NCBI GenBank assembly: GCA_964567785.1
Contig: CAZMOK010000007.1
Coordinates: 4,254 to 68,253 of the forward strand
Direction: 5' to 3'
DNA from: an uncultured Bacteroidales bacterium
GTDB lineage: Bacteria; Bacteroidota; Bacteroidia; Bacteroidales; JAGOPY01
DNA length: 64,000 nt
Part shown: one piece after another, positions 1-64,000 of the stretch
Position numbering within the stretch: position 1 is the first letter of the stretch
How the letters are laid out: every line of letters begins with the position of its first letter
The notes under the pieces: generated by a model
What the model saw: only the letters and a program-made list of their open reading frames with translations
Database searches by the model: none
What the model was told of the DNA's origin: nothing
Position numbers and translations under genes: made by a program

Positions 1-1
1 T

Positions 2-184
2 GTTATGGAAAGGGTTTTCATGGGTATGTCGCGCCGGATAAAGTTCAGGTCAGGAATGGAGCATGCTGTAAAGGACCTTAAAAAGGATTACATCGAATAC
101 GAAAAAGAGTTTTTCGCCTTTTTTCCCGATGTTATAAGCCATTCTGAAGAATTCATCCACGACCTTAACAACAGTGCAGAATAG
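2..184 (+). CDS. 3' end of an unidentified CDS (partial, continues upstream of the window)
   Basis: Frame 2 is open from the window edge to TAG at 182-184 (...KDYIEYEKEFFAFFPDVISHSEEFIHDLNNSAE*). No family recognised. Confidence 0.3.
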   Translation, partial: VMERVFMGMSRRIKFRSGMEHAVKDLKKDYIEYEKEFFAFFPDVISHSEEFIHDLNNSAE

Positions 185-247
185 CGAAAAATTTCCATAT
201 TTCAATAACTTTGTTCACCTAAAAACAAAAGGAAACCGATTAGCAAG

Positions 248-1477
248 ATGAATATTGAAGAGAAGATTGAAATCCTCAAAAAGGTTAGCATCTTCAGTGA
301 AGTCGATGAAAAAATACTTTACGGGCTCGCAGGTTCTTCCCGGGAGATGCATATCCTTAAAGGAAAGAAGATTTTCCGGAAAGGGGATGAGGGTGATGCA
401 CTGTATATTTTGGTTGAAGGTACGGTAAGGATACACGATGGCAACCATGTTCTTGCAAAGCTTGGGCAGGGGGAGGTCTTTGGAGAATATGCCCTGATAG
501 ACAAAGAAAAAAGATCGGCCACGGTAACCGCTGAAGAAAAATGCAGGGTACTGAAAATACTTCAATCAGATTTTTATGGCATAGCCGAAGGGAACAAGAA
601 CATCCTCCGCGGAGTCTTAAAGGTTCTGATAGGCAGGATGAGGGAGATGAACGAACTGGAAGAAAAGCTTTCCAGGTCTTACCTGAAAATCCGGAAACAG
701 AAAGAGCAGATAGAAGCACGCAATCAATCCATCAAAGATCAGAAAGCGCAGCTTGAGCAGCAGAATTATGATCTCACAAAACTGAATGAGGAAAAGAATC
801 ATCTTATAAGCATCCTTGTGCACCAGATCAAAAACCCCCTTACCAGCAGCCTGTGCCTTATAGATATGATGAAGGAAGAGGATGGCGATGAAGGGACAGA
901 GATCAGGAAAGAAAGCCTTGATGTGATCTCAAATTCTCTTAGGCGCATCAACAACCTTGTAAATGAGGAACTTGATGTTGATTCGATCGACTCTAAGGTG
1001 TTCGAACTCAAATATCAGAAAATACGACCCGACCTTATTATAAAAGAGTTGATAGAAAATTACGGCTATCTCCTTGACCAAAAGAGGATAGAAGTTACCA
1101 GCAACCTCGACAAAACAGAAACAGAGCTAAACAAGGTCTATTTCACGCAGATTGTGGATAACCTGATCTCAAACGCTTTTAAGGCAACCCCCGCTGAAGG
1201 GAAAATAAGTATCAATCTTTCTGATCAGGAAAGGAAGATACTTCTTGAGGTAACTGATGAAGGGCCGGGTCTTCCGGAAGACAAGGCCGGGGAAATTTTC
1301 AGTAGTTATGAGCGACAAACAACTATGCAGGATCAGCACAAACCGCCTGAAGGGCTTGGCCTGGCAATCGTTAAAAAATATTCGGATGCAATGGACGGAA
1401 AGGTCTGGGTTGATTCAGCCCCCGGAAAAGGGAGTTCCTTCTTTGTTGAACTCCCTAAAGTTACGAGTAAACGGTAA
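248..1477 (+). CDS. Soluble cyclic-nucleotide-binding domain / sensor histidine kinase fusion
   Basis: N-terminal cNMP-binding pattern (FRKGDEGDALYILVEGTVRI...GEVFGEYALIDKEKRSATVTA). A long coiled coil follows, then H-box LVHQIKNPLTS and ATPase boxes DNLISNAFKAT, VTDEGPGL and GLGLAIVKKY. No TM segment. Confidence 0.8.
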   Translation: MNIEEKIEILKKVSIFSEVDEKILYGLAGSSREMHILKGKKIFRKGDEGDALYILVEGTVRIHDGNHVLAKLGQGEVFGEYALIDKEKRSATVTAEEKCRVLKILQSDFYGIAEGNKNILRGVLKVLIGRMREMNELEEKLSRSYLKIRKQKEQIEARNQSIKDQKAQLEQQNYDLTKLNEEKNHLISILVHQIKNPLTSSLCLIDMMKEEDGDEGTEIRKESLDVISNSLRRINNLVNEELDVDSIDSKVFELKYQKIRPDLIIKELIENYGYLLDQKRIEVTSNLDKTETELNKVYFTQIVDNLISNAFKATPAEGKISINLSDQERKILLEVTDEGPGLPEDKAGEIFSSYERQTTMQDQHKPPEGLGLAIVKKYSDAMDGKVWVDSAPGKGSSFFVELPKVTSKR

Positions 1478-1871
1478 CAACGATCTTCCTGCCCCCTCCC
1501 CTGTTCCTGAACTCGCAAAGATAGACCCCCTGCCAGGTACCCAGGTTTAACCTTCCGCCTGTAATGGGAATGGTCAGCGATGATCCGGTAATTGATGATT
1601 TCCCATGGGCAGGCATATCGTCCGGTCCTTCGGTGGTATGGATGTAATCAGGGTTGTTCTCCGGGACCATCCTGTTGAAAATAGTTTCAAGGTCATCCCT
1701 TACACTCGGGTCGGCATTTTCATTAATGGTAAGCCCGGCTGAGGTGTGCCTGATGAAAATATTCATCAGGCCTGTGTCAGGCAGTTCCGGAAATTTATCA
1801 AGAATATGCCCGGTGATAAGGTGAAAGCCTCTTGTAAAAGAAGGTAAGGATATTTCTTTCTGAAAAACCAT
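1461..1871 (-). CDS. YjbQ/UPF0047 family protein (secondary thiamine-phosphate synthase-like)
   Basis: Family-typical stretches HTSAGLTINENADPSVRDDLE and TTEGPDDMPAHGKSS. Start moved to the internal ATG at 1871 (MVFQKE...) so it no longer overlaps the citrate synthase 3' end. Confidence 0.75.
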   Translation of the reverse strand: MVFQKEISLPSFTRGFHLITGHILDKFPELPDTGLMNIFIRHTSAGLTINENADPSVRDDLETIFNRMVPENNPDYIHTTEGPDDMPAHGKSSITGSSLTIPITGGRLNLGTWQGVYLCEFRNRGGGRKIVVTVYS

Positions 1872-1875
1872 ACTT

Positions 1876-3189
1876 TTATTCAGGATCTTTGATGCCTGCG
1901 ATTTTTTCAAGCATTTCGGTGGTCAGCGATTTTGGTCGCTCGAGCGGGTACATCAGGGCCCGGTCCCAGATAACGTTTGCAGCAATACCTATTGATCTTC
2001 CGATACCGAACAGGACAGTGTAAAAGTCATATTCCTTTACACCGTAATGCCACTGTATTATGCCCGACTGGGCATCCACATTAGGCCAGGGGTTCTTGGC
2101 CTTCCCTTGTTCCAGGAGTATCGGAGGCACTACTTTATAAAGTATATCCACATACTTGAAAAGTGTATCATCCTTAAGATGGTTCAGGCTGAATTCCCTT
2201 TGAATGGAATACCTGGGATCGGTCTTACGCAATACTGCATGGCCGAAACCGGGAATTACCATACCGGCATTAAGCGTATCCCATACAAATTGCTTGATCT
2301 CATCCTCTGATGGCTCCTGACCTCCCATCCTGTCGACCAGTTCCTGCAGCCATTGCAGCACATTCTGGCTCGCCAGTCCGTGAAGGGGACCTGCAAGACC
2401 GTTGATCATCGCCGAAATGGAAAGGTAGATATCTGAAAGGGAACTTGCAACCAGGTGACCTGTATGGGCACTCACGTTTCCACTTTCATGGTCGGAATGT
2501 ATAATAAAATGAAGTCTTGAAACATCATCATAGGGCTTGTCCTTACCCATCATAAATGCAAAATTACCTCCAAAGTCGAGGTTAGGGTTCGATTGGATAC
2601 GTTGCCCGTCCTTGTATAGCTTTGCATAAATATATGTTGCTATTTCAGGCAGCTTTGCCAGCAGGTTCATCGAATCTTCATACATCGGGTCCCAGTGGTC
2701 TTCCTTGGGGATGCCTGCAAAATATTTTTTCGTGAAGAAAGATTCGCGGTGCATTGATATAATGGCGGAAGAAAAGATCGTCATCGGGTGGCTGCAACAG
2801 GGAAAAGAATCGATCAGCTCGTAGATGTACCTTGGTACGATCCTCCTTTTTGCAAACTCGTCGACACAGTCAGAAACCTGCGATTCGGTCGGGACCTCCC
2901 CTGTAAGGAGAAGGTAGAACAATCCTTCCACATAAGGCATTTCTGCGCCTTTGGGTTTTGGCAGTTTCTCAAATACTTCAGGTAGGGTGTACCCGCGGTA
3001 CCTGATACCCTCATTGGGATCAAGGTAAGAAATGTCTGTTACGAGTGATTTAAGCCCCCGCATGCCGCCAAGAATCTTTCCAATAGTAACCTCATCTACA
3101 ACTACATCGGAATGTTCTTTCATGAGGCGCTTTGTACGCGGGCGCCATTCTTCTATTTTTTCGTGAAGCTTTTCTTTAAGTCCTGCCAT
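1876..3189 (-). CDS. gltA: Citrate synthase
   Basis: 437 aa with citrate synthase signatures GFGHAVLRKTDPRY and HSDHESGNVSAHT. Confidence 0.9.
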   Translation of the reverse strand: MAGLKEKLHEKIEEWRPRTKRLMKEHSDVVVDEVTIGKILGGMRGLKSLVTDISYLDPNEGIRYRGYTLPEVFEKLPKPKGAEMPYVEGLFYLLLTGEVPTESQVSDCVDEFAKRRIVPRYIYELIDSFPCCSHPMTIFSSAIISMHRESFFTKKYFAGIPKEDHWDPMYEDSMNLLAKLPEIATYIYAKLYKDGQRIQSNPNLDFGGNFAFMMGKDKPYDDVSRLHFIIHSDHESGNVSAHTGHLVASSLSDIYLSISAMINGLAGPLHGLASQNVLQWLQELVDRMGGQEPSEDEIKQFVWDTLNAGMVIPGFGHAVLRKTDPRYSIQREFSLNHLKDDTLFKYVDILYKVVPPILLEQGKAKNPWPNVDAQSGIIQWHYGVKEYDFYTVLFGIGRSIGIAANVIWDRALMYPLERPKSLTTEMLEKIAGIKDPE

Positions 3190-3222
3190 TTGTATCAGAA
3201 ATTTAAATTATTATATTGAATA

Positions 3223-4590
3223 TCACATGTTTTCGATGATGGCCGTACCGAATTCCGAGCATTTTAGCAAGGTAGCACCTTCCATCTGCCTGTGATAGTC
3301 GTAAGTGACCTTTTTCTGCGAAATAGTCTTTTCTAAACCCTTCCATATCAGGTCATGTACTTCGTTCCATCCCATATACTTAAACATCATACTGCCCGAT
3401 ATGATAACCGAGCCCGGATTAACCTTATCCAGACCGGCATATTTTGGTGCCGTGCCGTGTGTTGCTTCAAAAATAGCGTGCCCTGACTCGTAATTGATGT
3501 TTGCCCCGGGGGCAATCCCTATCCCTCCTACCTGGGCTGCCAGGGCATCCGAAAGATAGTCACCGTTCAGGTTCATTGTTGCTACTACATCAAATTCATT
3601 TGCACGTGTAAGGACCTGTTGAAGCGTAATATCAGCTATCGTGTCTTTTATCAGGATCATGTCTTTCCACTTTCCATCGCCATGGGTTGGAATAAGTTTA
3701 TAGGCCTCTTCCACTTCCTGACGTATGGTTGCCTGCTGGTCCTTTGTCATCATATCATACCCCGGTTCGACGGCACGGGCATTCTCTTCAGCCGTTATAC
3801 CGGGATTTTTTTCAACATTACCGAGTATCCAGCTTTCGCGTTGAGTAATGACCTTGTCCCTGAACTCCGAAACGGCCAGTTCGTACCCCCAGTTCTTGAA
3901 TGCACCTTCGGTGAATTTCATTATATTGCCCTTGTGCACCAGTGTAACCGATTTCCTGTTTTCATGGATGGCATAGTTTATCGCAGCCCTCACAAGGCGT
4001 TGCGTGCCTTCCTCCGAAACCGGCTTGATACCAATTCCTGAAGATTTGGGGAAACGGATCTTCTTTACTCCCATTTCATTCAGGATAAAATCGATTACTT
4101 TCTGCACCTCATCAGTTCCCTTCATCCATTCAATACCTGCATAAATATCTTCTGTATTTTCCCTGAAGATAACCATATCAACGTCTTCAGGCTTCCTGAC
4201 CGGGGAGGGGACACCGGTTATGTACTTTACGGGGCGGAGACAAACATAAAGATCAAGCGTTTGCCTTAGTGCCACATTCAGCGACCTGATACCGCCACCT
4301 ACCGGTGTGGTCAACGGACCTTTAATACCTACCAGGTACTCCTTGAAAGTATCCACTGTTTCCTGAGGAAGCCATTCTCCGGATTTGTTAAATGAAAACT
4401 CACCCGCATATACCTCTTTCCAGTAGACCTTCCTCTTACCTCCATAAGCCTTCTCTACAGCGGCATCAAAAACTCTCTGCGAAGTTGCCCATATATCAGG
4501 GCCAGTGCCGTCGCCCTTGATGAAAGGTAAAATTGGTTCATCGGGTACCTGTAGCTTCCCGTTGCTTATTGTGATCTTCTCTCCTTGCAT
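3223..4590 (-). CDS. icd: NADP-dependent isocitrate dehydrogenase
   Basis: 455 aa with iso(propylmalate/citrate) dehydrogenase motifs [18 protein letters not shown] and [26 protein letters not shown]. Adjacent to citrate synthase. Confidence 0.9.
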
Positions 4591-4732
4591 AGTGGTTTAA
4601 CCAATTAATGTATGAATATTGATTAATAAATATTATGGAAATGGGAAGTTCAAAAGTACAAAGATTATGTATCCATACTAACAACGTTCCTTATTTTTTG
4701 TTTGCTCTAAATAACAGTTGCTGAGGAGGATA

Positions 4733-4764
4733 AAAAAAAACCGGAAACTGTTGTCCCGGTTTTT
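4733..4764 (-). terminator. Rho-independent terminator downstream of the C1 peptidase gene
   Basis: On the minus strand the hairpin AACCGGGAC-aaca-GTTTCCGGTT is followed by a T9 run (plus-strand A-run 4733-4740). Confidence 0.6.
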
Positions 4765-4792
4765 AAATTAAAGATGTTAATAAACTTAAGTA

Positions 4793-6007
4793 CTAAAAGC
4801 CAAGCTTTTCTTTAATAATATTGGGTATGGCATCTTTATGCACCATTATGTCGATGGTCTTGTAAGCAACAAATGGTTTTGAAGCATAAAAATAGCCTTC
4901 GTAATCATTCCCATCGGTGCCCCATGAATTCTTTACAAGGTAATACTCATTACCGTCCTGGTCTTCGGCCATGCCGGTAATATGCATTCCATGGTCGTCG
5001 GTTGTCTGGTAATTATCGAATGCTTCCTGCCTCATCTCCTGTGTTATCACTTTTTCCTTGCCGGGGCCTTCAAATTTATACAGCATTTTCTGTTTTTCTT
5101 TTTCGGTGAGGGCTTCCCACCTTTCCCTTTCGGTCCCGGTCATGTCATCCAGATCGGCTTCGGGAACAATGGCCACACCATTCTTCCACGAGAAACCTTT
5201 TTCACTGACATCAGCGCCCCAGGCTACGGTGTAACCGTTTTCCAGTGCATTGTCAATAACCTCCATCATTTCCTCAAGCGGCACGTTGTATATCTCATCC
5301 AGCATCCAATTATCAGGCACTTCAATTATGAACTTTTCATAGAAAGGATGATGCGTATATGAACCTATTTCAATGTAGTCATCCATATCGAGGCCGAGGC
5401 TCTGCGCAAATGTGCCCGGAGTATATTCCTTTCCTTCATAGATAAACCTGTCGGGGTATTCACCCAGGTAAGCATCGAGGATTCCTGCGAGGCCTTCCTT
5501 CCATGCAGGCGTCAGCTTCCTGTTCTTGTTTTTCATTACACCGTCCATATAACCCTTGATCGCTGCGTCCATCTCTCCGTGGACATGTCCTTCCTCACCG
5601 ATTACCTTGCCGCTGTAAACTGATTCGGGGACAATCCCGACATTGTCTATGATCTCTGTCACATCATGGAAAGCACCTCCGGCACCGAAGTTGACATTTC
5701 CGTGCCATCTTATGTAGCGCTCGGCCTTGTCATAATATGTATTCCATACGATGAACATCTCTGAAAGATCGTATTCACCTTTTCCCTGCCTGAGAAGCTC
5801 GGCTTCGAAAAATGAGGTGGATGCAAAGCTCCAGCAGGTGCCCGACCTGTGCTGGTCTTTGACACTGGTTACGGGGATCTCCTTCAATACCGTAAATTCA
5901 TAGCCTTTTTTTTCCTCTTTATCCTCCTCCTGTGCCTGAATGAAAGCAGGCAAGATCATGAAGATCATGAAAAAGGAGAAAAACCGGGTCAAATTTTTTC
6001 TTTTCAT
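4793..6007 (-). CDS. Secreted C1-family cysteine peptidase (aminopeptidase C / bleomycin hydrolase-like)
   Basis: Catalytic Cys context QHRSGTCWSFASTSFFE and C-terminal HGMHITG...NSWG. Start set at ATG 6007 (MKRKNLTRFFSFFMIFMILPAFIQA, a signal peptide). The longer ORF would run into pssA. Confidence 0.8.
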   Translation of the reverse strand: MKRKNLTRFFSFFMIFMILPAFIQAQEEDKEEKKGYEFTVLKEIPVTSVKDQHRSGTCWSFASTSFFEAELLRQGKGEYDLSEMFIVWNTYYDKAERYIRWHGNVNFGAGGAFHDVTEIIDNVGIVPESVYSGKVIGEEGHVHGEMDAAIKGYMDGVMKNKNRKLTPAWKEGLAGILDAYLGEYPDRFIYEGKEYTPGTFAQSLGLDMDDYIEIGSYTHHPFYEKFIIEVPDNWMLDEIYNVPLEEMMEVIDNALENGYTVAWGADVSEKGFSWKNGVAIVPEADLDDMTGTERERWEALTEKEKQKMLYKFEGPGKEKVITQEMRQEAFDNYQTTDDHGMHITGMAEDQDGNEYYLVKNSWGTDGNDYEGYFYASKPFVAYKTIDIMVHKDAIPNIIKEKLGF

Positions 6008-6018
6008 AGCTTCTTCAA

Positions 6019-6738
6019 TTAATTTCTGATTGTTTTGGTTTCTATTAACGACAATGATATATAACTGAAAACGATCAAAGGTAATGCGGCACACTGAATT
6101 AAAATCACCAGGACTAACGAAAGGCCGATAAGCAGGAACCGGGAGCTGTTCTCGGTCCACCGCAAGTTTTTGAACTTCATGGTTAGCATGGGTATCTTCG
6201 AGATCATGAGCACAGAAATGACAAACACCACAGCAATGAGGACCCAGTGATTTGACAGAATAGCAAACAGGGCCTCCAGATCAGAATAGCGGTTCTTGAT
6301 CAGTGGAAGTGATGCTATAAACAGTCCTCCGGCCGGTGCGGGCAGTCCTTTGAAATGGTCTGTCCCCGATTCTGTGCCTGAAAACCTTGCCAGCCGCCAG
6401 GCTGCTGAAACAACAACCAGAAGGGAAATGAATGGCAAGAGAGGCAGCCCTTCCCCGGGAATACCCACGACATGATTTGTTTGTTCAAGCAATTGATAAA
6501 TTACCACTGCAGGGGCCATGCCAAAAGAAACCACATCGGCCAGTGAATCGAGAATATTCCCTATCTCACTCTTGGCATCCAGCAGGCGGGCTGCAAGTCC
6601 ATCGAAAAGGTCGAAAATGGCGGCAAAAATTATGAACCACCCCCCTAAAAGAGGATAGCCCGAAAGTGTCAATAGTATGGATGAGGCCCCCAGGGCCAGG
6701 TTAACTAAAGTAAGAATATTGGGTATATGCCTGATCAT
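6019..6738 (-). CDS. pssA: CDP-diacylglycerol--serine O-phosphatidyltransferase (CDP-alcohol phosphatidyltransferase family)
   Basis: Motif DLFDGLAARLLDAKSEIGNILDSLADVV (D-x2-DG-x2-AR...G-x3-D-x3-D). Multiple TM helices. Confidence 0.8.
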   Translation of the reverse strand: MIRHIPNILTLVNLALGASSILLTLSGYPLLGGWFIIFAAIFDLFDGLAARLLDAKSEIGNILDSLADVVSFGMAPAVVIYQLLEQTNHVVGIPGEGLPLLPFISLLVVVSAAWRLARFSGTESGTDHFKGLPAPAGGLFIASLPLIKNRYSDLEALFAILSNHWVLIAVVFVISVLMISKIPMLTMKFKNLRWTENSSRFLLIGLSLVLVILIQCAALPLIVFSYISLSLIETKTIRN

Positions 6739-6755
6739 CGCTTTTTAAAACCACG

Positions 6756-7454
6756 TCAGCCGATTTCGCTGATACGTTGCAGTTTATCCGGATCCACTAA
6801 GGTAATGTTCTTTCCGCATACCGCAAGGTAACCTTCGTCCTTAAAATCCTTCATAATACGGATCACACTTTCGGTCGACATTCCTGTAAGTTCGGCAAGG
6901 TCGTTCCTCGACAAGGGAAGGTCGAAGCTGTCGCTCTTAAAGATCCTTTGCGCAAGACAGAGCAATATGTCGGCCAGCCTTCCGTGCAATTGCTTGCTTA
7001 CAAGACAATAGAACCGCCCGTATGTCTGAGAGGTGTTTTCATTGAGAATATCAATTATCCTTGACGCAAAAGGTGCGTTCTGCCGGATGATCTGTTTGAA
7101 AACATTTATATCGATAAGCGTTACCCGGGAGTCTATGTAAGTGCTTACAGAATAAAGAAACGTATTGTTTCCCTCAAATATCGATGGAAGGCCTATCATC
7201 CTTCCCGGAGGCGTGATAGTAAGGATCAGGTTCCTGGGTTTTCCCTCAATATAGCTCTTTACCAATCCTTCCTCCAGTAAAATAATGTTGGAAGCAAAAG
7301 TCCCCTGCTTGCAGATCGTTTCACCTTTTTTATAGGTGATCTCAACCGAGTTTTGCTCAACAAGGGCCTTTTCCTCATCACTTAGCAGGTTGAAGCATGC
7401 TACCTCACTGAGGAACGTTGCACAGGTGTTCTTATAGTCTTTATTGTTAGCCAT
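6756..7454 (-). CDS. Crp/Fnr family transcriptional regulator (paralog 1)
   Basis: cNMP-binding-like barrel plus C-terminal HTH (LSRNDLAELTGMSTESVIRIMKDFKDEG). Start set at ATG 7454 (MANNKDYK...). Clear paralog of the regulator at 29814-30500. Confidence 0.85.
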   Translation of the reverse strand: MANNKDYKNTCATFLSEVACFNLLSDEEKALVEQNSVEITYKKGETICKQGTFASNIILLEEGLVKSYIEGKPRNLILTITPPGRMIGLPSIFEGNNTFLYSVSTYIDSRVTLIDINVFKQIIRQNAPFASRIIDILNENTSQTYGRFYCLVSKQLHGRLADILLCLAQRIFKSDSFDLPLSRNDLAELTGMSTESVIRIMKDFKDEGYLAVCGKNITLVDPDKLQRISEIG

Positions 7455-7497
7455 ATTTAAGTATCGAAATGCAAAAATACGAAACAAAACAGTTAGG

Positions 7498-7517
7498 AAA
7501 CTGATCCAAATCAGTTT
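7498..7517. promoter_or_regulatory. Perfect 8+8 palindrome AAACTGAT-ccaa-ATCAGTTT (FNR-box-like CTGAT-N4-ATCAG)
   Basis: Read directly from the sequence. It lies 44 nt upstream of the Crp/Fnr paralog-1 start, in the divergent intergenic region. Confidence 0.5.
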
Positions 7518-7591
7518 TTAATTGATCTAAAACAATGATTTTCATCTTCTATACCCTATTGCTGCATACCCGACTTAACAATTAGTTAATA

Positions 7592-7616
7592 TAGTTTTGC
7601 TGTGAATAATTTAACA
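7592..7616 (+). promoter_or_regulatory. Putative Bacteroidota -7 box TAGTTTTG immediately followed by the CRP-like box TGTGA-ataatt-TAACA
   Basis: TAnnTTTG match at 7592-7599. TGTGA-N6-TAACA at 7601-7616 has one mismatch to TGTGA-N6-TCACA. It lies about 60 nt upstream of the rhodanese lipoprotein start. Confidence 0.4.
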
Positions 7617-7677
7617 ATATTCTACTTACAATAAGGGATGAACCATAAAAAGATTTACTAATTAAAAACTTATTAAA

Positions 7678-8652
7678 ATGAAAAAGCTATTTAATCTTTC
7701 TATTCTGTTTGCACTGCTTCCTCTTTTTGTTATTACTTCCTGTAATAAAGACGATGAAGACGATCCGCAACCACAGGATAACAAATTTGAAGTACTGAAA
7801 GACTACCTCGTCGACAACAACATGGACCTTGACGATATTCTTGACGGCTGGATCACCACTGCATCGGCAGTAAATGGAAAGTCGACCGACGATTATTTCT
7901 TTATTGACTTAAGAAGCCAGGAAGATTTCGACGACGGACACATTGAAGGCGCCAGGAATACAACGCTGGCCAATGTGCTGGATGTTGCCTCAGAAGCAAC
8001 CAAACCTATTATCGTTGTTTGTTATACAGGCCAGACTGCAGGACATGCGGTTGTTGCACTGCGCCTTAGCGGATATACAGATGCGAAAGTACTGAAGTGG
8101 GGAATGAGCGGATGGAACTCCAATAATTCTGATCCATGGCTCAGTAAAGTAGGCAATGTAGCTTCAGGCAATGCAAACTGGATCGCCGCGCCCGGTGAAA
8201 TTGCAGCTTCAATTGATTTCAACAAATACCCAACCATCACCTCAAGCTACGATGATGGGGTAAATATCCTTAACCAGCGTATTGCCACATTGCTCGAAGA
8301 TGGTTTCAATAGCGTGGCCAACACCGCTGTTCTGGACGATCCTTCTTCTTACTGCATCAACAACTACTGGGCAGAAACCGATGTGACCAAATACGGCAAT
8401 ATCTCAGGGGCCTACAGGCTTCAGCCGCTCTCGATCAGTGGTGATGAGATCAAATATCTCGATCCGGATAAAACAGTAGTAACTTACTGCTGGACAGGCC
8501 AGACCTCTTCAATGATAACCGCTTACCTGAAAGTTCTCGGTTACGACGCCAAGAGCCTAACCTTTGGCGCCAATGGCATGATATACGACGACCTGGAAGG
8601 CCATAAATTCAGCACTCCTACAACTGATTACCCGGTTGTGGATTCAAACTGA
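7678..8652 (+). CDS. Tandem-rhodanese-domain lipoprotein (both domains keep an active-site Cys)
   Basis: Lipobox LFVITSC. Two rhodanese loops, VVCYTGQTAGH and VTYCWTGQTSS. Confidence 0.8.
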   Translation: MKKLFNLSILFALLPLFVITSCNKDDEDDPQPQDNKFEVLKDYLVDNNMDLDDILDGWITTASAVNGKSTDDYFFIDLRSQEDFDDGHIEGARNTTLANVLDVASEATKPIIVVCYTGQTAGHAVVALRLSGYTDAKVLKWGMSGWNSNNSDPWLSKVGNVASGNANWIAAPGEIAASIDFNKYPTITSSYDDGVNILNQRIATLLEDGFNSVANTAVLDDPSSYCINNYWAETDVTKYGNISGAYRLQPLSISGDEIKYLDPDKTVVTYCWTGQTSSMITAYLKVLGYDAKSLTFGANGMIYDDLEGHKFSTPTTDYPVVDSN

Positions 8653-8767
8653 GCCAATAATTAAGCTTTCATGACATAGTTCTTTGAAAAGGGTAATTCG
8701 AGGTGGCTGGCCGTCAGGTGCAGAGACCCGGGTTACCCTTTCAGTTTTATCAAAAATCATTAAATAA

Positions 8768-9859
8768 TTGAAGATCATGCAGAAGATATTATCCGGATTA
8801 GCAGTGTTAGCTCTGATCCTCTTTTCAGGCCAGGCATTCTCACAGGGTTGTATGGACTCAGGTGATGAAACTGTTAAAGTTATAGGATTTGCCCAACCGC
8901 AGTTCAATATGGACATGAACGGCGTAGATATGGAAGGGGCACCCATCGATGATAAAAATTCATTCTTGTTCAACAGGGCACGCTTTGGTGTAACAGGTAA
9001 TATCCCTTATGACATTACCTATTATGCTTCCGCAGAATTTAGCCCTACTCTCGGCGGTCCGTACCTGTGTGATGTTTTTGTAACATATACCGGTCTTGGA
9101 AATTGGGCCAACTTTACCATTGGTCAGTACAAAGCTCCATTCGGACTGGAGCTTTCAACTCCCTGCCATATGCTTCACACTATAAACCGATCGAGGGTTG
9201 TTGGCGAACTGGCAAGCCCGTTCCGCGATATGGGTCTTATGGTCTGGGGCGGCACCGGAGATAAGCTCGGAAAACATACTAATGTTCTCCAGTGGCATCT
9301 TGCAGTAATGAATGGCTCCGGCATCAACGAACTCGACGATAACCTGGGTAAGGATATTGTTGCCAGGGTGGTTGTCTCCCCGTGGGAATGGCTGAAGATA
9401 GGCGGAAGCTTTAAGACCGGAAAACAAAAACCGGCCTCATCAGATGTTGAAAAAGAAGACGAAAGGACCCGCTATGGCGCTGATGTACATTTTGAAATGG
9501 CCAATTTCATTGTTCAGGGTGAATACATCTACGGACAGGATAAAGGATCCTCCCTCGAAGGTGGTGGCTGCGGACAGGACCCAACACCAGTGCTGGGTGA
9601 TTTCACTAAAAGCGGATACTTTTTCCAGGCCCTTTACATGACACCAATCAGGCTGCAGCCTGTTGTGAAGTATGAATACTTCACCCCTGATGTTGACAAT
9701 GCCTCAGACAATATGGTAACTACCTGGACATTAGGCTTTAACTATTTCCTGAACGACTGGTCGAGGGTGCAGGTAAATTATCTCATCAATAATGATGAAA
9801 GCCCTGTAAAACACTACCAGAGCCAACTCCAGGTACAGGTACAGGCAGTCATTCCATAG
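8768..9859 (+). CDS. Outer-membrane porin, phosphate-selective porin O/P-like (anion-type)
   Basis: Signal peptide, then FNRARFGVTG and GQYKAPFGLE patterns typical of OprO/OprP-like porins. Beta-strand-like alternating sequence. The C-terminus lacks the usual terminal Phe. Confidence 0.65.
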   Translation: MKIMQKILSGLAVLALILFSGQAFSQGCMDSGDETVKVIGFAQPQFNMDMNGVDMEGAPIDDKNSFLFNRARFGVTGNIPYDITYYASAEFSPTLGGPYLCDVFVTYTGLGNWANFTIGQYKAPFGLELSTPCHMLHTINRSRVVGELASPFRDMGLMVWGGTGDKLGKHTNVLQWHLAVMNGSGINELDDNLGKDIVARVVVSPWEWLKIGGSFKTGKQKPASSDVEKEDERTRYGADVHFEMANFIVQGEYIYGQDKGSSLEGGGCGQDPTPVLGDFTKSGYFFQALYMTPIRLQPVVKYEYFTPDVDNASDNMVTTWTLGFNYFLNDWSRVQVNYLINNDESPVKHYQSQLQVQVQAVIP

Positions 9860-9909
9860 TAGCTGATATTTTATTTAAAATTGTAAAACCAAATAAATAC
9901 TTACTAAAA

Positions 9910-10761
9910 ATGAAAAAAATAACATCTTCAATATTATTTACACTAATAACACTTTTCTTTGTCAGCTCCGCTCAGGCGCAGCTTATCAGTGCAAGCGATT
10001 TCATGAGCCTTCGTAAAAAAGATAAAAATATGGTAGTGGTCGATTGCAACAAAGCCGACATCTATGCAAAGGCACACATTATGAAAGCTGTCAGCGTTCC
10101 CCACAATTCACTCTATAAGGAAGGCGAAATAGAAGGATTGATCAAGAGCCCCGAAGAACTTGCAAAGATATTCGGCGAGAATGGCGTGAACAATGAGAAC
10201 ACCATTGTACTCTATGATGACGGCTCGAACAAATATACAAGCAGGGTTTACTGGATCCTGGATTACCTGGGCGCGGATAATGTTAGGATCCTCCATAAGG
10301 ATATGGACCTGTGGAAAAAATCAAGGGTGCCTCTTACAAGAAGCAAAACCAATGTCAAGCCAACCACTTTTACACCGAAAGTGAATGAGTCGATAATTGT
10401 AAGCACAGACTTTGTAAAAAACAATATTTCTGATCCCAATGTACTTGTTTTCGACTCAAGAGACCTTGAAGAATACAACGGCACTTCCGAAAAGAGTGAT
10501 GGCCATATAAAAGGGGCTATACATCTTAACTACAAAGACCTTCTTGATGAGAACGGCGCTTTTAAGAGCAAGGACGAACTGGAATCAATAGCTTCCAAAC
10601 ACGGTATTACCAAAGACAAAACCACTGTATTCTATTGCCTGACCAGTGTCCGTGCAGCAGCCGGTTATGTGGCATTTGCTGAAATTCTCGGATACCCGAA
10701 CATAAAAGTATACGATGGAGCGTATAATGAATGGGTAGCCAGAGGTTTACCTATCGAATAA
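9910..10761 (+). CDS. Periplasmic two-domain thiosulfate/3-mercaptopyruvate sulfurtransferase-like rhodanese
   Basis: Signal peptide ...SSAQAQ. Inactive N-domain (IVLYDDGSNK) plus catalytic C-domain loop FYCLTSVRAAAGY, the classic TST/MST architecture. Confidence 0.8.
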   Translation: MKKITSSILFTLITLFFVSSAQAQLISASDFMSLRKKDKNMVVVDCNKADIYAKAHIMKAVSVPHNSLYKEGEIEGLIKSPEELAKIFGENGVNNENTIVLYDDGSNKYTSRVYWILDYLGADNVRILHKDMDLWKKSRVPLTRSKTNVKPTTFTPKVNESIIVSTDFVKNNISDPNVLVFDSRDLEEYNGTSEKSDGHIKGAIHLNYKDLLDENGAFKSKDELESIASKHGITKDKTTVFYCLTSVRAAAGYVAFAEILGYPNIKVYDGAYNEWVARGLPIE

Positions 10762-10793
10762 CTCTGTTGTCAGAGTTTTGGTTCATCTTTCAC

Positions 10794-10819
10794 AGCCCTC
10801 TGTGTTTTCACAGGGGGCT
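10794..10819 (+). terminator. Hairpin terminator after the sulfurtransferase gene
   Basis: AGCCCTCTGTG-tttt-CACAGGGGGCT (one G-U pair) followed by a T-rich tail. Confidence 0.5.
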
Positions 10820-10860
10820 TTACTTATTAATGTGGTTTAGCATAATTTTGTTACGCGTTT

Positions 10861-12090
10861 ATGGAACACCCGGGAAATATCAATATTGAGAAATATACTT
10901 ACGACCTGCCACAGGAAAAGATAGCGCTTTACCCGGTGGAAAAGAGGGACAGGTCAAAACTGCTGGTATACAGTTCGGGTGATTTAAGCGCCCATTATTT
11001 TCGTGACATTACCCGCCTTCTGCCCGGTAATTCCCTCCTGCTTGTTAACGAGACACGGGTCATACAGGCGAGGCTTATTTTCAGGAAAAGCACCGGAAGC
11101 CTCATTGAGATATTCTGCCTTGAGCCAGTTGAACCTTCCGGAGAATATCAACCGGCATTTTCAGCAACAAGTGAATGTACATGGAACTGCCTTGTAGGAA
11201 ATTCAAGGAGATGGAGATCAGGAAAACTTGAAATGACGTCAAACAATGATGGCAGGAAAGTTAAACTGATTGCCGAAAGGATTGACAAAGGAAGAGCCGG
11301 ATCACGGGTCAGGTTCCGCTGGTATCCGGGCGAATTGACTTTTGCAGAGGTCCTCGATCTTTTCGGTATCATCCCATTGCCGCCTTACATTAAGAGAGAG
11401 GCTGAACAATCTGACAGGGATACCTACCAGACAGTTTATGCAAAAAACAGCGGTTCGGTCGCTGCACCAACAGCCGGACTGCATTTCACCAACGAGGTTT
11501 TATCGGAACTGTCAGAAAAAAATATAACAAGACTGCCTTTTACGCTGCATGTTGGCGCCGGTACTTTCAGGCCTGTTTCCACACCTGAGCTGAAAGGGCA
11601 TAAAATGCACAGCGAAAGAGTCTCGATCCCCCGTAACGTACTCCTGGAATTGCATGAAAAAATTGATAACCCTAAAATTGTAGTGGGCACTACCACCACC
11701 CGGCTGGTGGAAAGTATTTACTGGCTCGGTGTTAAATGGGCTTTGAACAAGCCGGACATTGCCGAGATGGACCTTTCGCAATGGGAACCGTACGAAGAAC
11801 TTCACAGGCACAGGCTTTCACCCGCAGATTCACTTGAGAATGTGATTGATACACTTGACAAAAAAGGGCTGGACACATTACAGGGAAACACTGAACTGAT
11901 AATAGCCCCCGGTTATGAATACGCTATCCCCGATATTATGGTAACTAATTTCCACCAGCCACGCTCAACACTTCTCCTGCTTATCGCGGCATTCATCGGG
12001 GAGGACTGGAGAAAGGCATACCAGTTCGCACTCGAAAACGATTTCCGCTTCCTCAGCTATGGCGATAGCTGCCTGTTTTTTAAGGGCTGA
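10861..12090 (+). CDS. queA: S-adenosylmethionine:tRNA ribosyltransferase-isomerase
   Basis: YDLPQEKIALYP, VAAPTAGLHFT and HVGAGTFRPV motifs. 409 aa. Confidence 0.9.
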   Translation: MEHPGNINIEKYTYDLPQEKIALYPVEKRDRSKLLVYSSGDLSAHYFRDITRLLPGNSLLLVNETRVIQARLIFRKSTGSLIEIFCLEPVEPSGEYQPAFSATSECTWNCLVGNSRRWRSGKLEMTSNNDGRKVKLIAERIDKGRAGSRVRFRWYPGELTFAEVLDLFGIIPLPPYIKREAEQSDRDTYQTVYAKNSGSVAAPTAGLHFTNEVLSELSEKNITRLPFTLHVGAGTFRPVSTPELKGHKMHSERVSIPRNVLLELHEKIDNPKIVVGTTTTRLVESIYWLGVKWALNKPDIAEMDLSQWEPYEELHRHRLSPADSLENVIDTLDKKGLDTLQGNTELIIAPGYEYAIPDIMVTNFHQPRSTLLLLIAAFIGEDWRKAYQFALENDFRFLSYGDSCLFFKG

Positions 12091-12145
12091 TGGCCGTTAG
12101 CTTTTGGCTGTTTGATTCTATTATATATTTTTAGCCATCAGCCTT

Positions 12146-13903
12146 CTAATATCCGGCTGCCTGTCCGTCTTTCCTCGATTCAGACGCACCGTAGTAAACG
12201 CCGTTTTCCTCGTCCCACATTATGGCCTGGTATCCTCCATATCCGCCAAAGCTAAACTCAATATCGTGGCGTTTCATCATCAATTCCCTGATCACTTCAT
12301 AACCGAACCCGGTCTCAAGGTAAACTGTACCCCCATCGTACATCTTTTCATCGGTTGGCTGGGATGAGCCGCCATGACGCATCCGCGGTGCATCTCCGGC
12401 CTCCTGGATATTCATTCCAAAATCAATGATGTTAATAAGGACCTGGACATGGCCCTGGGGCTGCATACTCCCTCCCATCACCCCAAAGCTGATAAAAGGC
12501 TTCCCCTCTTTGGTGACAAAACCCGGAATGATGGTGTGGAAAGGCCGTTTGCCGGATTCATACACATTAAAATGACCTTCTTCCAGGCTGAAAAGCTCTC
12601 CCCTGTCCTGCAAAACAAAACCCAGGCCGGGAGGGGTCATCCCCGAACCCATGCCACGGTAATTGCTCTGGATAAGGGATACCATATTGCCTTCTTTATC
12701 TGCAACTGTAAGGTAAATTGTGTTACCGGTTTCAATTTTACCCGCCGGAACCGACATGGCAGCTCTTTCAGGATCGATCAATGATCTTCTTTCTGAGGCG
12801 TAATCCTTTGAAATAAGCTTATCTACCGGTATGTCATTAAAATCTGGATCGGCATAATACTTTGCACGGTCTTCAAATGCCAGTTTCTTTGCTTCTACCA
12901 GGTAATGAAGATATTCAGCACTGCCGAAACCCATACCGGATATATCGTATTCCTCAAGAATGTTCAGCATCTGAAGCGCTGCGATCCCCTGCCCGTTGGG
13001 AGGCAATTCCCACACATCATATCCCCTGTAATTGACCGATACCGGCTCCACCCATTCAGACTCGTGGTTTTTCATGTCGCTCATGGAAAGGAACCCTCCC
13101 TGGTCCCGGATATATTCAACAACGGTTTCAGCAATTTTACCCTCATAGAATGCATCCCTGCCTTCAGCGGCAATTTTCTTATAAGTGTTTGCCAGTGAAG
13201 GGTTCCTGAAGATCTCCCCTTTTCCTGGGGTGCTTCCTCCGGGCATAAAAACCTCGCTGAAGCCCGGAAATTGTTTCAGCCTGGATGCGCTCAGCTCCAT
13301 GTAAAAAGCAATCAGTTCGCTTACGGGAAATCCTTGCCGGGCATAATCTATGGCAGGCTGCAGGACAATGTCCATAGAAAGTGTGCCGAACCTGTCGTGA
13401 AGTTCGAACCAGGCATCAACACAACCCGGAACAGTAACAGGCAAAGGTCCGTATGCCGGGATCTTATCTAGCCCTTCTTCCCTGAAATAATCGATCTTCA
13501 GGTCGTTGGGTGACCTGCCACTGCCATTCAGCCCATATAGTTTACCGGTTTCCGCATCCCAGACTATGGCAAAAAGATCACCGCCTATGCCACAGCCGGT
13601 AGGTTCCATAAGCCCAAGAGCAGCATTCGCGGCGATTGCGGCATCAACAGCACTTCCACCCGACCTCAATATTTCAATCCCCACCTGTGTTGCCAGGGGC
13701 TGACTGGTAGCAACCATACCGTTCGGACTGATAATCTCCGATCGTGTGGCAAATTTTTTTCCGGTAAGCCTGTCCTGCGACAAACTATCTTTTGCAGAAA
13801 ATGCGAAAAAAAATATGATCATCAACAGTGCGACTATGTATTTATCAACTACTTTCGCACTGCGACAGTTATCCCTCAAAGTATTTTCCACCAATTTTTT
13901 CAT
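12146..13903 (-). CDS. ggt: Gamma-glutamyltransferase
   Basis: GGDLFAIVWD, the autoprocessing nucleophile region ETGNTIYLTVADKEGN, and GVMGGSMQPQGH. N-terminal signal/anchor. Confidence 0.9.
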   Translation of the reverse strand: MKKLVENTLRDNCRSAKVVDKYIVALLMIIFFFAFSAKDSLSQDRLTGKKFATRSEIISPNGMVATSQPLATQVGIEILRSGGSAVDAAIAANAALGLMEPTGCGIGGDLFAIVWDAETGKLYGLNGSGRSPNDLKIDYFREEGLDKIPAYGPLPVTVPGCVDAWFELHDRFGTLSMDIVLQPAIDYARQGFPVSELIAFYMELSASRLKQFPGFSEVFMPGGSTPGKGEIFRNPSLANTYKKIAAEGRDAFYEGKIAETVVEYIRDQGGFLSMSDMKNHESEWVEPVSVNYRGYDVWELPPNGQGIAALQMLNILEEYDISGMGFGSAEYLHYLVEAKKLAFEDRAKYYADPDFNDIPVDKLISKDYASERRSLIDPERAAMSVPAGKIETGNTIYLTVADKEGNMVSLIQSNYRGMGSGMTPPGLGFVLQDRGELFSLEEGHFNVYESGKRPFHTIIPGFVTKEGKPFISFGVMGGSMQPQGHVQVLINIIDFGMNIQEAGDAPRMRHGGSSQPTDEKMYDGGTVYLETGFGYEVIRELMMKRHDIEFSFGGYGGYQAIMWDEENGVYYGASESRKDGQAAGY

Positions 13904-14420
13904 GTTTTAATTTTTTGATTTACAACAATTTATGTTGTTCCTTATGTTCAATGCATCGAGTAGCAAGATACTTAATATGAGTTTAGATGTCTCCAACACA
14001 ACTCCGAAATTGTTAAAAACCTTCTCAAAGGTTGACAAACGTGGTAATACTGCCCCCCGCCCCGGTTAACTAAAGTCAGGTAAAGTGTTAAAATCAGCAT
14101 TTGCCTGAGCATTTCCAGGAGTAGAAACGAAATTATGTTGATAATTATAATTATTTGTTTTTCAGTTCTTTAATGAAATTTTAAAAAACTTTTTCAATTA
14201 ATGACCGTAAAAAATAGGAATAATTTCATTTGACCACTGTGTCACCCGGCAAAAATTACGAACAATTAAAAGTCAACCATTTTAGAATATTTCTAAATAG
14301 TAAAAATCCGTCTTACTTAATTTGATGAAAATGATAAATCATTATAACACATAGCGATAAAACCTTTCAGTACCACTACCATGCTCATGAACTCATTTAA
14401 ACTAATTAAATCGCCAAAAA

Positions 14421-17400
14421 ATGAAAAGAATCGCTACTGTACTAGGGTTGCTGACAGTCTTGACCTTTGCTTACCAGGCTTCAGCACAAGAAACTACCAA
14501 CCTCCGGGCACTTCAGGAATTTTCTAAAGAAAAAGAGGCAGAATATCAGAAGCAAAAGGCAGAGGCACTGGAATTTGCCAGTGAAAACGATATTCCGGTC
14601 AGTTTTCAAAATGAAGAAGGTACCTTCTTCGAACTCCAGTTCATTGATGATTTTGGCAGGCCGCAGTATTACATTACTCATAATGTGAACTCTGCTGCAA
14701 CCATTGCTACCAGCAATGTATTACCGGGTGGAAGTTCAGGGCTGAACCTCGACGGGTCAGGCATTACACCCAGGCAATGGGATGCAGGCGCAGCAAGGCC
14801 TACGCACCAGGAATTTGGCGGCAGGGTTACAATGGGTGATGGGGCTTCCACCAATCACTACCATTCAACTCACACTGCAGGTACCATAATGGCTTCAGGC
14901 GTTGATGCCAGTGCAAAAGGGATGGCCCCTGCTGCAGACCTGAGGGCATTCGACTGGAGCTATGATGAATCGGAGATGGCCTCAGAAGCCGCTGCAGGCG
15001 CACTGATGTCGAACCACTCATATGGCTATGGCCGCGGATGGGTATATTCGGGTGGCTGGCAGTGGTATGGCAATCCCTCTATCAGTGAGGATGAGGACTA
15101 CCTTTTTGGTTTTTATGAAAGCCAGGCCCAGAGCTGGGACCAGATAGCTGTTGATGCTCCTTTTTATCTCATAGTGAAATCTGCAGGAAATGACAGGGGC
15201 GACGGACCTACGGGGGGCCAGTACCCTCAGGACGGTCCTTATGACTGTATAAGCCATGCAGGTATTTCAAAGAATATTATGACTGTTGGAGCAGTTGAAG
15301 ATATCCCGGGCGGATATTCTGGTCCATCCAGCGTGGTCATGAGCTCATTCAGCTCCTGGGGCCCTGCTGATGATGGCAGGATAAAGCCTGATATAGTTGC
15401 CAACGGTGTTTCATTGTATTCTACAGATTCAGGTTCCGACGACGACTATGTTTCCCTCAGCGGAACTTCCATGGCGGCTCCTTCAGTTACCGGCTCCCTT
15501 GCCCTTCTTCAAGAGCACTGGGAAAATGAGAACGGATCAGGAAACTACATGAGGGCAGCAACCCTCAAGGGACTTGTGATTGCCACGGCTGATGAGGCAG
15601 GTGGATGGGACGGACCGGATTACGAATTTGGCTGGGGCTTGATGAACACAGAAAAAGCAGCCGAAAAGATCACTGAAGATCAGACTTTCAACGTGATCGA
15701 TGAGCTTACCCTGGCTGACGGTTCTGCCTATACAAGGACTATTACCTCTGATGGTACAGAACCCCTAAAAGTGACCATTTGCTGGACCGACCCCCCGGGA
15801 ACACCGGTAAGTGCACAGCTTGATCCAATTGACCCTATGCTTGTCAACGACCTTGACCTCAGACTTACATATGCCTCGAATACCTTCTATCCATGGAAGA
15901 TGGACAGGGACAACCCAACAGTGGCTGCTACCAACACAGGCGAAAACAATGTGGATAATGTTGAAGTCGTATATATTGACAGTCCTGTTGCAGGTGATTA
16001 CACAATTACCGTAGATCACGACGGAACGCTGACAGGGGGCACACAGGCCTTTTCTATAATAATAGACGGTGTTGTTGCATCAATACCGCCCGTTCCACCT
16101 GTTGCAGATTTCACCGCAGATGAAACCACACCCGAAACCATGGAGATAGTTCATTTTTACGACCTCTCAAATTACAATCCCGATACCTGGAACTGGTCGT
16201 TCAGTCCTTCAACCGTAACTTTCATAAACGGCACAAGCGCGTCATCACAAAACCCTGAAGTTACCTTCGACCAGCAGGGCACTTATGATGTGACGCTCAC
16301 CGTTACTAATCAATACGGCAGCGATACCGAAATCAAATATGGATACGTCGTAGTAACCGACCCGGTTCCGTTCAGCCTTCCCTGGATAGAAGACTTCGAA
16401 GGTGTTGGTCCTGTAACTACATTCACTGATAATACTTCCGAGATCAATGATCTTGAGTACTGGTCGTATGAGAAAACGGTCGATGGACGCCTTCGCTTTG
16501 ATGCCGGTTCGGGCTACTATTACAGCGGCAGCAATGCAGCTACACTTGATGCTCATCCGTCCGGGGCTTTTTCTGTAAACTACCTCATTGCATCAGTCAG
16601 TCTTTTCGACTATTCAACATGCGAGAATCTTGAACTCTCGTTTTACTATATGAACCATGGAGAGGAGTCAAGTCCAAATGACAGGGTCTGGATGAGAGGC
16701 AGCGATGCCGACCCCTGGATAGAGATATACGATCTTTATAATAACAGGGGCACCCCGGGTGTATGGAAGCATGTATCAGGTATAGATATTGATGCTATTC
16801 TTGCAACAAACGGACAAATCCCAACTCAGACTTTCCAGTTGCGTTTCGGTCAGGAAGATAACTACCCTTCAACCTCCACCACTGGCAGCGATGGTTTCAC
16901 CTTCGACGATGTAAAAATAGAAGAAATCGACCCGAGTCAATATATAATAAGTACCTTCCCATATTCACAAAGCTGGGAAGACGGCATGGGCCTCTGGTGC
17001 CAGGCAACCGACGATGATTTTGACTGGACGAGGAATACCGGGGGAACCCCCTCGATGGGTACTGGCCCTGTAGCAGCCCATGATGGTTCATACTATATGT
17101 TTACTGAAGCATCAAACCCCAGGGTTCTTGGAGATTTTACAAATATTTATGCCTCCTTTGATTTCACAGGCTTGACCAGTCCCTTACTTTCATTCTATTA
17201 TCATATGGCAGGAACTGATGTGGGATCACTACATGTGGATGTATACGATGGTTCAAGCTGGATAAACGATGTATGGAGTATCACCGGAATTCAGCAGGCT
17301 AACCAGACAGACCCATACCTTAACGCCACAGTCGACCTGTCTGCCTGGGAAGATATGAGTGATATCAAAATCCGTTTCAGGGGAATTGTCGGAAATGGAG

Positions 17401-18833
17401 GCGGAGATACATGGTCTAGCGATATTGCCATCGATCTCATAGAATTGACAGGCAATTCATCACCTCAGCCACCCTCCTGTACCAATCCTGTTGAACCGCT
17501 TGACGGAGCAACTGATGTATTAGTAACAACGGATATAACCTGGGATGCTGTTCCTGATGCCGACGGATACAAGATTTACATCGGATTCGACTCCCCGCCA
17601 ACAAATCTGGAGAACGGAACCGATCTGGGTGATGTCACAACATATACACCACCGGTTTCATTGGAACCCGGAACTATGTATTACTGGAAAATAATTCCGT
17701 ACAATGCAGAAGGGGATGCTACCGGTTGCGGCACCTGGTCATTCACTACTATGAATGTTCCTCCGGCAACCATACCCATACACCCCCCGCACGGGTCAAT
17801 AAATATTTCTGTAGACACAACTTTGTCATGGGTGCCGGTCCCGAATGCTACCGGGTATTTCCTCTATTTTGGAACCGACAACCCACCGTCGAATTTAGAA
17901 AACGGTACCGACCTGGGTAATGTTACTTCTTACTCTCCTACCGGAGGAATGCTTTATCAGACAGATCATTTCTGGAAAGTAGTCCCCTACAACGAAGGCG
18001 GGCCAGCAATTTCCTGTCCTAAGTGGGGATTCACCACAGAGGAGAACACAGCCCCATCTGTATATCCTTATGTTGAAAGCTTTGAAGAAGGGTTCGGGCT
18101 ATGGGTGCAATCTGTTAACGATAATTTCGACTGGACCAGGAACAGCGGTTACACTCCATCATGGAGGACCGGCCCGAACAGCGCGCACGACGGATATTAT
18201 TACATCTATACAGAAGCCTCAGGATTGTATTCAGGCGCTGAAGCACACCTGGAAGGGGAGTTTGACCTGAGTAACCTGGGCAGGCCAAAACTGTCACTGT
18301 ATTATCATATGTATGGAAGCACAATGGGTTCACTGCACATTGATATTTATGACGGTCAATGGCATAACAGTGTCTGGAGCATAAGCGGACAACAGCAAAG
18401 CTATTACAGCTCCTCTTATCAAAATATTGAACTCGACCTCATCAACTACAATACTGCAGCACCTGTAACAATAAGGATCAGGGGGGTAAGAGGCGGAGGC
18501 TACAGGTCAGACATCTCAATAGATATGGTTGAAATATATGATGGCTCCTCAGGGAACTCCGTGCCTTCCATAACTGCATCCACTCCGGAACCTGAGAAAC
18601 AACATAATGTTAAAATATGGTCGTACCATGATAAGGTGTATGTAAGTTCAGAGAATGAAGTGAGAGAAGGTGAAGTTCTGATCTATAATACAATGGGGCA
18701 GGTAATTGCTTATAAAGACCTTCAAAATAAAAGTCTCAATGTAATCCCATTGGTGACCGAACCGGGTTATTACATAGTGAAAGTAATTGTGAATGATAGG
18801 GTTTCGGTTGGGAAAGTTTTCTTATTCCGATAG
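14421..18833 (+). CDS. 1470-aa secreted S8 subtilisin-like peptidase with PKD, two MAM-like and two FN3-like modules and a T9SS C-terminal sorting domain
   Basis: Catalytic triad contexts QWDAGAA, HYHSTHTAGTI and SGTSMAAPSVTGS. PKD-like aa ~560-647. Duplicated D(D/N)FDWTRN(T/S)G...AHDG.YY.(F/Y)TEAS modules. Last ~75 aa resemble a Por/T9SS tail (...GYYIVKVIVNDRVSVGKVFLFR). Confidence 0.85.
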   Translation: MKRIATVLGLLTVLTFAYQASAQETTNLRALQEFSKEKEAEYQKQKAEALEFASENDIPVSFQNEEGTFFELQFIDDFGRPQYYITHNVNSAATIATSNVLPGGSSGLNLDGSGITPRQWDAGAARPTHQEFGGRVTMGDGASTNHYHSTHTAGTIMASGVDASAKGMAPAADLRAFDWSYDESEMASEAAAGALMSNHSYGYGRGWVYSGGWQWYGNPSISEDEDYLFGFYESQAQSWDQIAVDAPFYLIVKSAGNDRGDGPTGGQYPQDGPYDCISHAGISKNIMTVGAVEDIPGGYSGPSSVVMSSFSSWGPADDGRIKPDIVANGVSLYSTDSGSDDDYVSLSGTSMAAPSVTGSLALLQEHWENENGSGNYMRAATLKGLVIATADEAGGWDGPDYEFGWGLMNTEKAAEKITEDQTFNVIDELTLADGSAYTRTITSDGTEPLKVTICWTDPPGTPVSAQLDPIDPMLVNDLDLRLTYASNTFYPWKMDRDNPTVAATNTGENNVDNVEVVYIDSPVAGDYTITVDHDGTLTGGTQAFSIIIDGVVASIPPVPPVADFTADETTPETMEIVHFYDLSNYNPDTWNWSFSPSTVTFINGTSASSQNPEVTFDQQGTYDVTLTVTNQYGSDTEIKYGYVVVTDPVPFSLPWIEDFEGVGPVTTFTDNTSEINDLEYWSYEKTVDGRLRFDAGSGYYYSGSNAATLDAHPSGAFSVNYLIASVSLFDYSTCENLELSFYYMNHGEESSPNDRVWMRGSDADPWIEIYDLYNNRGTPGVWKHVSGIDIDAILATNGQIPTQTFQLRFGQEDNYPSTSTTGSDGFTFDDVKIEEIDPSQYIISTFPYSQSWEDGMGLWCQATDDDFDWTRNTGGTPSMGTGPVAAHDGSYYMFTEASNPRVLGDFTNIYASFDFTGLTSPLLSFYYHMAGTDVGSLHVDVYDGSSWINDVWSITGIQQANQTDPYLNATVDLSAWEDMSDIKIRFRGIVGNGGGDTWSSDIAIDLIELTGNSSPQPPSCTNPVEPLDGATDVLVTTDITWDAVPDADGYKIYIGFDSPPTNLENGTDLGDVTTYTPPVSLEPGTMYYWKIIPYNAEGDATGCGTWSFTTMNVPPATIPIHPPHGSINISVDTTLSWVPVPNATGYFLYFGTDNPPSNLENGTDLGNVTSYSPTGGMLYQTDHFWKVVPYNEGGPAISCPKWGFTTEENTAPSVYPYVESFEEGFGLWVQSVNDNFDWTRNSGYTPSWRTGPNSAHDGYYYIYTEASGLYSGAEAHLEGEFDLSNLGRPKLSLYYHMYGSTMGSLHIDIYDGQWHNSVWSISGQQQSYYSSSYQNIELDLINYNTAAPVTIRIRGVRGGGYRSDISIDMVEIYDGSSGNSVPSITASTPEPEKQHNVKIWSYHDKVYVSSENEVREGEVLIYNTMGQVIAYKDLQNKSLNVIPLVTEPGYYIVKVIVNDRVSVGKVFLFR

Positions 18834-18861
18834 AAGTAATAACCTGACAGGTATCTCACGC

Positions 18862-18895
18862 GGTCACGTTCGCCCTGAACGTGGCCGTTTTTTTT
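18862..18895 (+). terminator. Rho-independent terminator after the S8 peptidase gene
   Basis: GGTCACGTTC-gccct-GAACGTGGCC followed by a T9 run. Confidence 0.7.
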
Positions 18896-18930
18896 ATCCC
18901 CTTTTTATATGTTGTTGTAATTTTGCCACT

Positions 18931-19557
18931 GTGTCCCATAGCCATACAAATATTACGGCAATTATACTCTCAGGCGGTAAAAGCAGCAGGATGGGTAACG
19001 ATAAAGGCCTTGTGAAACTTAATGGCAAACCCCTGGTCAAATATGCCATAAGCACCCTTGAAAAACGCACTGCCAATATTGTTATCAGTTCAAACTCTGA
19101 GGAGTACCAGGAATTTGGCAAACCGGTAGTGAAAGATATCCACAATGGCATAGGCCCGATGGGGGGAATACATGCAGGCCTTCATTTCAGCAAAAGCAAA
19201 TTAAACCTGGTCCTTTCCTGCGATATGCCTTTCGTAACTCATCATCTTTACGATCTGTTATTGAGAAAAATGGAAAACTCGTTGGTTGCAGTCCCCTGGT
19301 ACCGTAACGACCACTTTGAACCAATGGCTGCCATCTATCATAAAGACATCCTTCCTTATTTGGAGGGGTATATCGGTAAAGGAAACTTCAAATTGCCCGA
19401 ACTCTTTAATGAAATCCCGGTTGAACGGATCAGGCTCCCTATCGACAAGGAATTTTTCCACCCGCATTACTTTTTCAATGTAAATACGGAAAGCGACCTA
19501 AAAGCAGCAGGAAAGATTTTGAATGAATTTCCGGGGAGAGAGCAGTGCTCAATTTAA
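18931..19557 (+). CDS. mobA: Molybdenum cofactor guanylyltransferase
   Basis: ITAIILSGGKSSRMGNDKGLVKLNGKPL and LSCDMPF motifs. Start placed at GTG 18931 because the longer ORF runs through the upstream terminator and overlaps the peptidase gene. Confidence 0.75.
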   Translation: MSHSHTNITAIILSGGKSSRMGNDKGLVKLNGKPLVKYAISTLEKRTANIVISSNSEEYQEFGKPVVKDIHNGIGPMGGIHAGLHFSKSKLNLVLSCDMPFVTHHLYDLLLRKMENSLVAVPWYRNDHFEPMAAIYHKDILPYLEGYIGKGNFKLPELFNEIPVERIRLPIDKEFFHPHYFFNVNTESDLKAAGKILNEFPGREQCSI

Positions 19558-19591
19558 AAAGGGAAAAACAATAAGGCTAAATGAAACTTCT

Positions 19592-20140
19592 ATGCTCAAA
19601 CTTCCAAACGCATTAATAATCGTAGGTACTAACCGGAATGCCGGCAAAACTACCCTGGCCTGTGATATCATCAGGAGGTTCTCATCTCCCGAAAAAATAA
19701 CCGGGATCAAGATCTCCCCGCATTTTCATGAATTGGACGATGATGCAATCATCGTTGAAAAGAATGAAGATTTTGTAATTGTTAAGGAATCAAAACAAGG
19801 CACTGTAAAAGACAGCTCGAGGATGCTGGATGCAGGGGCTCACGAAGTCTACTACATACAGGTATGGGACATGAACATAGAGAAGGCCTTCAGGACACTC
19901 ATAAAGCATATCGACAATTCATCACCGCTGGTATGCGAATCGGGATGGCTTAGAACGGTTGTTGAGCCGGGGCTTTTCCTGATCCTCAACAGAAAGGGTA
20001 ACACAGACATCAAGGAAAGTATTTCAGAATACAAAAAGCTTCCTCATCATTGGATTGAATTTGATGGGAAAGGTTCTGATAAAGGGCTGGAAAAAATAAC
20101 CCTTGAAAACAACAGTTGGAAAATCAAAGATCAATCCTGA
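19592..20140 (+). CDS. MobB-like P-loop protein (molybdopterin-guanine dinucleotide biosynthesis adapter-like)
   Basis: Walker A GTNRNAGKTT. GIKISPHFHE and KDSSRMLDAGA parallel E. coli MobB GLIKHTHHD and KDSYELRKAGA. Start set at ATG 19592. Confidence 0.55.
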   Translation: MLKLPNALIIVGTNRNAGKTTLACDIIRRFSSPEKITGIKISPHFHELDDDAIIVEKNEDFVIVKESKQGTVKDSSRMLDAGAHEVYYIQVWDMNIEKAFRTLIKHIDNSSPLVCESGWLRTVVEPGLFLILNRKGNTDIKESISEYKKLPHHWIEFDGKGSDKGLEKITLENNSWKIKDQS

Positions 20141-22866
20141 AAATACCATGCAGGCAGAATGCATGCAGATGATCTTTCTTCGAGTACGGAGCTGAAATCC
20201 CACAGCGATCGCTGCATTATCTCCGATTCTTCTTCGTGGCAGTGCAGGCAACTGCCTACGAGCAGGATTTTTCGCTGTTCTGCAACGTTGAACGGGCGGG
20301 CCCCCGGCCTGGTAGCAGCCTGATCGGTCCTCCCGGTCATGAAGGGTATCCAGGCATCTTCCGGCAAACCATCCTCTTTTCTCGGTGCATATTTATTCCC
20401 GAAACTGAAAACACCCTTACCCCCTTCAGTATTATAGACCAGTTCACCCCTGCCATAGCCAATTGCCAGGGGATCGAGGTGACATGATATGCAGCTCCTG
20501 GAGCCGGCTGAAGTTGTATGAGGGGATATCGGCGAATGGAGCCTTTTGAATATTTCCGGGGCTCCGGCTTGGCCGGGAAACCCGGATCTGTCTATTGTCA
20601 AGATCATTCCCGGTGTAAAAGTGCTTATTAACTTATTTTCTCCATCTTCGTCCAGCACACCGAGAACAGGTTCCCCGGCGAGGTATTTCCCGACAAATTC
20701 GATCCACTCGCCCTTTTTCTCCCTGTATTCCAACAGGTCGAAACCTGCGGCTTCCTTATCATATGCATTGTGGCATCCAATACATTGCGGTACCCACGAT
20801 GAGTGGCATGAATTGCAATCCAGGTTTCTGTGGGCTTCTGTTTTTCCGCACACATCGGCAGGAGGATATAAGGGATAGATAGTATCATTGTTCTTTCCCC
20901 TGAGAAAGTATTCACTTTCTTTTACCACCGTGTTAACCATAGCCAACCCTGATGTTCTGCTCCTGATAAATAACCCGCCGGGTTTGTTGAATCCCCTGAG
21001 TGCGGCAATCTTTGCCGCTTCATAGTCAAGATAACCGGTTGTTACCACTTCAGGATCTCCATAAAAATGGCAGTCCTCACACCCTACCTTCACCTGCTCT
21101 TCCTTATGGTGATAGAGGTTTCCATCACCCATTAAACCAAAGGATATATGACAATCTATACATGACATCCCGGATTGATGGTGAACATCGGGGGGCATAT
21201 CCACCATCACCCTGTAGTCGTCCAGGACCGTATAATCATGACCCGGTGGAAGTTTATCCGAGTCCATAAGAGATTCATGCAGTCCCATGTAGCTCAATGA
21301 GATCCTGCCCGACCTGCTGTGACAGCCAAAGCAGTGGTCGTCGCTGATGGCAACCGAAAGTGAAGGATGATGCCGGGGCGATTCCCCGGTTTTCAGCCAA
21401 TTCTCCCGTTCCGCAAGGGATTTGAGCGAATGCTCATCATAATTGAGGTGACAGGCATTGCAACCGCCACCTCTTGATAGCTGGCCAATGGGGCCGGGCT
21501 CTTCCTTGGGGTGGCCGAGATGGCAATGCGCACAAAGATCCCGCAGGTGCTCGTCAGCGGGAGTGTGCCCTATTTCCTCAATATGTGAAAGAACTGAAAG
21601 TGACTCAGATTCATCAAACACATACCGGTTTACACTTACCATCCCGCTAAGCGTTGTCATGATCGAATTATCCACCCTGGATGTTATTTCGGGATGGCAA
21701 CCGGCAGTACCACAACTTCTTCGGGCATCTGCAAGGTTACCCGGAACAATGAGCATATCTTTATGGGCCCTTTCCTTATGCATGGTAAAAGGATCACCCC
21801 CATGGCAACTTGCACACCCAATTGCAGAAGGATCGTGTGAAGTCGTAAGTCCTGTCATTCCTTCATGGCAAACCATACATCCCTCAAACCTTTCACCGGT
21901 CTTTTCTGTCAGTGAAATGCCGTCAGTATATTCCTCCGGAAAACTTGTATTGACGGGGTGATAAACAACTGAAAACAGATTACCGTTCTTCCCTGCCTGT
22001 AAAGACCAGGACCAGTCCTCACCCCGGAAAAAGGAACCGATAAGTGTCAGTACAAGGTAAGCAAGTCCGATAATAAGCAAAGAACGTTTGAGTATCTTGT
22101 TAGGCCCCTGCCTTAATACCCTCACAAGGTAAAAAAGACCGAAAAGCAGAATAAACACCCACCAGATCTGCAACGGATTGGCCATCCAGTGAAGGATCTC
22201 CTGCAAACCTGTAAAATACCATGGACCCTTGGTTGCGAGCTCATAGCCATCGTGCAGGGGCGCCCTGAAAAAGAAGGATATGATGATCAACAGGAAAAAA
22301 GCAATAAGAAACCTGAAAAGGTCGGGCCAGACCGATCTGACGTGTTCATAGGTGAAAGCAATAATTAAAATAGTTGCTGTGGCAATATGATGCACATAGA
22401 TCAACTGGAAATCATCTTCGGTACCCAGTAATGAATAATCCAGGTAATATCCTATAAAGGGAATGCCTGAGAGCAATCCGGAAAAGATCCTCCTTGCCTG
22501 AAGGGCATCTGCATCCCCTTTGAGTATAAAACCTGACAGCATGGCAAAGAAAACAATGGCAATGGTAAGGGTAAGCCTTAACCAGACTCCGCCGCTGACA
22601 TTTTCTTCGGTATTCTGAAAAAAATGATCAAAAATGTGGATTATGGTCAATATCAGAAAAGCCTGCGCACTCCAGAAGTGCAGGTTCCTGAAAAGGTTAC
22701 CGGCAGGATTTTCTATAACCATAAGGCTTAGTGAACCATACGGATCATCAACATCGTAGGGAATAGCCAGCAAAACACCTGATATTATACAAATGATCAG
22801 CGATGAGACTGCCATCCAACCATAAGTATCGAATTTTATGAGCTTTGCTATTCTTTTCAGCTTCAT
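20131..22866 (-). CDS. Fusion protein: cytochrome b6 + subunit-IV-like 7-TM domain with a C-terminal periplasmic domain carrying 12 c-haem motifs
   Basis: H63-x13-H77 and H160-x14-H175 lie in predicted helices B and D. GPWYF (PEWY-like) at aa 214-218. 11 CxxCH plus one Cx4CH (C385-GTAG-C390-H391) lie between aa 330 and 877. Confidence 0.8.
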   Translation of the reverse strand: MKLKRIAKLIKFDTYGWMAVSSLIICIISGVLLAIPYDVDDPYGSLSLMVIENPAGNLFRNLHFWSAQAFLILTIIHIFDHFFQNTEENVSGGVWLRLTLTIAIVFFAMLSGFILKGDADALQARRIFSGLLSGIPFIGYYLDYSLLGTEDDFQLIYVHHIATATILIIAFTYEHVRSVWPDLFRFLIAFFLLIIISFFFRAPLHDGYELATKGPWYFTGLQEILHWMANPLQIWWVFILLFGLFYLVRVLRQGPNKILKRSLLIIGLAYLVLTLIGSFFRGEDWSWSLQAGKNGNLFSVVYHPVNTSFPEEYTDGISLTEKTGERFEGCMVCHEGMTGLTTSHDPSAIGCASCHGGDPFTMHKERAHKDMLIVPGNLADARRSCGTAGCHPEITSRVDNSIMTTLSGMVSVNRYVFDESESLSVLSHIEEIGHTPADEHLRDLCAHCHLGHPKEEPGPIGQLSRGGGCNACHLNYDEHSLKSLAERENWLKTGESPRHHPSLSVAISDDHCFGCHSRSGRISLSYMGLHESLMDSDKLPPGHDYTVLDDYRVMVDMPPDVHHQSGMSCIDCHISFGLMGDGNLYHHKEEQVKVGCEDCHFYGDPEVVTTGYLDYEAAKIAALRGFNKPGGLFIRSRTSGLAMVNTVVKESEYFLRGKNNDTIYPLYPPADVCGKTEAHRNLDCNSCHSSWVPQCIGCHNAYDKEAAGFDLLEYREKKGEWIEFVGKYLAGEPVLGVLDEDGENKLISTFTPGMILTIDRSGFPGQAGAPEIFKRLHSPISPHTTSAGSRSCISCHLDPLAIGYGRGELVYNTEGGKGVFSFGNKYAPRKEDGLPEDAWIPFMTGRTDQAATRPGARPFNVAEQRKILLVGSCLHCHEEESEIMQRSLWDFSSVLEERSSACILPAWYFQD

Positions 22867-23270
22867 GAATAAAGCTTAACTATTATCTGGTTTCCACTTC
22901 GCGTGAATTCTAATTGTTTCAGGTTGTTTTCTGCCGGTCCTTTGAGCACATTGCCTGTTGAGGCCGAAAACCGTGAACCGTGGCAGGGACACACAAGAAT
23001 ATCATTGTGCTGTTTGGTGATCCTGCAACCTAAATGTGTACATGTTGTCGACAGGATCTCTATCTTATCCTCTTTCCTGACCGTTATTATTTTACCTGAG
23101 AGGCCTGTACCTTGTGGAATGGAATCTATGTTTATGCGCATGGTCAGATTTTCACGATGTGAAACGGTTTTACGGGCCATGAAAAACCAGGCGCCTGCTA
23201 AAGGGAGCATAAGCAAATAGCCCAGTGCCTTAATGAAATTTTTTCTCGATATTTCAGTTTTCCCTTTCAC
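22863..23270 (-). CDS. Rieske [2Fe-2S] protein, bc1/b6f type
   Basis: Boxes CTHLGC and CPCHGS. N-terminal SRKNFIK (RK variant of the Tat motif) plus a TM anchor. 4-nt ATGA overlap with the downstream cyt b fusion gene. Confidence 0.85.
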   Translation of the reverse strand: MKGKTEISRKNFIKALGYLLMLPLAGAWFFMARKTVSHRENLTMRINIDSIPQGTGLSGKIITVRKEDKIEILSTTCTHLGCRITKQHNDILVCPCHGSRFSASTGNVLKGPAENNLKQLEFTRSGNQIIVKLYS

Positions 23271-23599
23271 TTTCTTCTATCACAGAATAATAAACAGGTT
23301 AGGTCCTCATACATCTTCTCTTGACTGATAAATGCATGAAATCATTCTGGTTGTTGCCAGCAGACCGTTTTTTTTATGACTATTATCAATAACCATCAAA
23401 ATACTGATTGACTGTTCTTTACAACTATCCCCCGCAATTTAGAATTTGTCAAAATAATTTTATAAAGTATTGACTTTATGGATCTTGCAAAATGATAGTT
23501 CAATAATTTATATTAATTACTATTTTAAATAGTTGATTCTCAATATTTTTACAATTAAACTTAAGATGCTTAAATATAGATAAAACTATATATTATTTT

Positions 23600-23627
23600 T
23601 AAATTTGTGCTGTTACAAAAATAACAG
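23600..23627 (+). promoter_or_regulatory. Putative -7 box TAAATTTG followed by inverted repeat CTGTTA-caaaaa-TAACAG upstream of the molybdoenzyme operon
   Basis: TAnnTTTG match at 23600-23607. 6-bp inverted repeat at 23610-23627, 44 nt upstream of the ATG at 23671. Confidence 0.35.
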
Positions 23628-23670
23628 ATAATACACTACAAAACGGAATAATCCTTCAATATCAGAATAT

Positions 23671-25905
23671 ATGGCTAACAGAAGGGATTTTATCAAAATA
23701 TCGGCTCTTGGCGTTGGAGGAGCGGCCCTTGCTACAACATCCATGAATTGGGTATTGGGCTCTTCCTCCGGTGAAGAGGTGGAGAGTTCATTGCCAAAGC
23801 TTACCAGGTATCCTACCTATTGTGAGGTCTGTTTCTGGAAATGTGCAGGGTGGACATATCTGGATGAACAGGGAAAAATAAAAAGCCTTTACGGAAATTA
23901 TGATGATCCCCATTGTAACGGGCGTTTATGTCCGAGGGGCACAGGTGGTGTTGGAATGTACCATGATAAAGACAGGCTGAAGAGACCTCTTATCAGGGTT
24001 AAAAAAGACGGAAAACAAACCTTCCGCGAAGCCTCCTGGGATGAAGCTCTCGGGCTGGTTGCCGAAAAGATGAAAGAGATAAAGGAAAAGTATGGTCCGG
24101 AATCAATGGCCGTATTCAACCATGGGTCATCAGGGCATTTTTTTGGCCACCTCCTGAAGGCCTATGGTTCTTCGAACATTACAGCCCCTTCTTATGCACA
24201 ATGCAGGGGGCCGAGGGAAGTTGGTTTTGCAACTACATTCGGGGCCGGTGTTGGTTCACCCGAACCAACAGATATAAGAGATACAAGGTGCCTTGTTCTT
24301 ATTGGCTCACACATAGGTGAGAACATGCATAACGGACAGGTCCAGGAAATGTCAGATGCAATTGACAAAGGCGCTGCCATCATAACAGTGGACCCCAGGT
24401 ATTCTACGGCTGCTTCAAAATCAAAATTCTGGCTTCCGATAAAGCCTGCCACCGATATGGCGCTCCTGCTGGCCTGGATACACGTTTTGCTTTATGAAGA
24501 ACTCTACGACAAAGAATACATAGAACAATATGGTTTTGGTCTTGATCAGCTCAGGAAGCACGTTGAGAACATGACCCCTGAATGGGCTTATGGCATTACT
24601 ACAATTAAACCAGAACTTATAAGAGAAAGTGCACGGGAAATGGCTGACGCCTCACCCTCGGTGATCATTCACCCGGGAAGGCATGTGACATGGTATGGTG
24701 ACGACACGCAGCGATCGAGAGCCATTGCAATCCTGAACGCCCTGCTTGGTTCCTGGGGACGCAGGGGTGGCTTTTATTTTAAGGAAGGTATAAGTGTACC
24801 GGAATATCCCCATCCCGAGTACCCTAAACCAGAATGGTCATGGAAAGAGGTGCTCAATGGTAAATATCCTCTCGCAGGGCTGTCGGTTTCCAATGCACTT
24901 GTTGAAGCATCCTGCCCACCGGAAACTGAGCACCGGATTCACGGGTGGATCGTAACAGGGACAAACCTGCCCATGACAATGCCGAACAAGGAATCGCTAA
25001 TGGAGGCCATTGATTCGCTCGACTTCCTGGCTGTTTGTGATACTATGCCGATGGAAATAGCCAGCTATGCAGATGTGGTCCTTCCCGAGTGCACCTATCT
25101 CGAAAGATACGACGAGTTGCGTAATTCCCCCCACAGGGAACCCTATCTTGCACTGAGGATGCCTGCCGCCGAACCAGCAGGCGACTCGAAACCGGCCTGG
25201 TGGATTGCCAAAAAAATAGGTGAAGAACTCGGACTGGACGATTACTTCAACTATGAAGATTATACTGAGGTTCTCGACTGGCAATTGAACAAGCTCGGCT
25301 CTTCACTTGAGGAAATGCAGAAAATTGGGATAAAGAAGTTCGATAGACAATCAGGTCCGCTTTATCTTGCTCCGGGCGAGAAGTACCGGTTCAACACGAA
25401 TACGGGTAAGATTGAATTGTATTCAACCGACCTGGCAAATCTTGGTTTTGACCCAATGCCTGTTTACACGCCACACCCTCAGCCACCTGCTGGTTTCTAT
25501 CGCCTGATTTATGGCAGGGCGCCTATGCATACTTTCAGTCGTACGGCCAATAACCCTAACCTGACAGACCTTATGGAAGAAAATTCGGTTTGGGTAAATC
25601 CACGGGTTGCCGACCTGTGGGGCCTGAGAAAAGACCAGTATGTGTGGCTCAAGAATCAGGACGGTAAGGTTTCATACTTTCCCGTTAAAGTGAGGGTGAC
25701 CGAACGTATAAGATGGGACTCTGTTTATATGGTCCATGGATTCGGTCATCGCATAAAGAAACTCAGCCGTGCTTATGGCAAGGGCACCAACGACTCCGAC
25801 CTTATAACAAATGTTATGACCGACCCGATAATGGGCGGAACGGGTATGAGAGGCAATTTCGTAACCTTTTTAACCGAAGAACCTGAAAAGGAGGATAGAT
25901 CATGA
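23671..25905 (+). CDS. Tat-exported molybdopterin (bis-MGD) oxidoreductase catalytic subunit, PsrA/PhsA-like
   Basis: Twin-arginine signal MANRRDFIKISALGVGGAALA. N-terminal FeS motif C-x2-C-x3-C...C (CEVCFWKC...GRLCPRG). 744 aa. Followed by FeS and NrfD subunits in the order A-B-C. Confidence 0.85.
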   Translation: MANRRDFIKISALGVGGAALATTSMNWVLGSSSGEEVESSLPKLTRYPTYCEVCFWKCAGWTYLDEQGKIKSLYGNYDDPHCNGRLCPRGTGGVGMYHDKDRLKRPLIRVKKDGKQTFREASWDEALGLVAEKMKEIKEKYGPESMAVFNHGSSGHFFGHLLKAYGSSNITAPSYAQCRGPREVGFATTFGAGVGSPEPTDIRDTRCLVLIGSHIGENMHNGQVQEMSDAIDKGAAIITVDPRYSTAASKSKFWLPIKPATDMALLLAWIHVLLYEELYDKEYIEQYGFGLDQLRKHVENMTPEWAYGITTIKPELIRESAREMADASPSVIIHPGRHVTWYGDDTQRSRAIAILNALLGSWGRRGGFYFKEGISVPEYPHPEYPKPEWSWKEVLNGKYPLAGLSVSNALVEASCPPETEHRIHGWIVTGTNLPMTMPNKESLMEAIDSLDFLAVCDTMPMEIASYADVVLPECTYLERYDELRNSPHREPYLALRMPAAEPAGDSKPAWWIAKKIGEELGLDDYFNYEDYTEVLDWQLNKLGSSLEEMQKIGIKKFDRQSGPLYLAPGEKYRFNTNTGKIELYSTDLANLGFDPMPVYTPHPQPPAGFYRLIYGRAPMHTFSRTANNPNLTDLMEENSVWVNPRVADLWGLRKDQYVWLKNQDGKVSYFPVKVRVTERIRWDSVYMVHGFGHRIKKLSRAYGKGTNDSDLITNVMTDPIMGGTGMRGNFVTFLTEEPEKEDRS

Positions 25906-26435
25906 GATACGCCATGGCAATAGACACTAAGAAGTGCGTCGGTTGCAGCGACTGTGTTGTTGCTTGCCAGACCGAGAACAATGTGCCCATTGGTTACTGC
26001 CGTGACTGGGTTACCGAAACCGTTGATGGCAGCTATCCGAACGTTGAAATAGAGCTTCGTTCAGAAAGATGCAATCACTGTGAAAATGCACCCTGCGTGA
26101 GATGCTGCCCTACGGGTGCCAGCCATATTGTAGACGGCGGAGTTGTACTTGTTACACCCAATGAATGTATTGGCTGCGGCGCCTGTATCCAATCATGCCC
26201 ATATGATTCAAGATACTCACACCCGGAAGGGTATGTAGACAAATGTACATTTTGTAACCACAGGATCACTAAGGGCCAGAAGCCGGCATGCGTAGAGGTA
26301 TGTCCGACTAAATGCATGTATTTCGGCGACCTTGACGATCCGAACAGCGAAGTGTCAAACATCTTGAAAAACAGGAAATATAAAGTGCTTGCCCCGGAAG
26401 CAGGCACCATACCCCATGTATATTTTTTAGTCTGA
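25902..26435 (+). CDS. 4Fe-4S ferredoxin-type electron-transfer subunit (PsrB/NrfC-like)
   Basis: Four Cys clusters (CVGCSDCVVAC, CNHCENAPC, CIGCGACIQSC, CTFC...C..C). 4-nt overlap with the catalytic subunit gene. Confidence 0.9.
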   Translation: MRYAMAIDTKKCVGCSDCVVACQTENNVPIGYCRDWVTETVDGSYPNVEIELRSERCNHCENAPCVRCCPTGASHIVDGGVVLVTPNECIGCGACIQSCPYDSRYSHPEGYVDKCTFCNHRITKGQKPACVEVCPTKCMYFGDLDDPNSEVSNILKNRKYKVLAPEAGTIPHVYFLV

Positions 26436-26448
26436 AAAAACTGATAAC

Positions 26449-27390
26449 ATGAGAGAAGAACTTTTTGTTAGCGGACGCGACATACCAAATATTGACCCCT
26501 ATCTCAATATCTGGCACTGGCAGATACCGATATACCTCTTCCTTGGAGGCCTTGCAGCCGGTATCCTTTTCTTCGCCGCATTATACACGATCCTCGGGAA
26601 GGAAAAGGAAATGGCTACCACAACAAAGTGGGCCCCTTTCATAGTTCCCGGTGCACTGGTAATAGGCTTGGTGATGCTCTTTCTCGACCTCAAGCACCAG
26701 TTATTCTTCTGGCAACTTTACACGACGATCAGGCTGGAATCACCAATGTCATGGGGAGCCTGGGTGCTGATGCTGATCACACCTTTGTCAATGCTCTGGG
26801 TAGCCAGCTATATCAAAGAGGTAATACCTAATTGGAAATGGAAGTTCAGATTTATGGATCTACTTGAGGCCTGGGTTATAAGAAACAGGAAAGGCCTTGC
26901 ATGGGTTATAATCGTTCTTGCAGTGATACTAGGCATTTACACCGGTATACTGCTCTCAGCCTTTAATGCCAGACCCCTCTGGAACACCTCCATACTTGGG
27001 CCACTGTTCCTTGTTTCAGGTATGTCAACAGGAGTGGCCACCATAATGTGGATGTCGAAAAACCACTACGAAAGAAAGGTAATGGGAAGGATAGACCTGA
27101 TCCTTATCACTGTTGAATTGTTCTTCATTACACATCTGATAATGGGTTTTCTGGCTTCCTCAAGTGTGCAGATTGCAGCCGCTGAGCTTTTCCTTGGCGG
27201 ACCCTTCACAGTATCATTCTGGGTGTTTGTGGTGATATTCGGCCTTGTGTTCCCGGCACTGCTGGAGGTTCTTGAGCTCGTGGGATACAGGATACCCGTT
27301 GCAATCCCTTCCCTTTTGATCCTTTTCGGAGGGTTGGTCTTTAGGTTCATAATGGTTGAAGCAGGGCAGATAACAAGATATTTATATTAA
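26449..27390 (+). CDS. NrfD/PsrC-type integral membrane quinol-interacting subunit
   Basis: 313 aa, about 8 TM helices. N-terminal W-x-W-x-I-P-x-Y-L-F-L-GG pattern typical of the NrfD family. Confidence 0.85.
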   Translation: MREELFVSGRDIPNIDPYLNIWHWQIPIYLFLGGLAAGILFFAALYTILGKEKEMATTTKWAPFIVPGALVIGLVMLFLDLKHQLFFWQLYTTIRLESPMSWGAWVLMLITPLSMLWVASYIKEVIPNWKWKFRFMDLLEAWVIRNRKGLAWVIIVLAVILGIYTGILLSAFNARPLWNTSILGPLFLVSGMSTGVATIMWMSKNHYERKVMGRIDLILITVELFFITHLIMGFLASSSVQIAAAELFLGGPFTVSFWVFVVIFGLVFPALLEVLELVGYRIPVAIPSLLILFGGLVFRFIMVEAGQITRYLY

Positions 27391-27404
27391 ATACTTAAAA
27401 GAAT

Positions 27405-27932
27405 ATGATTGATAAAAAGAGAGATGGCACAAAGTACATCAACCCATACCTGGGCGGTTTTTTGCTCGGGCTGGTACTGCTTGCCACTTTTTACGTAACA
27501 GGACGCGGACTGGGTGCCAGCGGGGCTGCCAAGAGCACTGTTGTGGCAGCCGTTCAGTCAGTGGCCCCCAAACATGCAGAAAAGTCGGATTACTACAGCA
27601 TTTTCATCAGTGATGATTCACATCCGCTCAACACCTGGCTCGTGTTCGAGGTACTTGGTATCTTTGCCGGTGCTTTTCTTTCAGGCGCACTGGCAGGGAG
27701 GCTCAGGGTAAAAACTGAACACTCACCAAAGATCACTTCCCGCCAGAGACTGCTCTATGCCTTTATAGGTGGTTCGCTATTTGGCATCGGCTCGCAACTT
27801 GCCAGGGGATGTACCAGCGGCGCAGCGCTTTCCGGAATGGCCGTGCTTTCGCTCGGTGGCTTCATTACTATGCTCAGCATCTTTGGGAGTGCCTTTATTT
27901 TTGCGTGGTTACTCAGAAAAATCTGGATATAA
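27405..27932 (+). CDS. YeeE/YedE-family sulfur-compound transporter, half-size subunit 1
   Basis: Multi-TM with the conserved ARGCTSGAALSG motif. Confidence 0.8.
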   Translation: MIDKKRDGTKYINPYLGGFLLGLVLLATFYVTGRGLGASGAAKSTVVAAVQSVAPKHAEKSDYYSIFISDDSHPLNTWLVFEVLGIFAGAFLSGALAGRLRVKTEHSPKITSRQRLLYAFIGGSLFGIGSQLARGCTSGAALSGMAVLSLGGFITMLSIFGSAFIFAWLLRKIWI

Positions 27933-27947
27933 TAAACTCTATATAAT

Positions 27948-28538
27948 ATGGGACCTTTAATTCCAAATGAAATAATAGATCCTGCCTGGAACAATGTGCT
28001 GGCCGTTTTGCTGGGCATGGCTTTCGGGTTTGTACTTGAAGCCTCAGGCTTCTCTTCCTCCCGGAAAATAATGGGGACTTTTTTCGGATACGACTTTGTG
28101 GTGCTCAGGGTTTTCTTCACCGCTGCCATTACTGCTATGGTCGGCATCTTCTATTTTGATTACCTTGGTATACTCGACTTTTCCATGCTTTACATACACC
28201 CTACATACCTCACATCCGCCATCATCGGTGGCATCGTAATGGGGCTCGGTTTTTCATTCGGGGGGTATTGCCCTGGGACAAGCTATTGTGCCGTAGCTAT
28301 TGGAAAGATAGATGCCCTTGTTTTTTCTGTCGGGCTCTTCTTCGGTATATTTGTCTTCTCAGAAGTTTATCCGTTGATAGAAAACATGTACCTCAACAAA
28401 TCACTTGGCCCCATAAAGGTCTTTGAATCAATAGGTATTTCAGGCGAACTCTTCATCTTTCTTCTGATCATTGCAGCTGTTGCCATTTTTGCAGTTACTT
28501 CTTATTTGCAGCAGCGGGTGAAAAAGGTTGAATATTAA
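27948..28538 (+). CDS. YeeE/YedE-family sulfur-compound transporter, half-size subunit 2
   Basis: Multi-TM with GGYCPGTSYCA motif. Immediately follows subunit 1. Confidence 0.8.
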   Translation: MGPLIPNEIIDPAWNNVLAVLLGMAFGFVLEASGFSSSRKIMGTFFGYDFVVLRVFFTAAITAMVGIFYFDYLGILDFSMLYIHPTYLTSAIIGGIVMGLGFSFGGYCPGTSYCAVAIGKIDALVFSVGLFFGIFVFSEVYPLIENMYLNKSLGPIKVFESIGISGELFIFLLIIAAVAIFAVTSYLQQRVKKVEY

Positions 28539-28540
28539 AA

Positions 28541-29164
28541 ATGAGATCCATGAAATTGAAATACGTAATCAGTGCAGCCATATTGATCCTGTTGGGTTTC
28601 ATTCTCGTTATACTGCCCGACAGGTCAGAATCTGATGACCTGGAACCTGAGATCCTCCTGCAGGAGATCATTGATCCCGGTAGGTTCCTGACCACCGACA
28701 TGATTGCAGAAAGGCTGGTAAATGAAGACCCTTCACTCTTCCTCGTTGATGTCAGGTCCATATACGACTATCAAGAGTTCACACTGCCTGGTGCTTTTAA
28801 CATCCCGCTTAAAGAGATTCTCATGGATCAATGGCAGGAATATTTGTCGCAATACGGAAAAGATGTTGTTTTCTTTTCGAATGGATCCATTAAGGCCGAC
28901 AAAGCCTGGATCCTTTCGAGAAGGCAGGGCCATAAAGATATCTTTGTTATGAAGGGCGGACTTAATGAATGGTTCAGGACAGTGATGAACCCTGTGCCAC
29001 CTCCCCAGACTGCCCCTAAGGAAGCCTTTGAACTCTATTCTTTCAGAAGGGGCGCTGCACAATTTTTTACTGGGGGCAATACTATTGAGCCTCCGGAAGT
29101 GGAAGCAGAGAAGGTAACCGTAAGCAGGAAAAAGAAAAAAACCGTTGTTGAAGGAGGGTGCTAG
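28541..29164 (+). CDS. Membrane-anchored rhodanese-homology protein without a loop Cys, ending in the ...RKKKKTVVEGGC tail (paralog 1)
   Basis: N-terminal TM anchor. Rhodanese pattern FLVDVRSIYDYQEFTLPGAFNIP...VVFFSNGSIKADKAW...MKGGLNEW, with Ser where the catalytic Cys normally sits. The only Cys is the C-terminal residue. Confidence 0.75.
   Translation: MRSMKLKYVISAAILILLGFILVILPDRSESDDLEPEILLQEIIDPGRFLTTDMIAERLVNEDPSLFLVDVRSIYDYQEFTLPGAFNIPLKEILMDQWQEYLSQYGKDVVFFSNGSIKADKAWILSRRQGHKDIFVMKGGLNEWFRTVMNPVPPPQTAPKEAFELYSFRRGAAQFFTGGNTIEPPEVEAEKVTVSRKKKKTVVEGGC
29134..29162 (+). repeat. 29-nt direct repeat copy 1 (encodes KKTVVEGGC)
   Basis: GAAAAAAACCGTTGTTGAAGGaGGGTGCT. Matches 29781-29809 at 28 of 29 positions. 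Confidence 0.9.
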
Positions 29165-29166
29165 AT

Positions 29167-29811
29167 ATGGAAAAAAAAGGTAAGAGAACACTGAACTCAG
29201 TTATTGCCTTCATAATGATCATTGTGATCCTTGTGGCAGGCTATATATTGATCGTACCTTCCGACATTGATTACCAGCTCAGCACCGAGGAGATGCTTGA
29301 GAAGGCAGCCATGTCGGATTACCAGGTTTACCCCGAAGATGTAGCTTATTTTGCAGATACAGAAGATGAAGGTTTTTTCCTGGTGGATGTGAGGGACCCT
29401 CACTCCTACCAGACCGCCCATATAGGCAATGCTGTCAATATCCCGGTCCATGATCTGCTGGAATACGAAAACAGGCAACTCTTCGATAAACTTGCTGAAG
29501 ATTCCTTGGAAGTTATCCTTTATGGTAAAGACCAGTTGGAAGCCAACGGAGGCTGGATGCTGCTCCGACAGCTCGGATACAGTAATGTAAAAGTTATGCT
29601 GGGTGGTTACGATTACTACTCAACCAGTTCCCTCAATCTCTACGACCTTCCTGAAATACCTGAATATATGGTAGAAGAGCCCATGTTTGATTTTGCAGGT
29701 ACCATGGAAGAGATGAGTGGGGGTGATTTTGAAGTAACTCCGGCTGATCAGCCTGAAATGGTCGTACCCATCCGAAAGAAGAAAAAAACCGTTGTTGAAG
29801 GGGGGTGCTGA
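29167..29811 (+). CDS. Membrane-anchored rhodanese-homology protein without a loop Cys, ending in the ...RKKKKTVVEGGC tail (paralog 2)
   Basis: N-terminal TM anchor. FLVDVRDPHSYQTAHIGNAVNIP...VILYGKDQLEANGGW...MLGGYDYY. The only Cys is the C-terminal residue. ATG 29167 preferred over GTG 29158. Confidence 0.75.
   Translation: MEKKGKRTLNSVIAFIMIIVILVAGYILIVPSDIDYQLSTEEMLEKAAMSDYQVYPEDVAYFADTEDEGFFLVDVRDPHSYQTAHIGNAVNIPVHDLLEYENRQLFDKLAEDSLEVILYGKDQLEANGGWMLLRQLGYSNVKVMLGGYDYYSTSSLNLYDLPEIPEYMVEEPMFDFAGTMEEMSGGDFEVTPADQPEMVVPIRKKKKTVVEGGC
29781..29809 (+). repeat. 29-nt direct repeat copy 2 (encodes KKTVVEGGC)
   Basis: GAAAAAAACCGTTGTTGAAGGgGGGTGCT. Matches 29134-29162 at 28 of 29 positions. 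Confidence 0.9.
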
Positions 29812-29813
29812 TA

Positions 29814-30500
29814 TTATCCGTTACGGCTGATATTGATCAGCCTTTCGTAATCCAGTATCCCGATGTCCTTCGCATCTATCCTGATCACACCAATATCAGA
29901 TAATTCTTTCAATGCACGCGTTACACTTTCCCTTGTAACGCCGATCCATGCAGCCAGGTCGTTGCGGGTCAGTATAAAATCGAATTCCTTTTTCCTGTGG
30001 ATCTCATCTGCAAAAAAGAGTATCGCATCTGCAAGGCGACCGTTAACTTGCTTTTGGGATAGGTTTACGAACCTCTCGAAATAAGAAAGCTCATCCTGAC
30101 ACAGGTATATGATTATTTCATAGGAAAATTCGGGGTTCCTCTTCAGTAATTGCCTGAAAGAGAAATTGTCAATGTAACAAACCCTCGAATCCATAAGTGC
30201 TGATGCTGAATACCGGTGTATCTTCTGCGACAGTATGGTTTGAAGTCCTATATATGAACCGGGAGCAATAATTTTCAAGATCTGGTCTTTTCCACTCGGA
30301 CCGGTCATGTGTATTTTTGCCAGTCCTGATTTGATATAGGCTATGTGCGACGACAACTTGCCCTGATGAATTATGCTATCTCCCTTTTTCAGGGTGACCT
30401 CAGCACAATTCTCATTCAAAAATTCCAGCTCTTTATTGCCAAGGGTTTCTACAGCCCTTGATTTTATAGAACAATTCTTACATTCCTGCTTTTTCACCAA
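29814..30500 (-). CDS. Crp/Fnr family transcriptional regulator (paralog 2)
   Basis: cNMP-binding-like barrel plus HTH LTRNDLAAWIGVTRESVTRALKELSDIG, with R-E-x3-R as in the E. coli CRP recognition helix. N-terminal Cys pair C7/C10. Confidence 0.85.
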   Translation of the reverse strand: MVKKQECKNCSIKSRAVETLGNKELEFLNENCAEVTLKKGDSIIHQGKLSSHIAYIKSGLAKIHMTGPSGKDQILKIIAPGSYIGLQTILSQKIHRYSASALMDSRVCYIDNFSFRQLLKRNPEFSYEIIIYLCQDELSYFERFVNLSQKQVNGRLADAILFFADEIHRKKEFDFILTRNDLAAWIGVTRESVTRALKELSDIGVIRIDAKDIGILDYERLINISRNG

Positions 30501-30519
30501 CTAATTACTTTATAGTTAT

Positions 30520-30535
30520 TGTGACATAAATCACA
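30520..30535. promoter_or_regulatory. Perfect CRP-consensus palindrome TGTGA-cataaa-TCACA
   Basis: Read directly from the sequence. It lies 20 nt upstream of the paralog-2 regulator start, in the divergent intergenic region. Confidence 0.65.
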
Positions 30536-30600
30536 CACAAATATATTAATTATCACAGTCATGAGGGATGCATATCACGCCTTTTTGTATTAAATATCAC
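30530..30600 (+). repeat. Four ATCAC half-sites phased at exactly 22 bp
   Basis: ATCAC at 30530, 30552, 30574 and 30596. The first is the right arm of the palindrome. Confidence 0.7.
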
Positions 30601-30675
30601 TTATTTATATGTAGAATTATATATGTATAATCGTAATTTTATATTGTAGTTATAAATACTTAAAAGCATTCGGAT

Positions 30676-30897
30676 ATGAGACATACACTGGCAAACTTTG
30701 CAATACTTTTTGGCTTTATCGGCTTTTTGGGATATATTTTCCTTATTATCGCCGGTTTTTTGGGTTGCTGTGCCGGAATTACAACGCTTTTTTATCACAA
30801 GATGGTTATGTTCATTCTGATAGCAGCAGTGGTTATTTTCGGTATCTGTATGTATAATAATTGTTGCAGTGTAATAAGAAAAAAGAACGCTAAATAA
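30676..30897 (+). CDS. 73-aa two-TM membrane protein with two CC pairs
   Basis: Hydrophobic helices FAILFGFIGFLGYIFLIIAGFLGCC and MFILIAAVVIFGIC. Basic C-terminus. A hairpin plus T-run follows. No family recognised. Confidence 0.5.
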   Translation: MRHTLANFAILFGFIGFLGYIFLIIAGFLGCCAGITTLFYHKMVMFILIAAVVIFGICMYNNCCSVIRKKNAK

Positions 30898-30930
30898 CTA
30901 CTCAGCCACTTAATAATTCTACATAAGTTG

Positions 30931-30965
30931 CATCCATATGCCTGATGGCGTATGGATGTTTTTTA
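30931..30965 (+). terminator. Rho-independent terminator after the 73-aa gene
   Basis: CATCCATA-tgcctgatggcg-TATGGATG followed by a T6 run. Confidence 0.6.
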
Positions 30966-31085
30966 TTCCAAAGAACTCATTTACAATCTAAAAATAACAC
31001 TCAAATATGATATAGCCAATATATAGCTCTTCAAAATCATTATAAATAAGCATGTGGAACACTCTATTTACTATTTTTGTTTTTC

Positions 31086-31937
31086 ATGGCAGAAACGGTT
31101 TCAAGCAAGAAAAGGAAAGAGGGTGGCAAGAAGGATGAAAAGGAGATGTCATTCTGGGAGCACCTTGAAGAGTTGCGCTGGCATTTGGTGAGATCCATTG
31201 CGGCAGTGCTTGTTATTGCCGTGATTGCCTTTCTCAACCGGCACCTGGTCTTCGACCAGATAATACTGGCACCTAAAGATTCAGAATTTATTACCAATAG
31301 ACTGCTTTGCAGGCTTTCCGAAATACTCAATGTAAAAGCCCTTTGCCTCGACAATCTCTCACTGAGCATAATCAACATCCGGATGTCGGGGCAGTTCCTC
31401 ACGCACATGTACGTTTCCATTATTTCGGGAGTCGTGCTTGCATTCCCGTACATAATATACGAGATATGGAGATTTGTACAGCCGGCGCTCTATGCAAAGG
31501 AAAAAAAACACTCAAGGGGCGCTGTCATTGTTAGCAGCCTGTTGTTCCTGGTCGGCGTTTTTTTCAGTTATTTTCTTATAGTTCCTCTTACGCTGCACTT
31601 TCTTGGCACCTACCAGGTAAGCGGTAACGTTGAGAACACGATCTCCCTGAGCTCATACATAAGCACTGTTGTGTCTGTGACATTCGCCGTAGGAATTGTT
31701 TTCGAGCTTCCGATACTGGTGTATTTCCTTACCAGGGTTGGTTTGCTCACTCCCGGCTTTATGAAGAAGAACAGGAAATATATGATCGTCATTCTCCTCC
31801 TGCTCTCGGCCATAATTACCCCGCCCGATGTCTTCAGCCAGATCATGGTGGTTATACCCCTGATGGGGCTCTACGAGCTGAGTATTTCCATATCAAAAAG
31901 GGTATTCAGAAAGAGAACAATGGAACTTGCAGGGTAA
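31086..31937 (+). CDS. tatC: Twin-arginine translocase subunit TatC
   Basis: MSFWEHLEELRWHLVRSI, six TM helices, PPDVFSQ motif. Start could be 31077 or 31086. Confidence 0.9.
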   Translation: MAETVSSKKRKEGGKKDEKEMSFWEHLEELRWHLVRSIAAVLVIAVIAFLNRHLVFDQIILAPKDSEFITNRLLCRLSEILNVKALCLDNLSLSIINIRMSGQFLTHMYVSIISGVVLAFPYIIYEIWRFVQPALYAKEKKHSRGAVIVSSLLFLVGVFFSYFLIVPLTLHFLGTYQVSGNVENTISLSSYISTVVSVTFAVGIVFELPILVYFLTRVGLLTPGFMKKNRKYMIVILLLLSAIITPPDVFSQIMVVIPLMGLYELSISISKRVFRKRTMELAG

Positions 31938-31941
31938 GATA

Positions 31942-32721
31942 TCAACCGACTTTTTCCAGGAACCGGCTTGTAATTTCAAAAAACTCATCGGGCTCATCAG
32001 CATGCACCCAATGGGTCCCGTTATCTATCTTAGCTATTTTCGCATCGGGAAAATTCTTGCGTATAGGTGCAATATCCTCGTCGAGAATATAATCTGACTG
32101 TCCTCCCCTTATGAAAAGCGCCGGGTTATCAAACCTTGTTGAATAGAAAACCCCATCGTACATTGACTCAAGGTTCTCCCTTATCGCCTTCAGGTTCAAA
32201 CGCCAGTCGAGCCTGTCCTTTTCTTTCCAATGCAGGTTTTTCAGGAGAAATTGCCTTATCCTGAGGTCCTTGATGCTCCCCTTCAACTGCTCCTCAACGT
32301 CGCTCCTGTTCTCCGCATTATCAAAATCGACAGAAAGCATGGCATCTATCAATGATCTGTGATATCCGAAACGCATATAGGTCCTCAGGCTTGTGTCAAC
32401 AACGACCAGGGCCTTTACAACTTCGGGATTTTCAAGGGTATATCGCATGGCAACTTTTCCACCCATCGAGTGGCCCATTATGACAGGCGATCTGAGGTCA
32501 TGTTCATCTATGAACTCACCAAGGTCATCCACCATTGCGTAATAATTAAAGGTATTGTGATGCGGGCTGTGACCGTGGTTTCTCTGGTCAGGGATATATA
32601 CTTCGTAGCCTTTGTCAGCCATCCGCCTGCCATAGGTTACCCAGTTATCAGATATTCCCAGCACTCCGTGCAGGATGATCAAAGGCTTACCCTCTCCGTA
32701 TTTTCTGTAAAAAAGATCCAT
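31942..32721 (-). CDS. Alpha/beta-fold hydrolase (esterase YbfF-like)
   Basis: HG oxyanion motif (LIILHGVLG) and nucleophile elbow GHSMGG. 259 aa. Confidence 0.75.
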   Translation of the reverse strand: MDLFYRKYGEGKPLIILHGVLGISDNWVTYGRRMADKGYEVYIPDQRNHGHSPHHNTFNYYAMVDDLGEFIDEHDLRSPVIMGHSMGGKVAMRYTLENPEVVKALVVVDTSLRTYMRFGYHRSLIDAMLSVDFDNAENRSDVEEQLKGSIKDLRIRQFLLKNLHWKEKDRLDWRLNLKAIRENLESMYDGVFYSTRFDNPALFIRGGQSDYILDEDIAPIRKNFPDAKIAKIDNGTHWVHADEPDEFFEITSRFLEKVG

Positions 32722-32747
32722 AAAAGCCTGATTTATTGTTTAATCTA

Positions 32748-33449
32748 TTATTTTATCCTGTCAAGGTTTAGCTCCGCACCATACCCTTCAAGGTTGAAGT
32801 ATTTCCTGAAGAAATAGAGAAACAGATATATAACCGGGGTATCAAGCAGGGCAAACATTACTTTGAACAGGAAACCGTTCCATAACAATCCGAAAAAGAG
32901 GTTCCATTCCAGGGCGCCAAAGGAGCAAAGTAAAAAAAGGACCGTAAAAGTATCGATGAACTGGGAAGCAAAGGTAGAAGCATTGTTCCTGAACCAGAGA
33001 TGCTTTCCCTTTGTAACCCTCTTCCAGAAATGAAAGATCTGCACATCGAAGAACTGCGCTATAAGGTAAGCGGCCATTGATGCAGCTACGGCAATAAAAG
33101 TGAACCCGAACACATGCCTGAATTCTTCATCGCTAACAGGGGACCAGTCGGTAGCAGGGGCAATGTTCGAGATTATTACGATCGACAGCATGAAAACACT
33201 TGCAAACAGCCCTGCGAGGACAACTTTGTTGGCCCTTTTCCTGCCATAAACTTCTGAAATAATATCCGTAACCAGGAAAGTGACAGGGTAAGGGATTAAA
33301 CCCACTGATAGCCTGAACTCATAAATGCCGAAAGGGTCCCAGCTGAAAAATTTCTGGAAGATCAGGTTAGCGGTGACCAGGGCAGCTACAAACAACCCTG
33401 CCAGCACCAGGAATATAGTTTCTGCTTGTTTTCTTTTGTCGGGGTTCAT
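32748..33449 (-). CDS. Queuosine precursor transporter (YhhQ/DUF165, VUT family)
   Basis: Multi-TM with the PYPVTFLVTDIISEVYG motif. Confidence 0.75.
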   Translation of the reverse strand: MNPDKRKQAETIFLVLAGLFVAALVTANLIFQKFFSWDPFGIYEFRLSVGLIPYPVTFLVTDIISEVYGRKRANKVVLAGLFASVFMLSIVIISNIAPATDWSPVSDEEFRHVFGFTFIAVAASMAAYLIAQFFDVQIFHFWKRVTKGKHLWFRNNASTFASQFIDTFTVLFLLCSFGALEWNLFFGLLWNGFLFKVMFALLDTPVIYLFLYFFRKYFNLEGYGAELNLDRIK

Positions 33450-34165
33450 CAGGTCATCAGTTCTCTCCTGTATAGTTGAACAGTGTTTTCAAGGCCATAA
33501 TACAGTGCATCGCTTATAAGTGCGTGTCCTATGGAAACTTCAAGTAGACCCGGTATTTTTTTAGTGAAAAAACCAAGATTATGAAGGTTCAGGTCGTGGC
33601 CGGCGTTAAGCCCCAGGCCAGCATCCATGGCCAGTTTCGCTGCTTCAACGAATGGGCTGATGGCTTTTTCACGGTTACTTTTATAACCGGCTGCATAACT
33701 TTCTGTATACAACTCCAACCTGTCGGTGCCGGTTTCCGGTGCATGTTTTATCATCTCAGCATCGGGATCAATGAACAGGGAAGTTCGTATCCCCTTGTCC
33801 TGAAATGTTTTTATGACATCCCTGAGGAAATCCCTGTAATTGATCGTGTTCCAGCCATGATCAGAGGTCAGTTGGCCCGGGTCGTCGGGTACCAGCGTAA
33901 CCTGTTCGGGGACTACTTCAAGAACCAGGCTGATGAAACCGTCTGTGGGGTTTCCTTCAATATTGAATTCTGTTTTCACAACCGGCCTTAATTCCCGCAC
34001 ATCTTTATATCGGATATGGCGTTCATCAGGCCGGGGATGTACAGTGATACCTTCGGCACCGTATTCCTGGCATTTTATTGCAGCCTTTATTACATCAGGG
34101 ATATTTCCACCCCTGGCATTCCTCAAAGTTGCTATTTTATTAATGTTTACGCTCAGCCTTGTCAT
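33449..34165 (-). CDS. pdxJ: Pyridoxine 5'-phosphate synthase
   Basis: LSVNINKIATLRNARG, HPRPDERH and NAGHDLN motifs. 238 aa. Confidence 0.9.
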   Translation of the reverse strand: MTRLSVNINKIATLRNARGGNIPDVIKAAIKCQEYGAEGITVHPRPDERHIRYKDVRELRPVVKTEFNIEGNPTDGFISLVLEVVPEQVTLVPDDPGQLTSDHGWNTINYRDFLRDVIKTFQDKGIRTSLFIDPDAEMIKHAPETGTDRLELYTESYAAGYKSNREKAISPFVEAAKLAMDAGLGLNAGHDLNLHNLGFFTKKIPGLLEVSIGHALISDALYYGLENTVQLYRRELMT

Positions 34166-34293
34166 TTGTGATAAATTGATCTACAAAACTAACAATTTAG
34201 ACTATGAAGAACACATATTAAAGAAATACAGGCTTTACCCGTAGCCTCTGAGCCTATTTTTATATTTTAGGTGCTCATTAAAGAATAACAACA

Positions 34294-34746
34294 ATGAGAG
34301 CAGTTATACAAAGGGTAAAGCAAGCAGAAGTGAAGGTCGACGGCAAGGCTACAGGCATTATAGCCGAGGGGATACTGATCCTTCTGGGAATCGTGGATGA
34401 AGACAATGAAGAGGACATTGAATGGCTGGCAGGAAAGATATCGAAGCTCAGGATATTCGATGATGCAGAAGGTGTAATGAACCTCTCAGTAAATGATGTG
34501 GGGGGAGAGATACTCGTTGTGAGCCAGTTTACCCTTCACGCAAGCACTAAAAAAGGTAACCGGCCTTCATACATTAAAGCCGCAGCACCGGAAAAAGCCA
34601 TACCACTGTATGGATCGTTCAAGGAAAAGATCTCCCAATTCACGGGAAAAAAAGCTGAATCGGGTGAATTTGGCGCCAGAATGGATGTCAGCCTGGTCAA
34701 CAGTGGCCCTGTAACAATTATCATCGATACTAAAAACCGTGAATGA
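34294..34746 (+). CDS. dtd: D-aminoacyl-tRNA deacylase
   Basis: MRAVIQRV... and SQFTLHA...G.RPSY motifs. 150 aa. Confidence 0.9.
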   Translation: MRAVIQRVKQAEVKVDGKATGIIAEGILILLGIVDEDNEEDIEWLAGKISKLRIFDDAEGVMNLSVNDVGGEILVVSQFTLHASTKKGNRPSYIKAAAPEKAIPLYGSFKEKISQFTGKKAESGEFGARMDVSLVNSGPVTIIIDTKNRE

Positions 34747-34818
34747 CATACCGGCAGGATCTATATCCTGAAGCTCAGACTTGAAATTCTTTTTCAGCCA
34801 GGCGGTTTCATGGTCCAT

Positions 34819-34847
34819 AAAAAAACCCCCCACCGCTAAGTGGGAGG
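34819..34847 (-). terminator. Rho-independent terminator of the Cys/Lys-rich small gene
   Basis: On the minus strand CCTCCCAC-ttagcg-GTGGGGGG is followed by a T7 run. Confidence 0.6.
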
Positions 34848-34877
34848 CCAAAAACCAAATTAATTAATTGAAAAAAA

Positions 34878-35183
34878 TTACTTTTTATCAGGGCATTCTT
34901 TTGAACAGTCTTTTGCACAGTCTCCTTTTGAGGCCATGGCAGTGGATGCTTTGTCACCGCATTTCGATGCCTTAGCGCAACATCCTTTGTCAGAAGCCTT
35001 AGAAGCACTAGCACAAGCTTTTTCTTCCTTAACTTCTGCCTTCTTCTTGTCACCATCCTTGGCCGGATCCTTGTCAAGTTCAACAATTTCTACTCCTGTT
35101 GTGGCTGCTGAGACATTATCAACAGTAACAGCGCCGAAGAGAATGAATGTGAAAAAGCCAAGTGCGAGAACTACTTTTTTCAT
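34878..35183 (-). CDS. 101-aa secreted Lys/Cys-rich protein (possible metal or thiol binder)
   Basis: Signal peptide MKKVVLALGFFTFILFGAVTV. C-terminal 50 aa hold 8 Cys in K/A/S-rich context (KACASASKASDKGCCAKASKCGDK...GDCAKDCSKECPDKK). Has its own terminator. Confidence 0.6.
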   Translation of the reverse strand: MKKVVLALGFFTFILFGAVTVDNVSAATTGVEIVELDKDPAKDGDKKKAEVKEEKACASASKASDKGCCAKASKCGDKASTAMASKGDCAKDCSKECPDKK

Positions 35184-35334
35184 ACTTTTGAATTTTAGAG
35201 ATTGTTAATTAGATCTTTAAGTTGACATGACAAATGTAATGCGTCATCCTCCCCCTTCCTGTTAATCGCTTGTTAAAAACTGTTAACGAAACGTTAATAT
35301 AATAATGCTCTGATTCACAAGGGCTAAATTTGTC

Positions 35335-36633
35335 TTGATGAAAAAAAATATCACCCTCATTATCCTGGTCACTTATGCATCTCTTCTGGGGATAGCCATA
35401 ACCCAGGTTTACTGGGTGAAGAAAGCTTACGACCTGAAAGAGGAACAATTCAGTAACTCAGTGCTCATTGCCCTGAAAAGTGTGGCTAACCAATTGCAAA
35501 TGCGATATTCTCTTGAGCTTGTTGATGCGGATGACAGCTCCCCCTGGTCGAATATCCCTAAAATTGAGCAGGTAAAGAAAGAACACCTTGTAACTTCCAT
35601 AAAGGATGAGTTTAGCTGCATGAAGATCATAGATAATTACTATTATGCAATTATCGACAGAAAGGAGGACACAATAGTAACCGGTAATTATGGTAATTAT
35701 AATCAAGAGATCATTGATTCTAAACACCAGTTACGCCTTACCGGTTTCCGTGACTCCGACAGGTATGCACTGTCTGCCTATTTCTCCAACCAGAGCAGTA
35801 TCATCCTTATCGACATGTTGTTATGGCTGGTGCTTACAGTGGTATTCCTGATAGTCATCATGTTAGCCTTCTACTTTACGATCAATTTTTTCCTCAGGCA
35901 AAAGAATTTATCGGAAATGAAAACCGATTTTTTTAACAACATGACCCATGAGCTCAAAACCCCTATCTCAACCATATCGCTCGCCAGTGAAATGCTTATG
36001 GGAAAGAAGATCTATGAAGACCCTAACAAAACTAAAAGGTACGCTTCAGTGATATTTGATGAAAATGCCCGGCTACAACACCATGTTGAGCATATATTAA
36101 ATATGACCCTGCTCGACAAGGGGGACCTGAAACTGAAAATAAAGGAGATCGATATCCATAAGATCCTTGTAAAAGCCGTAAGTAACTATAACCTCATAGT
36201 CAAGAAAAGGAATGGTGTGATCTTTACTGTTCTTTATGCAAAGAAATTCAATGTTTATGGCGACAGGGAACACCTCAGGAATGTTTTTACCAACCTCCTC
36301 GACAATGCCAACAAATATTCTCCCGAAAGTCCTGAGGTAACAGTAACCACTAAAAATGAAAACAATGGGATCATCATCTCCATTGAGGACAAAGGAATAG
36401 GAATAAGTCAGGAAAATAAGAGACTGATTTTCAAGAGGTTATACAGGGTCCCTACCGGCAATATATACGATGCCAAGGGCTTCGGACTGGGGCTTTTTTA
36501 TGTTAAGACCGTTATAGAAGCCCACAAGGGTACTGTAAAAGTAAGCAGTGAACTTGGAAAGGGAAGCAGATTTGATATATATTTACCTTTCGATATAAAA
36601 CCAGTGCACGATGATGAGCAAAACCAAAACTAA
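35335..36633 (+). CDS. Two-component sensor histidine kinase
   Basis: Two TM segments. H-box FFNNMTHELKTPIS, N box LLDNANKYS, G boxes EDKGIGI and GFGLGLFYV. Confidence 0.85.
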   Translation: MMKKNITLIILVTYASLLGIAITQVYWVKKAYDLKEEQFSNSVLIALKSVANQLQMRYSLELVDADDSSPWSNIPKIEQVKKEHLVTSIKDEFSCMKIIDNYYYAIIDRKEDTIVTGNYGNYNQEIIDSKHQLRLTGFRDSDRYALSAYFSNQSSIILIDMLLWLVLTVVFLIVIMLAFYFTINFFLRQKNLSEMKTDFFNNMTHELKTPISTISLASEMLMGKKIYEDPNKTKRYASVIFDENARLQHHVEHILNMTLLDKGDLKLKIKEIDIHKILVKAVSNYNLIVKKRNGVIFTVLYAKKFNVYGDREHLRNVFTNLLDNANKYSPESPEVTVTTKNENNGIIISIEDKGIGISQENKRLIFKRLYRVPTGNIYDAKGFGLGLFYVKTVIEAHKGTVKVSSELGKGSRFDIYLPFDIKPVHDDEQNQN

Positions 36634-37321
36634 AGTACTGCTTGTTGAGGATGATCCCAACCTCAGCCTCGTGCTGCAGGATTATCTTGAGATGCTAAAC
36701 TATGATATCGTCCTCTGTAAAGATGGCGAAGAGGGCTATCATGCATTTAACGACAATGATTTTTCTCTTTGCGTCCTTGATATAATGATGCCGAAGAAAG
36801 ACGGCTTTACGCTGGCCGAGGAAATCAGGCAGATCGACAAAACAGTACCTATCATTTTTCTTACAGCAAAATCTTTGAAGGAAGACCGCATTAGAGGTTT
36901 CAGGACAGGATGTGACGATTACATTACAAAGCCCTTCAGCACAGAAGAACTGAGCCTCAGGATAGAAGCTATACTTAAAAGATGTGAGACCCAGCAGGAG
37001 ATCATTAATTCTGCCGGTAAACAGAAGATCTATAATATCGGAAGATATGAATTCGATTCAGAAAACATGATCCTGCGCAAGGGGGAACAGGATAAAACTC
37101 TTACAAGAAAAGAGAATGCATTGCTTAAACTTCTCTGTGAGCATCAGAACAAACTGCTGACCCGCGAAACAGCCCTTAAGTCGGTCTGGGGCGATGATGA
37201 CTATTTTATCGGAAGGAGCATGGATGTTTTTATCGCCAAGCTGAGAAAGTACCTGAAAGACGACCCCAGCATTTCCATAAAGAATATACACGGGACCGGT
37301 TTCAAGCTCGAGATCAAGTAA
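36611..37321 (+). CDS. OmpR/PhoB-type response regulator
   Basis: Receiver (VLLVEDD...LDIMMPKKDG...LTAK) plus winged-helix output (LTRKENALLKLL...). Overlaps the kinase gene by 23 nt. Confidence 0.9.
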   Translation: MMSKTKTKVLLVEDDPNLSLVLQDYLEMLNYDIVLCKDGEEGYHAFNDNDFSLCVLDIMMPKKDGFTLAEEIRQIDKTVPIIFLTAKSLKEDRIRGFRTGCDDYITKPFSTEELSLRIEAILKRCETQQEIINSAGKQKIYNIGRYEFDSENMILRKGEQDKTLTRKENALLKLLCEHQNKLLTRETALKSVWGDDDYFIGRSMDVFIAKLRKYLKDDPSISIKNIHGTGFKLEIK

Positions 37322-37348
37322 GATTGAAAGAAAAACTGACTTAAGAAA

Positions 37349-39481
37349 TTACTTTTTATAAACTCCAAGTTGGTCAAGTAAGAAAGCGTATTCAAGGGCA
37401 GTTTCTTTAAAACGCTCAAAACGTCCTGATGCACCTCCGTGCCCAAAATCCATATTTGTGTAAAGCAAGAGCGGGTACTCACCGGTGTTGAGGTCCCGTA
37501 GCTTAGCAATCCACTTGGCAGGTTCCCAGTACTGTACCTGTGAATCATGAAAACCTGTAATTATGAGCATGGCAGGATATGACTGTGCTTTCACATTGTC
37601 GTATGGCGAATACGACAGCATATACTTATAGTACTTCTCCTCGTTAGGGTTTCCCCATTCATCATACTCACCCGTTGTAAGAGGTATCGATTCATCCAGC
37701 ATGGTCGTAACAACGTCAACAAAAGGAACTGCTGCAATGGCAGCCCTGAATAACCCTGGCTCCATATTCACCACTGCGCCGATCAGCAATCCACCGGCAC
37801 TTCCTCCCATAACGGCCATTTTGTCGCTGCTTGTATAATCCTTTTCGATAAGATACTTCCCACAATCGATGAAGTCAGTGAATGTATTCTTCTTTTTAAG
37901 TAGTTTTCCGTTTTCATACCAGTCACGTCCCAGTTCCTCCCCTCCCCTTATGTGGGCAAGAGCAAAAACGAATCCCCTGTCGAGAAGGCTGAGCCTCACT
38001 GAGCTGAAGTATGGGTCCATGCTGGCACCGTACGAACCATACCCATAAAGTAATAGCGGATTGCTGCCATCTTTTTTGAGGCCCTTTTTGTAAACTACAG
38101 AAAGAGGTATCCTGGTTCCGTCATCCGCTTCGGCCCATAAACGCTCGGTAAAGTAACCCTCCGGCTCATATCCGCCAACAACCTCCTGTTGCTTGAGCAA
38201 TTCTCTGTCGCGTGTTCTCATATTGAAATCGTAAACCGTATTGGGGGTGGTCATGGAGGTATATCCTATTCTCAGCAACTCACTGTCGAAATCGGGATTC
38301 ATTGAGAAGTATGTAAGATAGACCTGCTCTTTGAAATCAATATAATAATCCTCATTCTTATTCTGGTTGATGACCCTTATCCGGGTAAGACCATTATCCC
38401 GCTCGAGCAGGGAAAGATACCCTTTGAAAAGCTCGAAATCTTCCAACAATACATCCTCCCTGTGAGGGATCACTTCTTTCCAGTTATCGATCCCGGTCTC
38501 TTTCTCACTCACTTCCATCAGCCTGAAATTCCGAGCTTTATGGTTTGTGCGTATATAGAACTTGTCTTCGAAGTGACCTATGTAATATTCAAGGTCTTTT
38601 TTCCTGGGCTGAAAAACTGCCGGTTCGGTATACGGTCTGTCAGCCTTCAGGAACCTGTATTCAGTTGATAGTGTGCTGAAGCTTCCTATGATTATATACT
38701 TTCTCGATTTGGATTTATAAACCCCTGTGGTGAAGGCCGGATCTGATTCGTGGTAAACCAGTTCATCGGTATTTTGTTTTGTTCCGATCCTGTGCCTCCA
38801 GATCTTCTCTGGCCTCAGCGTCTCGTCACGGGTCACATAAAAGAGTGTTTCATTATCGTTGGCCCAGTCGAGGTTACCCGATGTGCCTTCCAGTTTTCCG
38901 GGAAGTATCTCCCCGGTTGTGAGGTCTTTGACAAAAACATCATAGATCCTCCTGCTGAGGGTGTCCACCGAAAATGCAAGCAGGTTGTTGTTGCTGCTCA
39001 CCTTGAGGCTTCCCACCTGGTAATAACTGTAACCTTCGGCCATTTTATTCACATCAAGCATGATTTCCTCCCCTGCCTCAAGAGTGCCTTTTTTCCTGCA
39101 GAATATAGGGTACTCCTTGCCTTCCTCATATCTTGTGTAGTAATAGTAGCCGTTCAGCTTGTAAGGTACCGACATATCAGTCTGCTTAATCCTCCCCACA
39201 ATTTCATCATAGAGTTCTTCCTGCAATTCCCCGGTATGTTGCATAACCGCTTTTGTGTATTCATTCTCCTCATCCAGGTATGCTTTAACCTCAGGGTTTT
39301 CCCTTTCATTCATCCAGTAGTAGGGATCAATCCTGGTATCACCATGAATGGTAAGTTCTTTATTGATCTTCTTTGCGTCGGGAGCTTTCATAGAAATCTC
39401 TTTTTTTCCGTTGTTACATGATGTAAATGGCAGTACTGCGAGGATAAGCAGCAAATACCTGTAAGAAATACCGGTTTTCAT
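37349..39481 (-). CDS. S9A prolyl oligopeptidase-family serine peptidase (oligopeptidase B-like), lipoprotein
   Basis: DPYYWMNERENPEV N-terminal motif, beta-propeller region, and catalytic GGSAGGLL, D and H in the C-terminal domain. 710 aa. Confidence 0.85.
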   Translation of the reverse strand: MKTGISYRYLLLILAVLPFTSCNNGKKEISMKAPDAKKINKELTIHGDTRIDPYYWMNERENPEVKAYLDEENEYTKAVMQHTGELQEELYDEIVGRIKQTDMSVPYKLNGYYYYTRYEEGKEYPIFCRKKGTLEAGEEIMLDVNKMAEGYSYYQVGSLKVSSNNNLLAFSVDTLSRRIYDVFVKDLTTGEILPGKLEGTSGNLDWANDNETLFYVTRDETLRPEKIWRHRIGTKQNTDELVYHESDPAFTTGVYKSKSRKYIIIGSFSTLSTEYRFLKADRPYTEPAVFQPRKKDLEYYIGHFEDKFYIRTNHKARNFRLMEVSEKETGIDNWKEVIPHREDVLLEDFELFKGYLSLLERDNGLTRIRVINQNKNEDYYIDFKEQVYLTYFSMNPDFDSELLRIGYTSMTTPNTVYDFNMRTRDRELLKQQEVVGGYEPEGYFTERLWAEADDGTRIPLSVVYKKGLKKDGSNPLLLYGYGSYGASMDPYFSSVRLSLLDRGFVFALAHIRGGEELGRDWYENGKLLKKKNTFTDFIDCGKYLIEKDYTSSDKMAVMGGSAGGLLIGAVVNMEPGLFRAAIAAVPFVDVVTTMLDESIPLTTGEYDEWGNPNEEKYYKYMLSYSPYDNVKAQSYPAMLIITGFHDSQVQYWEPAKWIAKLRDLNTGEYPLLLYTNMDFGHGGASGRFERFKETALEYAFLLDQLGVYKK

Positions 39482-39505
39482 ATTGGCCTGATCGTTGATT
39501 ATACA

Positions 39506-41818
39506 TTAAAAACGCCAGGTAACGCCCAGGCTGGGCATTATCGGTAGCTGGTAAATCGTCTCCTGCGTAAGACGGTCGATGTAAAAAACATTCTTCCTGT
39601 TATATACGTTCACCACACTGGCATCAACTTCTATGGATGAACGTGCGCTTAAAAGGAATTTCTTTTTTATGTTGATGTCGAGGCGGTGATAATCAGAAAG
39701 CCTCCCTTCGTTAAGATCGGCATACAGAAAGCCCAGTTCACCGTTCTGGTCGGTATAATCGGTGTAAACATTATCAAAGTTGATCTTCTCATAATAGCCC
39801 AGGGTTTGCGTGAACGGGAAAGCGGTTCCAAGGTTCCACCTGCCGCTGATCTCCCAGTCGAATTTATCACCGAGTATTACGGTGGCCACCAGGTTCACAT
39901 TATGCCTCCTATCGAAATGGGGATGATAATGCTCCAGCTCACCTTCAATATTTTCATAGTATCTGTCGACAATGCCATAAGAGTAAACCGCCCAGAGGTT
40001 GTAACGCCTTTCCTCGTATTTAAGCGTAAAGTCTATGCCATAAGCATTTCCCTTTTCTATGATAAAATCTTTTTTAAGAAGGTCAGGTTTTTCAGGAGCT
40101 TTGTTTTCATCAAATATTTTGTTCCTGTTAAGGTTGGTAAGCTGGTTAAAGTACTTGTAGTATCCTTCCACATTAGCTTTGAGATTACTTGAAAGATCGG
40201 CTTCAAATCCAAGGATAAGGTGGGATGCTTTTTGCAGTTTTGAAGTTACCTCATCACCGTCGAACCTTGCCGGAAGGTTATCAGGTCCCGACAGGAAGCC
40301 GTAGAAAAGGTTCACAACATCTCGGTCGGACCTGGCACTGATCAAATTTTGGGAATACATACCCCCGGCAAATTTGATCCTGAAAGCATCAGTGGCATTG
40401 TATTTTATTGCCAGCCTTGGCTCGGGCGACATCTCCGAGAGGGAGGCGTACCATTGCAGCCTGAAACCCGGTTCTATTATAAATTTCCCAACAACTGCTT
40501 TATATTTTAAGAAAGCAGCTATTTCGGTGGTGTTTTGTCGTTGCTGGATTACCCTGTTGGCTGCATTTATAAAATAATAATCAGTGGTAAACCCCAGAAG
40601 CTGTATACCATACTTCAGTTCGTTCCTTCCGAAGAAATATGAAAAATCGAGCCCAACGTCAAATCCATTTATCGAACTTGTCCTTTCAGGGCTCACGTCT
40701 TCGGTAAGTGCCATCTTGTATTCGCTGTAGGCTATGTGCCCTTCTATTAGCACCGGTGAACGCCCTGGAATGACCAGGAAGTTTGTGCCAAAGCCGGTGG
40801 ATTTCCAGTTGAAGTCTGAAATCGCCTTGAAATCATCCACATTGTCCCTGTAATGAAAGCCATAGAAATTCACTTTACTGCCGTTCTTTGAGTTGAGAGT
40901 CAGTTTGCCGTATATATCGGTGAAATTAAATGGAAGGCCGTTTGTATCTGCGTAATCATAAAGGGTTTTGGATGTTTCCTTAAGGTATGAGTTCTTGAAA
41001 GAAAGTATGAAAGATGAGCCGCCGCCCGATTCGTTCTTTACAGGATTGACAATCGGGCCTTCCACCAGCAGTCCGGCCCCGAAAGTACTGGCGGAAACCT
41101 TACCTGAAATATGTTGAGCATTGCCGTCGCGTGTCCGTATATCCATCACAGATGATATCCTGCCGCCGTATTCAGCGCCGAAACCTCCGGTATAAATATC
41201 CGCCGTCCTGATAATGTCAGTCTCAAAAACAGAGAAAAGACCTATTGAATGGAATGCCTTGTAAAGGGTCATTCCATCAAGCAATACCTTGTTCTGAATG
41301 GGGGAACCTCCCCGTATATAGAGCTCGCCACCCTGGTCACCGGTAAATACTACCCCCGGTAAAACCTGGAGGTACTGGGCCAGGTCGGGCTGGCCACCAA
41401 TGGAGGGTATCTGGTTGATCTCCTTTGGGGTGATCTTGACAACTGAAGTCCTGGTCTCGGTTGTGGCTTCTATCCTTTCAGCCGACACATTAAAAGTCTT
41501 GAGGTTCACCGTGCCTCCGGTAAGATAGATCTGTTCCGTGATGATATCATCGGCCTGAACATAAACAGGCATTCTGAGTGTATCAAAACCAAGATAGGTT
41601 ACCATGAGCGTGTACTCGCCCGGCGGAATTTTTGAGATCTGGAAATACCCGTTTACATCTGTTGAAGCGCCAAAGGTTGTGTTCTGAAGATACACATTGG
41701 TATATATGACAGGTTCCCCGGTGCTTTTTTCATATACGAACCCCCTAATAATACCCGTTTGAGAAAGTAAAATGTTCGAAATAAGAGTAAAGAAAGCGAT
41801 AAGCAGTAATTTTCTCAT
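39506..41818 (-). CDS. TonB-dependent receptor with carboxypeptidase-regulatory-like N-terminal domain
   Basis: GIIRGFVYEKSTGEPV...PGEYTLMVTYLGF (CarbopepD_reg-like). Plug (DLAQYLQVLPGV, IRGG). Beta-barrel ending ...SLGVTWRF. Confidence 0.85.
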   Translation of the reverse strand: MRKLLLIAFFTLISNILLSQTGIIRGFVYEKSTGEPVIYTNVYLQNTTFGASTDVNGYFQISKIPPGEYTLMVTYLGFDTLRMPVYVQADDIITEQIYLTGGTVNLKTFNVSAERIEATTETRTSVVKITPKEINQIPSIGGQPDLAQYLQVLPGVVFTGDQGGELYIRGGSPIQNKVLLDGMTLYKAFHSIGLFSVFETDIIRTADIYTGGFGAEYGGRISSVMDIRTRDGNAQHISGKVSASTFGAGLLVEGPIVNPVKNESGGGSSFILSFKNSYLKETSKTLYDYADTNGLPFNFTDIYGKLTLNSKNGSKVNFYGFHYRDNVDDFKAISDFNWKSTGFGTNFLVIPGRSPVLIEGHIAYSEYKMALTEDVSPERTSSINGFDVGLDFSYFFGRNELKYGIQLLGFTTDYYFINAANRVIQQRQNTTEIAAFLKYKAVVGKFIIEPGFRLQWYASLSEMSPEPRLAIKYNATDAFRIKFAGGMYSQNLISARSDRDVVNLFYGFLSGPDNLPARFDGDEVTSKLQKASHLILGFEADLSSNLKANVEGYYKYFNQLTNLNRNKIFDENKAPEKPDLLKKDFIIEKGNAYGIDFTLKYEERRYNLWAVYSYGIVDRYYENIEGELEHYHPHFDRRHNVNLVATVILGDKFDWEISGRWNLGTAFPFTQTLGYYEKINFDNVYTDYTDQNGELGFLYADLNEGRLSDYHRLDINIKKKFLLSARSSIEVDASVVNVYNRKNVFYIDRLTQETIYQLPIMPSLGVTWRF

Positions 41819-41952
41819 CAGACACTAACTATTTTTAGCAGAATGTACAAAAATAGACAAATAATAGGTCTGACGATCCTAAAATACAAATCAATTCAGG
41901 AAATGGATATCACACGCAAGTATCCGGTACTGGTGCATATCCGGAATACCTC

Positions 41953-42879
41953 TCAATACCTTCGTATTGTCAGGCTCGATACGGCGACCTCTACATTGAT
42001 AACGAAGTTCTTTTCAGCATCTTCAAAATTATCGGTTACGTAGGTTCCTGATGTTACTTTGGTAAAATCATCAAGGTTCTTTGCTGTCAGCACAGCATCT
42101 GTATTGAGTTCACAAGCGGCAGTTTCAGGTATCCTCACGGTAATTGAGGTAACACCTGCATTGATATTTACTGTGGTTGTAGTATAGAGTTCTCCAAGAT
42201 AGATATCCACTGACGAGGCACCCCCGTCGATGTTTAATTCTTTTATCTGGAAATCCCTTAAGTCGAGATCTATCTCTGCGGCCCCTACATCGATGTTCAT
42301 ATCCCATACCGGAGTGGGGTTAAGGCTTAGGTTTACCTCATTCCTGATACTCCTTCGGTTGCCCCTGACTTTGTCAAGTGTAATATGCACTTCTTTCCTG
42401 CTGCCCATATCCTTAAGCGAGTAGCTGTACTGGCCCAGGTTGCCCTCTTTTTCAAACTCAAAAAGGTCGCTTGTGATCCCATCAATATTGAAATCACCCG
42501 CTGCAGCGTCAAAATCAAGCAGAGCCTCGGTTGTGACCGGATCAAAAGCCTCCGAGATCTGTTGGTCCTCAAGTCGTCTTCCTTCTCGTTCCTCTGTCCT
42601 GTCCGACCTTGATTCCCATCGAATGTCGAAAGGCCACCGGGGGCCCCAGGAGGGATTTGAGATCAATATCAGGGCAGCGATAAGGACCGTTACCAGGGAT
42701 AATAACACTTTGATCCCTGCCTTGACAGGCAGGATCGAAATTCCTATAAACACAAGCAGCACCGGCCACAAACGCCACATATCCCACCAGCTGAAATAGA
42801 TGAGGTCGAGATTTTTAAGCAGGAACAATGCCCCTATGGCAACGAGCAAGATCCCCCAGAATGCATTCTTAAAGCTCAT
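41953..42879 (-). CDS. LiaF/LiaI-like membrane protein with a C-terminal beta-rich (toastrack-like) domain
   Basis: N-terminal W-rich TM pair (FWGILLVAIGALFLLKNL...WRLWPVLLVFIGISIL). Repetitive beta-strand C-terminal half. Adjacent to a PspC-domain gene. Confidence 0.45.
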   Translation of the reverse strand: MSFKNAFWGILLVAIGALFLLKNLDLIYFSWWDMWRLWPVLLVFIGISILPVKAGIKVLLSLVTVLIAALILISNPSWGPRWPFDIRWESRSDRTEEREGRRLEDQQISEAFDPVTTEALLDFDAAAGDFNIDGITSDLFEFEKEGNLGQYSYSLKDMGSRKEVHITLDKVRGNRRSIRNEVNLSLNPTPVWDMNIDVGAAEIDLDLRDFQIKELNIDGGASSVDIYLGELYTTTTVNINAGVTSITVRIPETAACELNTDAVLTAKNLDDFTKVTSGTYVTDNFEDAEKNFVINVEVAVSSLTIRRY

Positions 42880-42885
42880 GGCTGG

Positions 42886-43347
42886 TTATTTTGATTTAAC
42901 ATAACTGTTCCGGATCAGTACAATCCCTGCAACCACGAGTATCAATGGCCAGAGGTCGGCAAAGTCGATCCACCTCACCCACCTTTCCAGCAGAAAGATG
43001 GCGCCCAGGGCTATCAATATGATTCCTGCGATGAGGTTTCCGTCGTTTTTCTGTTTGGGCGGAGCATTTGGTGTTGCCCTTTTTTCACGTTCAGGATTTG
43101 TTTTGGGTTCTGTTTCCATGTTTCTTGAATTTTCAGAATATGATTGAGCCTGGTTTAATCTTTCTTCCGGAAGCACAATCCACAGAATTATATAAAGCAA
43201 TAGGCCTGAACCGCCAAAAATCAATAACAGAACAAAGATCAGCCTGACAACGACCGGATCAATATTCAGTGAATTGGCAATTCCTGCTGCCACACCTCCG
43301 ATAACCACATCGGTACGGCTCCTGTATATCCCTTTGTGATTTTCCAT
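42886..43347 (-). CDS. PspC-domain membrane protein
   Basis: IYRSRTDVVIGGVAAGIANSLNIDPVVVRLIFVLL is a typical PspC domain. Two further TM segments. Confidence 0.8.
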   Translation of the reverse strand: MENHKGIYRSRTDVVIGGVAAGIANSLNIDPVVVRLIFVLLLIFGGSGLLLYIILWIVLPEERLNQAQSYSENSRNMETEPKTNPEREKRATPNAPPKQKNDGNLIAGIILIALGAIFLLERWVRWIDFADLWPLILVVAGIVLIRNSYVKSK

Positions 43348-43463
43348 TCTAAATTCTGCGAATTAAAGTTAACCAATTATTTGACGCCGGAACGGGAAAT
43401 AAGGTTACAAAAAAAGCTGCCTGTCGATCAGGCAGCTTTCTTAAAGATTGATAATCAGTTATT

Positions 43464-44273
43464 TTACTTTTTCTTAACGGCTTCGGCAATTTCCGAATCC
43501 ACGAGAATACGACCACAATACTCACAAACAATGATCTTTTTATGCATCCTTATATCAAGCTGGTGCTGCGGCGGGATCTTGTTAAAACAACCCCCACAGG
43601 CATCCCTTTCGATAGGTACCACAGCAAGGCCATTCCTTGCATTCTTGCGTATCCGGTTGTATGCCGTGTAAAGCCTTTCATCTATCTCCTTTTTCAGGTT
43701 CTCCGAAGTCTTGGCCACATCCTTTTCGTCCTTTTCGGTTTCCTCGATGATGTCATCCAGTTCCGATTTCTTTACATCCAGATCTTTTCTCCTCTCAGAG
43801 AGGATCTCTTCAGCGCTGGCAATTTCTTCTTTCCGCTTTTCAAGCGATTCTGAATATTCATTGATCCTTTTTTCTGCAAGCTGGATTTCCAGTGACTGGA
43901 ATTCTATCTCCTTGCTCAGCGAGTCGTACTCCCTGTTGTTCCTTACATTCATCTGCTGTTCTTCATATCTTTTTATCAGGGCTTCACTGTCTTTGATCGA
44001 CTGTTTCTTGTCGTTTATCGACTGTTCAAGGGATTCCACTTCCGATTTGTAGTTATCGATCCTTGTTTCAAGACCTATGATCTCATCTTCAAGATCCTGT
44101 ACCTCAAGAGGCAGCTCCCCCCTGATCATCCTGATCTTATCGATCTGGGAATCGAGCTGCTGAATTTTGTACAGGGAAACCAGCGTGTTCTCAACCTTTT
44201 TCTTTACCGCTTCGTCGGTTGGTTCTTCTTGTTTTATGGTCGTTACACCCTTTGAATCCACCTTCTTTGCCAT
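43464..44273 (-). CDS. Coiled-coil protein with C-terminal C4 zinc ribbon (COG1579/DUF164-like)
   Basis: Long heptad-rich region, then CGGC...CEYCGRIL. Commonly found next to Nif3. Confidence 0.7.
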   Translation of the reverse strand: MAKKVDSKGVTTIKQEEPTDEAVKKKVENTLVSLYKIQQLDSQIDKIRMIRGELPLEVQDLEDEIIGLETRIDNYKSEVESLEQSINDKKQSIKDSEALIKRYEEQQMNVRNNREYDSLSKEIEFQSLEIQLAEKRINEYSESLEKRKEEIASAEEILSERRKDLDVKKSELDDIIEETEKDEKDVAKTSENLKKEIDERLYTAYNRIRKNARNGLAVVPIERDACGGCFNKIPPQHQLDIRMHKKIIVCEYCGRILVDSEIAEAVKKK

Positions 44274-44276
44274 ATT

Positions 44277-45371
44277 TCAGAGATAATTAACGGGATTTGT
44301 ATCAGTTTTCGAAATTCGGAGTGCAAAATTAGGAAATTTATCCTTAAGTATCCTAAAAATTAAATCTTTGGTGAACTGTTCACTCTCAAAATGCCCTACA
44401 TCGGCAATGATGATCTTGTGATCGGCGTCAAAAAACTGGTGATATTTAATATCGCCTGTCAGGAATACCTGCGCGCCGGATGCAATTGCCGGTGAGATGA
44501 GGAAGCTTCCCGAACCGCCACAGAATGCCACCCTTTTGACCTTTTCGTCCCTCAGAGCGGTATGCCTGATTACAGGAACCCCGAAAACCTCTTTCATTCT
44601 GGTGAGAAAATGCTCCTCACTCTCAGGATCAGCTAATTCACCCACCATACCGGCGCCCACAAACGGAAATTCATTTTCCAGGGGATATATGTCGTAAGCT
44701 ACCTCTTCATAAGGGTGAGACTCAAAAAGCGCCTTCAAGACCACCCTCTCCAGGTATTTAGGAAATATGGTCTCTATTCTGGCTTCTTTTTCATGGTGTA
44801 TTTTATCTATCTCGCCTACGAATGGATCTGCGCCTTCACCGGCCCTGAATGTACCGTAACCGTCTACATTATAGCTGCAACTGTCGTAATTGCCGATTAC
44901 TCCCGCACCGGCTTCGAACACGCCTTTTCTGACCTTTTCCGCATGGTCGTGCGGACAGAAAGTAACCAGCTTCCTGAGCAACCCTTTAACCGGTTTCAGT
45001 ATTGAGGGGTTCTTCAATCCAATTTTCTCTGCGATCATCGAATTCACCCCACCAGTAACATTATCGAGGTTGGTATGCACTCCGTAAAGTGCTACATCGT
45101 TCTTAATAGCTTTCATCACAATTCTGCCTAGCTGAGAATCTCCGTTGATACTTTTAAGCGGACCGAATATGACCGGATGATGGGATATTATCAGGGAACA
45201 GCCATTCATTACTGCTTCATCAACCACCTCCTCCGTAACATCAAGGGTTATTAAGGCTGATTCAATCTCCTGACCGGGTGAGCCTACCGAAAGTCCTGAA
45301 TTATCGTACGATTCCTGCAGGGAAAGTGGCGCCAGCTCCTCGATCGGCCTGATAAGTTCAGATATTTTCAT
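44277..45371 (-). CDS. Nif3-like dinuclear metal centre protein (GTP cyclohydrolase 1 type 2 homolog)
   Basis: LIISHHP, YGVHTNLD and GDIKYH motifs. 364 aa with an inserted PII-like domain. Confidence 0.85.
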   Translation of the reverse strand: MKISELIRPIEELAPLSLQESYDNSGLSVGSPGQEIESALITLDVTEEVVDEAVMNGCSLIISHHPVIFGPLKSINGDSQLGRIVMKAIKNDVALYGVHTNLDNVTGGVNSMIAEKIGLKNPSILKPVKGLLRKLVTFCPHDHAEKVRKGVFEAGAGVIGNYDSCSYNVDGYGTFRAGEGADPFVGEIDKIHHEKEARIETIFPKYLERVVLKALFESHPYEEVAYDIYPLENEFPFVGAGMVGELADPESEEHFLTRMKEVFGVPVIRHTALRDEKVKRVAFCGGSGSFLISPAIASGAQVFLTGDIKYHQFFDADHKIIIADVGHFESEQFTKDLIFRILKDKFPNFALRISKTDTNPVNYL

Positions 45372-45571
45372 TTCGTGATATTTTCCTCAAAGTTAACCAT
45401 AAATGAACAGCAGAAAGCACATATATATTATATTGGCTTCACATCTGCCTGATCTATTATCTGTCAGGATTTTATTGATTTGCGTATAGATTTGTTTATT
45501 ATTTACAATTATTTAAAGTTAACATTACTCATCCCTCCTATTTTATTTGTAAATTGCAGCCAATCGGATTC

Positions 45572-46630
45572 ATGAAAATTCTACTATTTCCATTCTCGTT
45601 GTTGTATGGTTTCGTGGTATTTGTCAGGAACCTTCTTTTCGACCTGAAAATCATCAAACCGGCCGAATACGATTTTCCTATTATCTCAGTAGGCAACCTT
45701 TCGATGGGTGGCACCGGAAAAACCCCTCATGTTGAGTACCTTGTCAGGCTGTTGCGCGAAAATTTCAAAATTGCCACACTGAGCAGGGGATACAGAAGAA
45801 AGACCAGGGGTTTCATAGTAGCATCAAAAGATTCGACTGAAAGGGAGATTGGTGATGAGCCTCTGCAGTATTCGAGGAAATTCGATAAAACAATTGTTGC
45901 TGTTGATTCTAAAAGGACCAGGGGCATTGAAAAACTGGGGAAATTTGATCCGAAACCTGATTTAGTCATTCTGGACGATGCCTTCCAGCACCGTTATGTC
46001 AAACCCGGCCTGTCCATTCTTCTGACAGATTTTCATAACATTTACAAGGAAGACTACCTGCTGCCCACCGGAAGACTCAGGGAACCCGGTAAAAATGCCA
46101 AAAGAGCTGATATCATTGTAGTCACCAAGACTCCCAGGGTCCTTTCGCCCCTTACCAGAAGAAGGATCCAGAATTTAATAAAACCAAGAGCCAATCAGAA
46201 ACTTTTCTTTTCCTACATTTCATATGATGAACCTTTGCCCCTCTACCCGGAAAAGCAAACTTCACTCAGAAAAAAGAAGCATAATTACATCCTGCTATTT
46301 ACAGGTATAGCGAACCCTTACCCCCTGCAGGAATACCTGAGCAATAAGTGCCACGAATTGATCACAATTGAGTTTCCCGATCACCACCGGTATGAAAGCA
46401 ACGACCTCGACCGGATCATTGAATCATATAATGATATCTTTGCAAGTAATAAAATTATTTACACAACCGAAAAAGATGCCATGAGGCTGCATCGTCCGGA
46501 ATTTTCAAGTTCCCTTGCCGATCTTCCGATATATTACATTCCAATCAGGGTGAATTTCCATAAATGTGATGATGCCAGGTTCGATAAATGTGTATTGGAA
46601 TATGTCAGAAAATATTTCCCGAAGCATTGA
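45572..46630 (+). CDS. lpxK: Tetraacyldisaccharide 4'-kinase
   Basis: P-loop VGNLSMGGTGKTP, plus LSRGY and LDDAFQH. Start set at ATG 45572 rather than TTG 45554. Confidence 0.9.
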   Translation: MKILLFPFSLLYGFVVFVRNLLFDLKIIKPAEYDFPIISVGNLSMGGTGKTPHVEYLVRLLRENFKIATLSRGYRRKTRGFIVASKDSTEREIGDEPLQYSRKFDKTIVAVDSKRTRGIEKLGKFDPKPDLVILDDAFQHRYVKPGLSILLTDFHNIYKEDYLLPTGRLREPGKNAKRADIIVVTKTPRVLSPLTRRRIQNLIKPRANQKLFFSYISYDEPLPLYPEKQTSLRKKKHNYILLFTGIANPYPLQEYLSNKCHELITIEFPDHHRYESNDLDRIIESYNDIFASNKIIYTTEKDAMRLHRPEFSSSLADLPIYYIPIRVNFHKCDDARFDKCVLEYVRKYFPKH

Positions 46631-47414
46631 TATTATATCAAGGAAAACGAAATTAAAACCGGCAATCTCAATTATACTGGGTACAGGGCTGGGAGGCCTG
46701 ACCCGTGAAATGGATATTGATACGGAGATCCCCTATGGAGAACTGCCCGGTTTTCAGCAATCCACAGTACAGGGACATCAAGGCGTACTGATATTCGGGC
46801 ATCTTAACAGGGTGCCTGTTATTGCCATGAAAGGAAGGCACCATTACTACGAAGGGTATTCCATGGATAACATAACCTATCCTATTAAAGTTTTCAAATC
46901 CCTTGGCATCAAAACATTAATAGTGTCTAACGCCTCGGGTGGCCTGGACCCGTCATTTGATGTAGGTGACATAATGGTCATAACAGACCATGTCAATCTT
47001 ATGAATGATAACCCGCTGACAGGCCCTTTTAAAAAAGAAGAAGGCAACCGGTTCATCGACATGAGCAATGCCTACAATAAGGATTATGTATCACTTGCCT
47101 CACGGATAGCAGGGAAGAGAGGCATCAGACATTTAACAGGAACCTATGCAGGTGTTACCGGGCCTACTTTCGAAACTCCTGCAGAATACAAGCACCTCAG
47201 GATCATAGGTGCTGATGCAGTCGGCATGTCAACCGTTCCCGAAGTTATCTCAGCCCGTAAAGAAGGATTGGAAGTACTTGCGTTCTCCGTTATTTCAGAC
47301 CTTGGTGTAGAGGGAAAGATCATCAAAATAAGTCATGATGATGTCATAGATGCGGCCAGCCTTGCAGAACCAAAACTTACAACAATCATAAAGGAATTCG
47401 TCACAGAGGTTTGA
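46602..47414 (+). CDS. Purine nucleoside phosphorylase (PNP/MTAP family 2)
   Basis: GRHHYYEG, VSNASGG, TGPTFETPAE and GADAVGMSTVPE motifs. Start at ATG 46602, overlapping the lpxK 3' end by 29 nt. Confidence 0.85.
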   Translation: MSENISRSIDIISRKTKLKPAISIILGTGLGGLTREMDIDTEIPYGELPGFQQSTVQGHQGVLIFGHLNRVPVIAMKGRHHYYEGYSMDNITYPIKVFKSLGIKTLIVSNASGGLDPSFDVGDIMVITDHVNLMNDNPLTGPFKKEEGNRFIDMSNAYNKDYVSLASRIAGKRGIRHLTGTYAGVTGPTFETPAEYKHLRIIGADAVGMSTVPEVISARKEGLEVLAFSVISDLGVEGKIIKISHDDVIDAASLAEPKLTTIIKEFVTEV

Positions 47415-47418
47415 GATC

Positions 47419-48591
47419 ATGGAACGTACTGCCCTCAAAATACTAATTATTCTACTCCTGATCACTTCATTAACGGGTTGCCACCAAATCCTCTTTAACC
47501 GGGATAATACACGGGTTGAAGGCTGTTTTTCCAATTTTTCGGGTAAAAGATTGATATTTAATGAAGTGGAGGTGCGTACCTTTATACCTCTCGATACGTT
47601 AAAACTTGATGAGGATGGTTGTTTCAGGCACTCAATGGACCTTGAGCAACCGGGGATATTCCTTCTCAAGCTGGACCAGGGCAATTACCTCACACTGGTC
47701 CTGAAGCCGGGGCAGGAAGTAGTTATCCGCAGCGATATGGAAAATATCAGGACCGGCTATTCAGTGGAGGGATCGCAGGGATCAGAGAAGCTCAGGGACT
47801 TCGAAATGGCTTACAATAAGAGAAAGGCAAAGCTTGAAGAACAGGCCAAAGCTTTCGATCGTTCTTTTAACCAGGCCCTGACTGATCGCCGTTACACAAA
47901 AATTCTTGATTCCCTGGTAGGCGCGCATAAAGCATACGTGACAAACCTGGTCAGATCAGAGCCTGCTTCACTGGCAAACCTTATCATGCTGAACCGCAGG
48001 TTTGTTACAGAAAAAGTTTTTGACCAATATGACGATTTTGAGATATTCGCCCTGGTAGATTCCGCATTGATGGAATTATATCCTGAAAACAAGCATGTTA
48101 AGGATCATCATTTCAGGATTGAACAGGCACGGTACCGTTTAAGGGTTGAGAACCTTGCCGGCGAAAGGCTTGCCGCAGGCAGGAAGGCTCCTGAAATTAA
48201 GCTCGAAACGCCCTCTGGCGAAACGGTCAACCTGAGCTCCCTGCAAGGAAACCCGGTAGTGTTGTATTTCTGGGCATCATCAGATGCCCCTTCAAGGAAA
48301 GCCAATCAGCAATTGGTTAAACTCTATGATGAGTATAAAAACAAAGGCTTGAAAGTATATGCTGTTTCACTTGACAAATATGAAGAAATGTGGAAAGCAG
48401 CAATCAAAATCGATAAGCTTGAATGGATCAATGTAAGTGATCTTTCAGGGATGGGTTCCCCTGTATCTTTTATGTACAATCTTCCGGAAAATCTTCCTTA
48501 CATTTTTCTGATCGACAGGGATGGAAAGATCATAATGAAAACCGGTAAGTTACAAGAGCTTGAAGAACGTATAAGCAGATTGTTTGAATAA
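47419..48591 (+). CDS. TlpA/AhpC-like thioredoxin-fold lipoprotein lacking the CXXC motif
   Basis: Lipobox LTGC. C-terminal thioredoxin fold with VVLYFWASSDAPSRK where FWASWCGPCR is expected. Confidence 0.7.
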   Translation: MERTALKILIILLLITSLTGCHQILFNRDNTRVEGCFSNFSGKRLIFNEVEVRTFIPLDTLKLDEDGCFRHSMDLEQPGIFLLKLDQGNYLTLVLKPGQEVVIRSDMENIRTGYSVEGSQGSEKLRDFEMAYNKRKAKLEEQAKAFDRSFNQALTDRRYTKILDSLVGAHKAYVTNLVRSEPASLANLIMLNRRFVTEKVFDQYDDFEIFALVDSALMELYPENKHVKDHHFRIEQARYRLRVENLAGERLAAGRKAPEIKLETPSGETVNLSSLQGNPVVLYFWASSDAPSRKANQQLVKLYDEYKNKGLKVYAVSLDKYEEMWKAAIKIDKLEWINVSDLSGMGSPVSFMYNLPENLPYIFLIDRDGKIIMKTGKLQELEERISRLFE

Positions 48592-48659
48592 CCGGGCTTT
48601 CACTGCTGGAGCTATTTTAGTATTATTGTAGTTTATTAACAAACCAGGCAGTTCAGTAA

Positions 48660-49427
48660 TTGGAAAAATCTAAAAATATATATTTCGCGTCAGATTTTCA
48701 CCTGGGCATTCCCGACCACAAAAGCAGCCTTGAAAGAGAGAAAAAGCTCGTTTCCTGGCTGAATGATGTCAAGGAAAAGGCCGACAGGATCTTTCTCATG
48801 GGCGACGTTTTCGATTTCTGGTTTGAATACAAAAGTGTGGTTCCAAAAGGATATGTAAGGTTACTGGGTAAACTTGCCGAAATAACCGATGCAGGCATCC
48901 CTGTTCATCTTTTCAAAGGGAACCACGATATCTGGGCTTTCAATTACCTGGAAAAAGAAATAAATATCATCCTTCACCGCCACCCTGAGGTGTTTGACTT
49001 TAACGGCCGGAAGTTTTATCTTGGACACGGCGACGGGCTCGGGCCGGGCGACAACGGTTATAAGTTCCTGAAGAAAGTTTTTGAGAACAGGATAAACCAA
49101 TGGCTTTTCAGGTGGCTTCATCCTGATATCGGCGCCGGAATGGCGCTGTATTTCTCAAAAAAGAGCCGGACAGCCAATATCATAAAAGAGGGGAAGAAAG
49201 AAGAAGGCAGCCGGATAGAAGATGAGATGCTGTATAAATATGCACAAAGTCTTGTGAAACAAGGCATGAAAGCCGATTATTACATTTTCGGTCACAGGCA
49301 CCTTCCTACCGACAAAGAGCTCAGCGATGGTTCACGCCTGATATTGCTGGGCGACTGGATAACGAATTTTTCATATGCCGTTTTCAACGGCCAAAAGCTT
49401 GAACTTAAGTTTTACGATAAAAAATAA
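48660..49427 (+). CDS. lpxH: UDP-2,3-diacylglucosamine diphosphatase (metallophosphoesterase)
   Basis: IYFASDFHLG, GDVFDFWFEY, GNHD and GHRH motifs. Only a TTG start is available at 48660. Confidence 0.7.
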   Translation: MEKSKNIYFASDFHLGIPDHKSSLEREKKLVSWLNDVKEKADRIFLMGDVFDFWFEYKSVVPKGYVRLLGKLAEITDAGIPVHLFKGNHDIWAFNYLEKEINIILHRHPEVFDFNGRKFYLGHGDGLGPGDNGYKFLKKVFENRINQWLFRWLHPDIGAGMALYFSKKSRTANIIKEGKKEEGSRIEDEMLYKYAQSLVKQGMKADYYIFGHRHLPTDKELSDGSRLILLGDWITNFSYAVFNGQKLELKFYDKK

Positions 49428-49433
49428 AATACC

Positions 49434-51206
49434 ATGAAAGACTTCTTCAAATTTATGTTCGCATCGATGCTGGGTTTTATCATAACCCTTATCATCGCTT
49501 TTTTCCTTTTTATAGCAGTAATAGCTTCAATCGTTTCCTTTGCCGAGAAAGAGACATATGAAGTGGAGGATAACTCGATCCTTAAAATGGAGGTGAATTA
49601 CCCTGTCAATGACAGGACCCAGAAACAGATGTTCCCGTCCTTCGGACCTTCGTTTGACATTGAAAAAGCACTTGGCCTTAACGATTTGCTGAAATACCTC
49701 GACAAAGCTGCAACGGACGACCGGATCAAAGGGATCTATCTCGACCTTTCTGTTGTTCCAACAGGGACTGCCATTCTTGAAGAGCTGCGGCAGGCGATCC
49801 TTGACTTTAAAGAATCAGGTAAATTCGTGGTCTGCTATGCTGATATTCTCACACAGACTGCTTACTACCTGGGTTCTGCGGCTGACCATGTTTACCTCCA
49901 TCCCGATGGCATGGTCGAGCTGAAAGGTATAAATGCCGAACTACTCTTCATAAAAGGCACCCTTGAAAAACTCGATATTGACGTGGAAGTTATCAGGGCC
50001 GGAAAATATAAAAGTGCTGCAGAGCCTCTTCTTTACGATAAAATGAGTGAGGCAAACAGAGAACAGATAGAGCTTTACATTAATCGCATCTGGAACAAGA
50101 TGTCGGCAGATATTGCCGAGAGCAGGAATATGACAGTTGAAGAACTGAACAAGATAGCTGATGACCTTGACGCACTAAATGCGGAAAAGGCAACGGATCT
50201 GTTTATAGTCGACGGACTTTTCCATCCCGATGAGATGACTGCCGAACTCAAAAGGCTGGCAGGCATCGAACCGGATGACGATCTTGAAATGGTTAAGATG
50301 GGCAATTATGTTGACGCTACATTCCCCGACAAGGAAAAGAAAAGGATTGCCCGTGAAAAAATTGCCGTTGTTTATGCCGTGGGTGCGATAATGGGCGGTG
50401 AAGGAGATGACATGACCATCGGTTCCGAAAGGATCTCCAAGGCCATAAGGAAGGCCAGGAAAGACGATAAGGTAAAAGCCATTGTGATGAGGGTCAATTC
50501 ACCGGGTGGTGATGCGCTTGCCTCAGAAGTTATAAGAAGGGAGATAGAATTAGCAAATGATACAAAGCCTGTTATCGTATCCATGAGTGACCTGGCTGCC
50601 TCAGGAGGCTACTGGATATCCTGTTCCGCAGATAAAATACTGGCCGATGAAATGACCCTCACCGGTTCAATCGGGGTTTTTGGTTTGATCCCCAATATGA
50701 AAGGCTTTTTCAACAACAAGCTCGGAATGACCTTCGATTATGCCAATACGAACAAAAATTCCGATTTCCCGACCGTAAGCAGACCACTGCCAGAATATCA
50801 GAAACAAGTTCTGGAACGTGAGATCGGCATGATATATGAAGATTTTCTCAGCCTGGTGGCCGATGGCAGGGATATGACGCGTGATGAGGTGCACGAACTG
50901 GCCCAGGGCAGGGTTTGGGCAGCCAGAGATGCTTTTGAGAATAACCTGGTTGATGAAATAGGCGGAATGCAAAGAGCAATTGATATCGCCGCTGAAATGG
51001 CAGATATCGAAGATTATCGCCTGTATGAACTGCCTCGTCAGAAAGATCCTTTCCAGCAACTGATCGAAGAAATTTCAGGTAATGCCAAAACCCGTTTACT
51101 TGTGAATGAGCTGGGTGATAACTACTACATATACCAGTACCTTAAAAAGGTGCAGGAGATGGAAGGAACCCAGGCACGGCTGCCTTTTGAAATAAGGCTC
51201 AAATAG
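49434..51206 (+). CDS. sppA: Signal peptide peptidase A, 67K type
   Basis: Two ClpP/crotonase-like halves. DLAASGGYW catalytic Ser region. N-terminal TM. 590 aa. Confidence 0.85.
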   Translation: MKDFFKFMFASMLGFIITLIIAFFLFIAVIASIVSFAEKETYEVEDNSILKMEVNYPVNDRTQKQMFPSFGPSFDIEKALGLNDLLKYLDKAATDDRIKGIYLDLSVVPTGTAILEELRQAILDFKESGKFVVCYADILTQTAYYLGSAADHVYLHPDGMVELKGINAELLFIKGTLEKLDIDVEVIRAGKYKSAAEPLLYDKMSEANREQIELYINRIWNKMSADIAESRNMTVEELNKIADDLDALNAEKATDLFIVDGLFHPDEMTAELKRLAGIEPDDDLEMVKMGNYVDATFPDKEKKRIAREKIAVVYAVGAIMGGEGDDMTIGSERISKAIRKARKDDKVKAIVMRVNSPGGDALASEVIRREIELANDTKPVIVSMSDLAASGGYWISCSADKILADEMTLTGSIGVFGLIPNMKGFFNNKLGMTFDYANTNKNSDFPTVSRPLPEYQKQVLEREIGMIYEDFLSLVADGRDMTRDEVHELAQGRVWAARDAFENNLVDEIGGMQRAIDIAAEMADIEDYRLYELPRQKDPFQQLIEEISGNAKTRLLVNELGDNYYIYQYLKKVQEMEGTQARLPFEIRLK

Positions 51207-51212
51207 AACAGA

Positions 51213-52004
51213 TCAGAACGATTCGAGGGCTTTGATCCTCATAGCGGCTTTCGCCTTTGCTGTAGTATCCGTTTTATAATTATATATGGCATTCTCCCAG
51301 CTACCGTACATGGGGTTGGGGAATGCTATGAATCTTCTGCCGAAGCTTGATTCCAGCTTATCAACCATTTCTTTTCTTTCTTCAGCAGACCGGCCTTCAA
51401 AAACCCTTGAAAAATCCCCGAGGTTATCGCCCAACAGCATTACCACGCGATAATCTTCTTCAATGCGGTTTCTTCGGCTTTCCTTGCTGGTGGTGGAAGT
51501 CCTCATAAAAAGGTGGTCCTTGTCGGCATAAGGGAACCCCCTTCTTTTAAGATTTTCGATCGTAGCTCCTTTGAGATGTTCTTTCCGGTTGGTTACGTAG
51601 AATATTTCTATCTCTTTTGAGGCAACAAAATTCAGGAACTTTTGCGATCCGGGAAGAGCCTGAGCCCGGGAAAGCATGCACCACTCATCCCATTTTTCGG
51701 GATAACTGATGCCTTCAAGTATGCATTTAGCCTGGTATGGACTGTTATCAAGAACTGTTTCATCAATATCAGTTATAATAGCGCGCTTCTTATCCACTGT
51801 TTTATTGAGTTCATCATAGATCATTATCATGGCTATGTTATACGCCTGAAGGTAAAGCGCATCATTTTCCGCTGCCTTTTGCCGATAGAGTGTCGCCATC
51901 AGCATCCGCTCATTAGTGGAAGGCGTGTATTCGTCTTCGCCTTGAAATTGACAGGAACTGGAGAATATTGCAAAGAGCGCCAGGAATAGAATTAGTCTTT
52001 TCAT
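51213..52004 (-). CDS. Class C acid phosphatase / 5'-nucleotidase, lipoprotein e(P4) family
   Basis: Lipobox FSSC. HAD motif ITDIDETVLDNSPY. GDNLGDF. Confidence 0.8.
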   Translation of the reverse strand: MKRLILFLALFAIFSSSCQFQGEDEYTPSTNERMLMATLYRQKAAENDALYLQAYNIAMIMIYDELNKTVDKKRAIITDIDETVLDNSPYQAKCILEGISYPEKWDEWCMLSRAQALPGSQKFLNFVASKEIEIFYVTNRKEHLKGATIENLKRRGFPYADKDHLFMRTSTTSKESRRNRIEEDYRVVMLLGDNLGDFSRVFEGRSAEERKEMVDKLESSFGRRFIAFPNPMYGSWENAIYNYKTDTTAKAKAAMRIKALESF

Positions 52005-52030
52005 GCCGTTAATCGTTTTATAAATTAAAA

Positions 52031-52056
52031 GAGCCGGATCATTTTAAATCCGGCTC
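52031..52056 (-). terminator. Hairpin terminator downstream of the PFOR gene
   Basis: GAGCCGGAT-cattttaa-ATCCGGCTC with a T-rich tail on the minus strand. Confidence 0.6.
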
Positions 52057-52083
52057 AAAAATATAGAAGAAAAAGGTATCATG

Positions 52084-55000
52084 TTAGTTCGAAAAATCCA
52101 TAGCTGCTAATCGCTTATAGCTTTCATAACGCCATTTGGCATTTTTTTCAGCCTCTATTTCAAGCCTTGCTGCTTCAGCAGGGAAGGCCTTTTTCAACGA
52201 AGTATACCTGACCTCGCCATCCAGGAAATTGCTGAACTGGCTCCAGTCGGGTTCTTTCGAGTCGAGTATGAACGGATTCTTTCCTTCGAACTCAAGAGCC
52301 GGGTTATACCTGTAAAGCTGCCAGTAACCCGAATCTACGGCAAGTTTCATCTCTTCCTGGGTCTTGCCCATGCCTGCACGTATACCGTGGTTGATACAAG
52401 GCGAATATGCGATTATTATCGAAGGTCCCTGGTAGGCTTCCGCCTCTTTCAGGGCTTTGAAATACTGATTATAGCTGGCCCCCATTGCAACCTGGGCAAC
52501 ATAAACGTAGCCATAGGTCATGGCCATCATTCCAAGGTCCTTTTTCCTGGCTTTCTTTCCTGAGGCGGCAAATTTCGCAACAGCACCCACAGGTGTCGAT
52601 TTAGAAGCCTGACCACCTGTATTTGAGTAGACTTCGGTATCAAGAACCAGCAGGTTAATATCTTCTCCTGAGGCAATTACATGGTCAAGCCCGCCATAGC
52701 CTATGTCGTATGCCCATCCATCACCGCCAAATACCCAGATCGATTTCTTTACAAGGTATTGTTTGAGCGAAAGTATCTCTTTGGCAATCTTGTCCTTTGA
52801 TTTATCAAGGAGCGGAAGCATCTTGTCTGTTGCTGCCTTTGACAGCTTTGCGTCATTCATGCCTTCAATCCATTCCTGGTAAGTATTTTTCAGGTTCTCG
52901 TCGATACCGTTGCTCATCGCTTCGCTCATCCTGTTGGCCATGCGGTCCCTCAGCTTCCTGATAGCAATGGTAAAGCCGAATCCATACTCAGCATTGTCTT
53001 CAAAAAGCGAATTGGCCCAGGCCGGTCCGTGACCGCTTTCATGATGCTGACGGTAGGGTGTAGAAGGCGCCGATCCTCCGTAAATGGAAGAACATCCGGT
53101 TGCATTGGAGATTATCATTCTTTCCCCGTACAACTGTGTTATCAACTTGATGTAAGGTGTTTCACCACATCCCGCACAGGCACCGGAAAATTCAAAGAGT
53201 GGTTGTGCAAACTGGCTGTTCTTTACCGATTTATCTTTCTCCACAATGTCTTCTTTATAGGTGACGTTCTCTTCCATATAGTCCCATCTTTCCACCTCAT
53301 CCATTTGTGATCCCAGAGGCTCCATTATAAGGGCTTTTTCTTTGGAAGGACAGATATCGGCGCAGTTACCACAACCGGTGCAATCAAGCACACTTACCTG
53401 TATCCTGAAATTATAACCTGCCAGTTTCCCTTTTGTTTTCTGTGTTTCGGTACCTTCCGGAGCCTTTTCCAATTCCTCATCAGTAAGCAGGAACGGCCTG
53501 ATACAGGCATGCGGACAAACATAGGCACACTGGTTACACTGGATACAGTTCTCAACCTGCCATTCCGGGACGTTTACGGCAATACCTCTTTTTTCGAATT
53601 CTGTGGTGCCCGGGGGGAATGTGCCGTCTTCCCTGTCGACAAAAGAACTTACAGGAAGGTCGTCCCCTTTCAAATGGTTGATTGTGTAGGCGATATCCTT
53701 TACAAAATCGGGAGCATTCAGCTCTTCCTTTTTATCCTTACCGCTGAGCTTCTTCCATTCTTTTGGTATCTCAACCCTGGTAACATCTCCTCCTCTGTCA
53801 ACGGCGGTGTTGTTCATATTTACGATATCCTCTCCCTTGTTCCCGAACGTCTTCCTGATCATTAACTTCATCTGTTCCACGGCAAGTTCGTAAGGGATCA
53901 CGTTGGATATCTTGAAAAATGCTGATTGCATTATCGTGTTAGTCCTGGAGCCCAGCCCGATCTCTTCTGCAATCCTGGTGGCATTGATGATATAAAAATT
54001 GATATCGTTCTCGGCCAGGTATTTTTTCATGGAATCAGGAAGCCTTTTCTTTGTTTCCTCCTTATCCCATATGCTGTTCAGTAAGAATGTACCCCCTTTC
54101 TTCAACCCCTTGAGCATATCATATTTATCGAGATATGACGGTACATGGCAGGCAACAAAATCAGGTGAACTTACAAGGTACGAAGAGTGGACAGGTTTGT
54201 CGCCAAACCGCAGGTGCGAAGTGGTTATACCTCCCGATTTTTTGGAGTCGTAGGCGAAATAAGCCTGGCAGTATTTGTCGGTATTTTCACCTATGATCTT
54301 GATCGAGTTCTTATTGGCCCCAACAGTACCGTCGGAACCAAGTCCGTAAAACTTACCTTCGAAAGTACCTTTCGGCACGGTGCTCACGTCTGGCTTCAGC
54401 GGAAGTGAAAGGTAGGTGACATCGTCCACAATTCCGACAGTGAAACGGTCTTTGGGTTCCTTCATTTTCAGGTTATCAAAAACCGATATGATCATTGACG
54501 GAGTTGTATCTTTTGAGCTCAGCCCGTAGCGCCCTCCCACGATCAATGGGGCGTTTTCCTTACCGTAATACAGATCTTTTACATCGAGGTGCAGCGGTTC
54601 AGCGTTAGCCCCCGGTTCTTTGGTCCTGTCAAGTACGGCTATCCTTTTAACGGATTCCGGAATCGCTTTAAAAAAGTATTTGGCTGAGAAAGGCCTGTAA
54701 AGGTGAACAGTGACAAGGCCTACCTTTTCGCCCTTTGCGACAAGGTAATCAACCGTTTCTTTAATTGTATCGGTAACAGACCCCATGGCAATGATCACAT
54801 GTTCGGCATCAGGAGCGCCGTGATAATTGAACGGGTGGTATTCGCGCCCGGTTAGCTTTGTGATCTCCTGCATATAGTTTTCAACCACATCGGGTATGGG
54901 ATCATAAAAGCGGTTAGCGGCCTCCCTCGACTGGAAATAAATATCCGGGTTCTGTGCAGTACCCCTTGTAACAGGATGTTCAGGGTTCAGCGCCCTTTCG

Positions 55001-55614
55001 CGGAATTCCTGTACTGCCTGGAAGTCGAAAAGATGTTCAAGGTCTTCATTCTCAAAATATTCAACCTTTTGGATCTCGTGAGAGGTACGGAAACCATCAA
55101 AGAAATGAAGGAACGGTACCCTCGATTTTACTGATGCCAGGTGGGCTATCCCTCCTATGTCCATGATCTCCTGCACGCTTCCTGTAGCAAGCATGGCAAA
55201 GCCGGTATGCCGCGTACTCATAACGTCGCTGTGATCTCCGAAAATTGAAAGAGCCTGGGCCGCTAAACTTCTTGCACTGACATGAAAAACGCCCGGTAGC
55301 AATTCGCCTGACATTTTGTACATGTTCGGGATCATCAGCAGCAACCCCTGGGAAGCAGTAAATGTTGAGCAAAGTGCCCCGGATTGCAAAGCTCCGTGCA
55401 TAGCCCCGGCAGCTCCCGCTTCCGACTGCATTTCTGTTACATTGATCACATCATCGAAAATATTCTTCCTTTCATGTGCAGCCCATTCGTCAATGTATTC
55501 TGCCATGGTGGATGATGGGGTGATGGGATAGATGCAAGCTACTTCGCTGAATATATAAGCTACATGCGATGCCGCATAGTTACCGTCGCAGGTAATAAAT
55601 TTTTTCTTTTTCAT
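52084..55614 (-). CDS. nifJ: Pyruvate:ferredoxin (flavodoxin) oxidoreductase
   Basis: 1176 aa single-chain PFOR. Two ferredoxin CxxCxxCxxxCP motifs (CIQCNQCAYVCP, CTGCGNCADICP). TPP-binding GGDGWAYDIGYGGLDH. Confidence 0.95.
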   Translation of the reverse strand: MKKKKFITCDGNYAASHVAYIFSEVACIYPITPSSTMAEYIDEWAAHERKNIFDDVINVTEMQSEAGAAGAMHGALQSGALCSTFTASQGLLLMIPNMYKMSGELLPGVFHVSARSLAAQALSIFGDHSDVMSTRHTGFAMLATGSVQEIMDIGGIAHLASVKSRVPFLHFFDGFRTSHEIQKVEYFENEDLEHLFDFQAVQEFRERALNPEHPVTRGTAQNPDIYFQSREAANRFYDPIPDVVENYMQEITKLTGREYHPFNYHGAPDAEHVIIAMGSVTDTIKETVDYLVAKGEKVGLVTVHLYRPFSAKYFFKAIPESVKRIAVLDRTKEPGANAEPLHLDVKDLYYGKENAPLIVGGRYGLSSKDTTPSMIISVFDNLKMKEPKDRFTVGIVDDVTYLSLPLKPDVSTVPKGTFEGKFYGLGSDGTVGANKNSIKIIGENTDKYCQAYFAYDSKKSGGITTSHLRFGDKPVHSSYLVSSPDFVACHVPSYLDKYDMLKGLKKGGTFLLNSIWDKEETKKRLPDSMKKYLAENDINFYIINATRIAEEIGLGSRTNTIMQSAFFKISNVIPYELAVEQMKLMIRKTFGNKGEDIVNMNNTAVDRGGDVTRVEIPKEWKKLSGKDKKEELNAPDFVKDIAYTINHLKGDDLPVSSFVDREDGTFPPGTTEFEKRGIAVNVPEWQVENCIQCNQCAYVCPHACIRPFLLTDEELEKAPEGTETQKTKGKLAGYNFRIQVSVLDCTGCGNCADICPSKEKALIMEPLGSQMDEVERWDYMEENVTYKEDIVEKDKSVKNSQFAQPLFEFSGACAGCGETPYIKLITQLYGERMIISNATGCSSIYGGSAPSTPYRQHHESGHGPAWANSLFEDNAEYGFGFTIAIRKLRDRMANRMSEAMSNGIDENLKNTYQEWIEGMNDAKLSKAATDKMLPLLDKSKDKIAKEILSLKQYLVKKSIWVFGGDGWAYDIGYGGLDHVIASGEDINLLVLDTEVYSNTGGQASKSTPVGAVAKFAASGKKARKKDLGMMAMTYGYVYVAQVAMGASYNQYFKALKEAEAYQGPSIIIAYSPCINHGIRAGMGKTQEEMKLAVDSGYWQLYRYNPALEFEGKNPFILDSKEPDWSQFSNFLDGEVRYTSLKKAFPAEAARLEIEAEKNAKWRYESYKRLAAMDFSN

Positions 55615-55943
55615 AACAAACTGATTTAATGCTAGATATGTATACGAGTTATGGTGAAATAAACTGGAACGAAATTAATAAAATCTATCCAGTATGTCTG
55701 TTCTATTGTTACAAAAATAACACGTACGTTCTTATTTATAATGAGTTTAGATTCAATAGTTTATTATTGATATCGTTGATGCTCAAGAATATAGGAAAAG
55801 CCTTTGAACCTACGCTCAAAACGAAAGTCTTAACCTGATTTTACTGAAGAAATTGGAAAACCGTATTTGTGTATTAAGCCGCCTTTATATATTTTTACCG
55901 AATAGATTTTGAAAAACAGAGTGTAAATTATAAAAGGCTTAAC

Positions 55944-56957
55944 ATGGACCTGACAACAAATTACCTGGGTTTAAAACTCAAGAATCCCATAATAATTGGG
56001 GCGAGCAATCTCGTAACAGATATAAATTTTGTTAAAAAGCTGGAAGAAGCAGGAGCTGCTGCCATTGTATATAAGTCACTTTTTGAGGAGCAGATCCAGC
56101 TCGAAAACCTTGAGCACCATCAAAGTTCGGAAGATTATGGTGACCGTCATCCGGAAATGTCTTCTTCAATGCTTCCCAATATTGAGCATGCCGGTCCTGA
56201 AGAATTCCTGTTCAATTTCTCTAAACTTAAACAATCGATCAATATTCCTTTGATTGCCAGCGTTAACGCCGTTTACGACGATACCTGGTACGAGTATGCC
56301 AAAAAACTCGAAGATATTGGTGCCGATGCGCTTGAACTAAACTTTTATTCTGTACCCAGGGAATTCGATCTTGACGACAATTCCATATTGAAAGAACAGC
56401 TTGATACCCTTGAAGGGGTAAAAAAATCTGTTAAAATTCCCGTAAGCGTTAAATTAAGTGAGTTTTACACCAACCCCCTTTATTGCCTTGGTGAAATGGA
56501 CAAGGCAGGTGTCAATGGATTTGTGTTGTTCAATCGTTTGTTCCAGCCTGATATCGATCTGGATAATGAAAAGATGCATTATCCTTATATTCTGAGCAAT
56601 GAACAGGACAACCGCTTACCCTTGAGATTTGCAGGCCTGCTCTACGATAATGTCAAAGCCAGTATTTGCAGCAATACCGGCATTTTAAACGGTAATGATG
56701 TAATAAAGATGATACTTGCAGGCGCCGATTGTGTCCAGACAGTAAGCACTATCTATAAGCATGGTCCGAAGCAGGTTACAAAAATGCTGGAAGACATTGA
56801 AGCATGGATGGATAAAAAGGGCTATTCCAAACTTGATGAGTTCAGGGGTAAGCTGTCGAGAAAAAATATAAAGGAGCCTTTCGCATACAGGAGGGCGCAA
56901 TATGTTGACATCCTGATGAGGTCGGAGGAGATCTTCAAAAAATATCCCCTCATATAA
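55944..56957 (+). CDS. Dihydroorotate dehydrogenase-like TIM-barrel flavoprotein
   Basis: LKNPIIIGAS, ALELNFYS and NTGILNG...AGADCVQ patterns of the DHOD/DHPD family. Function not assignable from the sequence alone. Confidence 0.6.
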   Translation: MDLTTNYLGLKLKNPIIIGASNLVTDINFVKKLEEAGAAAIVYKSLFEEQIQLENLEHHQSSEDYGDRHPEMSSSMLPNIEHAGPEEFLFNFSKLKQSINIPLIASVNAVYDDTWYEYAKKLEDIGADALELNFYSVPREFDLDDNSILKEQLDTLEGVKKSVKIPVSVKLSEFYTNPLYCLGEMDKAGVNGFVLFNRLFQPDIDLDNEKMHYPYILSNEQDNRLPLRFAGLLYDNVKASICSNTGILNGNDVIKMILAGADCVQTVSTIYKHGPKQVTKMLEDIEAWMDKKGYSKLDEFRGKLSRKNIKEPFAYRRAQYVDILMRSEEIFKKYPLI

Positions 56958-56971
56958 TACATCTGCTTAAA

Positions 56972-59932
56972 CTAATTAACTGTTATCTCATCTGCAAAGA
57001 TCCAGGCTCTGTTGCCTGCACCTTTGTGCCATTCGGGACATACACCAATATTCTTGGCAACCACCTTTATATATCTTGAAGTAAGCCTCATGCGTGTCTT
57101 TAAATACTCGTGTATTACCGGTTCATTCATTCTTTCAGGCGATCTGTTCCTTATAATTGCAACTGTCTTGAAATCGTAAGGTTTTTGGGAGACTTCAAAG
57201 ATCACTTCCTCGGGCTTGAAAATCCAGGAGTCCTGATCTTCGAGGAATGATGCCTTAATAGATTTGACCCTCTTTCTCTCGCCTAGGTCTATGATAACCT
57301 CCATATCTACGCCATAATACCCCTGCCAGGCACCTGTTCTGAAATTATCTGTTCCCCTGATCATATCAACAAGGGCCAAATCTCCGCCACCCGTATACTG
57401 GCTGCTGTATGGATTTTTGATCTGTATGGTATAATCATGTGGTAACCTGAAAAATTCCGCACTGATCACCTTACTTGGGATTTTACCTTGTAAGGTGGCG
57501 TAAGTATTGATCTTCACATCCCTGTTTATTGTGATAGAGTCGTTATATAAAGGAGAATACCTTCCCGGCATGGTTTTTCCCGTTGAATACCTGATGACCG
57601 CCGAATCGTTGATATGGTCGATAGCAAATACCATTCTATCCCTGAATATCCTGTTATCAGTCCTGATGAAAGGAACAGGCGTAATCAGGTGATCATCGAT
57701 AACTGAAACAGGCCTGTCTTCCGGATTGAATCCCCAGTTCCTGTTGGGGCGGGTTCCCATCAGGAATGTAAGCTTGCTGCCTCCCATGATATCTTCATGA
57801 AAGATGTAGCTTTTAGTATACCCCTCACCGTCAAGCTCTGTATCAATTATATATTTGTTCTGACTGCTGGTGCCTTTTGCTTCCAGTACGAAATCTTCAC
57901 CGTTTGGAAGGTGGATCGTTACCTTATTAAACAAGGGACTTCCCAGGACATAATAATCCATCCCTGGTGTTACCGGGTAAAAACCCATAGAACTGAACAC
58001 ATACCAGGCCGACATCTGGCCGCAATCTTCATTTCCACAAAGCCCTGCCGGGCCTTCATGGTAAAGCTCATCCATAATCTGCCTGACAACCTTCTGTGTC
58101 TTGAAAGGCTCGCCGATAAAGGAATAAAGATAGGCCATGTGGTGACTGGGCTCGTTGCCGTGTGCATACTGTCCGATAAGTCCGGTAATATCGGCCTGCT
58201 GTCTGCCTGCAAGGTCGGGAGAAGAAGAAAACATTTCGTCGAGCTTCCTTTCAAAACCCTCATCACCTCCCATCAGATCGACCAGGCCTGAAATATCGTG
58301 GGGCACATAGAAAGTGTATTGCCATGTATTGGCCTCGGTAAGCATAAAATTGACCTCTGTCGGGTCAAATGGGTTTGTAAACGCACCGTTTTTCTTTCCC
58401 CTTATGAAACGTGTATCGGGATCGAACAGATTTTTATAGTATTGAGCCCTTTGAAGGTATTCCCGGTAGCCGTCCTCATCTCCCAATGCTTTGGCCATAA
58501 TGGCTATACACCAGTCATCATATGCGTATTCAAGGGTTTTCGAAACTGATTCCCCTTCAACATCTGCGGGTATATAACCATATTTCCTGTAAGCGTTGAG
58601 TCCGAAATGATCCTGGCCGGCGCTTTTTTTCATGGCCTCGTATGCCTTTTCCACATCAAAATCATCTATACCTTTAATATATGCATCGGTAATAACTGGT
58701 ATGGAATGATAACCGATCATGCAGTTTGTTTCATTTGCAGCCAGTTCCCACACAGGTAAAAGCCCTCCCTTATCATATATATCCAGCATTGTCTTAATGA
58801 AATCCAGGTCCCTTTCAGGCTGCAGAACGGTGTAGAGGGGATGGGCAGCCCTGTATGTATCCCAAAGTGAGAATACGGTATATATTTCATGACCGGGGTC
58901 TTCATGCACCTCAAGGTCATGTCCCCTGTATCTACCATCCACATCGTTATACAGGTTGGGAGCAAGGAATGAATGATAAAGGGCGGTATAGAAGACGGTT
59001 TTCAGGTCATCCCGATCATCTTCAATTTCTATTACCGATAGCTCATCTTCCCATACTCTCAGGGCATTTCTCTTTATTTTGTCAAAATTCCATCCGGGCA
59101 TTTCCTCATCAATGTTTCTGGCAGCCCCTTCTTTGCTCACAGCGGATATACCAACTTTAACCAACACTTCATCGTCGCTGTCCTCATTGTAGCTCACCCA
59201 ACTCTTGACTGAGGTACCGGAAGCCTTCATCAGGCCAGGTATGACCGAATCATTCACAATGACCCCTGATTCAACAAAAGGTTCTGAGAAAATGGCGTGA
59301 AAGAAGACATACTGGTCATCCGACCATCCGTCTGTTCTCCTCATTCCATTGATCTCCCGGTCGTTCAGTATTTCAACTTCCAGATCTATTATTCTGTCGC
59401 TGGTTATCGATTCCACAAGATCAATTAAAATGTATTTTTTCCGGCCTTCAGGAAATTCGTATTTATGGAGGCCAACCCTTTCAGTGACAGTGAATGAGGC
59501 ATGTATCCCATAATCTTTAAGCATTACCGAATAATATCCCGGTTGGGAACTTTCATCATCATGACTGAACCGTGATCTGTATCCTGTCCCGGGATTTGAT
59601 TCATCCCCGGGGTTCCACAGCAAATTGCCTGTCATTGGCATGATTCGTATGTCACCGTAATCCCCGACACCTGTGCCGCTAAGGTGCGTGTGAGAAAACC
59701 CCATTATAGTGCTGTCGGAGTAATGATACCCTGAACAACCGTCCCAACTGTCCTTTCGGGTATCAGGGCTGAGCTGTACCATTCCAAAAGGCATGGTGGC
59801 TCCTGGGTATGTATGACCATGACCGTCGGTACCGATGAATGTATTCACATAGCCAGTTATCTTTCCACTTTCACTACCCCCGCATGATGAAAATACTACT
59901 CCTAATATAATAAGGTATAAGACGTTTTTCAT
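56972..59932 (-). CDS. GH92 alpha-mannosidase with a C-terminal carbohydrate-binding-type extension
   Basis: GFSHTHLSGTG, NCMIGYHSIPVI, EANTWQYTF and HGNEPSHH motifs. Lipoprotein signal VFSSC. 986 aa. Confidence 0.85.
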   Translation of the reverse strand: MKNVLYLIILGVVFSSCGGSESGKITGYVNTFIGTDGHGHTYPGATMPFGMVQLSPDTRKDSWDGCSGYHYSDSTIMGFSHTHLSGTGVGDYGDIRIMPMTGNLLWNPGDESNPGTGYRSRFSHDDESSQPGYYSVMLKDYGIHASFTVTERVGLHKYEFPEGRKKYILIDLVESITSDRIIDLEVEILNDREINGMRRTDGWSDDQYVFFHAIFSEPFVESGVIVNDSVIPGLMKASGTSVKSWVSYNEDSDDEVLVKVGISAVSKEGAARNIDEEMPGWNFDKIKRNALRVWEDELSVIEIEDDRDDLKTVFYTALYHSFLAPNLYNDVDGRYRGHDLEVHEDPGHEIYTVFSLWDTYRAAHPLYTVLQPERDLDFIKTMLDIYDKGGLLPVWELAANETNCMIGYHSIPVITDAYIKGIDDFDVEKAYEAMKKSAGQDHFGLNAYRKYGYIPADVEGESVSKTLEYAYDDWCIAIMAKALGDEDGYREYLQRAQYYKNLFDPDTRFIRGKKNGAFTNPFDPTEVNFMLTEANTWQYTFYVPHDISGLVDLMGGDEGFERKLDEMFSSSPDLAGRQQADITGLIGQYAHGNEPSHHMAYLYSFIGEPFKTQKVVRQIMDELYHEGPAGLCGNEDCGQMSAWYVFSSMGFYPVTPGMDYYVLGSPLFNKVTIHLPNGEDFVLEAKGTSSQNKYIIDTELDGEGYTKSYIFHEDIMGGSKLTFLMGTRPNRNWGFNPEDRPVSVIDDHLITPVPFIRTDNRIFRDRMVFAIDHINDSAVIRYSTGKTMPGRYSPLYNDSITINRDVKINTYATLQGKIPSKVISAEFFRLPHDYTIQIKNPYSSQYTGGGDLALVDMIRGTDNFRTGAWQGYYGVDMEVIIDLGERKRVKSIKASFLEDQDSWIFKPEEVIFEVSQKPYDFKTVAIIRNRSPERMNEPVIHEYLKTRMRLTSRYIKVVAKNIGVCPEWHKGAGNRAWIFADEITVN

Positions 59933-59934
59933 TC

Positions 59935-60924
59935 CTAAGTTTTTATGAAGTGATCAGAATCAAGCAGGTTATTGCCACTTCGGTTCATAAACGCATAATT
60001 GAACCCCTTATGGATCGAGTATGCTCCATGGCTTCCCGACTTATCAACTGCGAGGTACCCCACCTGGTATTTCCTGTAATCGGGCAGCTTGTCGGTAATC
60101 CTTTTTACTGCAGCCTCACAGGCCTCCTGTGGCAGCATTCCCCGGCGCATGAATTCAACGATCAGGAATGACCCAAGAGTTTTCATAACAAGTTCACCAA
60201 GGCCGGTGGCAACAGCGCCGCCAACTTCATTATCCACGTACATTCCCGCACCGATAATTGGCGAGTCTCCTACCCTGCCGTGATACTTGTACGCTGCACC
60301 GCTGGTGGTGCAGCTTCCAGCAATATTACCGGAGCTGTCGATAGCAAGCATACCGATCGTATCGTGATTTTCAACATTTATGACCGGTTTATACCGGCTT
60401 TCTTTTTTCCATTGCTCCCATTCCTTGAGTGATTGTTCAGTTAACAGATCCTGGTGTTTAAACCCTTGTTCCAGGGCAAACTGGTAAGCACCTTCACCGG
60501 AGAGCATTACATGAGGTGTTTCCTCCATTACTTTCCGGGCAACAGACACTGCATTTTTGATATTCTGAAGAAAGCTCACTGATCCGGCATTTCCAAGGTG
60601 ATCCATTATACAGGCATCAAGGGTCACTTTGCCATCCCTGTCGGGCAGCCCTCCCAATCCAACGCTCATATTGTCAGGATCATCCTCTATGATACCCACT
60701 CCGGCCTCTGCTGCATCAAGTGCTTTTCCGCCTTTACCGAGGATCTTCCAGGCTTCATCATTGGCAGGTATGCCACTGTTCCAGGTAGAAATAACGGCAG
60801 GTATTCCTGAAGATCCTGATTGGGATATTCTTAAATAAGGCGAAGAAAAACCTGCCAGGGGCAGTGCCAGGCTTCCTGCACCTGCCGCCAGCGATCTCGC
60901 AATGAAATTCCTTCTATTGATCAT
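59935..60924 (-). CDS. Tat-exported glycosylasparaginase / Ntn-hydrolase asparaginase family
   Basis: MINRRNFIARSLAAGAG Tat signal. Autoprocessing site HDTIGMLAID. GAGMY. Confidence 0.8.
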   Translation of the reverse strand: MINRRNFIARSLAAGAGSLALPLAGFSSPYLRISQSGSSGIPAVISTWNSGIPANDEAWKILGKGGKALDAAEAGVGIIEDDPDNMSVGLGGLPDRDGKVTLDACIMDHLGNAGSVSFLQNIKNAVSVARKVMEETPHVMLSGEGAYQFALEQGFKHQDLLTEQSLKEWEQWKKESRYKPVINVENHDTIGMLAIDSSGNIAGSCTTSGAAYKYHGRVGDSPIIGAGMYVDNEVGGAVATGLGELVMKTLGSFLIVEFMRRGMLPQEACEAAVKRITDKLPDYRKYQVGYLAVDKSGSHGAYSIHKGFNYAFMNRSGNNLLDSDHFIKT

Positions 60925-62315
60925 GATTGAGCATTTTTCAAAGTGCCTATAATTCTTTTCTTATAGCCTGCTATACCATAAAATGCAAGGTAGGCAAAGG
61001 CAAAAAGTGGAACGGTAAAAGATGCATGGACACCATAGCTGTCGGCCACTGCACCCTGGATTACCGGTATGATAGCGCCTCCGAGAATAGCCATAACCAG
61101 AAGGGAGGATCCCTGGCTTTTAAATTTTCCCAGGCCTTCGATGGCAAGAGTGAAGATATTGGACCACATGATAGAGTTAAAGAGGCCTATACCTATTACA
61201 GACCACATAGCTGTTTTCCCTTCTGAGCTGAGGGTAATAACCAGCAGGGAAATATTGATGAGGGAAAACAGGAAGAGGGTCCTGTGGGGCAATGACCTTC
61301 CGAGGAAAAAGGCCGCAAGGTTAACTATGAGAAAAACACTGTATATTAAAGCGATGTGTATTCCATTGGTGTACCAGATAACCAGGAACGCTGCCAAAGG
61401 TATAGCTAACATCAGGAAATACTTCAACCCTTTTTTCGAAAAATCAGCCAGTGAAACAGCACCCAGAAATCTTCCTATCATCAGTCCGCCCCAGTAAAAA
61501 GAAACATAGGTGCTTGCCTCGGCCTCTCCGAATCCCGCTATATTTTCAAGCCCAAGATAACTGATCAATATACTCCCTATGCTCACCTCGGCACCTACAT
61601 ACATGAAGATCGCTATGATTCCAAGAGTAAGATTAGAGTATTTCAGAGCTCCTGCCGACCGTTGGATATTAACCGGACTTGTCAGGCGGGGCAGGTGGCT
61701 GAACCTTATAAATACAGCCAGCAGCAGAAAAATAATAGAGAAGACCAGGTAAGGCATTTTCACCGCATCGGCACTGCCTTCGGGGCCAATAAAGAATTTA
61801 AATATAAGGTATCCTCCTATCAGCGGACTTATGGTTGTTCCAAGCGAATTGAATCCCTGGGCAAGGTTAAGCCGGCTGGAAGCTGACTTTTCAGAACCGA
61901 GTATTGCCACATAAGGGTTGGCTGCTATCTGTAGAATTGTAAAGCCTAGTGCCATTATAAAAAGGGCCGTCAGAAAAAAACCATACATTTTATAATTGGC
62001 TGCAGGAATGAAAAGGGCGCTGCCAAATGCAGAGATGAGCAGACCTATCAATATCCCGTTCTTATATCCAATTCTCATTATTGGGTCGCCGGCTGTGGCA
62101 GAGATAATGAAATAGGCTAATGATCCTACGAAATATGCACCGAAGAAAGAGAACTGTACCATCATGGCCCTGGCATAGTTCAGTTCAAATACTCCTTTTA
62201 AGTAAGGTATGAGGATATCATTGAGAACTGTCATGAAACCCCACATAAAGAACAACCCGACTACAACAAGAAAGGCTGAGGTATAAGTTGGCTTATCCTG
62301 CATATTGCTATTCAT
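60921..62315 (-). CDS. MFS sugar transporter (FucP / glucose-galactose transporter-like)
   Basis: 12 TM helices. FFMWGFMTVLNDILIPYLK is typical of the FucP/GluP family. Start set at ATG 62315. Confidence 0.75.
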   Translation of the reverse strand: MNSNMQDKPTYTSAFLVVVGLFFMWGFMTVLNDILIPYLKGVFELNYARAMMVQFSFFGAYFVGSLAYFIISATAGDPIMRIGYKNGILIGLLISAFGSALFIPAANYKMYGFFLTALFIMALGFTILQIAANPYVAILGSEKSASSRLNLAQGFNSLGTTISPLIGGYLIFKFFIGPEGSADAVKMPYLVFSIIFLLLAVFIRFSHLPRLTSPVNIQRSAGALKYSNLTLGIIAIFMYVGAEVSIGSILISYLGLENIAGFGEAEASTYVSFYWGGLMIGRFLGAVSLADFSKKGLKYFLMLAIPLAAFLVIWYTNGIHIALIYSVFLIVNLAAFFLGRSLPHRTLFLFSLINISLLVITLSSEGKTAMWSVIGIGLFNSIMWSNIFTLAIEGLGKFKSQGSSLLVMAILGGAIIPVIQGAVADSYGVHASFTVPLFAFAYLAFYGIAGYKKRIIGTLKNAQS

Positions 62316-62498
62316 ACAGGTGCCTAAGGTAAAAAAAATCCTCACCGGGCAAATGCCGTGAGGAAAATAAATGTGAATAGCAAATAAAACAGGACTTACA
62401 TAAAAAAATAAAGAGTGCTTTCGCACTCTTTACTTTAAACCCAAAATCATGAAAAAACAAATAAATTATTTCTTCAACCTATAGTTAATCAGATATTA

Positions 62499-63308
62499 TC
62501 AAAAAGGTAATACAAAAAATAAAATTTTATTTAAAAAATTTGTATCGCCACTGTTTTTAGCCATTTTCTGAAGTATGCTTATGGCATCCTTGTTAAAATC
62601 GTGGCCTTCATTTTCAGCGATCATCTCGAATTGTTCCCTGGCTTTTTCGTTTTTATCGGTAACCAGGTAACTTAGGCCGAGGTACCATTCGGCATTATCC
62701 TTATAGAGGGTACTCCCTTCTTTGACTATATCTCTGAAGAGGCTTATCGACTCGGAATAATCCTTGATTTCCATATTTGAAATACCGGAATAGTACTTCA
62801 GGGCAATATTGTCAGGATCATTCTTCATCAATTCGGTGAAGAGTAAAGAGGCTTTTGTAAAATTCTTGTTCTGGAACTGCAGCAGGGCTTCTACAACATT
62901 TGCACCGCTTGTCCTGGTAATACTGATGGATTCGCCAGAATCGTAGTACATGGCATACAGCTTCTCATTTGAATACCCTGAAGGTTTGAGAAGAAGTATG
63001 GAACCGGCGACTATCAGCAATACAATAACCGATGCAGCTGCATACCAGTACTTTCTCGTGAGTGGCCTGATAACGCCTTTTCTGGATCGATCTTTCTTGA
63101 AATCCTCCTGGGCTTCGATCAATGTAGCCCTGAAATCCAGTACTTCAGTATCTTTTAGTGCATCATTCAAATCTTTTTCCAATTTGAACTCAAAAGCCAG
63201 CCCGGGATTTGAATCCATTTCCGATTCAAGATCCCTCATGGCAATTTCATCGAGTTCTCCTTCGAAGTAATGTTCGATCCTTTCTGAATACCTTAATTGT
63301 TCGTTCAT
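62499..63308 (-). CDS. Membrane-anchored anti-sigma-like protein with TPR repeats
   Basis: Single TM (YAAASVIVLLIVAGSILLL) and TPR-like C-terminal half. 4-nt overlap with the upstream ECF sigma gene. Confidence 0.5.
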   Translation of the reverse strand: MNEQLRYSERIEHYFEGELDEIAMRDLESEMDSNPGLAFEFKLEKDLNDALKDTEVLDFRATLIEAQEDFKKDRSRKGVIRPLTRKYWYAAASVIVLLIVAGSILLLKPSGYSNEKLYAMYYDSGESISITRTSGANVVEALLQFQNKNFTKASLLFTELMKNDPDNIALKYYSGISNMEIKDYSESISLFRDIVKEGSTLYKDNAEWYLGLSYLVTDKNEKAREQFEMIAENEGHDFNKDAISILQKMAKNSGDTNFLNKILFFVLPF

Positions 63309-63880
63309 TCTTCCATTAATTTTTTAAACCTGGGGTCGTTTATAATCTGTTGCTTTAATTTCTCTTTACACATGAACTTACGAGTCTTGGCGTATTTTTC
63401 ACTTTTAAAACCCATCAGATCAGCGATCTCCTTCAAGGGCACCTTCTGCAGGAACAACTTCAGCACTTTCTGGCAATCCTCACCGAGCTCGAGAAAGTGT
63501 TGTTGAAACAACTTATATTTCTCGTTCTCATTATCGGTGAATTCAAACTGGATGGTATCCTGCAGTTCATTCAGATTTTCCAGTTCCAGGAACTCACTGC
63601 TGAAAGCTTTTTTATCAAGCCTCTGAAGCCAAAGGTTCCTGCACACCGAGTACAAATACGTTTTAAAAGAACTTGTAAGTATCAGGTCATCCGACCTTAC
63701 CTTTTTAAAAATGATTACTAAAGCATCCTGGAAGACATCCTCGGCATCTATCTCGCTCCCTGAATTAGTTGTGATCAGATACTTGATAGTAGGAAAAAAC
63801 TCCTTGTATACATAGTTAACTACACTTCTATCCTGGACCTTGAGGCCACTGAGGATATCTTCATCGCTGTAGTATATCAT
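63305..63880 (-). CDS. ECF-type RNA polymerase sigma-70 family factor
   Basis: Region 2 (DAEDVFQDALVIIFKK...YLYSVCRNLWLQRL) and region 4 HTH (CQKVLKLFLQKVPLKEIADLMGF). Confidence 0.8.
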   Translation of the reverse strand: MIYYSDEDILSGLKVQDRSVVNYVYKEFFPTIKYLITTNSGSEIDAEDVFQDALVIIFKKVRSDDLILTSSFKTYLYSVCRNLWLQRLDKKAFSSEFLELENLNELQDTIQFEFTDNENEKYKLFQQHFLELGEDCQKVLKLFLQKVPLKEIADLMGFKSEKYAKTRKFMCKEKLKQQIINDPRFKKLMEE

Positions 63881-64000
63881 TTAGTACTGAATTTTATCAG
63901 ATTTTGCCAAAAAGGTAATACGGTTATAAGCAGATTGTTAAAAAAATTACAACCAGACTCCCCGGGCTTTGGAAACAAAAATATGATTTTCTTTGATCTT

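Follow-up and report, generated by a model that had tools for sequence, protein, structure and literature searches.

Genes for a probable sulfur-respiration system, with rhodanese-fold proteins ending in Gly-Gly-Cys, in an uncultured Bacteroidales bacterium

Comparison of genes and gene neighborhoods suggests that the region described here probably encodes the inner-membrane core of a respiratory system that is conserved, comes under anaerobic regulation and reduces inorganic sulfur compounds with S-S bonds. Its likeliest substrate is polysulfide or elemental sulfur, and thiosulfate and tetrathionate are possible ones. The region lies in a 64-kb stretch of DNA (called the window, i.e. the whole stretch that was analysed), for which an earlier note had proposed a self-contained, quinone-linked module of sulfur respiration and trafficking. 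This interpretation is partly supported and the gene cluster on which it was built is confirmed, as all of the listed genes were recovered in place by open reading frame calls and by searches of Pfam and NCBIfam:

18931-19557, plus strand: mobA, molybdenum cofactor guanylyltransferase (Pfam NTP_transf_3, 9.8e-35; NCBIfam MobA models, 1e-34 to 1e-39, under the equivalog cut-offs)
19523-20140, plus strand: P-loop protein, weakly MobB-like (Pfam MobB, E=0.0013, under the cut-off)
20131-22866, minus strand: cytochrome b/12-haem fusion, 911 aa (Pfam Cytochrome_B; NCBIfam ExtM, 3.3e-72 over residues 323-892, and ExtP, 2.4e-15)
22863-23270, minus strand: Rieske [2Fe-2S] subunit (Pfam Rieske, 9.4e-12; motifs CTHLGC and CPCHGS; Tat-like signal SRKNFIK)
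23611-23626, plus strand: palindrome TGTTACAAAAATAACA, candidate Crp/Fnr-type operator 61 bp upstream of psrA
23671-25905, plus strand: psrA, PsrA-type molybdopterin catalytic subunit with a Tat signal, RRDF (PDB 2VPW, Thermus PsrA, E=3.8e-191 over the full length)
25902-26435, plus strand: psrB, four-cluster ferredoxin subunit (Pfam Fer4_11 and related; NCBIfam ArrB, NrfC, DsrO and TtrB-like, all under the cut-offs)
26449-27390, plus strand: psrC, NrfD-type membrane quinol subunit (Pfam NrfD, 8e-45, full length)
27405-27932, plus strand: YeeE/YedE-type half-transporter 1 (Pfam Sulf_transp, 1.3e-24, C-terminal half of the model; NCBIfam TsuA, 6.7e-12, under the cut-off)
27948-28538, plus strand: YeeE/YedE-type half-transporter 2 (Pfam Sulf_transp, 1.4e-12, N-terminal half of the model)
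28541-29164, plus strand: Rhd1, membrane-anchored rhodanese-fold protein, predicted periplasmic (Pfam Rhodanese, 1.2e-14)
29158-29811, plus strand: Rhd2, paralogue of Rhd1 (Pfam Rhodanese, 1.8e-14)
29814-30500, minus strand: Crp/Fnr-family regulator (Pfam cNMP_binding and HTH_Crp_2; best NCBIfam match Fnr, 76 bits, under the cut-off)
30520-30535, plus strand: perfect CRP-type palindrome TGTGACATAAATCACA, 20 bp upstream of the regulator gene, between it and the small Cys-rich gene
30676-30897, plus strand: 73-aa Cys-rich two-helix membrane protein (conserved GCC and MYNNCC motifs)
31077-31937, plus strand: tatC (TIGR00945, 183.6 bits, over the cut-off of 132.7)

The genes psrABC, the two YeeE halves, rhd1 and rhd2 form a tightly packed seven-gene operon, and the Rieske-cytochrome b/12-haem operon, which mobA adjoins, diverges from it. 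GC content across the region (0.40-0.49) is similar to that of the remaining window. No tRNA was found at the cluster, no integrase was present among the annotated open reading frames flanking it, and the proposed chromosomal residence is borne out by the absence of mobility genes among the annotated frames.

The cluster was found in 494 genome loci, and its cultured carriers include Draconibacterium aestuarii and Maribellus sp. YY47. Neighborhoods were analysed in the best 80 matches of each scan, so that the counts given here are biased towards close relatives, and 39 genome loci were fully flanked, i.e. extended at least 9 kb to either side of the fusion gene. Within these 39 loci the fusion gene was adjoined by the Rieske gene in 38 and by mobA in 27, and was accompanied by psrA in 29, by the YeeE halves in 29 and by the GGC-tailed rhodaneses in 26-27; psrABC and the split YeeE occurred together in 29. 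Six of the ten loci lacking psr carry instead an octahaem cytochrome (574 bits to TIGR04315, cut-off 375) together with a PhsC-like cytochrome b and a rhodanese with a GGC tail, and one further locus has a divergent molybdenum enzyme with YeeE. In metagenome loci anchored on the GGC-tailed rhodanese, the YeeE half (46/46), psrA (24/24) and the second rhodanese (52/52) were always adjacent, and the Rieske or fusion gene was present within the approximately 5 kb available in 10 of 18. The parts are kept together over Bacteroidales, Ignavibacteriales, Melioribacteraceae and Chlorobiota genomes, while the gene order is reshuffled into three architectures: divergent, colinear (in Ignavibacteria), and with a porin module placed in four positions. 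Because lineages do not share one gene order, common descent seems a poorer account of the linkage than shared function, and the three architectures speak against inherited synteny alone. The objection that the modules might not co-occur in other genomes therefore fails; they behave as one conserved, co-inherited unit, and their grouping is far beyond chance.

The cluster is not self-contained as had been proposed, because it is joined, outside the region at 6756-10761, by an operon for a porin and catalytic rhodaneses that has a Crp regulator to itself:

6756-7487, minus strand: crp2, second Crp/Fnr-family regulator (Pfam cNMP_binding and HTH_Crp_2), divergent from the porin operon
7601-7616, plus strand: CRP-type palindrome TGTGAATAATTTAACA between crp2 and rhdA, candidate site with one mismatch to TGTGA-N6-TCACA
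7678-8652, plus strand: RhdA, predicted lipoprotein with a signal ending in ITSC (Pfam Rhodanese, 2.7e-21; catalytic Cys kept)
8768-9859, plus strand: outer-membrane anion porin of the phosphate-selective porin O/P family, ExtI-like (Pfam Porin_O_P, 5.6e-17)
9910-10761, plus strand: RhdB, secreted tandem rhodanese with catalytic Cys, CLTSVRA (Pfam Rhodanese in two stretches, 7.4e-33)

The sole NCBIfam match of the porin is porin ExtI (1.1e-14, under the equivalog cut-off), and RhdB matches a 3-mercaptopyruvate sulfurtransferase-like model (1.1e-32) and ExtH (7.8e-15). This operon of Crp regulator, rhodanese, anion porin and rhodanese accompanies the cluster in 30 loci, and crp2 orthologues, which are 53-68% identical, adjoin the rhodanese-porin-rhodanese genes in related loci.

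The Psr-like nature of the enzyme is upheld by the full-length relationship of PsrA to the quinol:polysulfide reductase of Thermus and by the conservation of the FS0 cysteines and the Mo-ligand C178 in 69 orthologues, while the best NCBIfam match is the thiosulfate reductase PhsA (472 bits, under the cut-off of 694). As in Thermus thermophilus PsrABC (PDB 2VPW-2VPZ), a three-subunit, Tat-exported Mo-bisMGD enzyme with an NrfD-type quinol subunit is encoded. The Psr of Wolinella succinogenes is accompanied by the periplasmic rhodanese-type sulfur transferase Sud, to which the rhodaneses described here are likened. Unlike in these two organisms, psr is here in an operon with a split YeeE and with GGC-armed rhodanese-fold proteins lacking a catalytic Cys, and is paired with the Rieske/cytochrome b/12-haem complex. 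The substrate of a Psr/Phs-type enzyme cannot be read from its sequence. A Psr homologue in Shewanella reduces tetrathionate and thiosulfate (PMC12949373), a Psr/Phs relative in Melioribacter is induced by arsenate (PMC5492636), and in Caldithrix a Psr plus two sulfurtransferases were noted (PMC5317091). According to the summary in PMC12481199, the relative Srr of Bacillus selenitireducens reduces selenite, and its operon likewise combines a Psr-family catalytic subunit, an Fe-S subunit, an NrfD-type anchor and two rhodanese-domain proteins (SrrE and SrrF); the host is Gram-positive and has no porin, and the summary reports neither a Rieske/cytochrome b/multihaem partner nor YeeE.

Each YeeE half has one invariant Cys, C136 (RGCTSG; conservation 1.00 in 88 orthologues) in half-transporter 1 and C108 (GYCPG; 0.99 in 101 orthologues) in half-transporter 2. 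The Sulf_transp family and a conserved Cys in each pseudo-repeat are shared with the thiosulfate transporter YeeE/TsuA, from which the halves differ in being two genes in swapped order and in scoring 45 bits against a TsuA cut-off of 400. The partner of YeeE/TsuA, YeeD/TsuB, is cytoplasmic and TusA-like. It may be compared to the obligatory small Cys-bearing neighbor in our cluster, which is instead a membrane-anchored rhodanese-fold protein, predicted to be periplasmic.

By their sequence features, Rhd1 and Rhd2 look like sulfur carriers of a family not described before, with Gly-Gly-Cys as its ending. Both lack the catalytic rhodanese Cys (FFSNG in the alignment of Rhd1), and their sole conserved Cys is on a disordered polybasic tail (both end in KKKKTVVEGGC). 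The terminal Cys, which the earlier note had singled out, is indeed the one conserved feature of the tails: GGC lies at most four residues from the end in 117 of 120 database homologues of Rhd1, with ends of the forms GGC, GGCE, GGCG and GGCS. Rhd1 starts at M4 (28550) in most homologues, and in its AF2 model the core has a pLDDT above 90 and the last ~30 residues fall below 50. The two paralogues are 27% identical overall (BLASTP), yet their last 11 residues are the same and their tail DNA is identical at 32 of 33 nucleotides. Across 84 loci, 5.5 of 7 tail positions are identical between the paralogues within a locus versus 3.0 of 7 between loci, which indicates that the tails co-evolve within each genome. 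SoxY of the Sox system carries sulfur on a C-terminal GGCGG swinging arm. Like SoxY, both proteins carry Gly-Gly-Cys at the very C-terminal end of a flexible tail, are predicted to be periplasmic (from the positive-inside rule only) and are encoded with sulfur redox enzymes and c-type cytochromes. Unlike SoxY, they have a rhodanese rather than an Ig-like fold, no SoxZ partner, a membrane anchor, a polybasic tract before the motif and a reductive (Psr, Otr) rather than oxidative context, and the sulfur load on their GGC is putative.

The cytochrome b part of the fusion, which has at least 1330 homologues, has seven predicted helices, four invariant haem-b His and a PWY Qo-type motif, and in Foldseek it matched full-length cytochrome b of bc1 complexes. 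Its C-terminal part is a predicted periplasmic 12-haem c domain of the ExtM type; the 12 c-haem motifs counted earlier were found again as 11 CxxCH and one CxxxxCH, all invariant in 16 homologues. The best NCBIfam matches of the Rieske protein are b6f and bc1 Rieske subunits, and CxHxGC and CxCHGS are invariant in 73 orthologues. PsrA and the Rieske protein had both been called Tat substrates, which stands for PsrA with its twin arginine, whereas the Rieske signal is Tat-like only, with RR in several orthologues. Rieske/cytochrome bc complexes reportedly supply periplasmic molybdoenzymes in Campylobacter (Garg et al. 2018, cited in PMC6896113). A menaquinol-type Rieske centre has a potential of roughly +100 mV and the polysulfide/sulfide couple one of about -260 mV, so it is hard to justify that the Rieske/12-haem branch would pass electrons to polysulfide. 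A higher-potential acceptor such as tetrathionate or selenite fits this branch better, and PsrABC, which has its own quinol site, would not call for a second quinol oxidase.

The Crp/Fnr-family regulator has cysteines at positions 7, 10, 32, 108 and 134 that are conserved in 13 orthologues, and is a possible Fe-S or redox sensor. Its operator had been described as elaborate; the sites hold up and the elaborateness does not, leaving TGTGACATAAATCACA and TGTTACAAAAATAACA. The former is the only perfect match to the CRP-type palindrome within the window, with perfect or one-mismatch sites at the same place in four related loci (L002, L006, L023 and L049). In two of these, L023 and L049, sites identical or near-identical to TGTTACAAAAATAACA precede psrA at -66 and -74, and TGTTA-N6-TAACA with at most one mismatch occurred in 18 of 61 psrA upstream regions versus 2.9 in shuffles (maximum 9).

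At the edges of the cluster, mobA has a reading frame open from 18793, and the gene upstream of it is ended by a terminator with a 13-bp stem at 18860-18888. The P-loop gene neighbors mobA in many loci, but its earlier label as mobB-like is weakly founded, and a PDB relative was sought and not found. The 73-aa protein had no match in Pfam or NCBIfam; its orthologues adjoin the Crp/Fnr regulator in several loci, and a second 13-bp-stem terminator (30930-30959) lies 3' of its gene. This strong terminator separates tatC from the cluster, and no more than 6 of 39 and 8 of 18 loci (about one third) have tatC as a neighbor, mostly with an abhydrolase gene and pdxJ. Its membership is therefore doubtful, and tatC is more likely a housekeeping neighbor; no tatA-like open reading frame was found, in line with the earlier observation that none is adjacent.

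A close counterpart is extHIJKLMNOPQS of Geobacter sulfurreducens, which encodes the Rieske protein ExtO, the cytochromes b ExtP/ExtQ, the 12-haem ExtM, the rhodanese lipoprotein ExtH and the phosphate-porin-like channel ExtI (PMC5877670). It also includes MccSep (ExtKL), shown in 2026 to be an S0-induced polysulfide reductase essential for S0 respiration (PMC13510729). Both S0/polysulfide respiration and the reduction of selenite have been linked to the Geobacter cluster, with a putative role for ExtM/O/P. Proteins of the window match the ExtM, ExtP, ExtI and ExtH models, all under the NCBIfam equivalog cut-offs, and the Rieske, cytochrome b, 12-haem, porin and rhodanese parts are distant homologues of ExtO/P/M/I/H. 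In contrast to Geobacter, the cytochrome b and the 12-haem protein are fused in one chain, the 5-haem selenoprotein MccSep, ExtN, ExtS and ExtJ are missing from the cluster, the last step falls to the molybdoenzyme PsrABC (in variant loci to an octahaem enzyme of the Otr type), and the cluster additionally has a split YeeE, pseudo-rhodaneses with GGC arms, mobA and Crp/Fnr regulators.

The main rival to a sulfur-reducing system is respiration or detoxification of selenite or tellurite, in which the Psr-type enzyme would be a SrrA-like selenite reductase, the ExtI-like porin would import selenite, the rhodaneses and GGC arms would carry perselenide or selenotrisulfide and YeeE/YedE would move selenium. 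It draws on the naming of the nearest NCBIfam models (ExtM, ExtP, ExtI, ExtH) as 'selenite/tellurite reduction operon', on matches of the YeeE halves to YedE selenium-transporter models in NCBIfam, on the higher redox potential of selenite, which suits the Rieske/cytochrome b complex, on the rhodanese-containing Srr operon and on the lowered selenite and tellurite reduction upon loss of ExtI in Geobacter (PMC5877670). We consider it quite unlikely, given that the Geobacter cluster is linked to S0 respiration via MccSep, that the best full-length relative of PsrA is a polysulfide reductase, that the module found in place of psr is of the tetrathionate-reductase octahaem family, that selenite is environmentally rare whereas the cluster is widespread, and that selenium-specific genes (selD, selA) are absent near the cluster among the annotated open reading frames. 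Tetrathionate/thiosulfate respiration as the main job is unlikely, and overlaps with the sulfur-respiration reading rather than excluding it. An electrogenic Q-cycle of the Rieske/cytochrome b/12-haem complex, matching the thermodynamics of the Rieske centre, would feed a high-potential S-S acceptor such as tetrathionate, Psr/Phs would reduce the resulting thiosulfate, as the Shewanella homologue and the PhsA match suggest, and YeeE, of a thiosulfate transporter family, would import thiosulfate or sulfite. Genes of the octahaem tetrathionate-reductase family adjoin the Rieske/fusion genes in nine loci and lie beside psr clusters in three more; however, an Otr gene is absent from the window, and a set of four rhodaneses and an anion porin would more typically go with the handling of zero-valent sulfur, as for Sud and ExtH/ExtI.

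The cluster could also run in the oxidative direction, with the Psr-like complex oxidizing sulfide or polysulfide and reducing menaquinone and the Rieske/cytochrome b/12-haem complex delivering electrons to an oxidase or nitrogen-oxide reductase. A role as sulfide:quinone oxidoreductases has been suggested for the Psr-like complexes of green sulfur bacteria, Rieske/cytochrome b complexes normally stand downstream of quinone reduction and some hosts (Draconibacterium, Maribellus) are facultative anaerobes. Yet the conserved Cys of the regulator make it look FNR-like, genes for an oxidase or c-type acceptor were not found nearby among the annotated open reading frames, the window encodes a pyruvate:ferredoxin oxidoreductase typical of an anaerobic lifestyle, and the characterized relatives (Thermus Psr, Geobacter Ext/MccSep) work reductively, which makes this direction very unlikely. 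That PsrABC, the YeeE-rhodanese transporter and the Rieske complex, as a general menaquinol:cytochrome c reductase, are independent neighbors sharing anaerobic regulation is highly improbable. PsrABC requires no additional quinol oxidase, one locus has YeeE halves with a GGCE-rhodanese alone and three fusion loci have no recognizable sulfur reductase within 10 kb, but a Psr-, Otr- or Mo-enzyme/YeeE module adjoins the fusion in 36 of the 39 fully flanked loci, the adjacency outlasts several rearrangements and spans distant lineages, and the same association of Rieske, cytochrome b, 12-haem, rhodanese and porin genes arose in Geobacter (PMC5877670).

Under the preferred reading, reduction of S-S sulfur compounds, anionic polysulfide would enter through the ExtI-like porin, and RhdA and RhdB, the catalytic rhodaneses, would capture it, as Sud does in Wolinella. 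Membrane-anchored Rhd1/Rhd2 would then take over the sulfane sulfur on the Cys that ends their flexible, polybasic GGC arms, which are comparable to the SoxY arm, and these arms would offer it to the Mo site of PsrA for reduction with menaquinol electrons delivered via PsrC and PsrB. The split YeeE channel, with one invariant Cys per half and always beside a GGC-rhodanese, may move sulfur species over the inner membrane. The Rieske/cytochrome b/12-haem protein would act as a second, potentially electrogenic, periplasm-facing menaquinol oxidase, with electrons passing to carrier-bound or free sulfur species or to PsrAB, and in variant loci to the octahaem tetrathionate-reductase-type enzyme; we infer both this electron path and the hand-over of sulfane sulfur. 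PsrABC would stand in for the selenoprotein polysulfide reductase MccSep of the Geobacter cluster, in a gene cluster that is conserved over many anaerobic Bacteroidota and their relatives.

An earlier note on this stretch had read 18931-31937 as a self-contained module for quinone-linked sulfur respiration and trafficking. Every gene that it named was present according to an ORF list and Pfam and NCBIfam scans:

18931-19557, mobA
19523-20140, P-loop protein with a sub-threshold Pfam MobB match (E=0.0013)
20131-22866, minus strand, 911-residue cytochrome b/haem fusion with 11 CxxCH motifs and one CxxxxCH motif
22863-23270, Rieske protein
23671-27390, psrA, psrB and psrC
27405-28538, two half-size YeeE/YedE genes
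28541-29811, two rhodanese-fold genes, rhd1 and rhd2
29814-30500, Crp/Fnr regulator
30676-30897, 73-residue Cys-rich membrane protein
31077-31937, tatC

From psrA to rhd2, neighbouring genes overlap or are separated by 15 bp at most, and the terminator scan found no convincing terminator between them, so that these seven genes look like a single operon. The counts of the promoter/terminator scan were no better than those of shuffles, and just two long-stem terminators were relied on. The long-stem terminator at 18860-18888 closes the peptidase gene preceding mobA, and the gene of the 73-residue protein has a strong terminator of its own directly after it. This small protein has two predicted helices with conserved GCC and MYNNCC motifs and matches no Pfam or NCBIfam family; its orthologues adjoin the Crp/Fnr gene in several loci. 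We regard tatC, which had been counted as a member of the island, as a neighbour of the cluster: a strong terminator precedes it, and it is adjacent in some loci only, usually together with housekeeping genes. The label "mobB-like" for the P-loop protein draws on its position beside mobA and the sub-threshold Pfam match; a PDB sequence search returned no relative, and a firm MobB identity was not adopted. No tatA-like ORF was found, as had been stated. The absence of mobile elements was likewise borne out, with no tRNA in the window, no integrase, transposase or other mobility gene among the annotated ORFs (a part of the window's ORFs) and no anomaly in the GC content or composition of the cluster; a mobile-island reading was therefore rejected. 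An Rfam search of the window gave zero matches and thus no Moco riboswitch.

The fusion of cytochrome b to a 12-haem domain belongs to a large, uniform family of at least 1330 matching database proteins, nearly all of about 900 residues and unnamed. Scanning a collection with one genome per species yielded 494 fusion-gene loci, and the window proteins were compared by tblastn with the best 80 of these. Among genomes, an uncultured Bacteroidales MAG (locus L001) comes closest, with 93% identity over the fusion protein. Counts were taken from the 39 loci among the best 80 that have at least 9 kb on each side of the fusion gene, and the proposed co-occurrence of the fusion, Psr-like genes and GGC-tailed rhodaneses was seen in most of them.

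Genes found within the flanks of the 39 fully flanked fusion loci
Rieske gene: 38/39
psrA: 29/39
both YeeE halves: 29/39
rhodaneses: 26-27 of 39
mobA: 27/39

A reciprocal scan of metagenome contigs with the rhodanese alignment was judged, like the first, from its 80 best matches only. Where the flank sufficed, a YeeE half was present in 46/46 loci, psrA in 24/24 and a second rhodanese in 52/52; upstream of psrA, where the contigs extend for about 5 kb, 10 of 18 loci had a Rieske or fusion gene. Most Bacteroidales have the psr and Rieske operons in divergent orientation. Ignavibacteriales and Melioribacteraceae have the colinear order mobA-Rieske-fusion-psrABC-yeeE-rhd (loci L030, L060 and L070), and in other loci regulators are interposed between the modules. 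Since the linkage persists through this reshuffling of genes in distant lineages, it argues for a functional coupling of the modules.

Six of the ten fully flanked psr-less loci have another module beside the Rieske and fusion genes. Its octahaem cytochrome falls in the tetrathionate-reductase family (TIGR04315; 574 bits, cut-off 375). With it come a PhsC-like cytochrome b, to which a PAS domain is fused where this was examined (L040 and L048), and, in most of the loci with this module, a lipoprotein rhodanese whose acidic tail (...HDDGGEVGGC) likewise has a GGC end. The octahaem module adjoins the Rieske and fusion genes in L031, L037, L039, L040, L048, L054, L057, L062 and L075, of which L031 and L040 come from a single Chlorobiota MAG (CSMAG_473), and it stands beside a psr cluster in L069, L094 and L158. 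Altogether, a sulfur-type reductase module is adjacent in 36 of the 39 fully flanked loci, including one with a divergent Mo enzyme and YeeE. For this reason the Rieske/cytochrome b/12-haem protein appears to be a partner dedicated to sulfur-compound reductases and not a general complex III.

The bc-type Rieske boxes (CxHxGC and CxCHGS, here CTHLGC and CPCHGS) do not vary among 73 orthologues. The Rieske protein had been called a Tat substrate; its N-terminus carries SRKNFIK, by its sequence a naturally occurring Arg-Lys version of the Tat motif, and several orthologues have Arg-Arg, a pattern judged by eye from the N-termini. In the cytochrome b part, the haem-ligand pairs H63/H77 and H160/H175 and a variant of the PEWY Qo motif (K213-G-P-W-Y217) are invariant. 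Foldseek aligned 313-381 columns to the cytochrome b of bc1-type complexes; in the AF2 model the membrane domain is usable and the haem domain has a pLDDT below 50, so that the comparison confirms the cytochrome b fold alone. Six hydrophobic helices exceed the threshold and the less hydrophobic, His-bearing helix B was counted by eye as the seventh; from seven helices a periplasmic haem domain would follow. In place of a cytochrome c1, f or cc subunit with one or two haems, cytochrome b has the 12-haem domain fused to it. The twelve c-haem motifs of this domain had been counted correctly. Beside the 12 motif histidines only 10-11 non-motif histidines are invariant, so that one or more haems may be ligated by a residue other than His. 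Outside the haem motifs C902 is invariant and C673 nearly so; by analogy with TsdA, SoxAX or MccSep (the selenoprotein ExtKL of Geobacter), this hints at a His/Cys- or His/Met-ligated haem.

PsrA aligns end to end with the PsrA of Thermus thermophilus (E=3.8e-191) and has the twin-arginine signal (RRDF) expected from the earlier note. Among 69 orthologues the FS0 cysteines C51, C54, C58 and C87 are conserved at 0.97-0.99 and C178, which aligns with the Mo-ligand position of Thermus PsrA, at 1.00. psrB encodes a four-cluster ferredoxin subunit (Pfam Fer4_11) and psrC matches NrfD over its full length, the genes following each other in the order A-B-C with overlaps or close spacing. Judged by its Tat signal, FS0 Cys motif, Mo-ligand Cys and ferredoxin and NrfD subunits, PsrABC is predicted to be an enzyme of the Psr/Phs type. 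The best NCBIfam match of PsrA is PhsA, with 472 against an equivalog cut-off of 694. Its substrate cannot be read from sequence, and we call it a putative polysulfide/thiosulfate reductase. Its relatives include enzymes for polysulfide, thiosulfate, tetrathionate and selenite, and possibly for arsenate; both tetrathionate and thiosulfate are reduced by a Psr homologue of Shewanella (PMC12949373), and selenite by SrrA (PMC12481199). Arsenate was considered because it induces a Psr/Phs-type gene in Melioribacter (PMC5492636); it was not retained as the leading idea, the ArrA match reaching just 121 bits and the YeeE genes, four rhodaneses and Ext-like parts indicating chalcogens instead.

The description of the island as self-contained did not hold. 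A second gene set, outside the coordinates first assigned to the island, accompanies the cluster in 30 related loci:

6756-10761, second Crp-family regulator, rhodanese lipoprotein (RhdA), phosphate-selective O/P-family porin and secreted tandem rhodanese (RhdB)

RhdA and RhdB both retain their catalytic cysteines. In related loci the set occupies four positions: beside mobA, between psrA and the Rieske gene, after rhd2, and in psr-less variants. In the window, queA, a gamma-glutamyltranspeptidase gene and a gene for a 1470-residue S8 peptidase (10861-18833) lie between the set and mobA. This giant, secreted peptidase contains PKD and MAM domains, and a T9SS sorting domain is matched weakly (E=0.0048, below cut-off). 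In several related loci the porin operon touches mobA, or queA alone lies between them. The porin has ExtI as its sole NCBIfam match, and RhdB matches ExtH. An extracellular electron conduit was rejected as a reading of these genes, the porin being of the anion-selective O/P/ExtI family and not of the MtrB type, and no outer-membrane cytochrome being encoded.

These matches lead to the extHIJKLMNOPQS cluster of Geobacter, which comprises a rhodanese lipoprotein (ExtH), a porin weakly like phosphate porins (ExtI), a 12-haem cytochrome (ExtM), a Rieske protein (ExtO), a cytochrome b (ExtP), a membrane protein (ExtQ) and ExtKL (PMC5877670). ExtKL, or MccSep, is a sulfur-induced, five-haem selenoprotein polysulfide reductase essential in elemental-sulfur respiration; the paper that describes it settles neither how polysulfide enters nor what donates the electrons, and ExtM and the Rieske protein do not appear in it (PMC13510729). 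The fusion protein aligns with ExtM along its entire haem domain (3.3e-72) and with ExtP in its membrane part. The window thus has distant counterparts of ExtH, I, M, O and P, which the scores against cut-offs (ExtM 244/800, ExtP 57/290, ExtI 54/150, ExtH 55/200) mark as homologues and not equivalogs. Unlike the Geobacter cluster, it has PsrABC in the place of MccSep, which was not found: no ORF of the window other than the fusion contains more than one CxxCH.

The two GGC-tailed proteins encoded after the YeeE genes, Rhd1 and Rhd2, differ from catalytic rhodaneses. At the position of the CX5R loop the catalytic Cys is replaced (FFSNGSIKA in Rhd1, LYGKDQLEA in Rhd2), Ser110 and Asn111 are near-invariant in the alignment of the family, and the sole Cys of each protein is the C-terminal one. 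A GGC or EGC end was found in 69 of 73 ORFs of this type in the genome loci; 117 of 120 database homologues have GGC among the last four residues (as GGC, GGCE, GGCG or GGCS), usually behind a Lys/Arg-rich tract. In the AF2 model a helix at the N-terminus is followed by a confidently predicted rhodanese core and by a tail of about 30 residues that has low confidence and no structure. The identity of Rhd1 to Rhd2 is only 27%, yet their last 11 residues are the same and 32 of 33 nt of the coding DNA agree (compared at 29120-29164 and 29767-29811). Over the 84 loci that have both paralogues, the seven positions preceding GGC agree on average at 5.5/7 within a locus and at 3.0/7 between loci. The tails show concerted evolution restricted to the last ~10 codons. 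This pattern fits a partner with which both tails dock at a common, co-evolving site; alternatively, it may have arisen by gene conversion of the tail.

The YeeE halves together span the Pfam Sulf_transp model, with one invariant Cys each and scores below the equivalog cut-offs. One locus (L081:8623-10615) has a trio of two YeeE halves and a GGCE-tailed rhodanese amid carbohydrate-utilisation genes, with Psr and Rieske genes absent. Because this trio persists without Psr, the channel and the GGC carrier form the tightest, independent sub-module. SoxY carries a C-terminal GGCGG arm, and its resemblance to the GGC arm of the Rhd proteins is a lead and not a test; SoxY has an Ig-like fold and pairs with SoxZ, whereas Rhd1 and Rhd2 have a rhodanese fold and SoxZ is absent. 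Covalent binding of sulfur to the terminal Cys, as in SoxY, is a lead by analogy. It is conceivable, though we rate it as rather unlikely, that Rhd1 and Rhd2 represent a new class of covalent carriers in which a rhodanese scaffold lacking the catalytic Cys holds the substrate (sulfur or selenium) on a SoxY-like GGC that terminates a disordered, polybasic arm, and in which this arm shuttles the zero-valent chalcogen between RhdA/RhdB as import rhodaneses at the outer membrane, the Mo site of PsrA (or the octahaem reductase), the 12-haem domain of the Rieske/cytochrome b quinol oxidase and the split YeeE channel. If true, the GGC-arm system would be a reductive, membrane-tethered counterpart of the Sox carriers and would explain the recruitment of a bc-type complex to sulfur respiration in Bacteroidota and possibly Geobacter.

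TGTGA-N6-TCACA occurs once without mismatch in the window, 20 bp upstream of the Crp/Fnr gene, and this site recurs there in the closest orthologous loci. A TGTTA-N6-TAACA palindrome is located 61 bp upstream of psrA; allowing up to one mismatch, 18 of 61 regions upstream of psrA have such a site as compared to 2.9 in shuffles, and a hybrid palindrome is present between the second Crp-family gene (crp2) and rhdA. The FNR box TTGAT-N4-ATCAA was dismissed as the operator, as it is neither enriched in the window nor present at the cluster promoters. The regulator has five conserved cysteines, with C7-x2-C10, C32 and C108 conserved in 13 orthologues; their spacing is unlike that of E. coli FNR and the Fnr model scores 76 against a cut-off of 228. 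The five cysteines suggest a redox or oxygen sensor. Further regulatory and metabolic genes were observed in the window. A histidine kinase (248-1477) has an N-terminal cyclic-nucleotide-binding domain replacing the membrane sensor, and weak relatives of it (22-25% identity) are encoded near the cluster in two other loci (L013, L071). Pyruvate:ferredoxin oxidoreductase, citrate synthase and isocitrate dehydrogenase are encoded at 52084-55614 and 1876-4590, the first being compatible with an anaerobic, fermentative host.

Gene content, conservation, linkage and homology form the evidence from which a mechanism can be proposed. Polysulfide or another sulfur anion would enter through the porin, be captured by the catalytic rhodaneses and be handed from these to the GGC arms. 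PsrA would reduce the sulfur with menaquinol electrons received via PsrC and PsrB, and the YeeE channel would carry sulfur species through the membrane. The role of the Rieske/cytochrome b/12-haem protein is the least certain step. The potential of a menaquinol-type Rieske centre lies far above that of the polysulfide/sulfide couple, so that this high-potential branch would fit tetrathionate or selenite better than polysulfide, and the association with octahaem enzymes of the tetrathionate-reductase type points in the same direction. For both reasons we keep the proposed substrate broad, as S-S-bonded sulfur compounds, with selenite as the main rival. The menaquinol:cytochrome c reductase of Campylobacter, which reportedly feeds periplasmic molybdoenzymes, is a possible precedent for such a branch.

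Psr enzymes, accessory rhodaneses, YeeE transporters and the Ext cluster are already known individually, and a Psr together with two sulfurtransferases was noticed earlier in Caldithrix (PMC5317091). In the literature searched, which is not proof of absence, we found no description of the Bacteroidota/Ignavibacteriota cluster, of the cytochrome b/ExtM fusion and its systematic pairing with Psr- or octahaem-type modules, or of the GGC-armed rhodanese family that lacks the catalytic Cys and the concerted evolution of its tails. The cluster touches on two general questions, namely how zero-valent sulfur, which is poorly soluble and reactive, is delivered to a respiratory enzyme and why a Rieske/cytochrome b complex stands inside sulfur-respiration clusters. 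The cluster, found at about 494 loci with one genome per species and including cultured Draconibacterium and Maribellus strains, would offer a second, independent and genetically approachable system that has the Rieske/cytochrome b/12-haem/porin/rhodanese core in common with Geobacter and a different terminal reductase, and the GGC-armed pseudo-rhodaneses give a simple, testable handle on the carrier role. For many fermentative Bacteroidales and Ignavibacteria of sediments, digesters and sludge, it suggests a capacity to respire sulfur compounds, which would bear on the production of sulfide in these environments.

Follow-up and report, generated by a model that had tools for sequence, protein, structure and literature searches.

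Among described systems, the closest relative of the locus analysed here is the Cbc6/ExtMNOPQ(S) gene set of Geobacter sulfurreducens (GSU2930-2935), which lies inside the extHIJKLMNOPQS cluster. There the gene for ExtM is directly downstream of that for ExtKL/MccSep, a polysulfide reductase required for S0 respiration, and is clustered with those for ExtH and ExtI. The physiological role of Cbc6 was stated as unknown in a 2026 review. A second point of reference is the GPWY clade of cytochrome b, described together with an Ignavibacterium album cytochrome b (YP_005846642) 'fused to a triheme cytochrome c7 domain' (Kao & Hunte, 2014; PMC4122944). Here we describe, in a 64-kb stretch of Bacteroidales DNA (the window), a gene pair that, judged by sequence comparison, corresponds to the Cbc6/ExtMNOPQ gene set in fused form.

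Results

The operon consists of two genes on the minus strand and nothing else: one for a 135-aa Rieske [2Fe-2S] subunit, ExtO-like in size (22863..23270; Pfam and NCBIfam), and one for a 911-aa cytochrome b/haem fusion (20131-22866; ORF and translation). Both frames were recovered with translations that agree with the preliminary description, and the ATGA overlap between them can be read directly in the DNA (...tat tcA TGA ag ctg...). As that description held, there is no c1/f gene in the operon, and the fusion is the sole ORF of the window with at least two CxxCH motifs. Of 25 fused or split loci, 24 have a Rieske gene immediately upstream.

In one related locus (L019) cytochrome b and the haem cytochrome are encoded by separate adjacent ORFs, with the break at the linker (aa 289-322), as might be expected if the long frame were an assembly or frameshift artefact merging two genes. 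Such an artefact is nevertheless vanishingly improbable and was rejected, since the ORF recurs in three independent assemblies (GCA_054920555.1 and two Logan assemblies, with the same neighbours and an identical 911-aa protein) and since its full-length homologues, 873-968 aa long and 46-92% identical, number more than 120. The fused architecture is seen in 31 of the 150 best family clusters, each with its fused representative; overall, 1330 homologues were found at E <= 1e-5, and the ExtM domain family comprises 251 clusters at E <= 1e-30. The fusion is thus common, although none of these homologues is a characterised protein. Nor was the earlier view that a 12-haem fusion of this kind is unrecognised upheld, because ExtM is homologous to the haem domain over its full length, and ExtP and ExtQ match the membrane part.

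The membrane domain (aa 1-288; 22003..22866, minus strand) resembles cytochrome b6 plus subunit IV and has seven predicted TM helices. It scores as a cytochrome b (Pfam Cytochrome_B, E 2e-12, above the gathering score), with NCBIfam matches to ExtP (E 2e-15) and ExtQ (E 0.013), the latter matched by 39 of 51 homologues with a best value of 1e-9, and a PDB profile match to cytochrome b6 (E 2.6e-14). Foldseek searches with the full-length AlphaFold2 model (pLDDT 83) returned cytochrome b chains of bc1 complexes only, at a probability of 1.0 over 320-390 aligned columns. The b-haem ligand pairs His63/His77 (x13) and His160/His175 (x14) are present as previously noted, and so is the Qo-site motif K213-G-P-W-Y-F218 (22213..22230, minus strand) in the E-F periplasmic loop, a GPWY variant of PEWY; all four histidines and K213-G-P-W-Y217 are invariant among the 51 homologues. 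The haem ci cysteine is absent, b6 Cys35 being aligned to T14. The positive-inside charge pattern, with five K/R at the N-terminus, five in the F-G loop and acidic outer loops, gives an N-in, C-out topology, which places the haem domain on the p-side, in the periplasm. TM helix G is joined to the first haem motif by a linker (aa 289-322; 21901..22002, minus strand) modelled with low confidence (pLDDT <50 at residues 289-300, averaging 66-67 over the 301-320 blocks).

The Rieske protein has an N-terminal membrane anchor preceded by a degenerate Tat motif, SRKNFIK, which aligns with RR, RK, RH or RN in 24 homologues. Its match to Pfam Rieske (E 9e-12) exceeds the gathering score, and it matches NCBIfam b6f/bc1 Rieske models at E 1e-13 to 1e-10. 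Both boxes, CTHLGC...CPCHGS, are present, the second reading CPCHGS-R-F. In the scheme quoted by Kao & Hunte (PMC4122944), an S-F signature after CPCH denotes a 'Mid+' cluster of about 260 mV, so that the earlier label 'high-potential' fits roughly.

The remainder of the fusion (aa 323-911; 20131..21900, minus strand) is a periplasmic dodecahaem cytochrome c domain of the ExtM type, with NCBIfam ExtM matched at E 3e-72 over profile positions 15-591 of 599, as it is by all 51 homologues. The haem count proposed earlier holds, with eleven CxxCH motifs (C330, 351, 445, 469, 512, 569, 596, 684, 695, 792 and 873) and one Cx4CH, C385-GTAG-C390-H391 (21694..21714, minus strand), which is third in order and invariant in close homologues. 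All 36 motif residues are invariant in the 51 homologues, and in 101 family representatives each is conserved to 97% or more, a conservation far above chance. A free-standing Tamlana homologue has CGTCH at the third site, and 9 of 50 complete-motif representatives (from the first 60 inspected of the best 150) carry twelve plain CxxCH; the Cx4CH motif is therefore a true haem site into which two residues are inserted. Free-standing homologues are anchored by one TM helix at the N-terminus and are not flanked by a Rieske or cytochrome b gene; on this ground the functional core is the haem domain, to which Rieske/cytochrome b is an add-on for connection to quinol. The haem-domain model, which is confident (pLDDT 83, pTM 0.83) and includes a beta-rich subdomain (about aa 692-830), found no fold match in the PDB; a confident ExtM-type model lacking a solved-structure counterpart appears to be new. 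A match to Pfam PF14522 was also seen in the 911-aa protein, and such a match probably lies behind the 'c7' label of the I. album fusion, which we infer to be orthologous.

The agreement of Pfam, NCBIfam, PDB and Foldseek searches, together with the invariant histidines, GPWY and twelve motifs, supports the identity of the chain as an ExtP-like four-helix b, ExtQ-like three-helix subunit IV and ExtM-like 12-haem c joined in 911 aa. The central proposal of the preliminary description, that b6 and subunit IV share one chain whose periplasmic domain, with 12 c-haem motifs, replaces c1/f, is likewise supported.

Divergently transcribed from the gene pair is a psrABC-like operon (23671..27390, plus strand; Pfam, NCBIfam and PDB search) encoding a Tat-exported, PsrA-like Mo-bisPGD subunit (23671-25905), a 4x[4Fe-4S] subunit (25902-26435; Pfam Fer4_11) and an NrfD-type membrane subunit (26449-27390; Pfam NrfD). 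Along its entire length the Mo subunit matches the polysulfide reductase of Thermus thermophilus (2VPW; E 4e-191), and its best named NCBIfam match is PhsA (E 3e-141). On the same strand follow a split YeeE/YedE-type sulfur-compound transporter (27405-27932 and 27948-28538; Pfam Sulf_transp, NCBIfam TsuA/YedE) and two membrane-anchored rhodanese-homology proteins (28541-29164 and 29158-29811), genes that show synteny with psrABC in the majority of related loci. The cluster is closed on the psr side by an ORF for a putative Crp/Fnr-like regulator (29814..30500, minus strand; labelled from its translation), with a homologue in 10 related loci. Convergent with the fusion gene are plus-strand genes for MobA (18793-19557; NCBIfam MobA, E 9e-39) and a P-loop MobB-like protein (19523-20140; Walker A GTNRNAGKTT in the translation), the putative makers of the bis-MGD cofactor for PsrA; both are kept downstream of the fusion gene in loci L001, L003-L007 and L021. 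Further off on the plus strand are a rhodanese (7678-8652; Pfam Rhodanese), an ExtI-like OprO/P-type porin (8768-9859; NCBIfam ExtI, E 1e-14; Pfam Porin_O_P) and an ExtH-like tandem rhodanese (9910-10761; NCBIfam ExtH, E 8e-15), the ExtI and ExtH matches both lying under the curated cut-offs. This trio, or the rhodanese and porin, recurs within 10 kb in L003, L007, L013, L021, L029, L031 and L033.

In 34 of 45 loci PsrABC, the split YeeE and rhodaneses adjoin the ExtM-type gene, fused or free-standing, and in some of them lie on the same strand. These loci span Bacteroidota, Ignavibacteria, Verrucomicrobiota, Planctomycetota and Rhodothermales, and the association of an ExtM-type domain with Thermus-type PsrABC, split YeeE and rhodaneses appears to be new. 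No Psr genes were found in the full 10-kb flanks of L019 and L022.

This neighbourhood bears on the earlier idea that the complex wires quinol to an extracellular acceptor, for instance a metal or an electrode. A chain of twelve haems with a tether in the inner membrane could span part of the periplasm, and the Geobacter Ext proteins were first discussed for extracellular electron transfer. However, the window holds neither a second multihaem ORF nor outer-membrane porin-cytochrome genes, the nearby porin is of the OprO/P substrate-channel type related to ExtI, and the conserved neighbours are sulfur enzymes, all of which makes such a wire very unlikely. In Geobacter, ExtI is dispensable for Fe(III) citrate reduction, and extHIJKL for the reduction of Fe(III) oxide or low-potential electrodes (earlier work cited in the ExtI study).

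Discussion

The reading that we favour, at about an even chance, is a menaquinol-oxidising GPWY-clade Rieske/cytochrome b complex that feeds sulfur or chalcogen reduction. Menaquinol would be oxidised at a Qo site to which the Rieske cluster and the GPWY loop both contribute. In a Q cycle, one electron would return to the quinone pool by way of haems bL and bH, and the other would pass from the Rieske cluster to the tethered 12-haem chain, the substitute for cytochrome c1/f. The chain would serve to reduce oxidised species of sulfur or chalcogens in the periplasm, with polysulfide, thiosulfate and tetrathionate as candidate acceptors and selenite and tellurite as possible side substrates. Its partners would be the adjacent PsrABC, the rhodaneses, the YeeE transporter and the ExtI-like porin, and the final electron step might be to PsrAB or to a catalytic haem inside the ExtM domain. 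Strict anaerobes such as Bacteroidales are probably without a general quinol:cytochrome c oxidoreductase, so by fusion the ExtM module may bring its own.

A role in sulfur metabolism is favoured by the nearby PsrABC, YeeE, rhodaneses, ExtI-like porin and ExtH-like rhodanese, and by the occurrence of ExtM-type cytochromes beside two unrelated kinds of polysulfide reductase, PsrABC and ExtKL/MccSep. Against sulfur reduction we count the Psr-less loci L019 and L022. Moreover, PsrABC has an NrfD-type quinol site of its own, so that a second quinol oxidase is not obviously needed, and a Rieske potential of about +260 mV against about -260 mV for polysulfide/sulfide makes direct delivery to polysulfide thermodynamically unattractive. 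This gap would call for either a higher-potential acceptor or operation in reverse.

In reverse operation, the 12-haem domain would gather electrons from the oxidation of reduced sulfur, either thiosulfate to tetrathionate or sulfide/polysulfide through the Psr-like enzyme running backwards, and pass them through the Rieske cluster to menaquinone at the Qo site, aided by the proton-motive force. Kao & Hunte (2014; PMC4122944) class the GPWY Rieske as Mid+ to high-potential and group it with the APWY-type complexes, in their view a separate system, proposing reverse operation for the APWY type; oxidation of sulfur with electrons flowing to an oxidase would also fit the aerobic Flavobacteriaceae that carry free-standing homologues. 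The fused form, however, belongs to anaerobic lineages (Bacteroidales, Ignavibacteria, Calditrichia), for which uphill menaquinone reduction gains nothing obvious, sulfide-like donors could reduce menaquinone through PsrC with no need of Rieske/cytochrome b, and the homologous Geobacter cluster is tied to S0, selenite and tellurite reduction. We therefore consider reverse operation doubtful.

Alternatively, the ExtM-type domain might itself be the terminal enzyme, a tetrathionate, sulfite, polysulfide or selenite reductase with a His/Cys-ligated or open-coordination haem, PsrABC acting separately on a product or precursor such as thiosulfate. A substrate of higher potential, such as tetrathionate or selenite, would suit a Mid+ Rieske, and the locus looks thiosulfate-centred, with its PhsA-best Mo subunit, TsuA/YeeE and rhodanese genes. 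Conserved across the family are eight His that could act as distal ligands, two to three Met and a Cys outside the haem motifs (C902, 88%; C673 reaches 61%); between them these would furnish twelve distal ligands, and sulfur-converting cytochromes, MccSep included, typically have His/Cys haems. At twelve haems over some 590 aa, which include a beta-rich subdomain, the haem density is also below that of pure wires. Yet the domain shows no kinship in fold or sequence to NrfA, HAO, OTR or MccA, apart from a single local motif of di-haem packing (E 7e-4 to 2e-3 in the profile search), and a terminal enzyme seems to us an unlikely identity.

On the favoured reading of menaquinol oxidation coupled to sulfur or chalcogen reduction, the module is no one-off oddity; it would be a widespread candidate sulfur-respiration system in which a 12-haem domain replaces c1/f.

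Comparison with known systems

Alternative Complex III and Qrc are NrfD-family complexes with a membrane-anchored multihaem subunit. Their parts list is matched by the genes for the free-standing ExtM-type protein, with its single TM anchor, and the PsrABC next to it, namely multihaem c, Mo-type, FeS and NrfD subunits. Homology of the multihaem protein to ActA or QrcA was not found in any search, save for a weak QrcA match in one of 51 homologues, and unlike its counterparts the Bacteroidales PsrA looks catalytically competent, with its full-length Thermus match, Tat signal and adjacent MobA. The anammox Kuenenia complexes (Kustd1480-85, Kuste4569-74) also combine Rieske, b6-like b and subunit IV, with hexa- or octahaem cytochromes c standing in for cytochrome f, a likeness of parts. 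There, however, the multihaem proteins are separate, NAD(P) oxidoreductase-like subunits are present and one complex includes an HAO-like enzyme.

With the b6f complex and the Bacillus-type menaquinol:cytochrome c reductase the Bacteroidales complex shares a four-helix b with x13/x14 His spacing and a three-helix subunit-IV part bearing the Qo motif, and its best PDB sequence matches are cytochromes b6. It differs in the fusion of b6 and subunit IV, in T14 at the place of the haem ci cysteine, in GPWY instead of PEWY/PDWY, and in being without cytochrome f or a monohaem c. The GPWY clade has the same Qo motif and a Rieske predicted to be of Mid+ to high potential, occurs in Ignavibacteria and Deltaproteobacteria, and has a C-terminal c-haem fusion already on record. 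Kao & Hunte (2014) recognised three haems there, not twelve; their study connected the clade with neither ExtM nor Psr, and Bacteroidota were not among the groups covered.

Compared with Cbc6, the Bacteroidales chains score far under the NCBIfam equivalog cut-offs (244 vs 800; 57 vs 290), and ExtN (10 haems), ExtS and ExtKL/MccSep are absent from the 64-kb window. The parts in common are a small Rieske (ExtO, 14 kDa), cytochrome b (ExtP), the subunit-IV-like ExtQ and the 12-haem ExtM, in a neighbourhood with a rhodanese (ExtH), an OprO/P-type porin (ExtI) and a polysulfide reductase. In the Bacteroidales locus P, Q and M are one polypeptide, in the order Rieske then b/IV/M, and the partner is the molybdoenzyme PsrABC, whereas in Geobacter it is the haem/selenocysteine protein MccSep.

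Two overlapping genes and their conservation

The Rieske protein and the fused cytochrome are encoded by two overlapping reverse-strand genes, one of 135 aa at 22863–23270 (−) and one of 911 aa at 20131–22866 (−); the two overlap by 4 nt in an ATGA that contains both the stop codon of the shorter gene and the start codon of the longer. The larger product has histidines at positions 63/77 and 160/175, the sequence KGPWYF at 213–218 and, within residues 330–877, eleven CxxCH motifs together with one Cx4CH motif (C-GTAG-CH). ORF calls and translations reproduce the coordinates, overlap, motifs and histidine spacing of the preliminary description, and its basic reading, a Rieske protein with cytochrome b6/subunit IV and twelve c-haem motifs, proved right by Pfam, NCBIfam, Foldseek and conservation. 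The possibility that the long ORF is an assembly or frameshift artefact joining two genes can be rejected, its probability being negligible: a 911-aa protein of identical sequence, flanked by the same genes, is found in GCA_054920555.1 (NCBI) and in two independent Logan assemblies, and full-length homologues are numerous. A search of 5.8 billion proteins with the fusion protein gave 1330 matches at E ≤ 1e-5, the best 120 of which are all 873–968 aa long with a query coverage of 96–100%. Among these 120 most are unnamed, the source names are mostly ‘hypothetical protein’ with a few of cytochrome b type, and the named NCBI entries are Bacteroidales or Bacteroidota MAGs.

In an alignment of the window protein with 50 full-length homologues (47–92% identity), all cysteines and histidines of the twelve motifs are invariant, as are the four b-haem histidines and the sequence K-G-P-W-Y. 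Each c-haem motif is at least 97% conserved across 101 representatives of the wider haem-domain family. Chance cannot therefore account for the motifs. When the operon and the divergent region of 400 bp were scanned for promoters and terminators, the results were no better than those for shuffled sequence.

The Rieske/cytochrome b core

The membrane domain (residues 1–288) matches Pfam Cytochrome_B above the gathering score (E 2e-12), so that the N-terminus does score as a cytochrome b, and cytochromes b6 are its best sequence matches in the PDB, at E 4e-7 when it is searched as a single sequence and 2.6e-14 as a profile. A full-length AlphaFold2 model (pLDDT 83, pTM 0.71) has seven transmembrane helices and the cd and ef surface helices. 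The top 50 Foldseek matches are all cytochrome b subunits of bc1 complexes (prob 1.0), aligned over 320–390 columns and thus including the C-terminal helices equivalent to subunit IV. Loop charges, with five lysines or arginines at the N-terminus, five in the F–G loop and acidic outer loops, fit an N-in, C-out topology, which places the haem domain in the periplasm, the site of c-haem attachment; model and charges both support the earlier prediction of seven helices and a periplasmic C-terminus.

The histidine pairs H63/H77 and H160/H175, with the b6-type spacings x13 and x14, correspond to the two pairs which in bc1 and b6f complexes sit on helices B and D and bind haems bL and bH. G214-P-W-Y217 sits in the E–F loop on the periplasmic side, the position of a p-side Qo motif, and GPWY is a recognised natural variant of the PxWY-type motif (Kao & Hunte, 2014; PMC4122944). 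The Rieske protein has the bc-type boxes CTHLGC and CPCHGS, disulfide cysteines included, and is encoded in the same operon. Among 25 related loci, fused or split, 24 have a Rieske gene immediately before the fusion or cytochrome b gene, and the remaining locus is truncated by the end of its contig. The anchor motif is S-R-K-N-F-I-K in the window protein, against a Tat consensus of S/T-R-R-x-F-L-K, and homologues have RR, RK, RH or RN at this position followed by x-F-[FL]-[KR]. From its signature CPCH-G-S-R-F (‘S-F’) the protein is predicted to be Mid+, at about 260 mV, and the Rieske partners of GPWY cytochromes have been predicted to be of ‘Mid+ to high potential’ (Kao & Hunte, 2014; PMC4122944). 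Whereas cytochrome b6f sensu stricto has a haem ci cysteine and separate b6 and subunit IV proteins, the window protein is a single fused chain, and the cysteine (CxGG, helix A) was absent when looked for: b6 Cys35 aligns to T14, at a position where the homologue consensus is D-T-x-G.

The ExtM-type haem domain

Residues 323–892 match NCBIfam NF040943, ExtM, at 243.7 bits (E 3e-72, profile positions 15–591 of 599), with twelve c-haem motifs, eleven CxxCH and one Cx4CH, as in the 12-haem ExtM. ExtP is the best-scoring cytochrome b model for the membrane domain (residues 15–176, 56.9 bits) and ExtQ matches weakly at residues 186–287 (E 0.013). ExtM and ExtP are matched by each of the 51 aligned homologues (best E for ExtM 5e-81), ExtQ by 39 of them (best 1e-9). 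The window scores lie well below the equivalog cut-offs of 800 bits for ExtM, 290 for ExtP and 150 for ExtQ, which argues that the window proteins are homologues, not orthologue-grade members, of these families. The Cx4CH site is judged to be a real haem site because CGTCH takes its place in free-standing relatives. No tryptophan-rich motifs of CcsA or Ccm were found within the window.

A confident model of the isolated haem domain (pLDDT 83, pTM 0.83) has a beta-rich subdomain and finds no meaningful match in the PDB with Foldseek (best E 0.28, TM ≤ 0.07), a null that amounts to absence of evidence given the weakness of Foldseek on helix-poor haem proteins. A profile search gave only a local match of ~80 residues to the NrfA di-haem region (E 7e-4 to 2e-3). 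On these two results the domain is not assignable to NrfA, HAO, OTR or MccA. Since no relative of the ExtM fold has been solved, determining its structure would bring a new multihaem architecture to light. Candidate distal ligands are histidines 344, 368, 440, 500, 562, 587, 679 and 783 (family conservation 0.70–1.00), methionines 403 and 579 (about 1.0) and 754 (0.78), and the non-motif cysteine 902 (0.88), which together would supply twelve distal ligands. Cys902 could give a His/Cys haem, as seen in sulfur-converting cytochromes.

Distribution of fused, split and free-standing forms

Counted in one genome per GTDB species, relatives occupy 45 loci. Twenty-four of the 45 are fused, and the survey finds this form in Bacteroidales, Sphingobacteriales, Ignavibacteria, Melioribacteraceae, Acidobacteriota and an unclassified bacterium. 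One locus in a Calditrichaceae MAG (L019, 9538–12757) is split: adjacent genes encode a Rieske protein of 137 aa, a 301-aa cytochrome b with subunit IV and a 629-aa 12-haem cytochrome; with the three genes in the same order as in the fusion, it is an unfused intermediate. The haem cytochrome alone is present at 20 of the 45 loci, where tblastn finds no Rieske or cytochrome b gene. Its hosts are cultured Flavobacteriaceae such as Tamlana, Mangrovimonas, Formosa and Robertkochia, as well as Saprospiraceae, Verrucomicrobiota, Planctomycetota, Rhodothermales and an Ignavibacteriales MAG (L038). This free-standing form has 610–680 aa and one N-terminal transmembrane anchor and is usually monocistronic; its existence shows that no dedicated Rieske/cytochrome b is required for the haem domain to work. 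When the haem domain was searched against 1.84 billion cluster representatives, 251 clusters matched at E ≤ 1e-30, and among the best 150 of these 31 are fused and 69 free-standing. On a neighbour-joining tree built from the haem domain, fused forms are confined to one half, where unfused ones are mixed in with them (19 changes by parsimony), but the tree is crude and some ‘unfused’ entries are N-terminal fragments, so we make no claim for the number of fusion events.

In Tamlana fucoidanivorans CW2-9 (CP074074; L043, 9839–16927) a 634-aa free-standing ExtM-type cytochrome starts a same-strand array which, as read from the translation, continues with a putative NapA, a small multihaem cytochrome and the start of a putative Alternative Complex III (actA, actB). 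A linkage of the free-standing form to NapA and Alternative Complex III was considered and dropped, since tblastn finds the adjacency at this locus alone.

Linkage to sulfur genes

The strongest new result is the synteny with psrABC, YeeE and rhodanese genes. At 34 of the 45 loci the ExtM-type gene adjoins psrABC, a split YeeE/YedE transporter and two rhodanese-homology genes, an adjacency that holds for fused and unfused ExtM-type genes and is on the same strand in several phyla. Nine of the 11 loci without the Psr arrangement are short or edge-limited, and two (L019 and a second such locus, L022) have full 10-kb flanks. In the window psrABC is a divergent operon (23671–27390 (+)), whose catalytic subunit matches Thermus thermophilus polysulfide reductase 2VPW over its full length (E 4e-191, residues 3–733) and starts with the Tat signal MANRRDFIK. 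With its Fer4_11 (FeS) and NrfD subunits, the operon has the predicted make-up of a Psr/Phs-type molybdoenzyme. Genes for MobA and a MobB-like protein, needed for the Psr cofactor, are convergent with the fusion gene, and 10 kb away lies a trio of rhodanese, ExtI-like porin and ExtH-like rhodanese genes that recurs in seven related loci. ExtN, ExtS, ExtKL/MccSep, porin-cytochromes and other multihaem genes were not found within the window, and we consider it very improbable that the complex serves extracellular electron transfer.

Several of the neighbouring genes have features of their own. The 205-aa ORF at 19523–20140 (+), which overlaps the 3′ end of the convergent fusion gene by 10 nt, has a Walker A motif (GTNRNAGKTT) and no Pfam or NCBIfam match; it also overlaps MobA, the pair is kept downstream of the fusion gene in seven loci, and it is probably a divergent MobB-like protein. 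The YeeE/YedE (TsuA-like) transporter is split over 27405–27932 (+) and 27948–28538 (+) in swapped order, the first gene encoding the C-terminal and the second the N-terminal half of Pfam Sulf_transp, and the pair adjoins psrABC in most related loci. Downstream of psrABC-yeeE, tandem genes at 28541–29164 (+) and 29158–29811 (+) encode membrane-anchored rhodanese-homology proteins with a shared tail, RKKKKTVVEGGC-COOH, consisting of a lysine-rich stretch and a terminal E-G-G-C. It recurs in 15 related loci of Bacteroidales and Flavobacteriaceae (L003, L005–L007, L021, L025, L026, L029, L031–L033, L041 and L043–L045), in 14 of them on both genes. By eye, neither window protein has a cysteine-containing active-site loop; besides the terminal cysteine, the first is without cysteine and the second has none at all. 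The terminal cysteine may act as a persulfide-carrying swinging arm. Between the sulfur gene clusters, 14421–18833 (+) encodes a secreted protease of the subtilisin type (S8), 1470 aa long and containing PKD and MAM domains, which appears unrelated to the Rieske/cytochrome b finding.

Possible mechanisms

We have shown a Rieske/cytochrome b core in which all predicted cofactor ligands and a p-side Qo-type motif are in place, with a tethered periplasmic 12-haem domain occupying the position of cytochrome c1/f. The lineages in which the fused form occurs are anaerobic. Such lineages often do without Alternative Complex III, bc1 and soluble cytochromes c, so that the module may supply the connection to the quinone pool itself. 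Working forwards, the complex would oxidise menaquinol at Qo, passing the first electron to the b-haem path of a Q cycle and the second by way of the Rieske cluster to the tethered haem chain, which would supply reactions of sulfur or chalcogen species in which PsrABC, the rhodaneses, YeeE and the porin also take part. We give this forward model about an even chance. Its main difficulty is the potential of polysulfide reduction, about −260 mV, for which a Mid+ Rieske protein makes no sensible electron source; PsrC, moreover, already offers a quinol site. A higher-potential acceptor such as tetrathionate or selenite is therefore possible, which might be reduced at the haem domain while Psr/Phs would handle thiosulfate or polysulfide. 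That the haem domain is itself the terminal enzyme, a reading that overlaps the forward model, seems to us rather unlikely. Reverse operation has been proposed for the related APWY type (Kao & Hunte, 2014; PMC4122944), and we likewise think it doubtful that the present complex runs in that direction.

A broader view, which we offer tentatively and hold to be improbable as a whole, is that ExtM-type dodecahaem cytochromes form a hitherto unrecognised, structurally new, sulfur/chalcogen-converting class with a His/Cys haem (Cys902), partnered by the molybdoenzyme Psr or by MccSep and coupled to a proton-motive Q cycle where fused; such proteins would perhaps be tetrathionate, polysulfide or selenite reductases. 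If this were true, current genome-based metabolic models would be missing an energy-conserving sulfur respiration in Bacteroidota and Ignavibacteria.

Bacteroidota, and Bacteroidales in particular, are usually modelled without Rieske/cytochrome b complexes. The present data suggest that a dedicated, predicted complex-III-like quinol oxidase, wired to twelve c-haems, is encoded by many anaerobic Bacteroidales, Ignavibacteria and relatives, on chromosomes where genes for polysulfide/thiosulfate reductase are linked to it. Should this link be functional, inferences from sediment and gut-like metagenomes about sulfur respiration and the energy it yields would change, and the orphan Cbc6/ExtM of Geobacter would gain a testable role beside the newly characterised MccSep.

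Relationship to known systems

In the extHIJKLMNOPQS cluster of G. sulfurreducens, ExtM is a 12-haem cytochrome, ExtO a Rieske protein, ExtP a cytochrome b and ExtQ a membrane protein; the set is also named Cbc6/CbcMNOPQR, and according to a 2026 review the physiological roles of the predicted Cbc complexes, Cbc6 among them, ‘remain unknown’. Immediately upstream of the ExtM gene is ExtKL/MccSep, whose product has recently been identified as a periplasmic polysulfide reductase required for S0 respiration, and ExtH and ExtI belong to the same cluster. Taken with the PsrABC synteny, this means that ExtM-type cytochromes accompany two unrelated kinds of polysulfide reductase. The ‘GPWY clade’ of cytochrome b was described from Deltaproteobacteria, Ignavibacteria and Nitrospinae, and an Ignavibacterium album protein (YP_005846642) was reported as a cytochrome b ‘fused to a triheme cytochrome c7 domain’ (Kao & Hunte, 2014; PMC4122944); the I. 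album genome paper lists Alternative Complex III only and no Rieske/cytochrome b complex. Because the window protein gives the same weak Pfam c7 match, the I. album protein is very probably a member of the ExtM-type fusion family with its haem count underestimated. A full-text literature search found no description of a Rieske/cytochrome b-multihaem fusion from Bacteroidetes; searches on ExtM/GSU2935 and on Melioribacter brought nothing further.

The fusion is common in metagenomes and not unique; judged by its homologies, it represents the Geobacter Cbc6/ExtMNOPQ theme in fused form, inside an already named cytochrome b clade. The finding is an incremental variant of a known theme rather than a new kind of system, and its value lies in the conserved link to Psr-type sulfur respiration and in the structurally unplaced ExtM fold. 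In Geobacter Cbc6, ExtO, ExtP, ExtQ and ExtM are separate proteins, whereas the window encodes an ExtO-like protein and an ExtP-ExtQ-ExtM fusion; in the Rieske/cytochrome b complexes of anammox bacteria, too, multihaem cytochromes replace cytochrome f.
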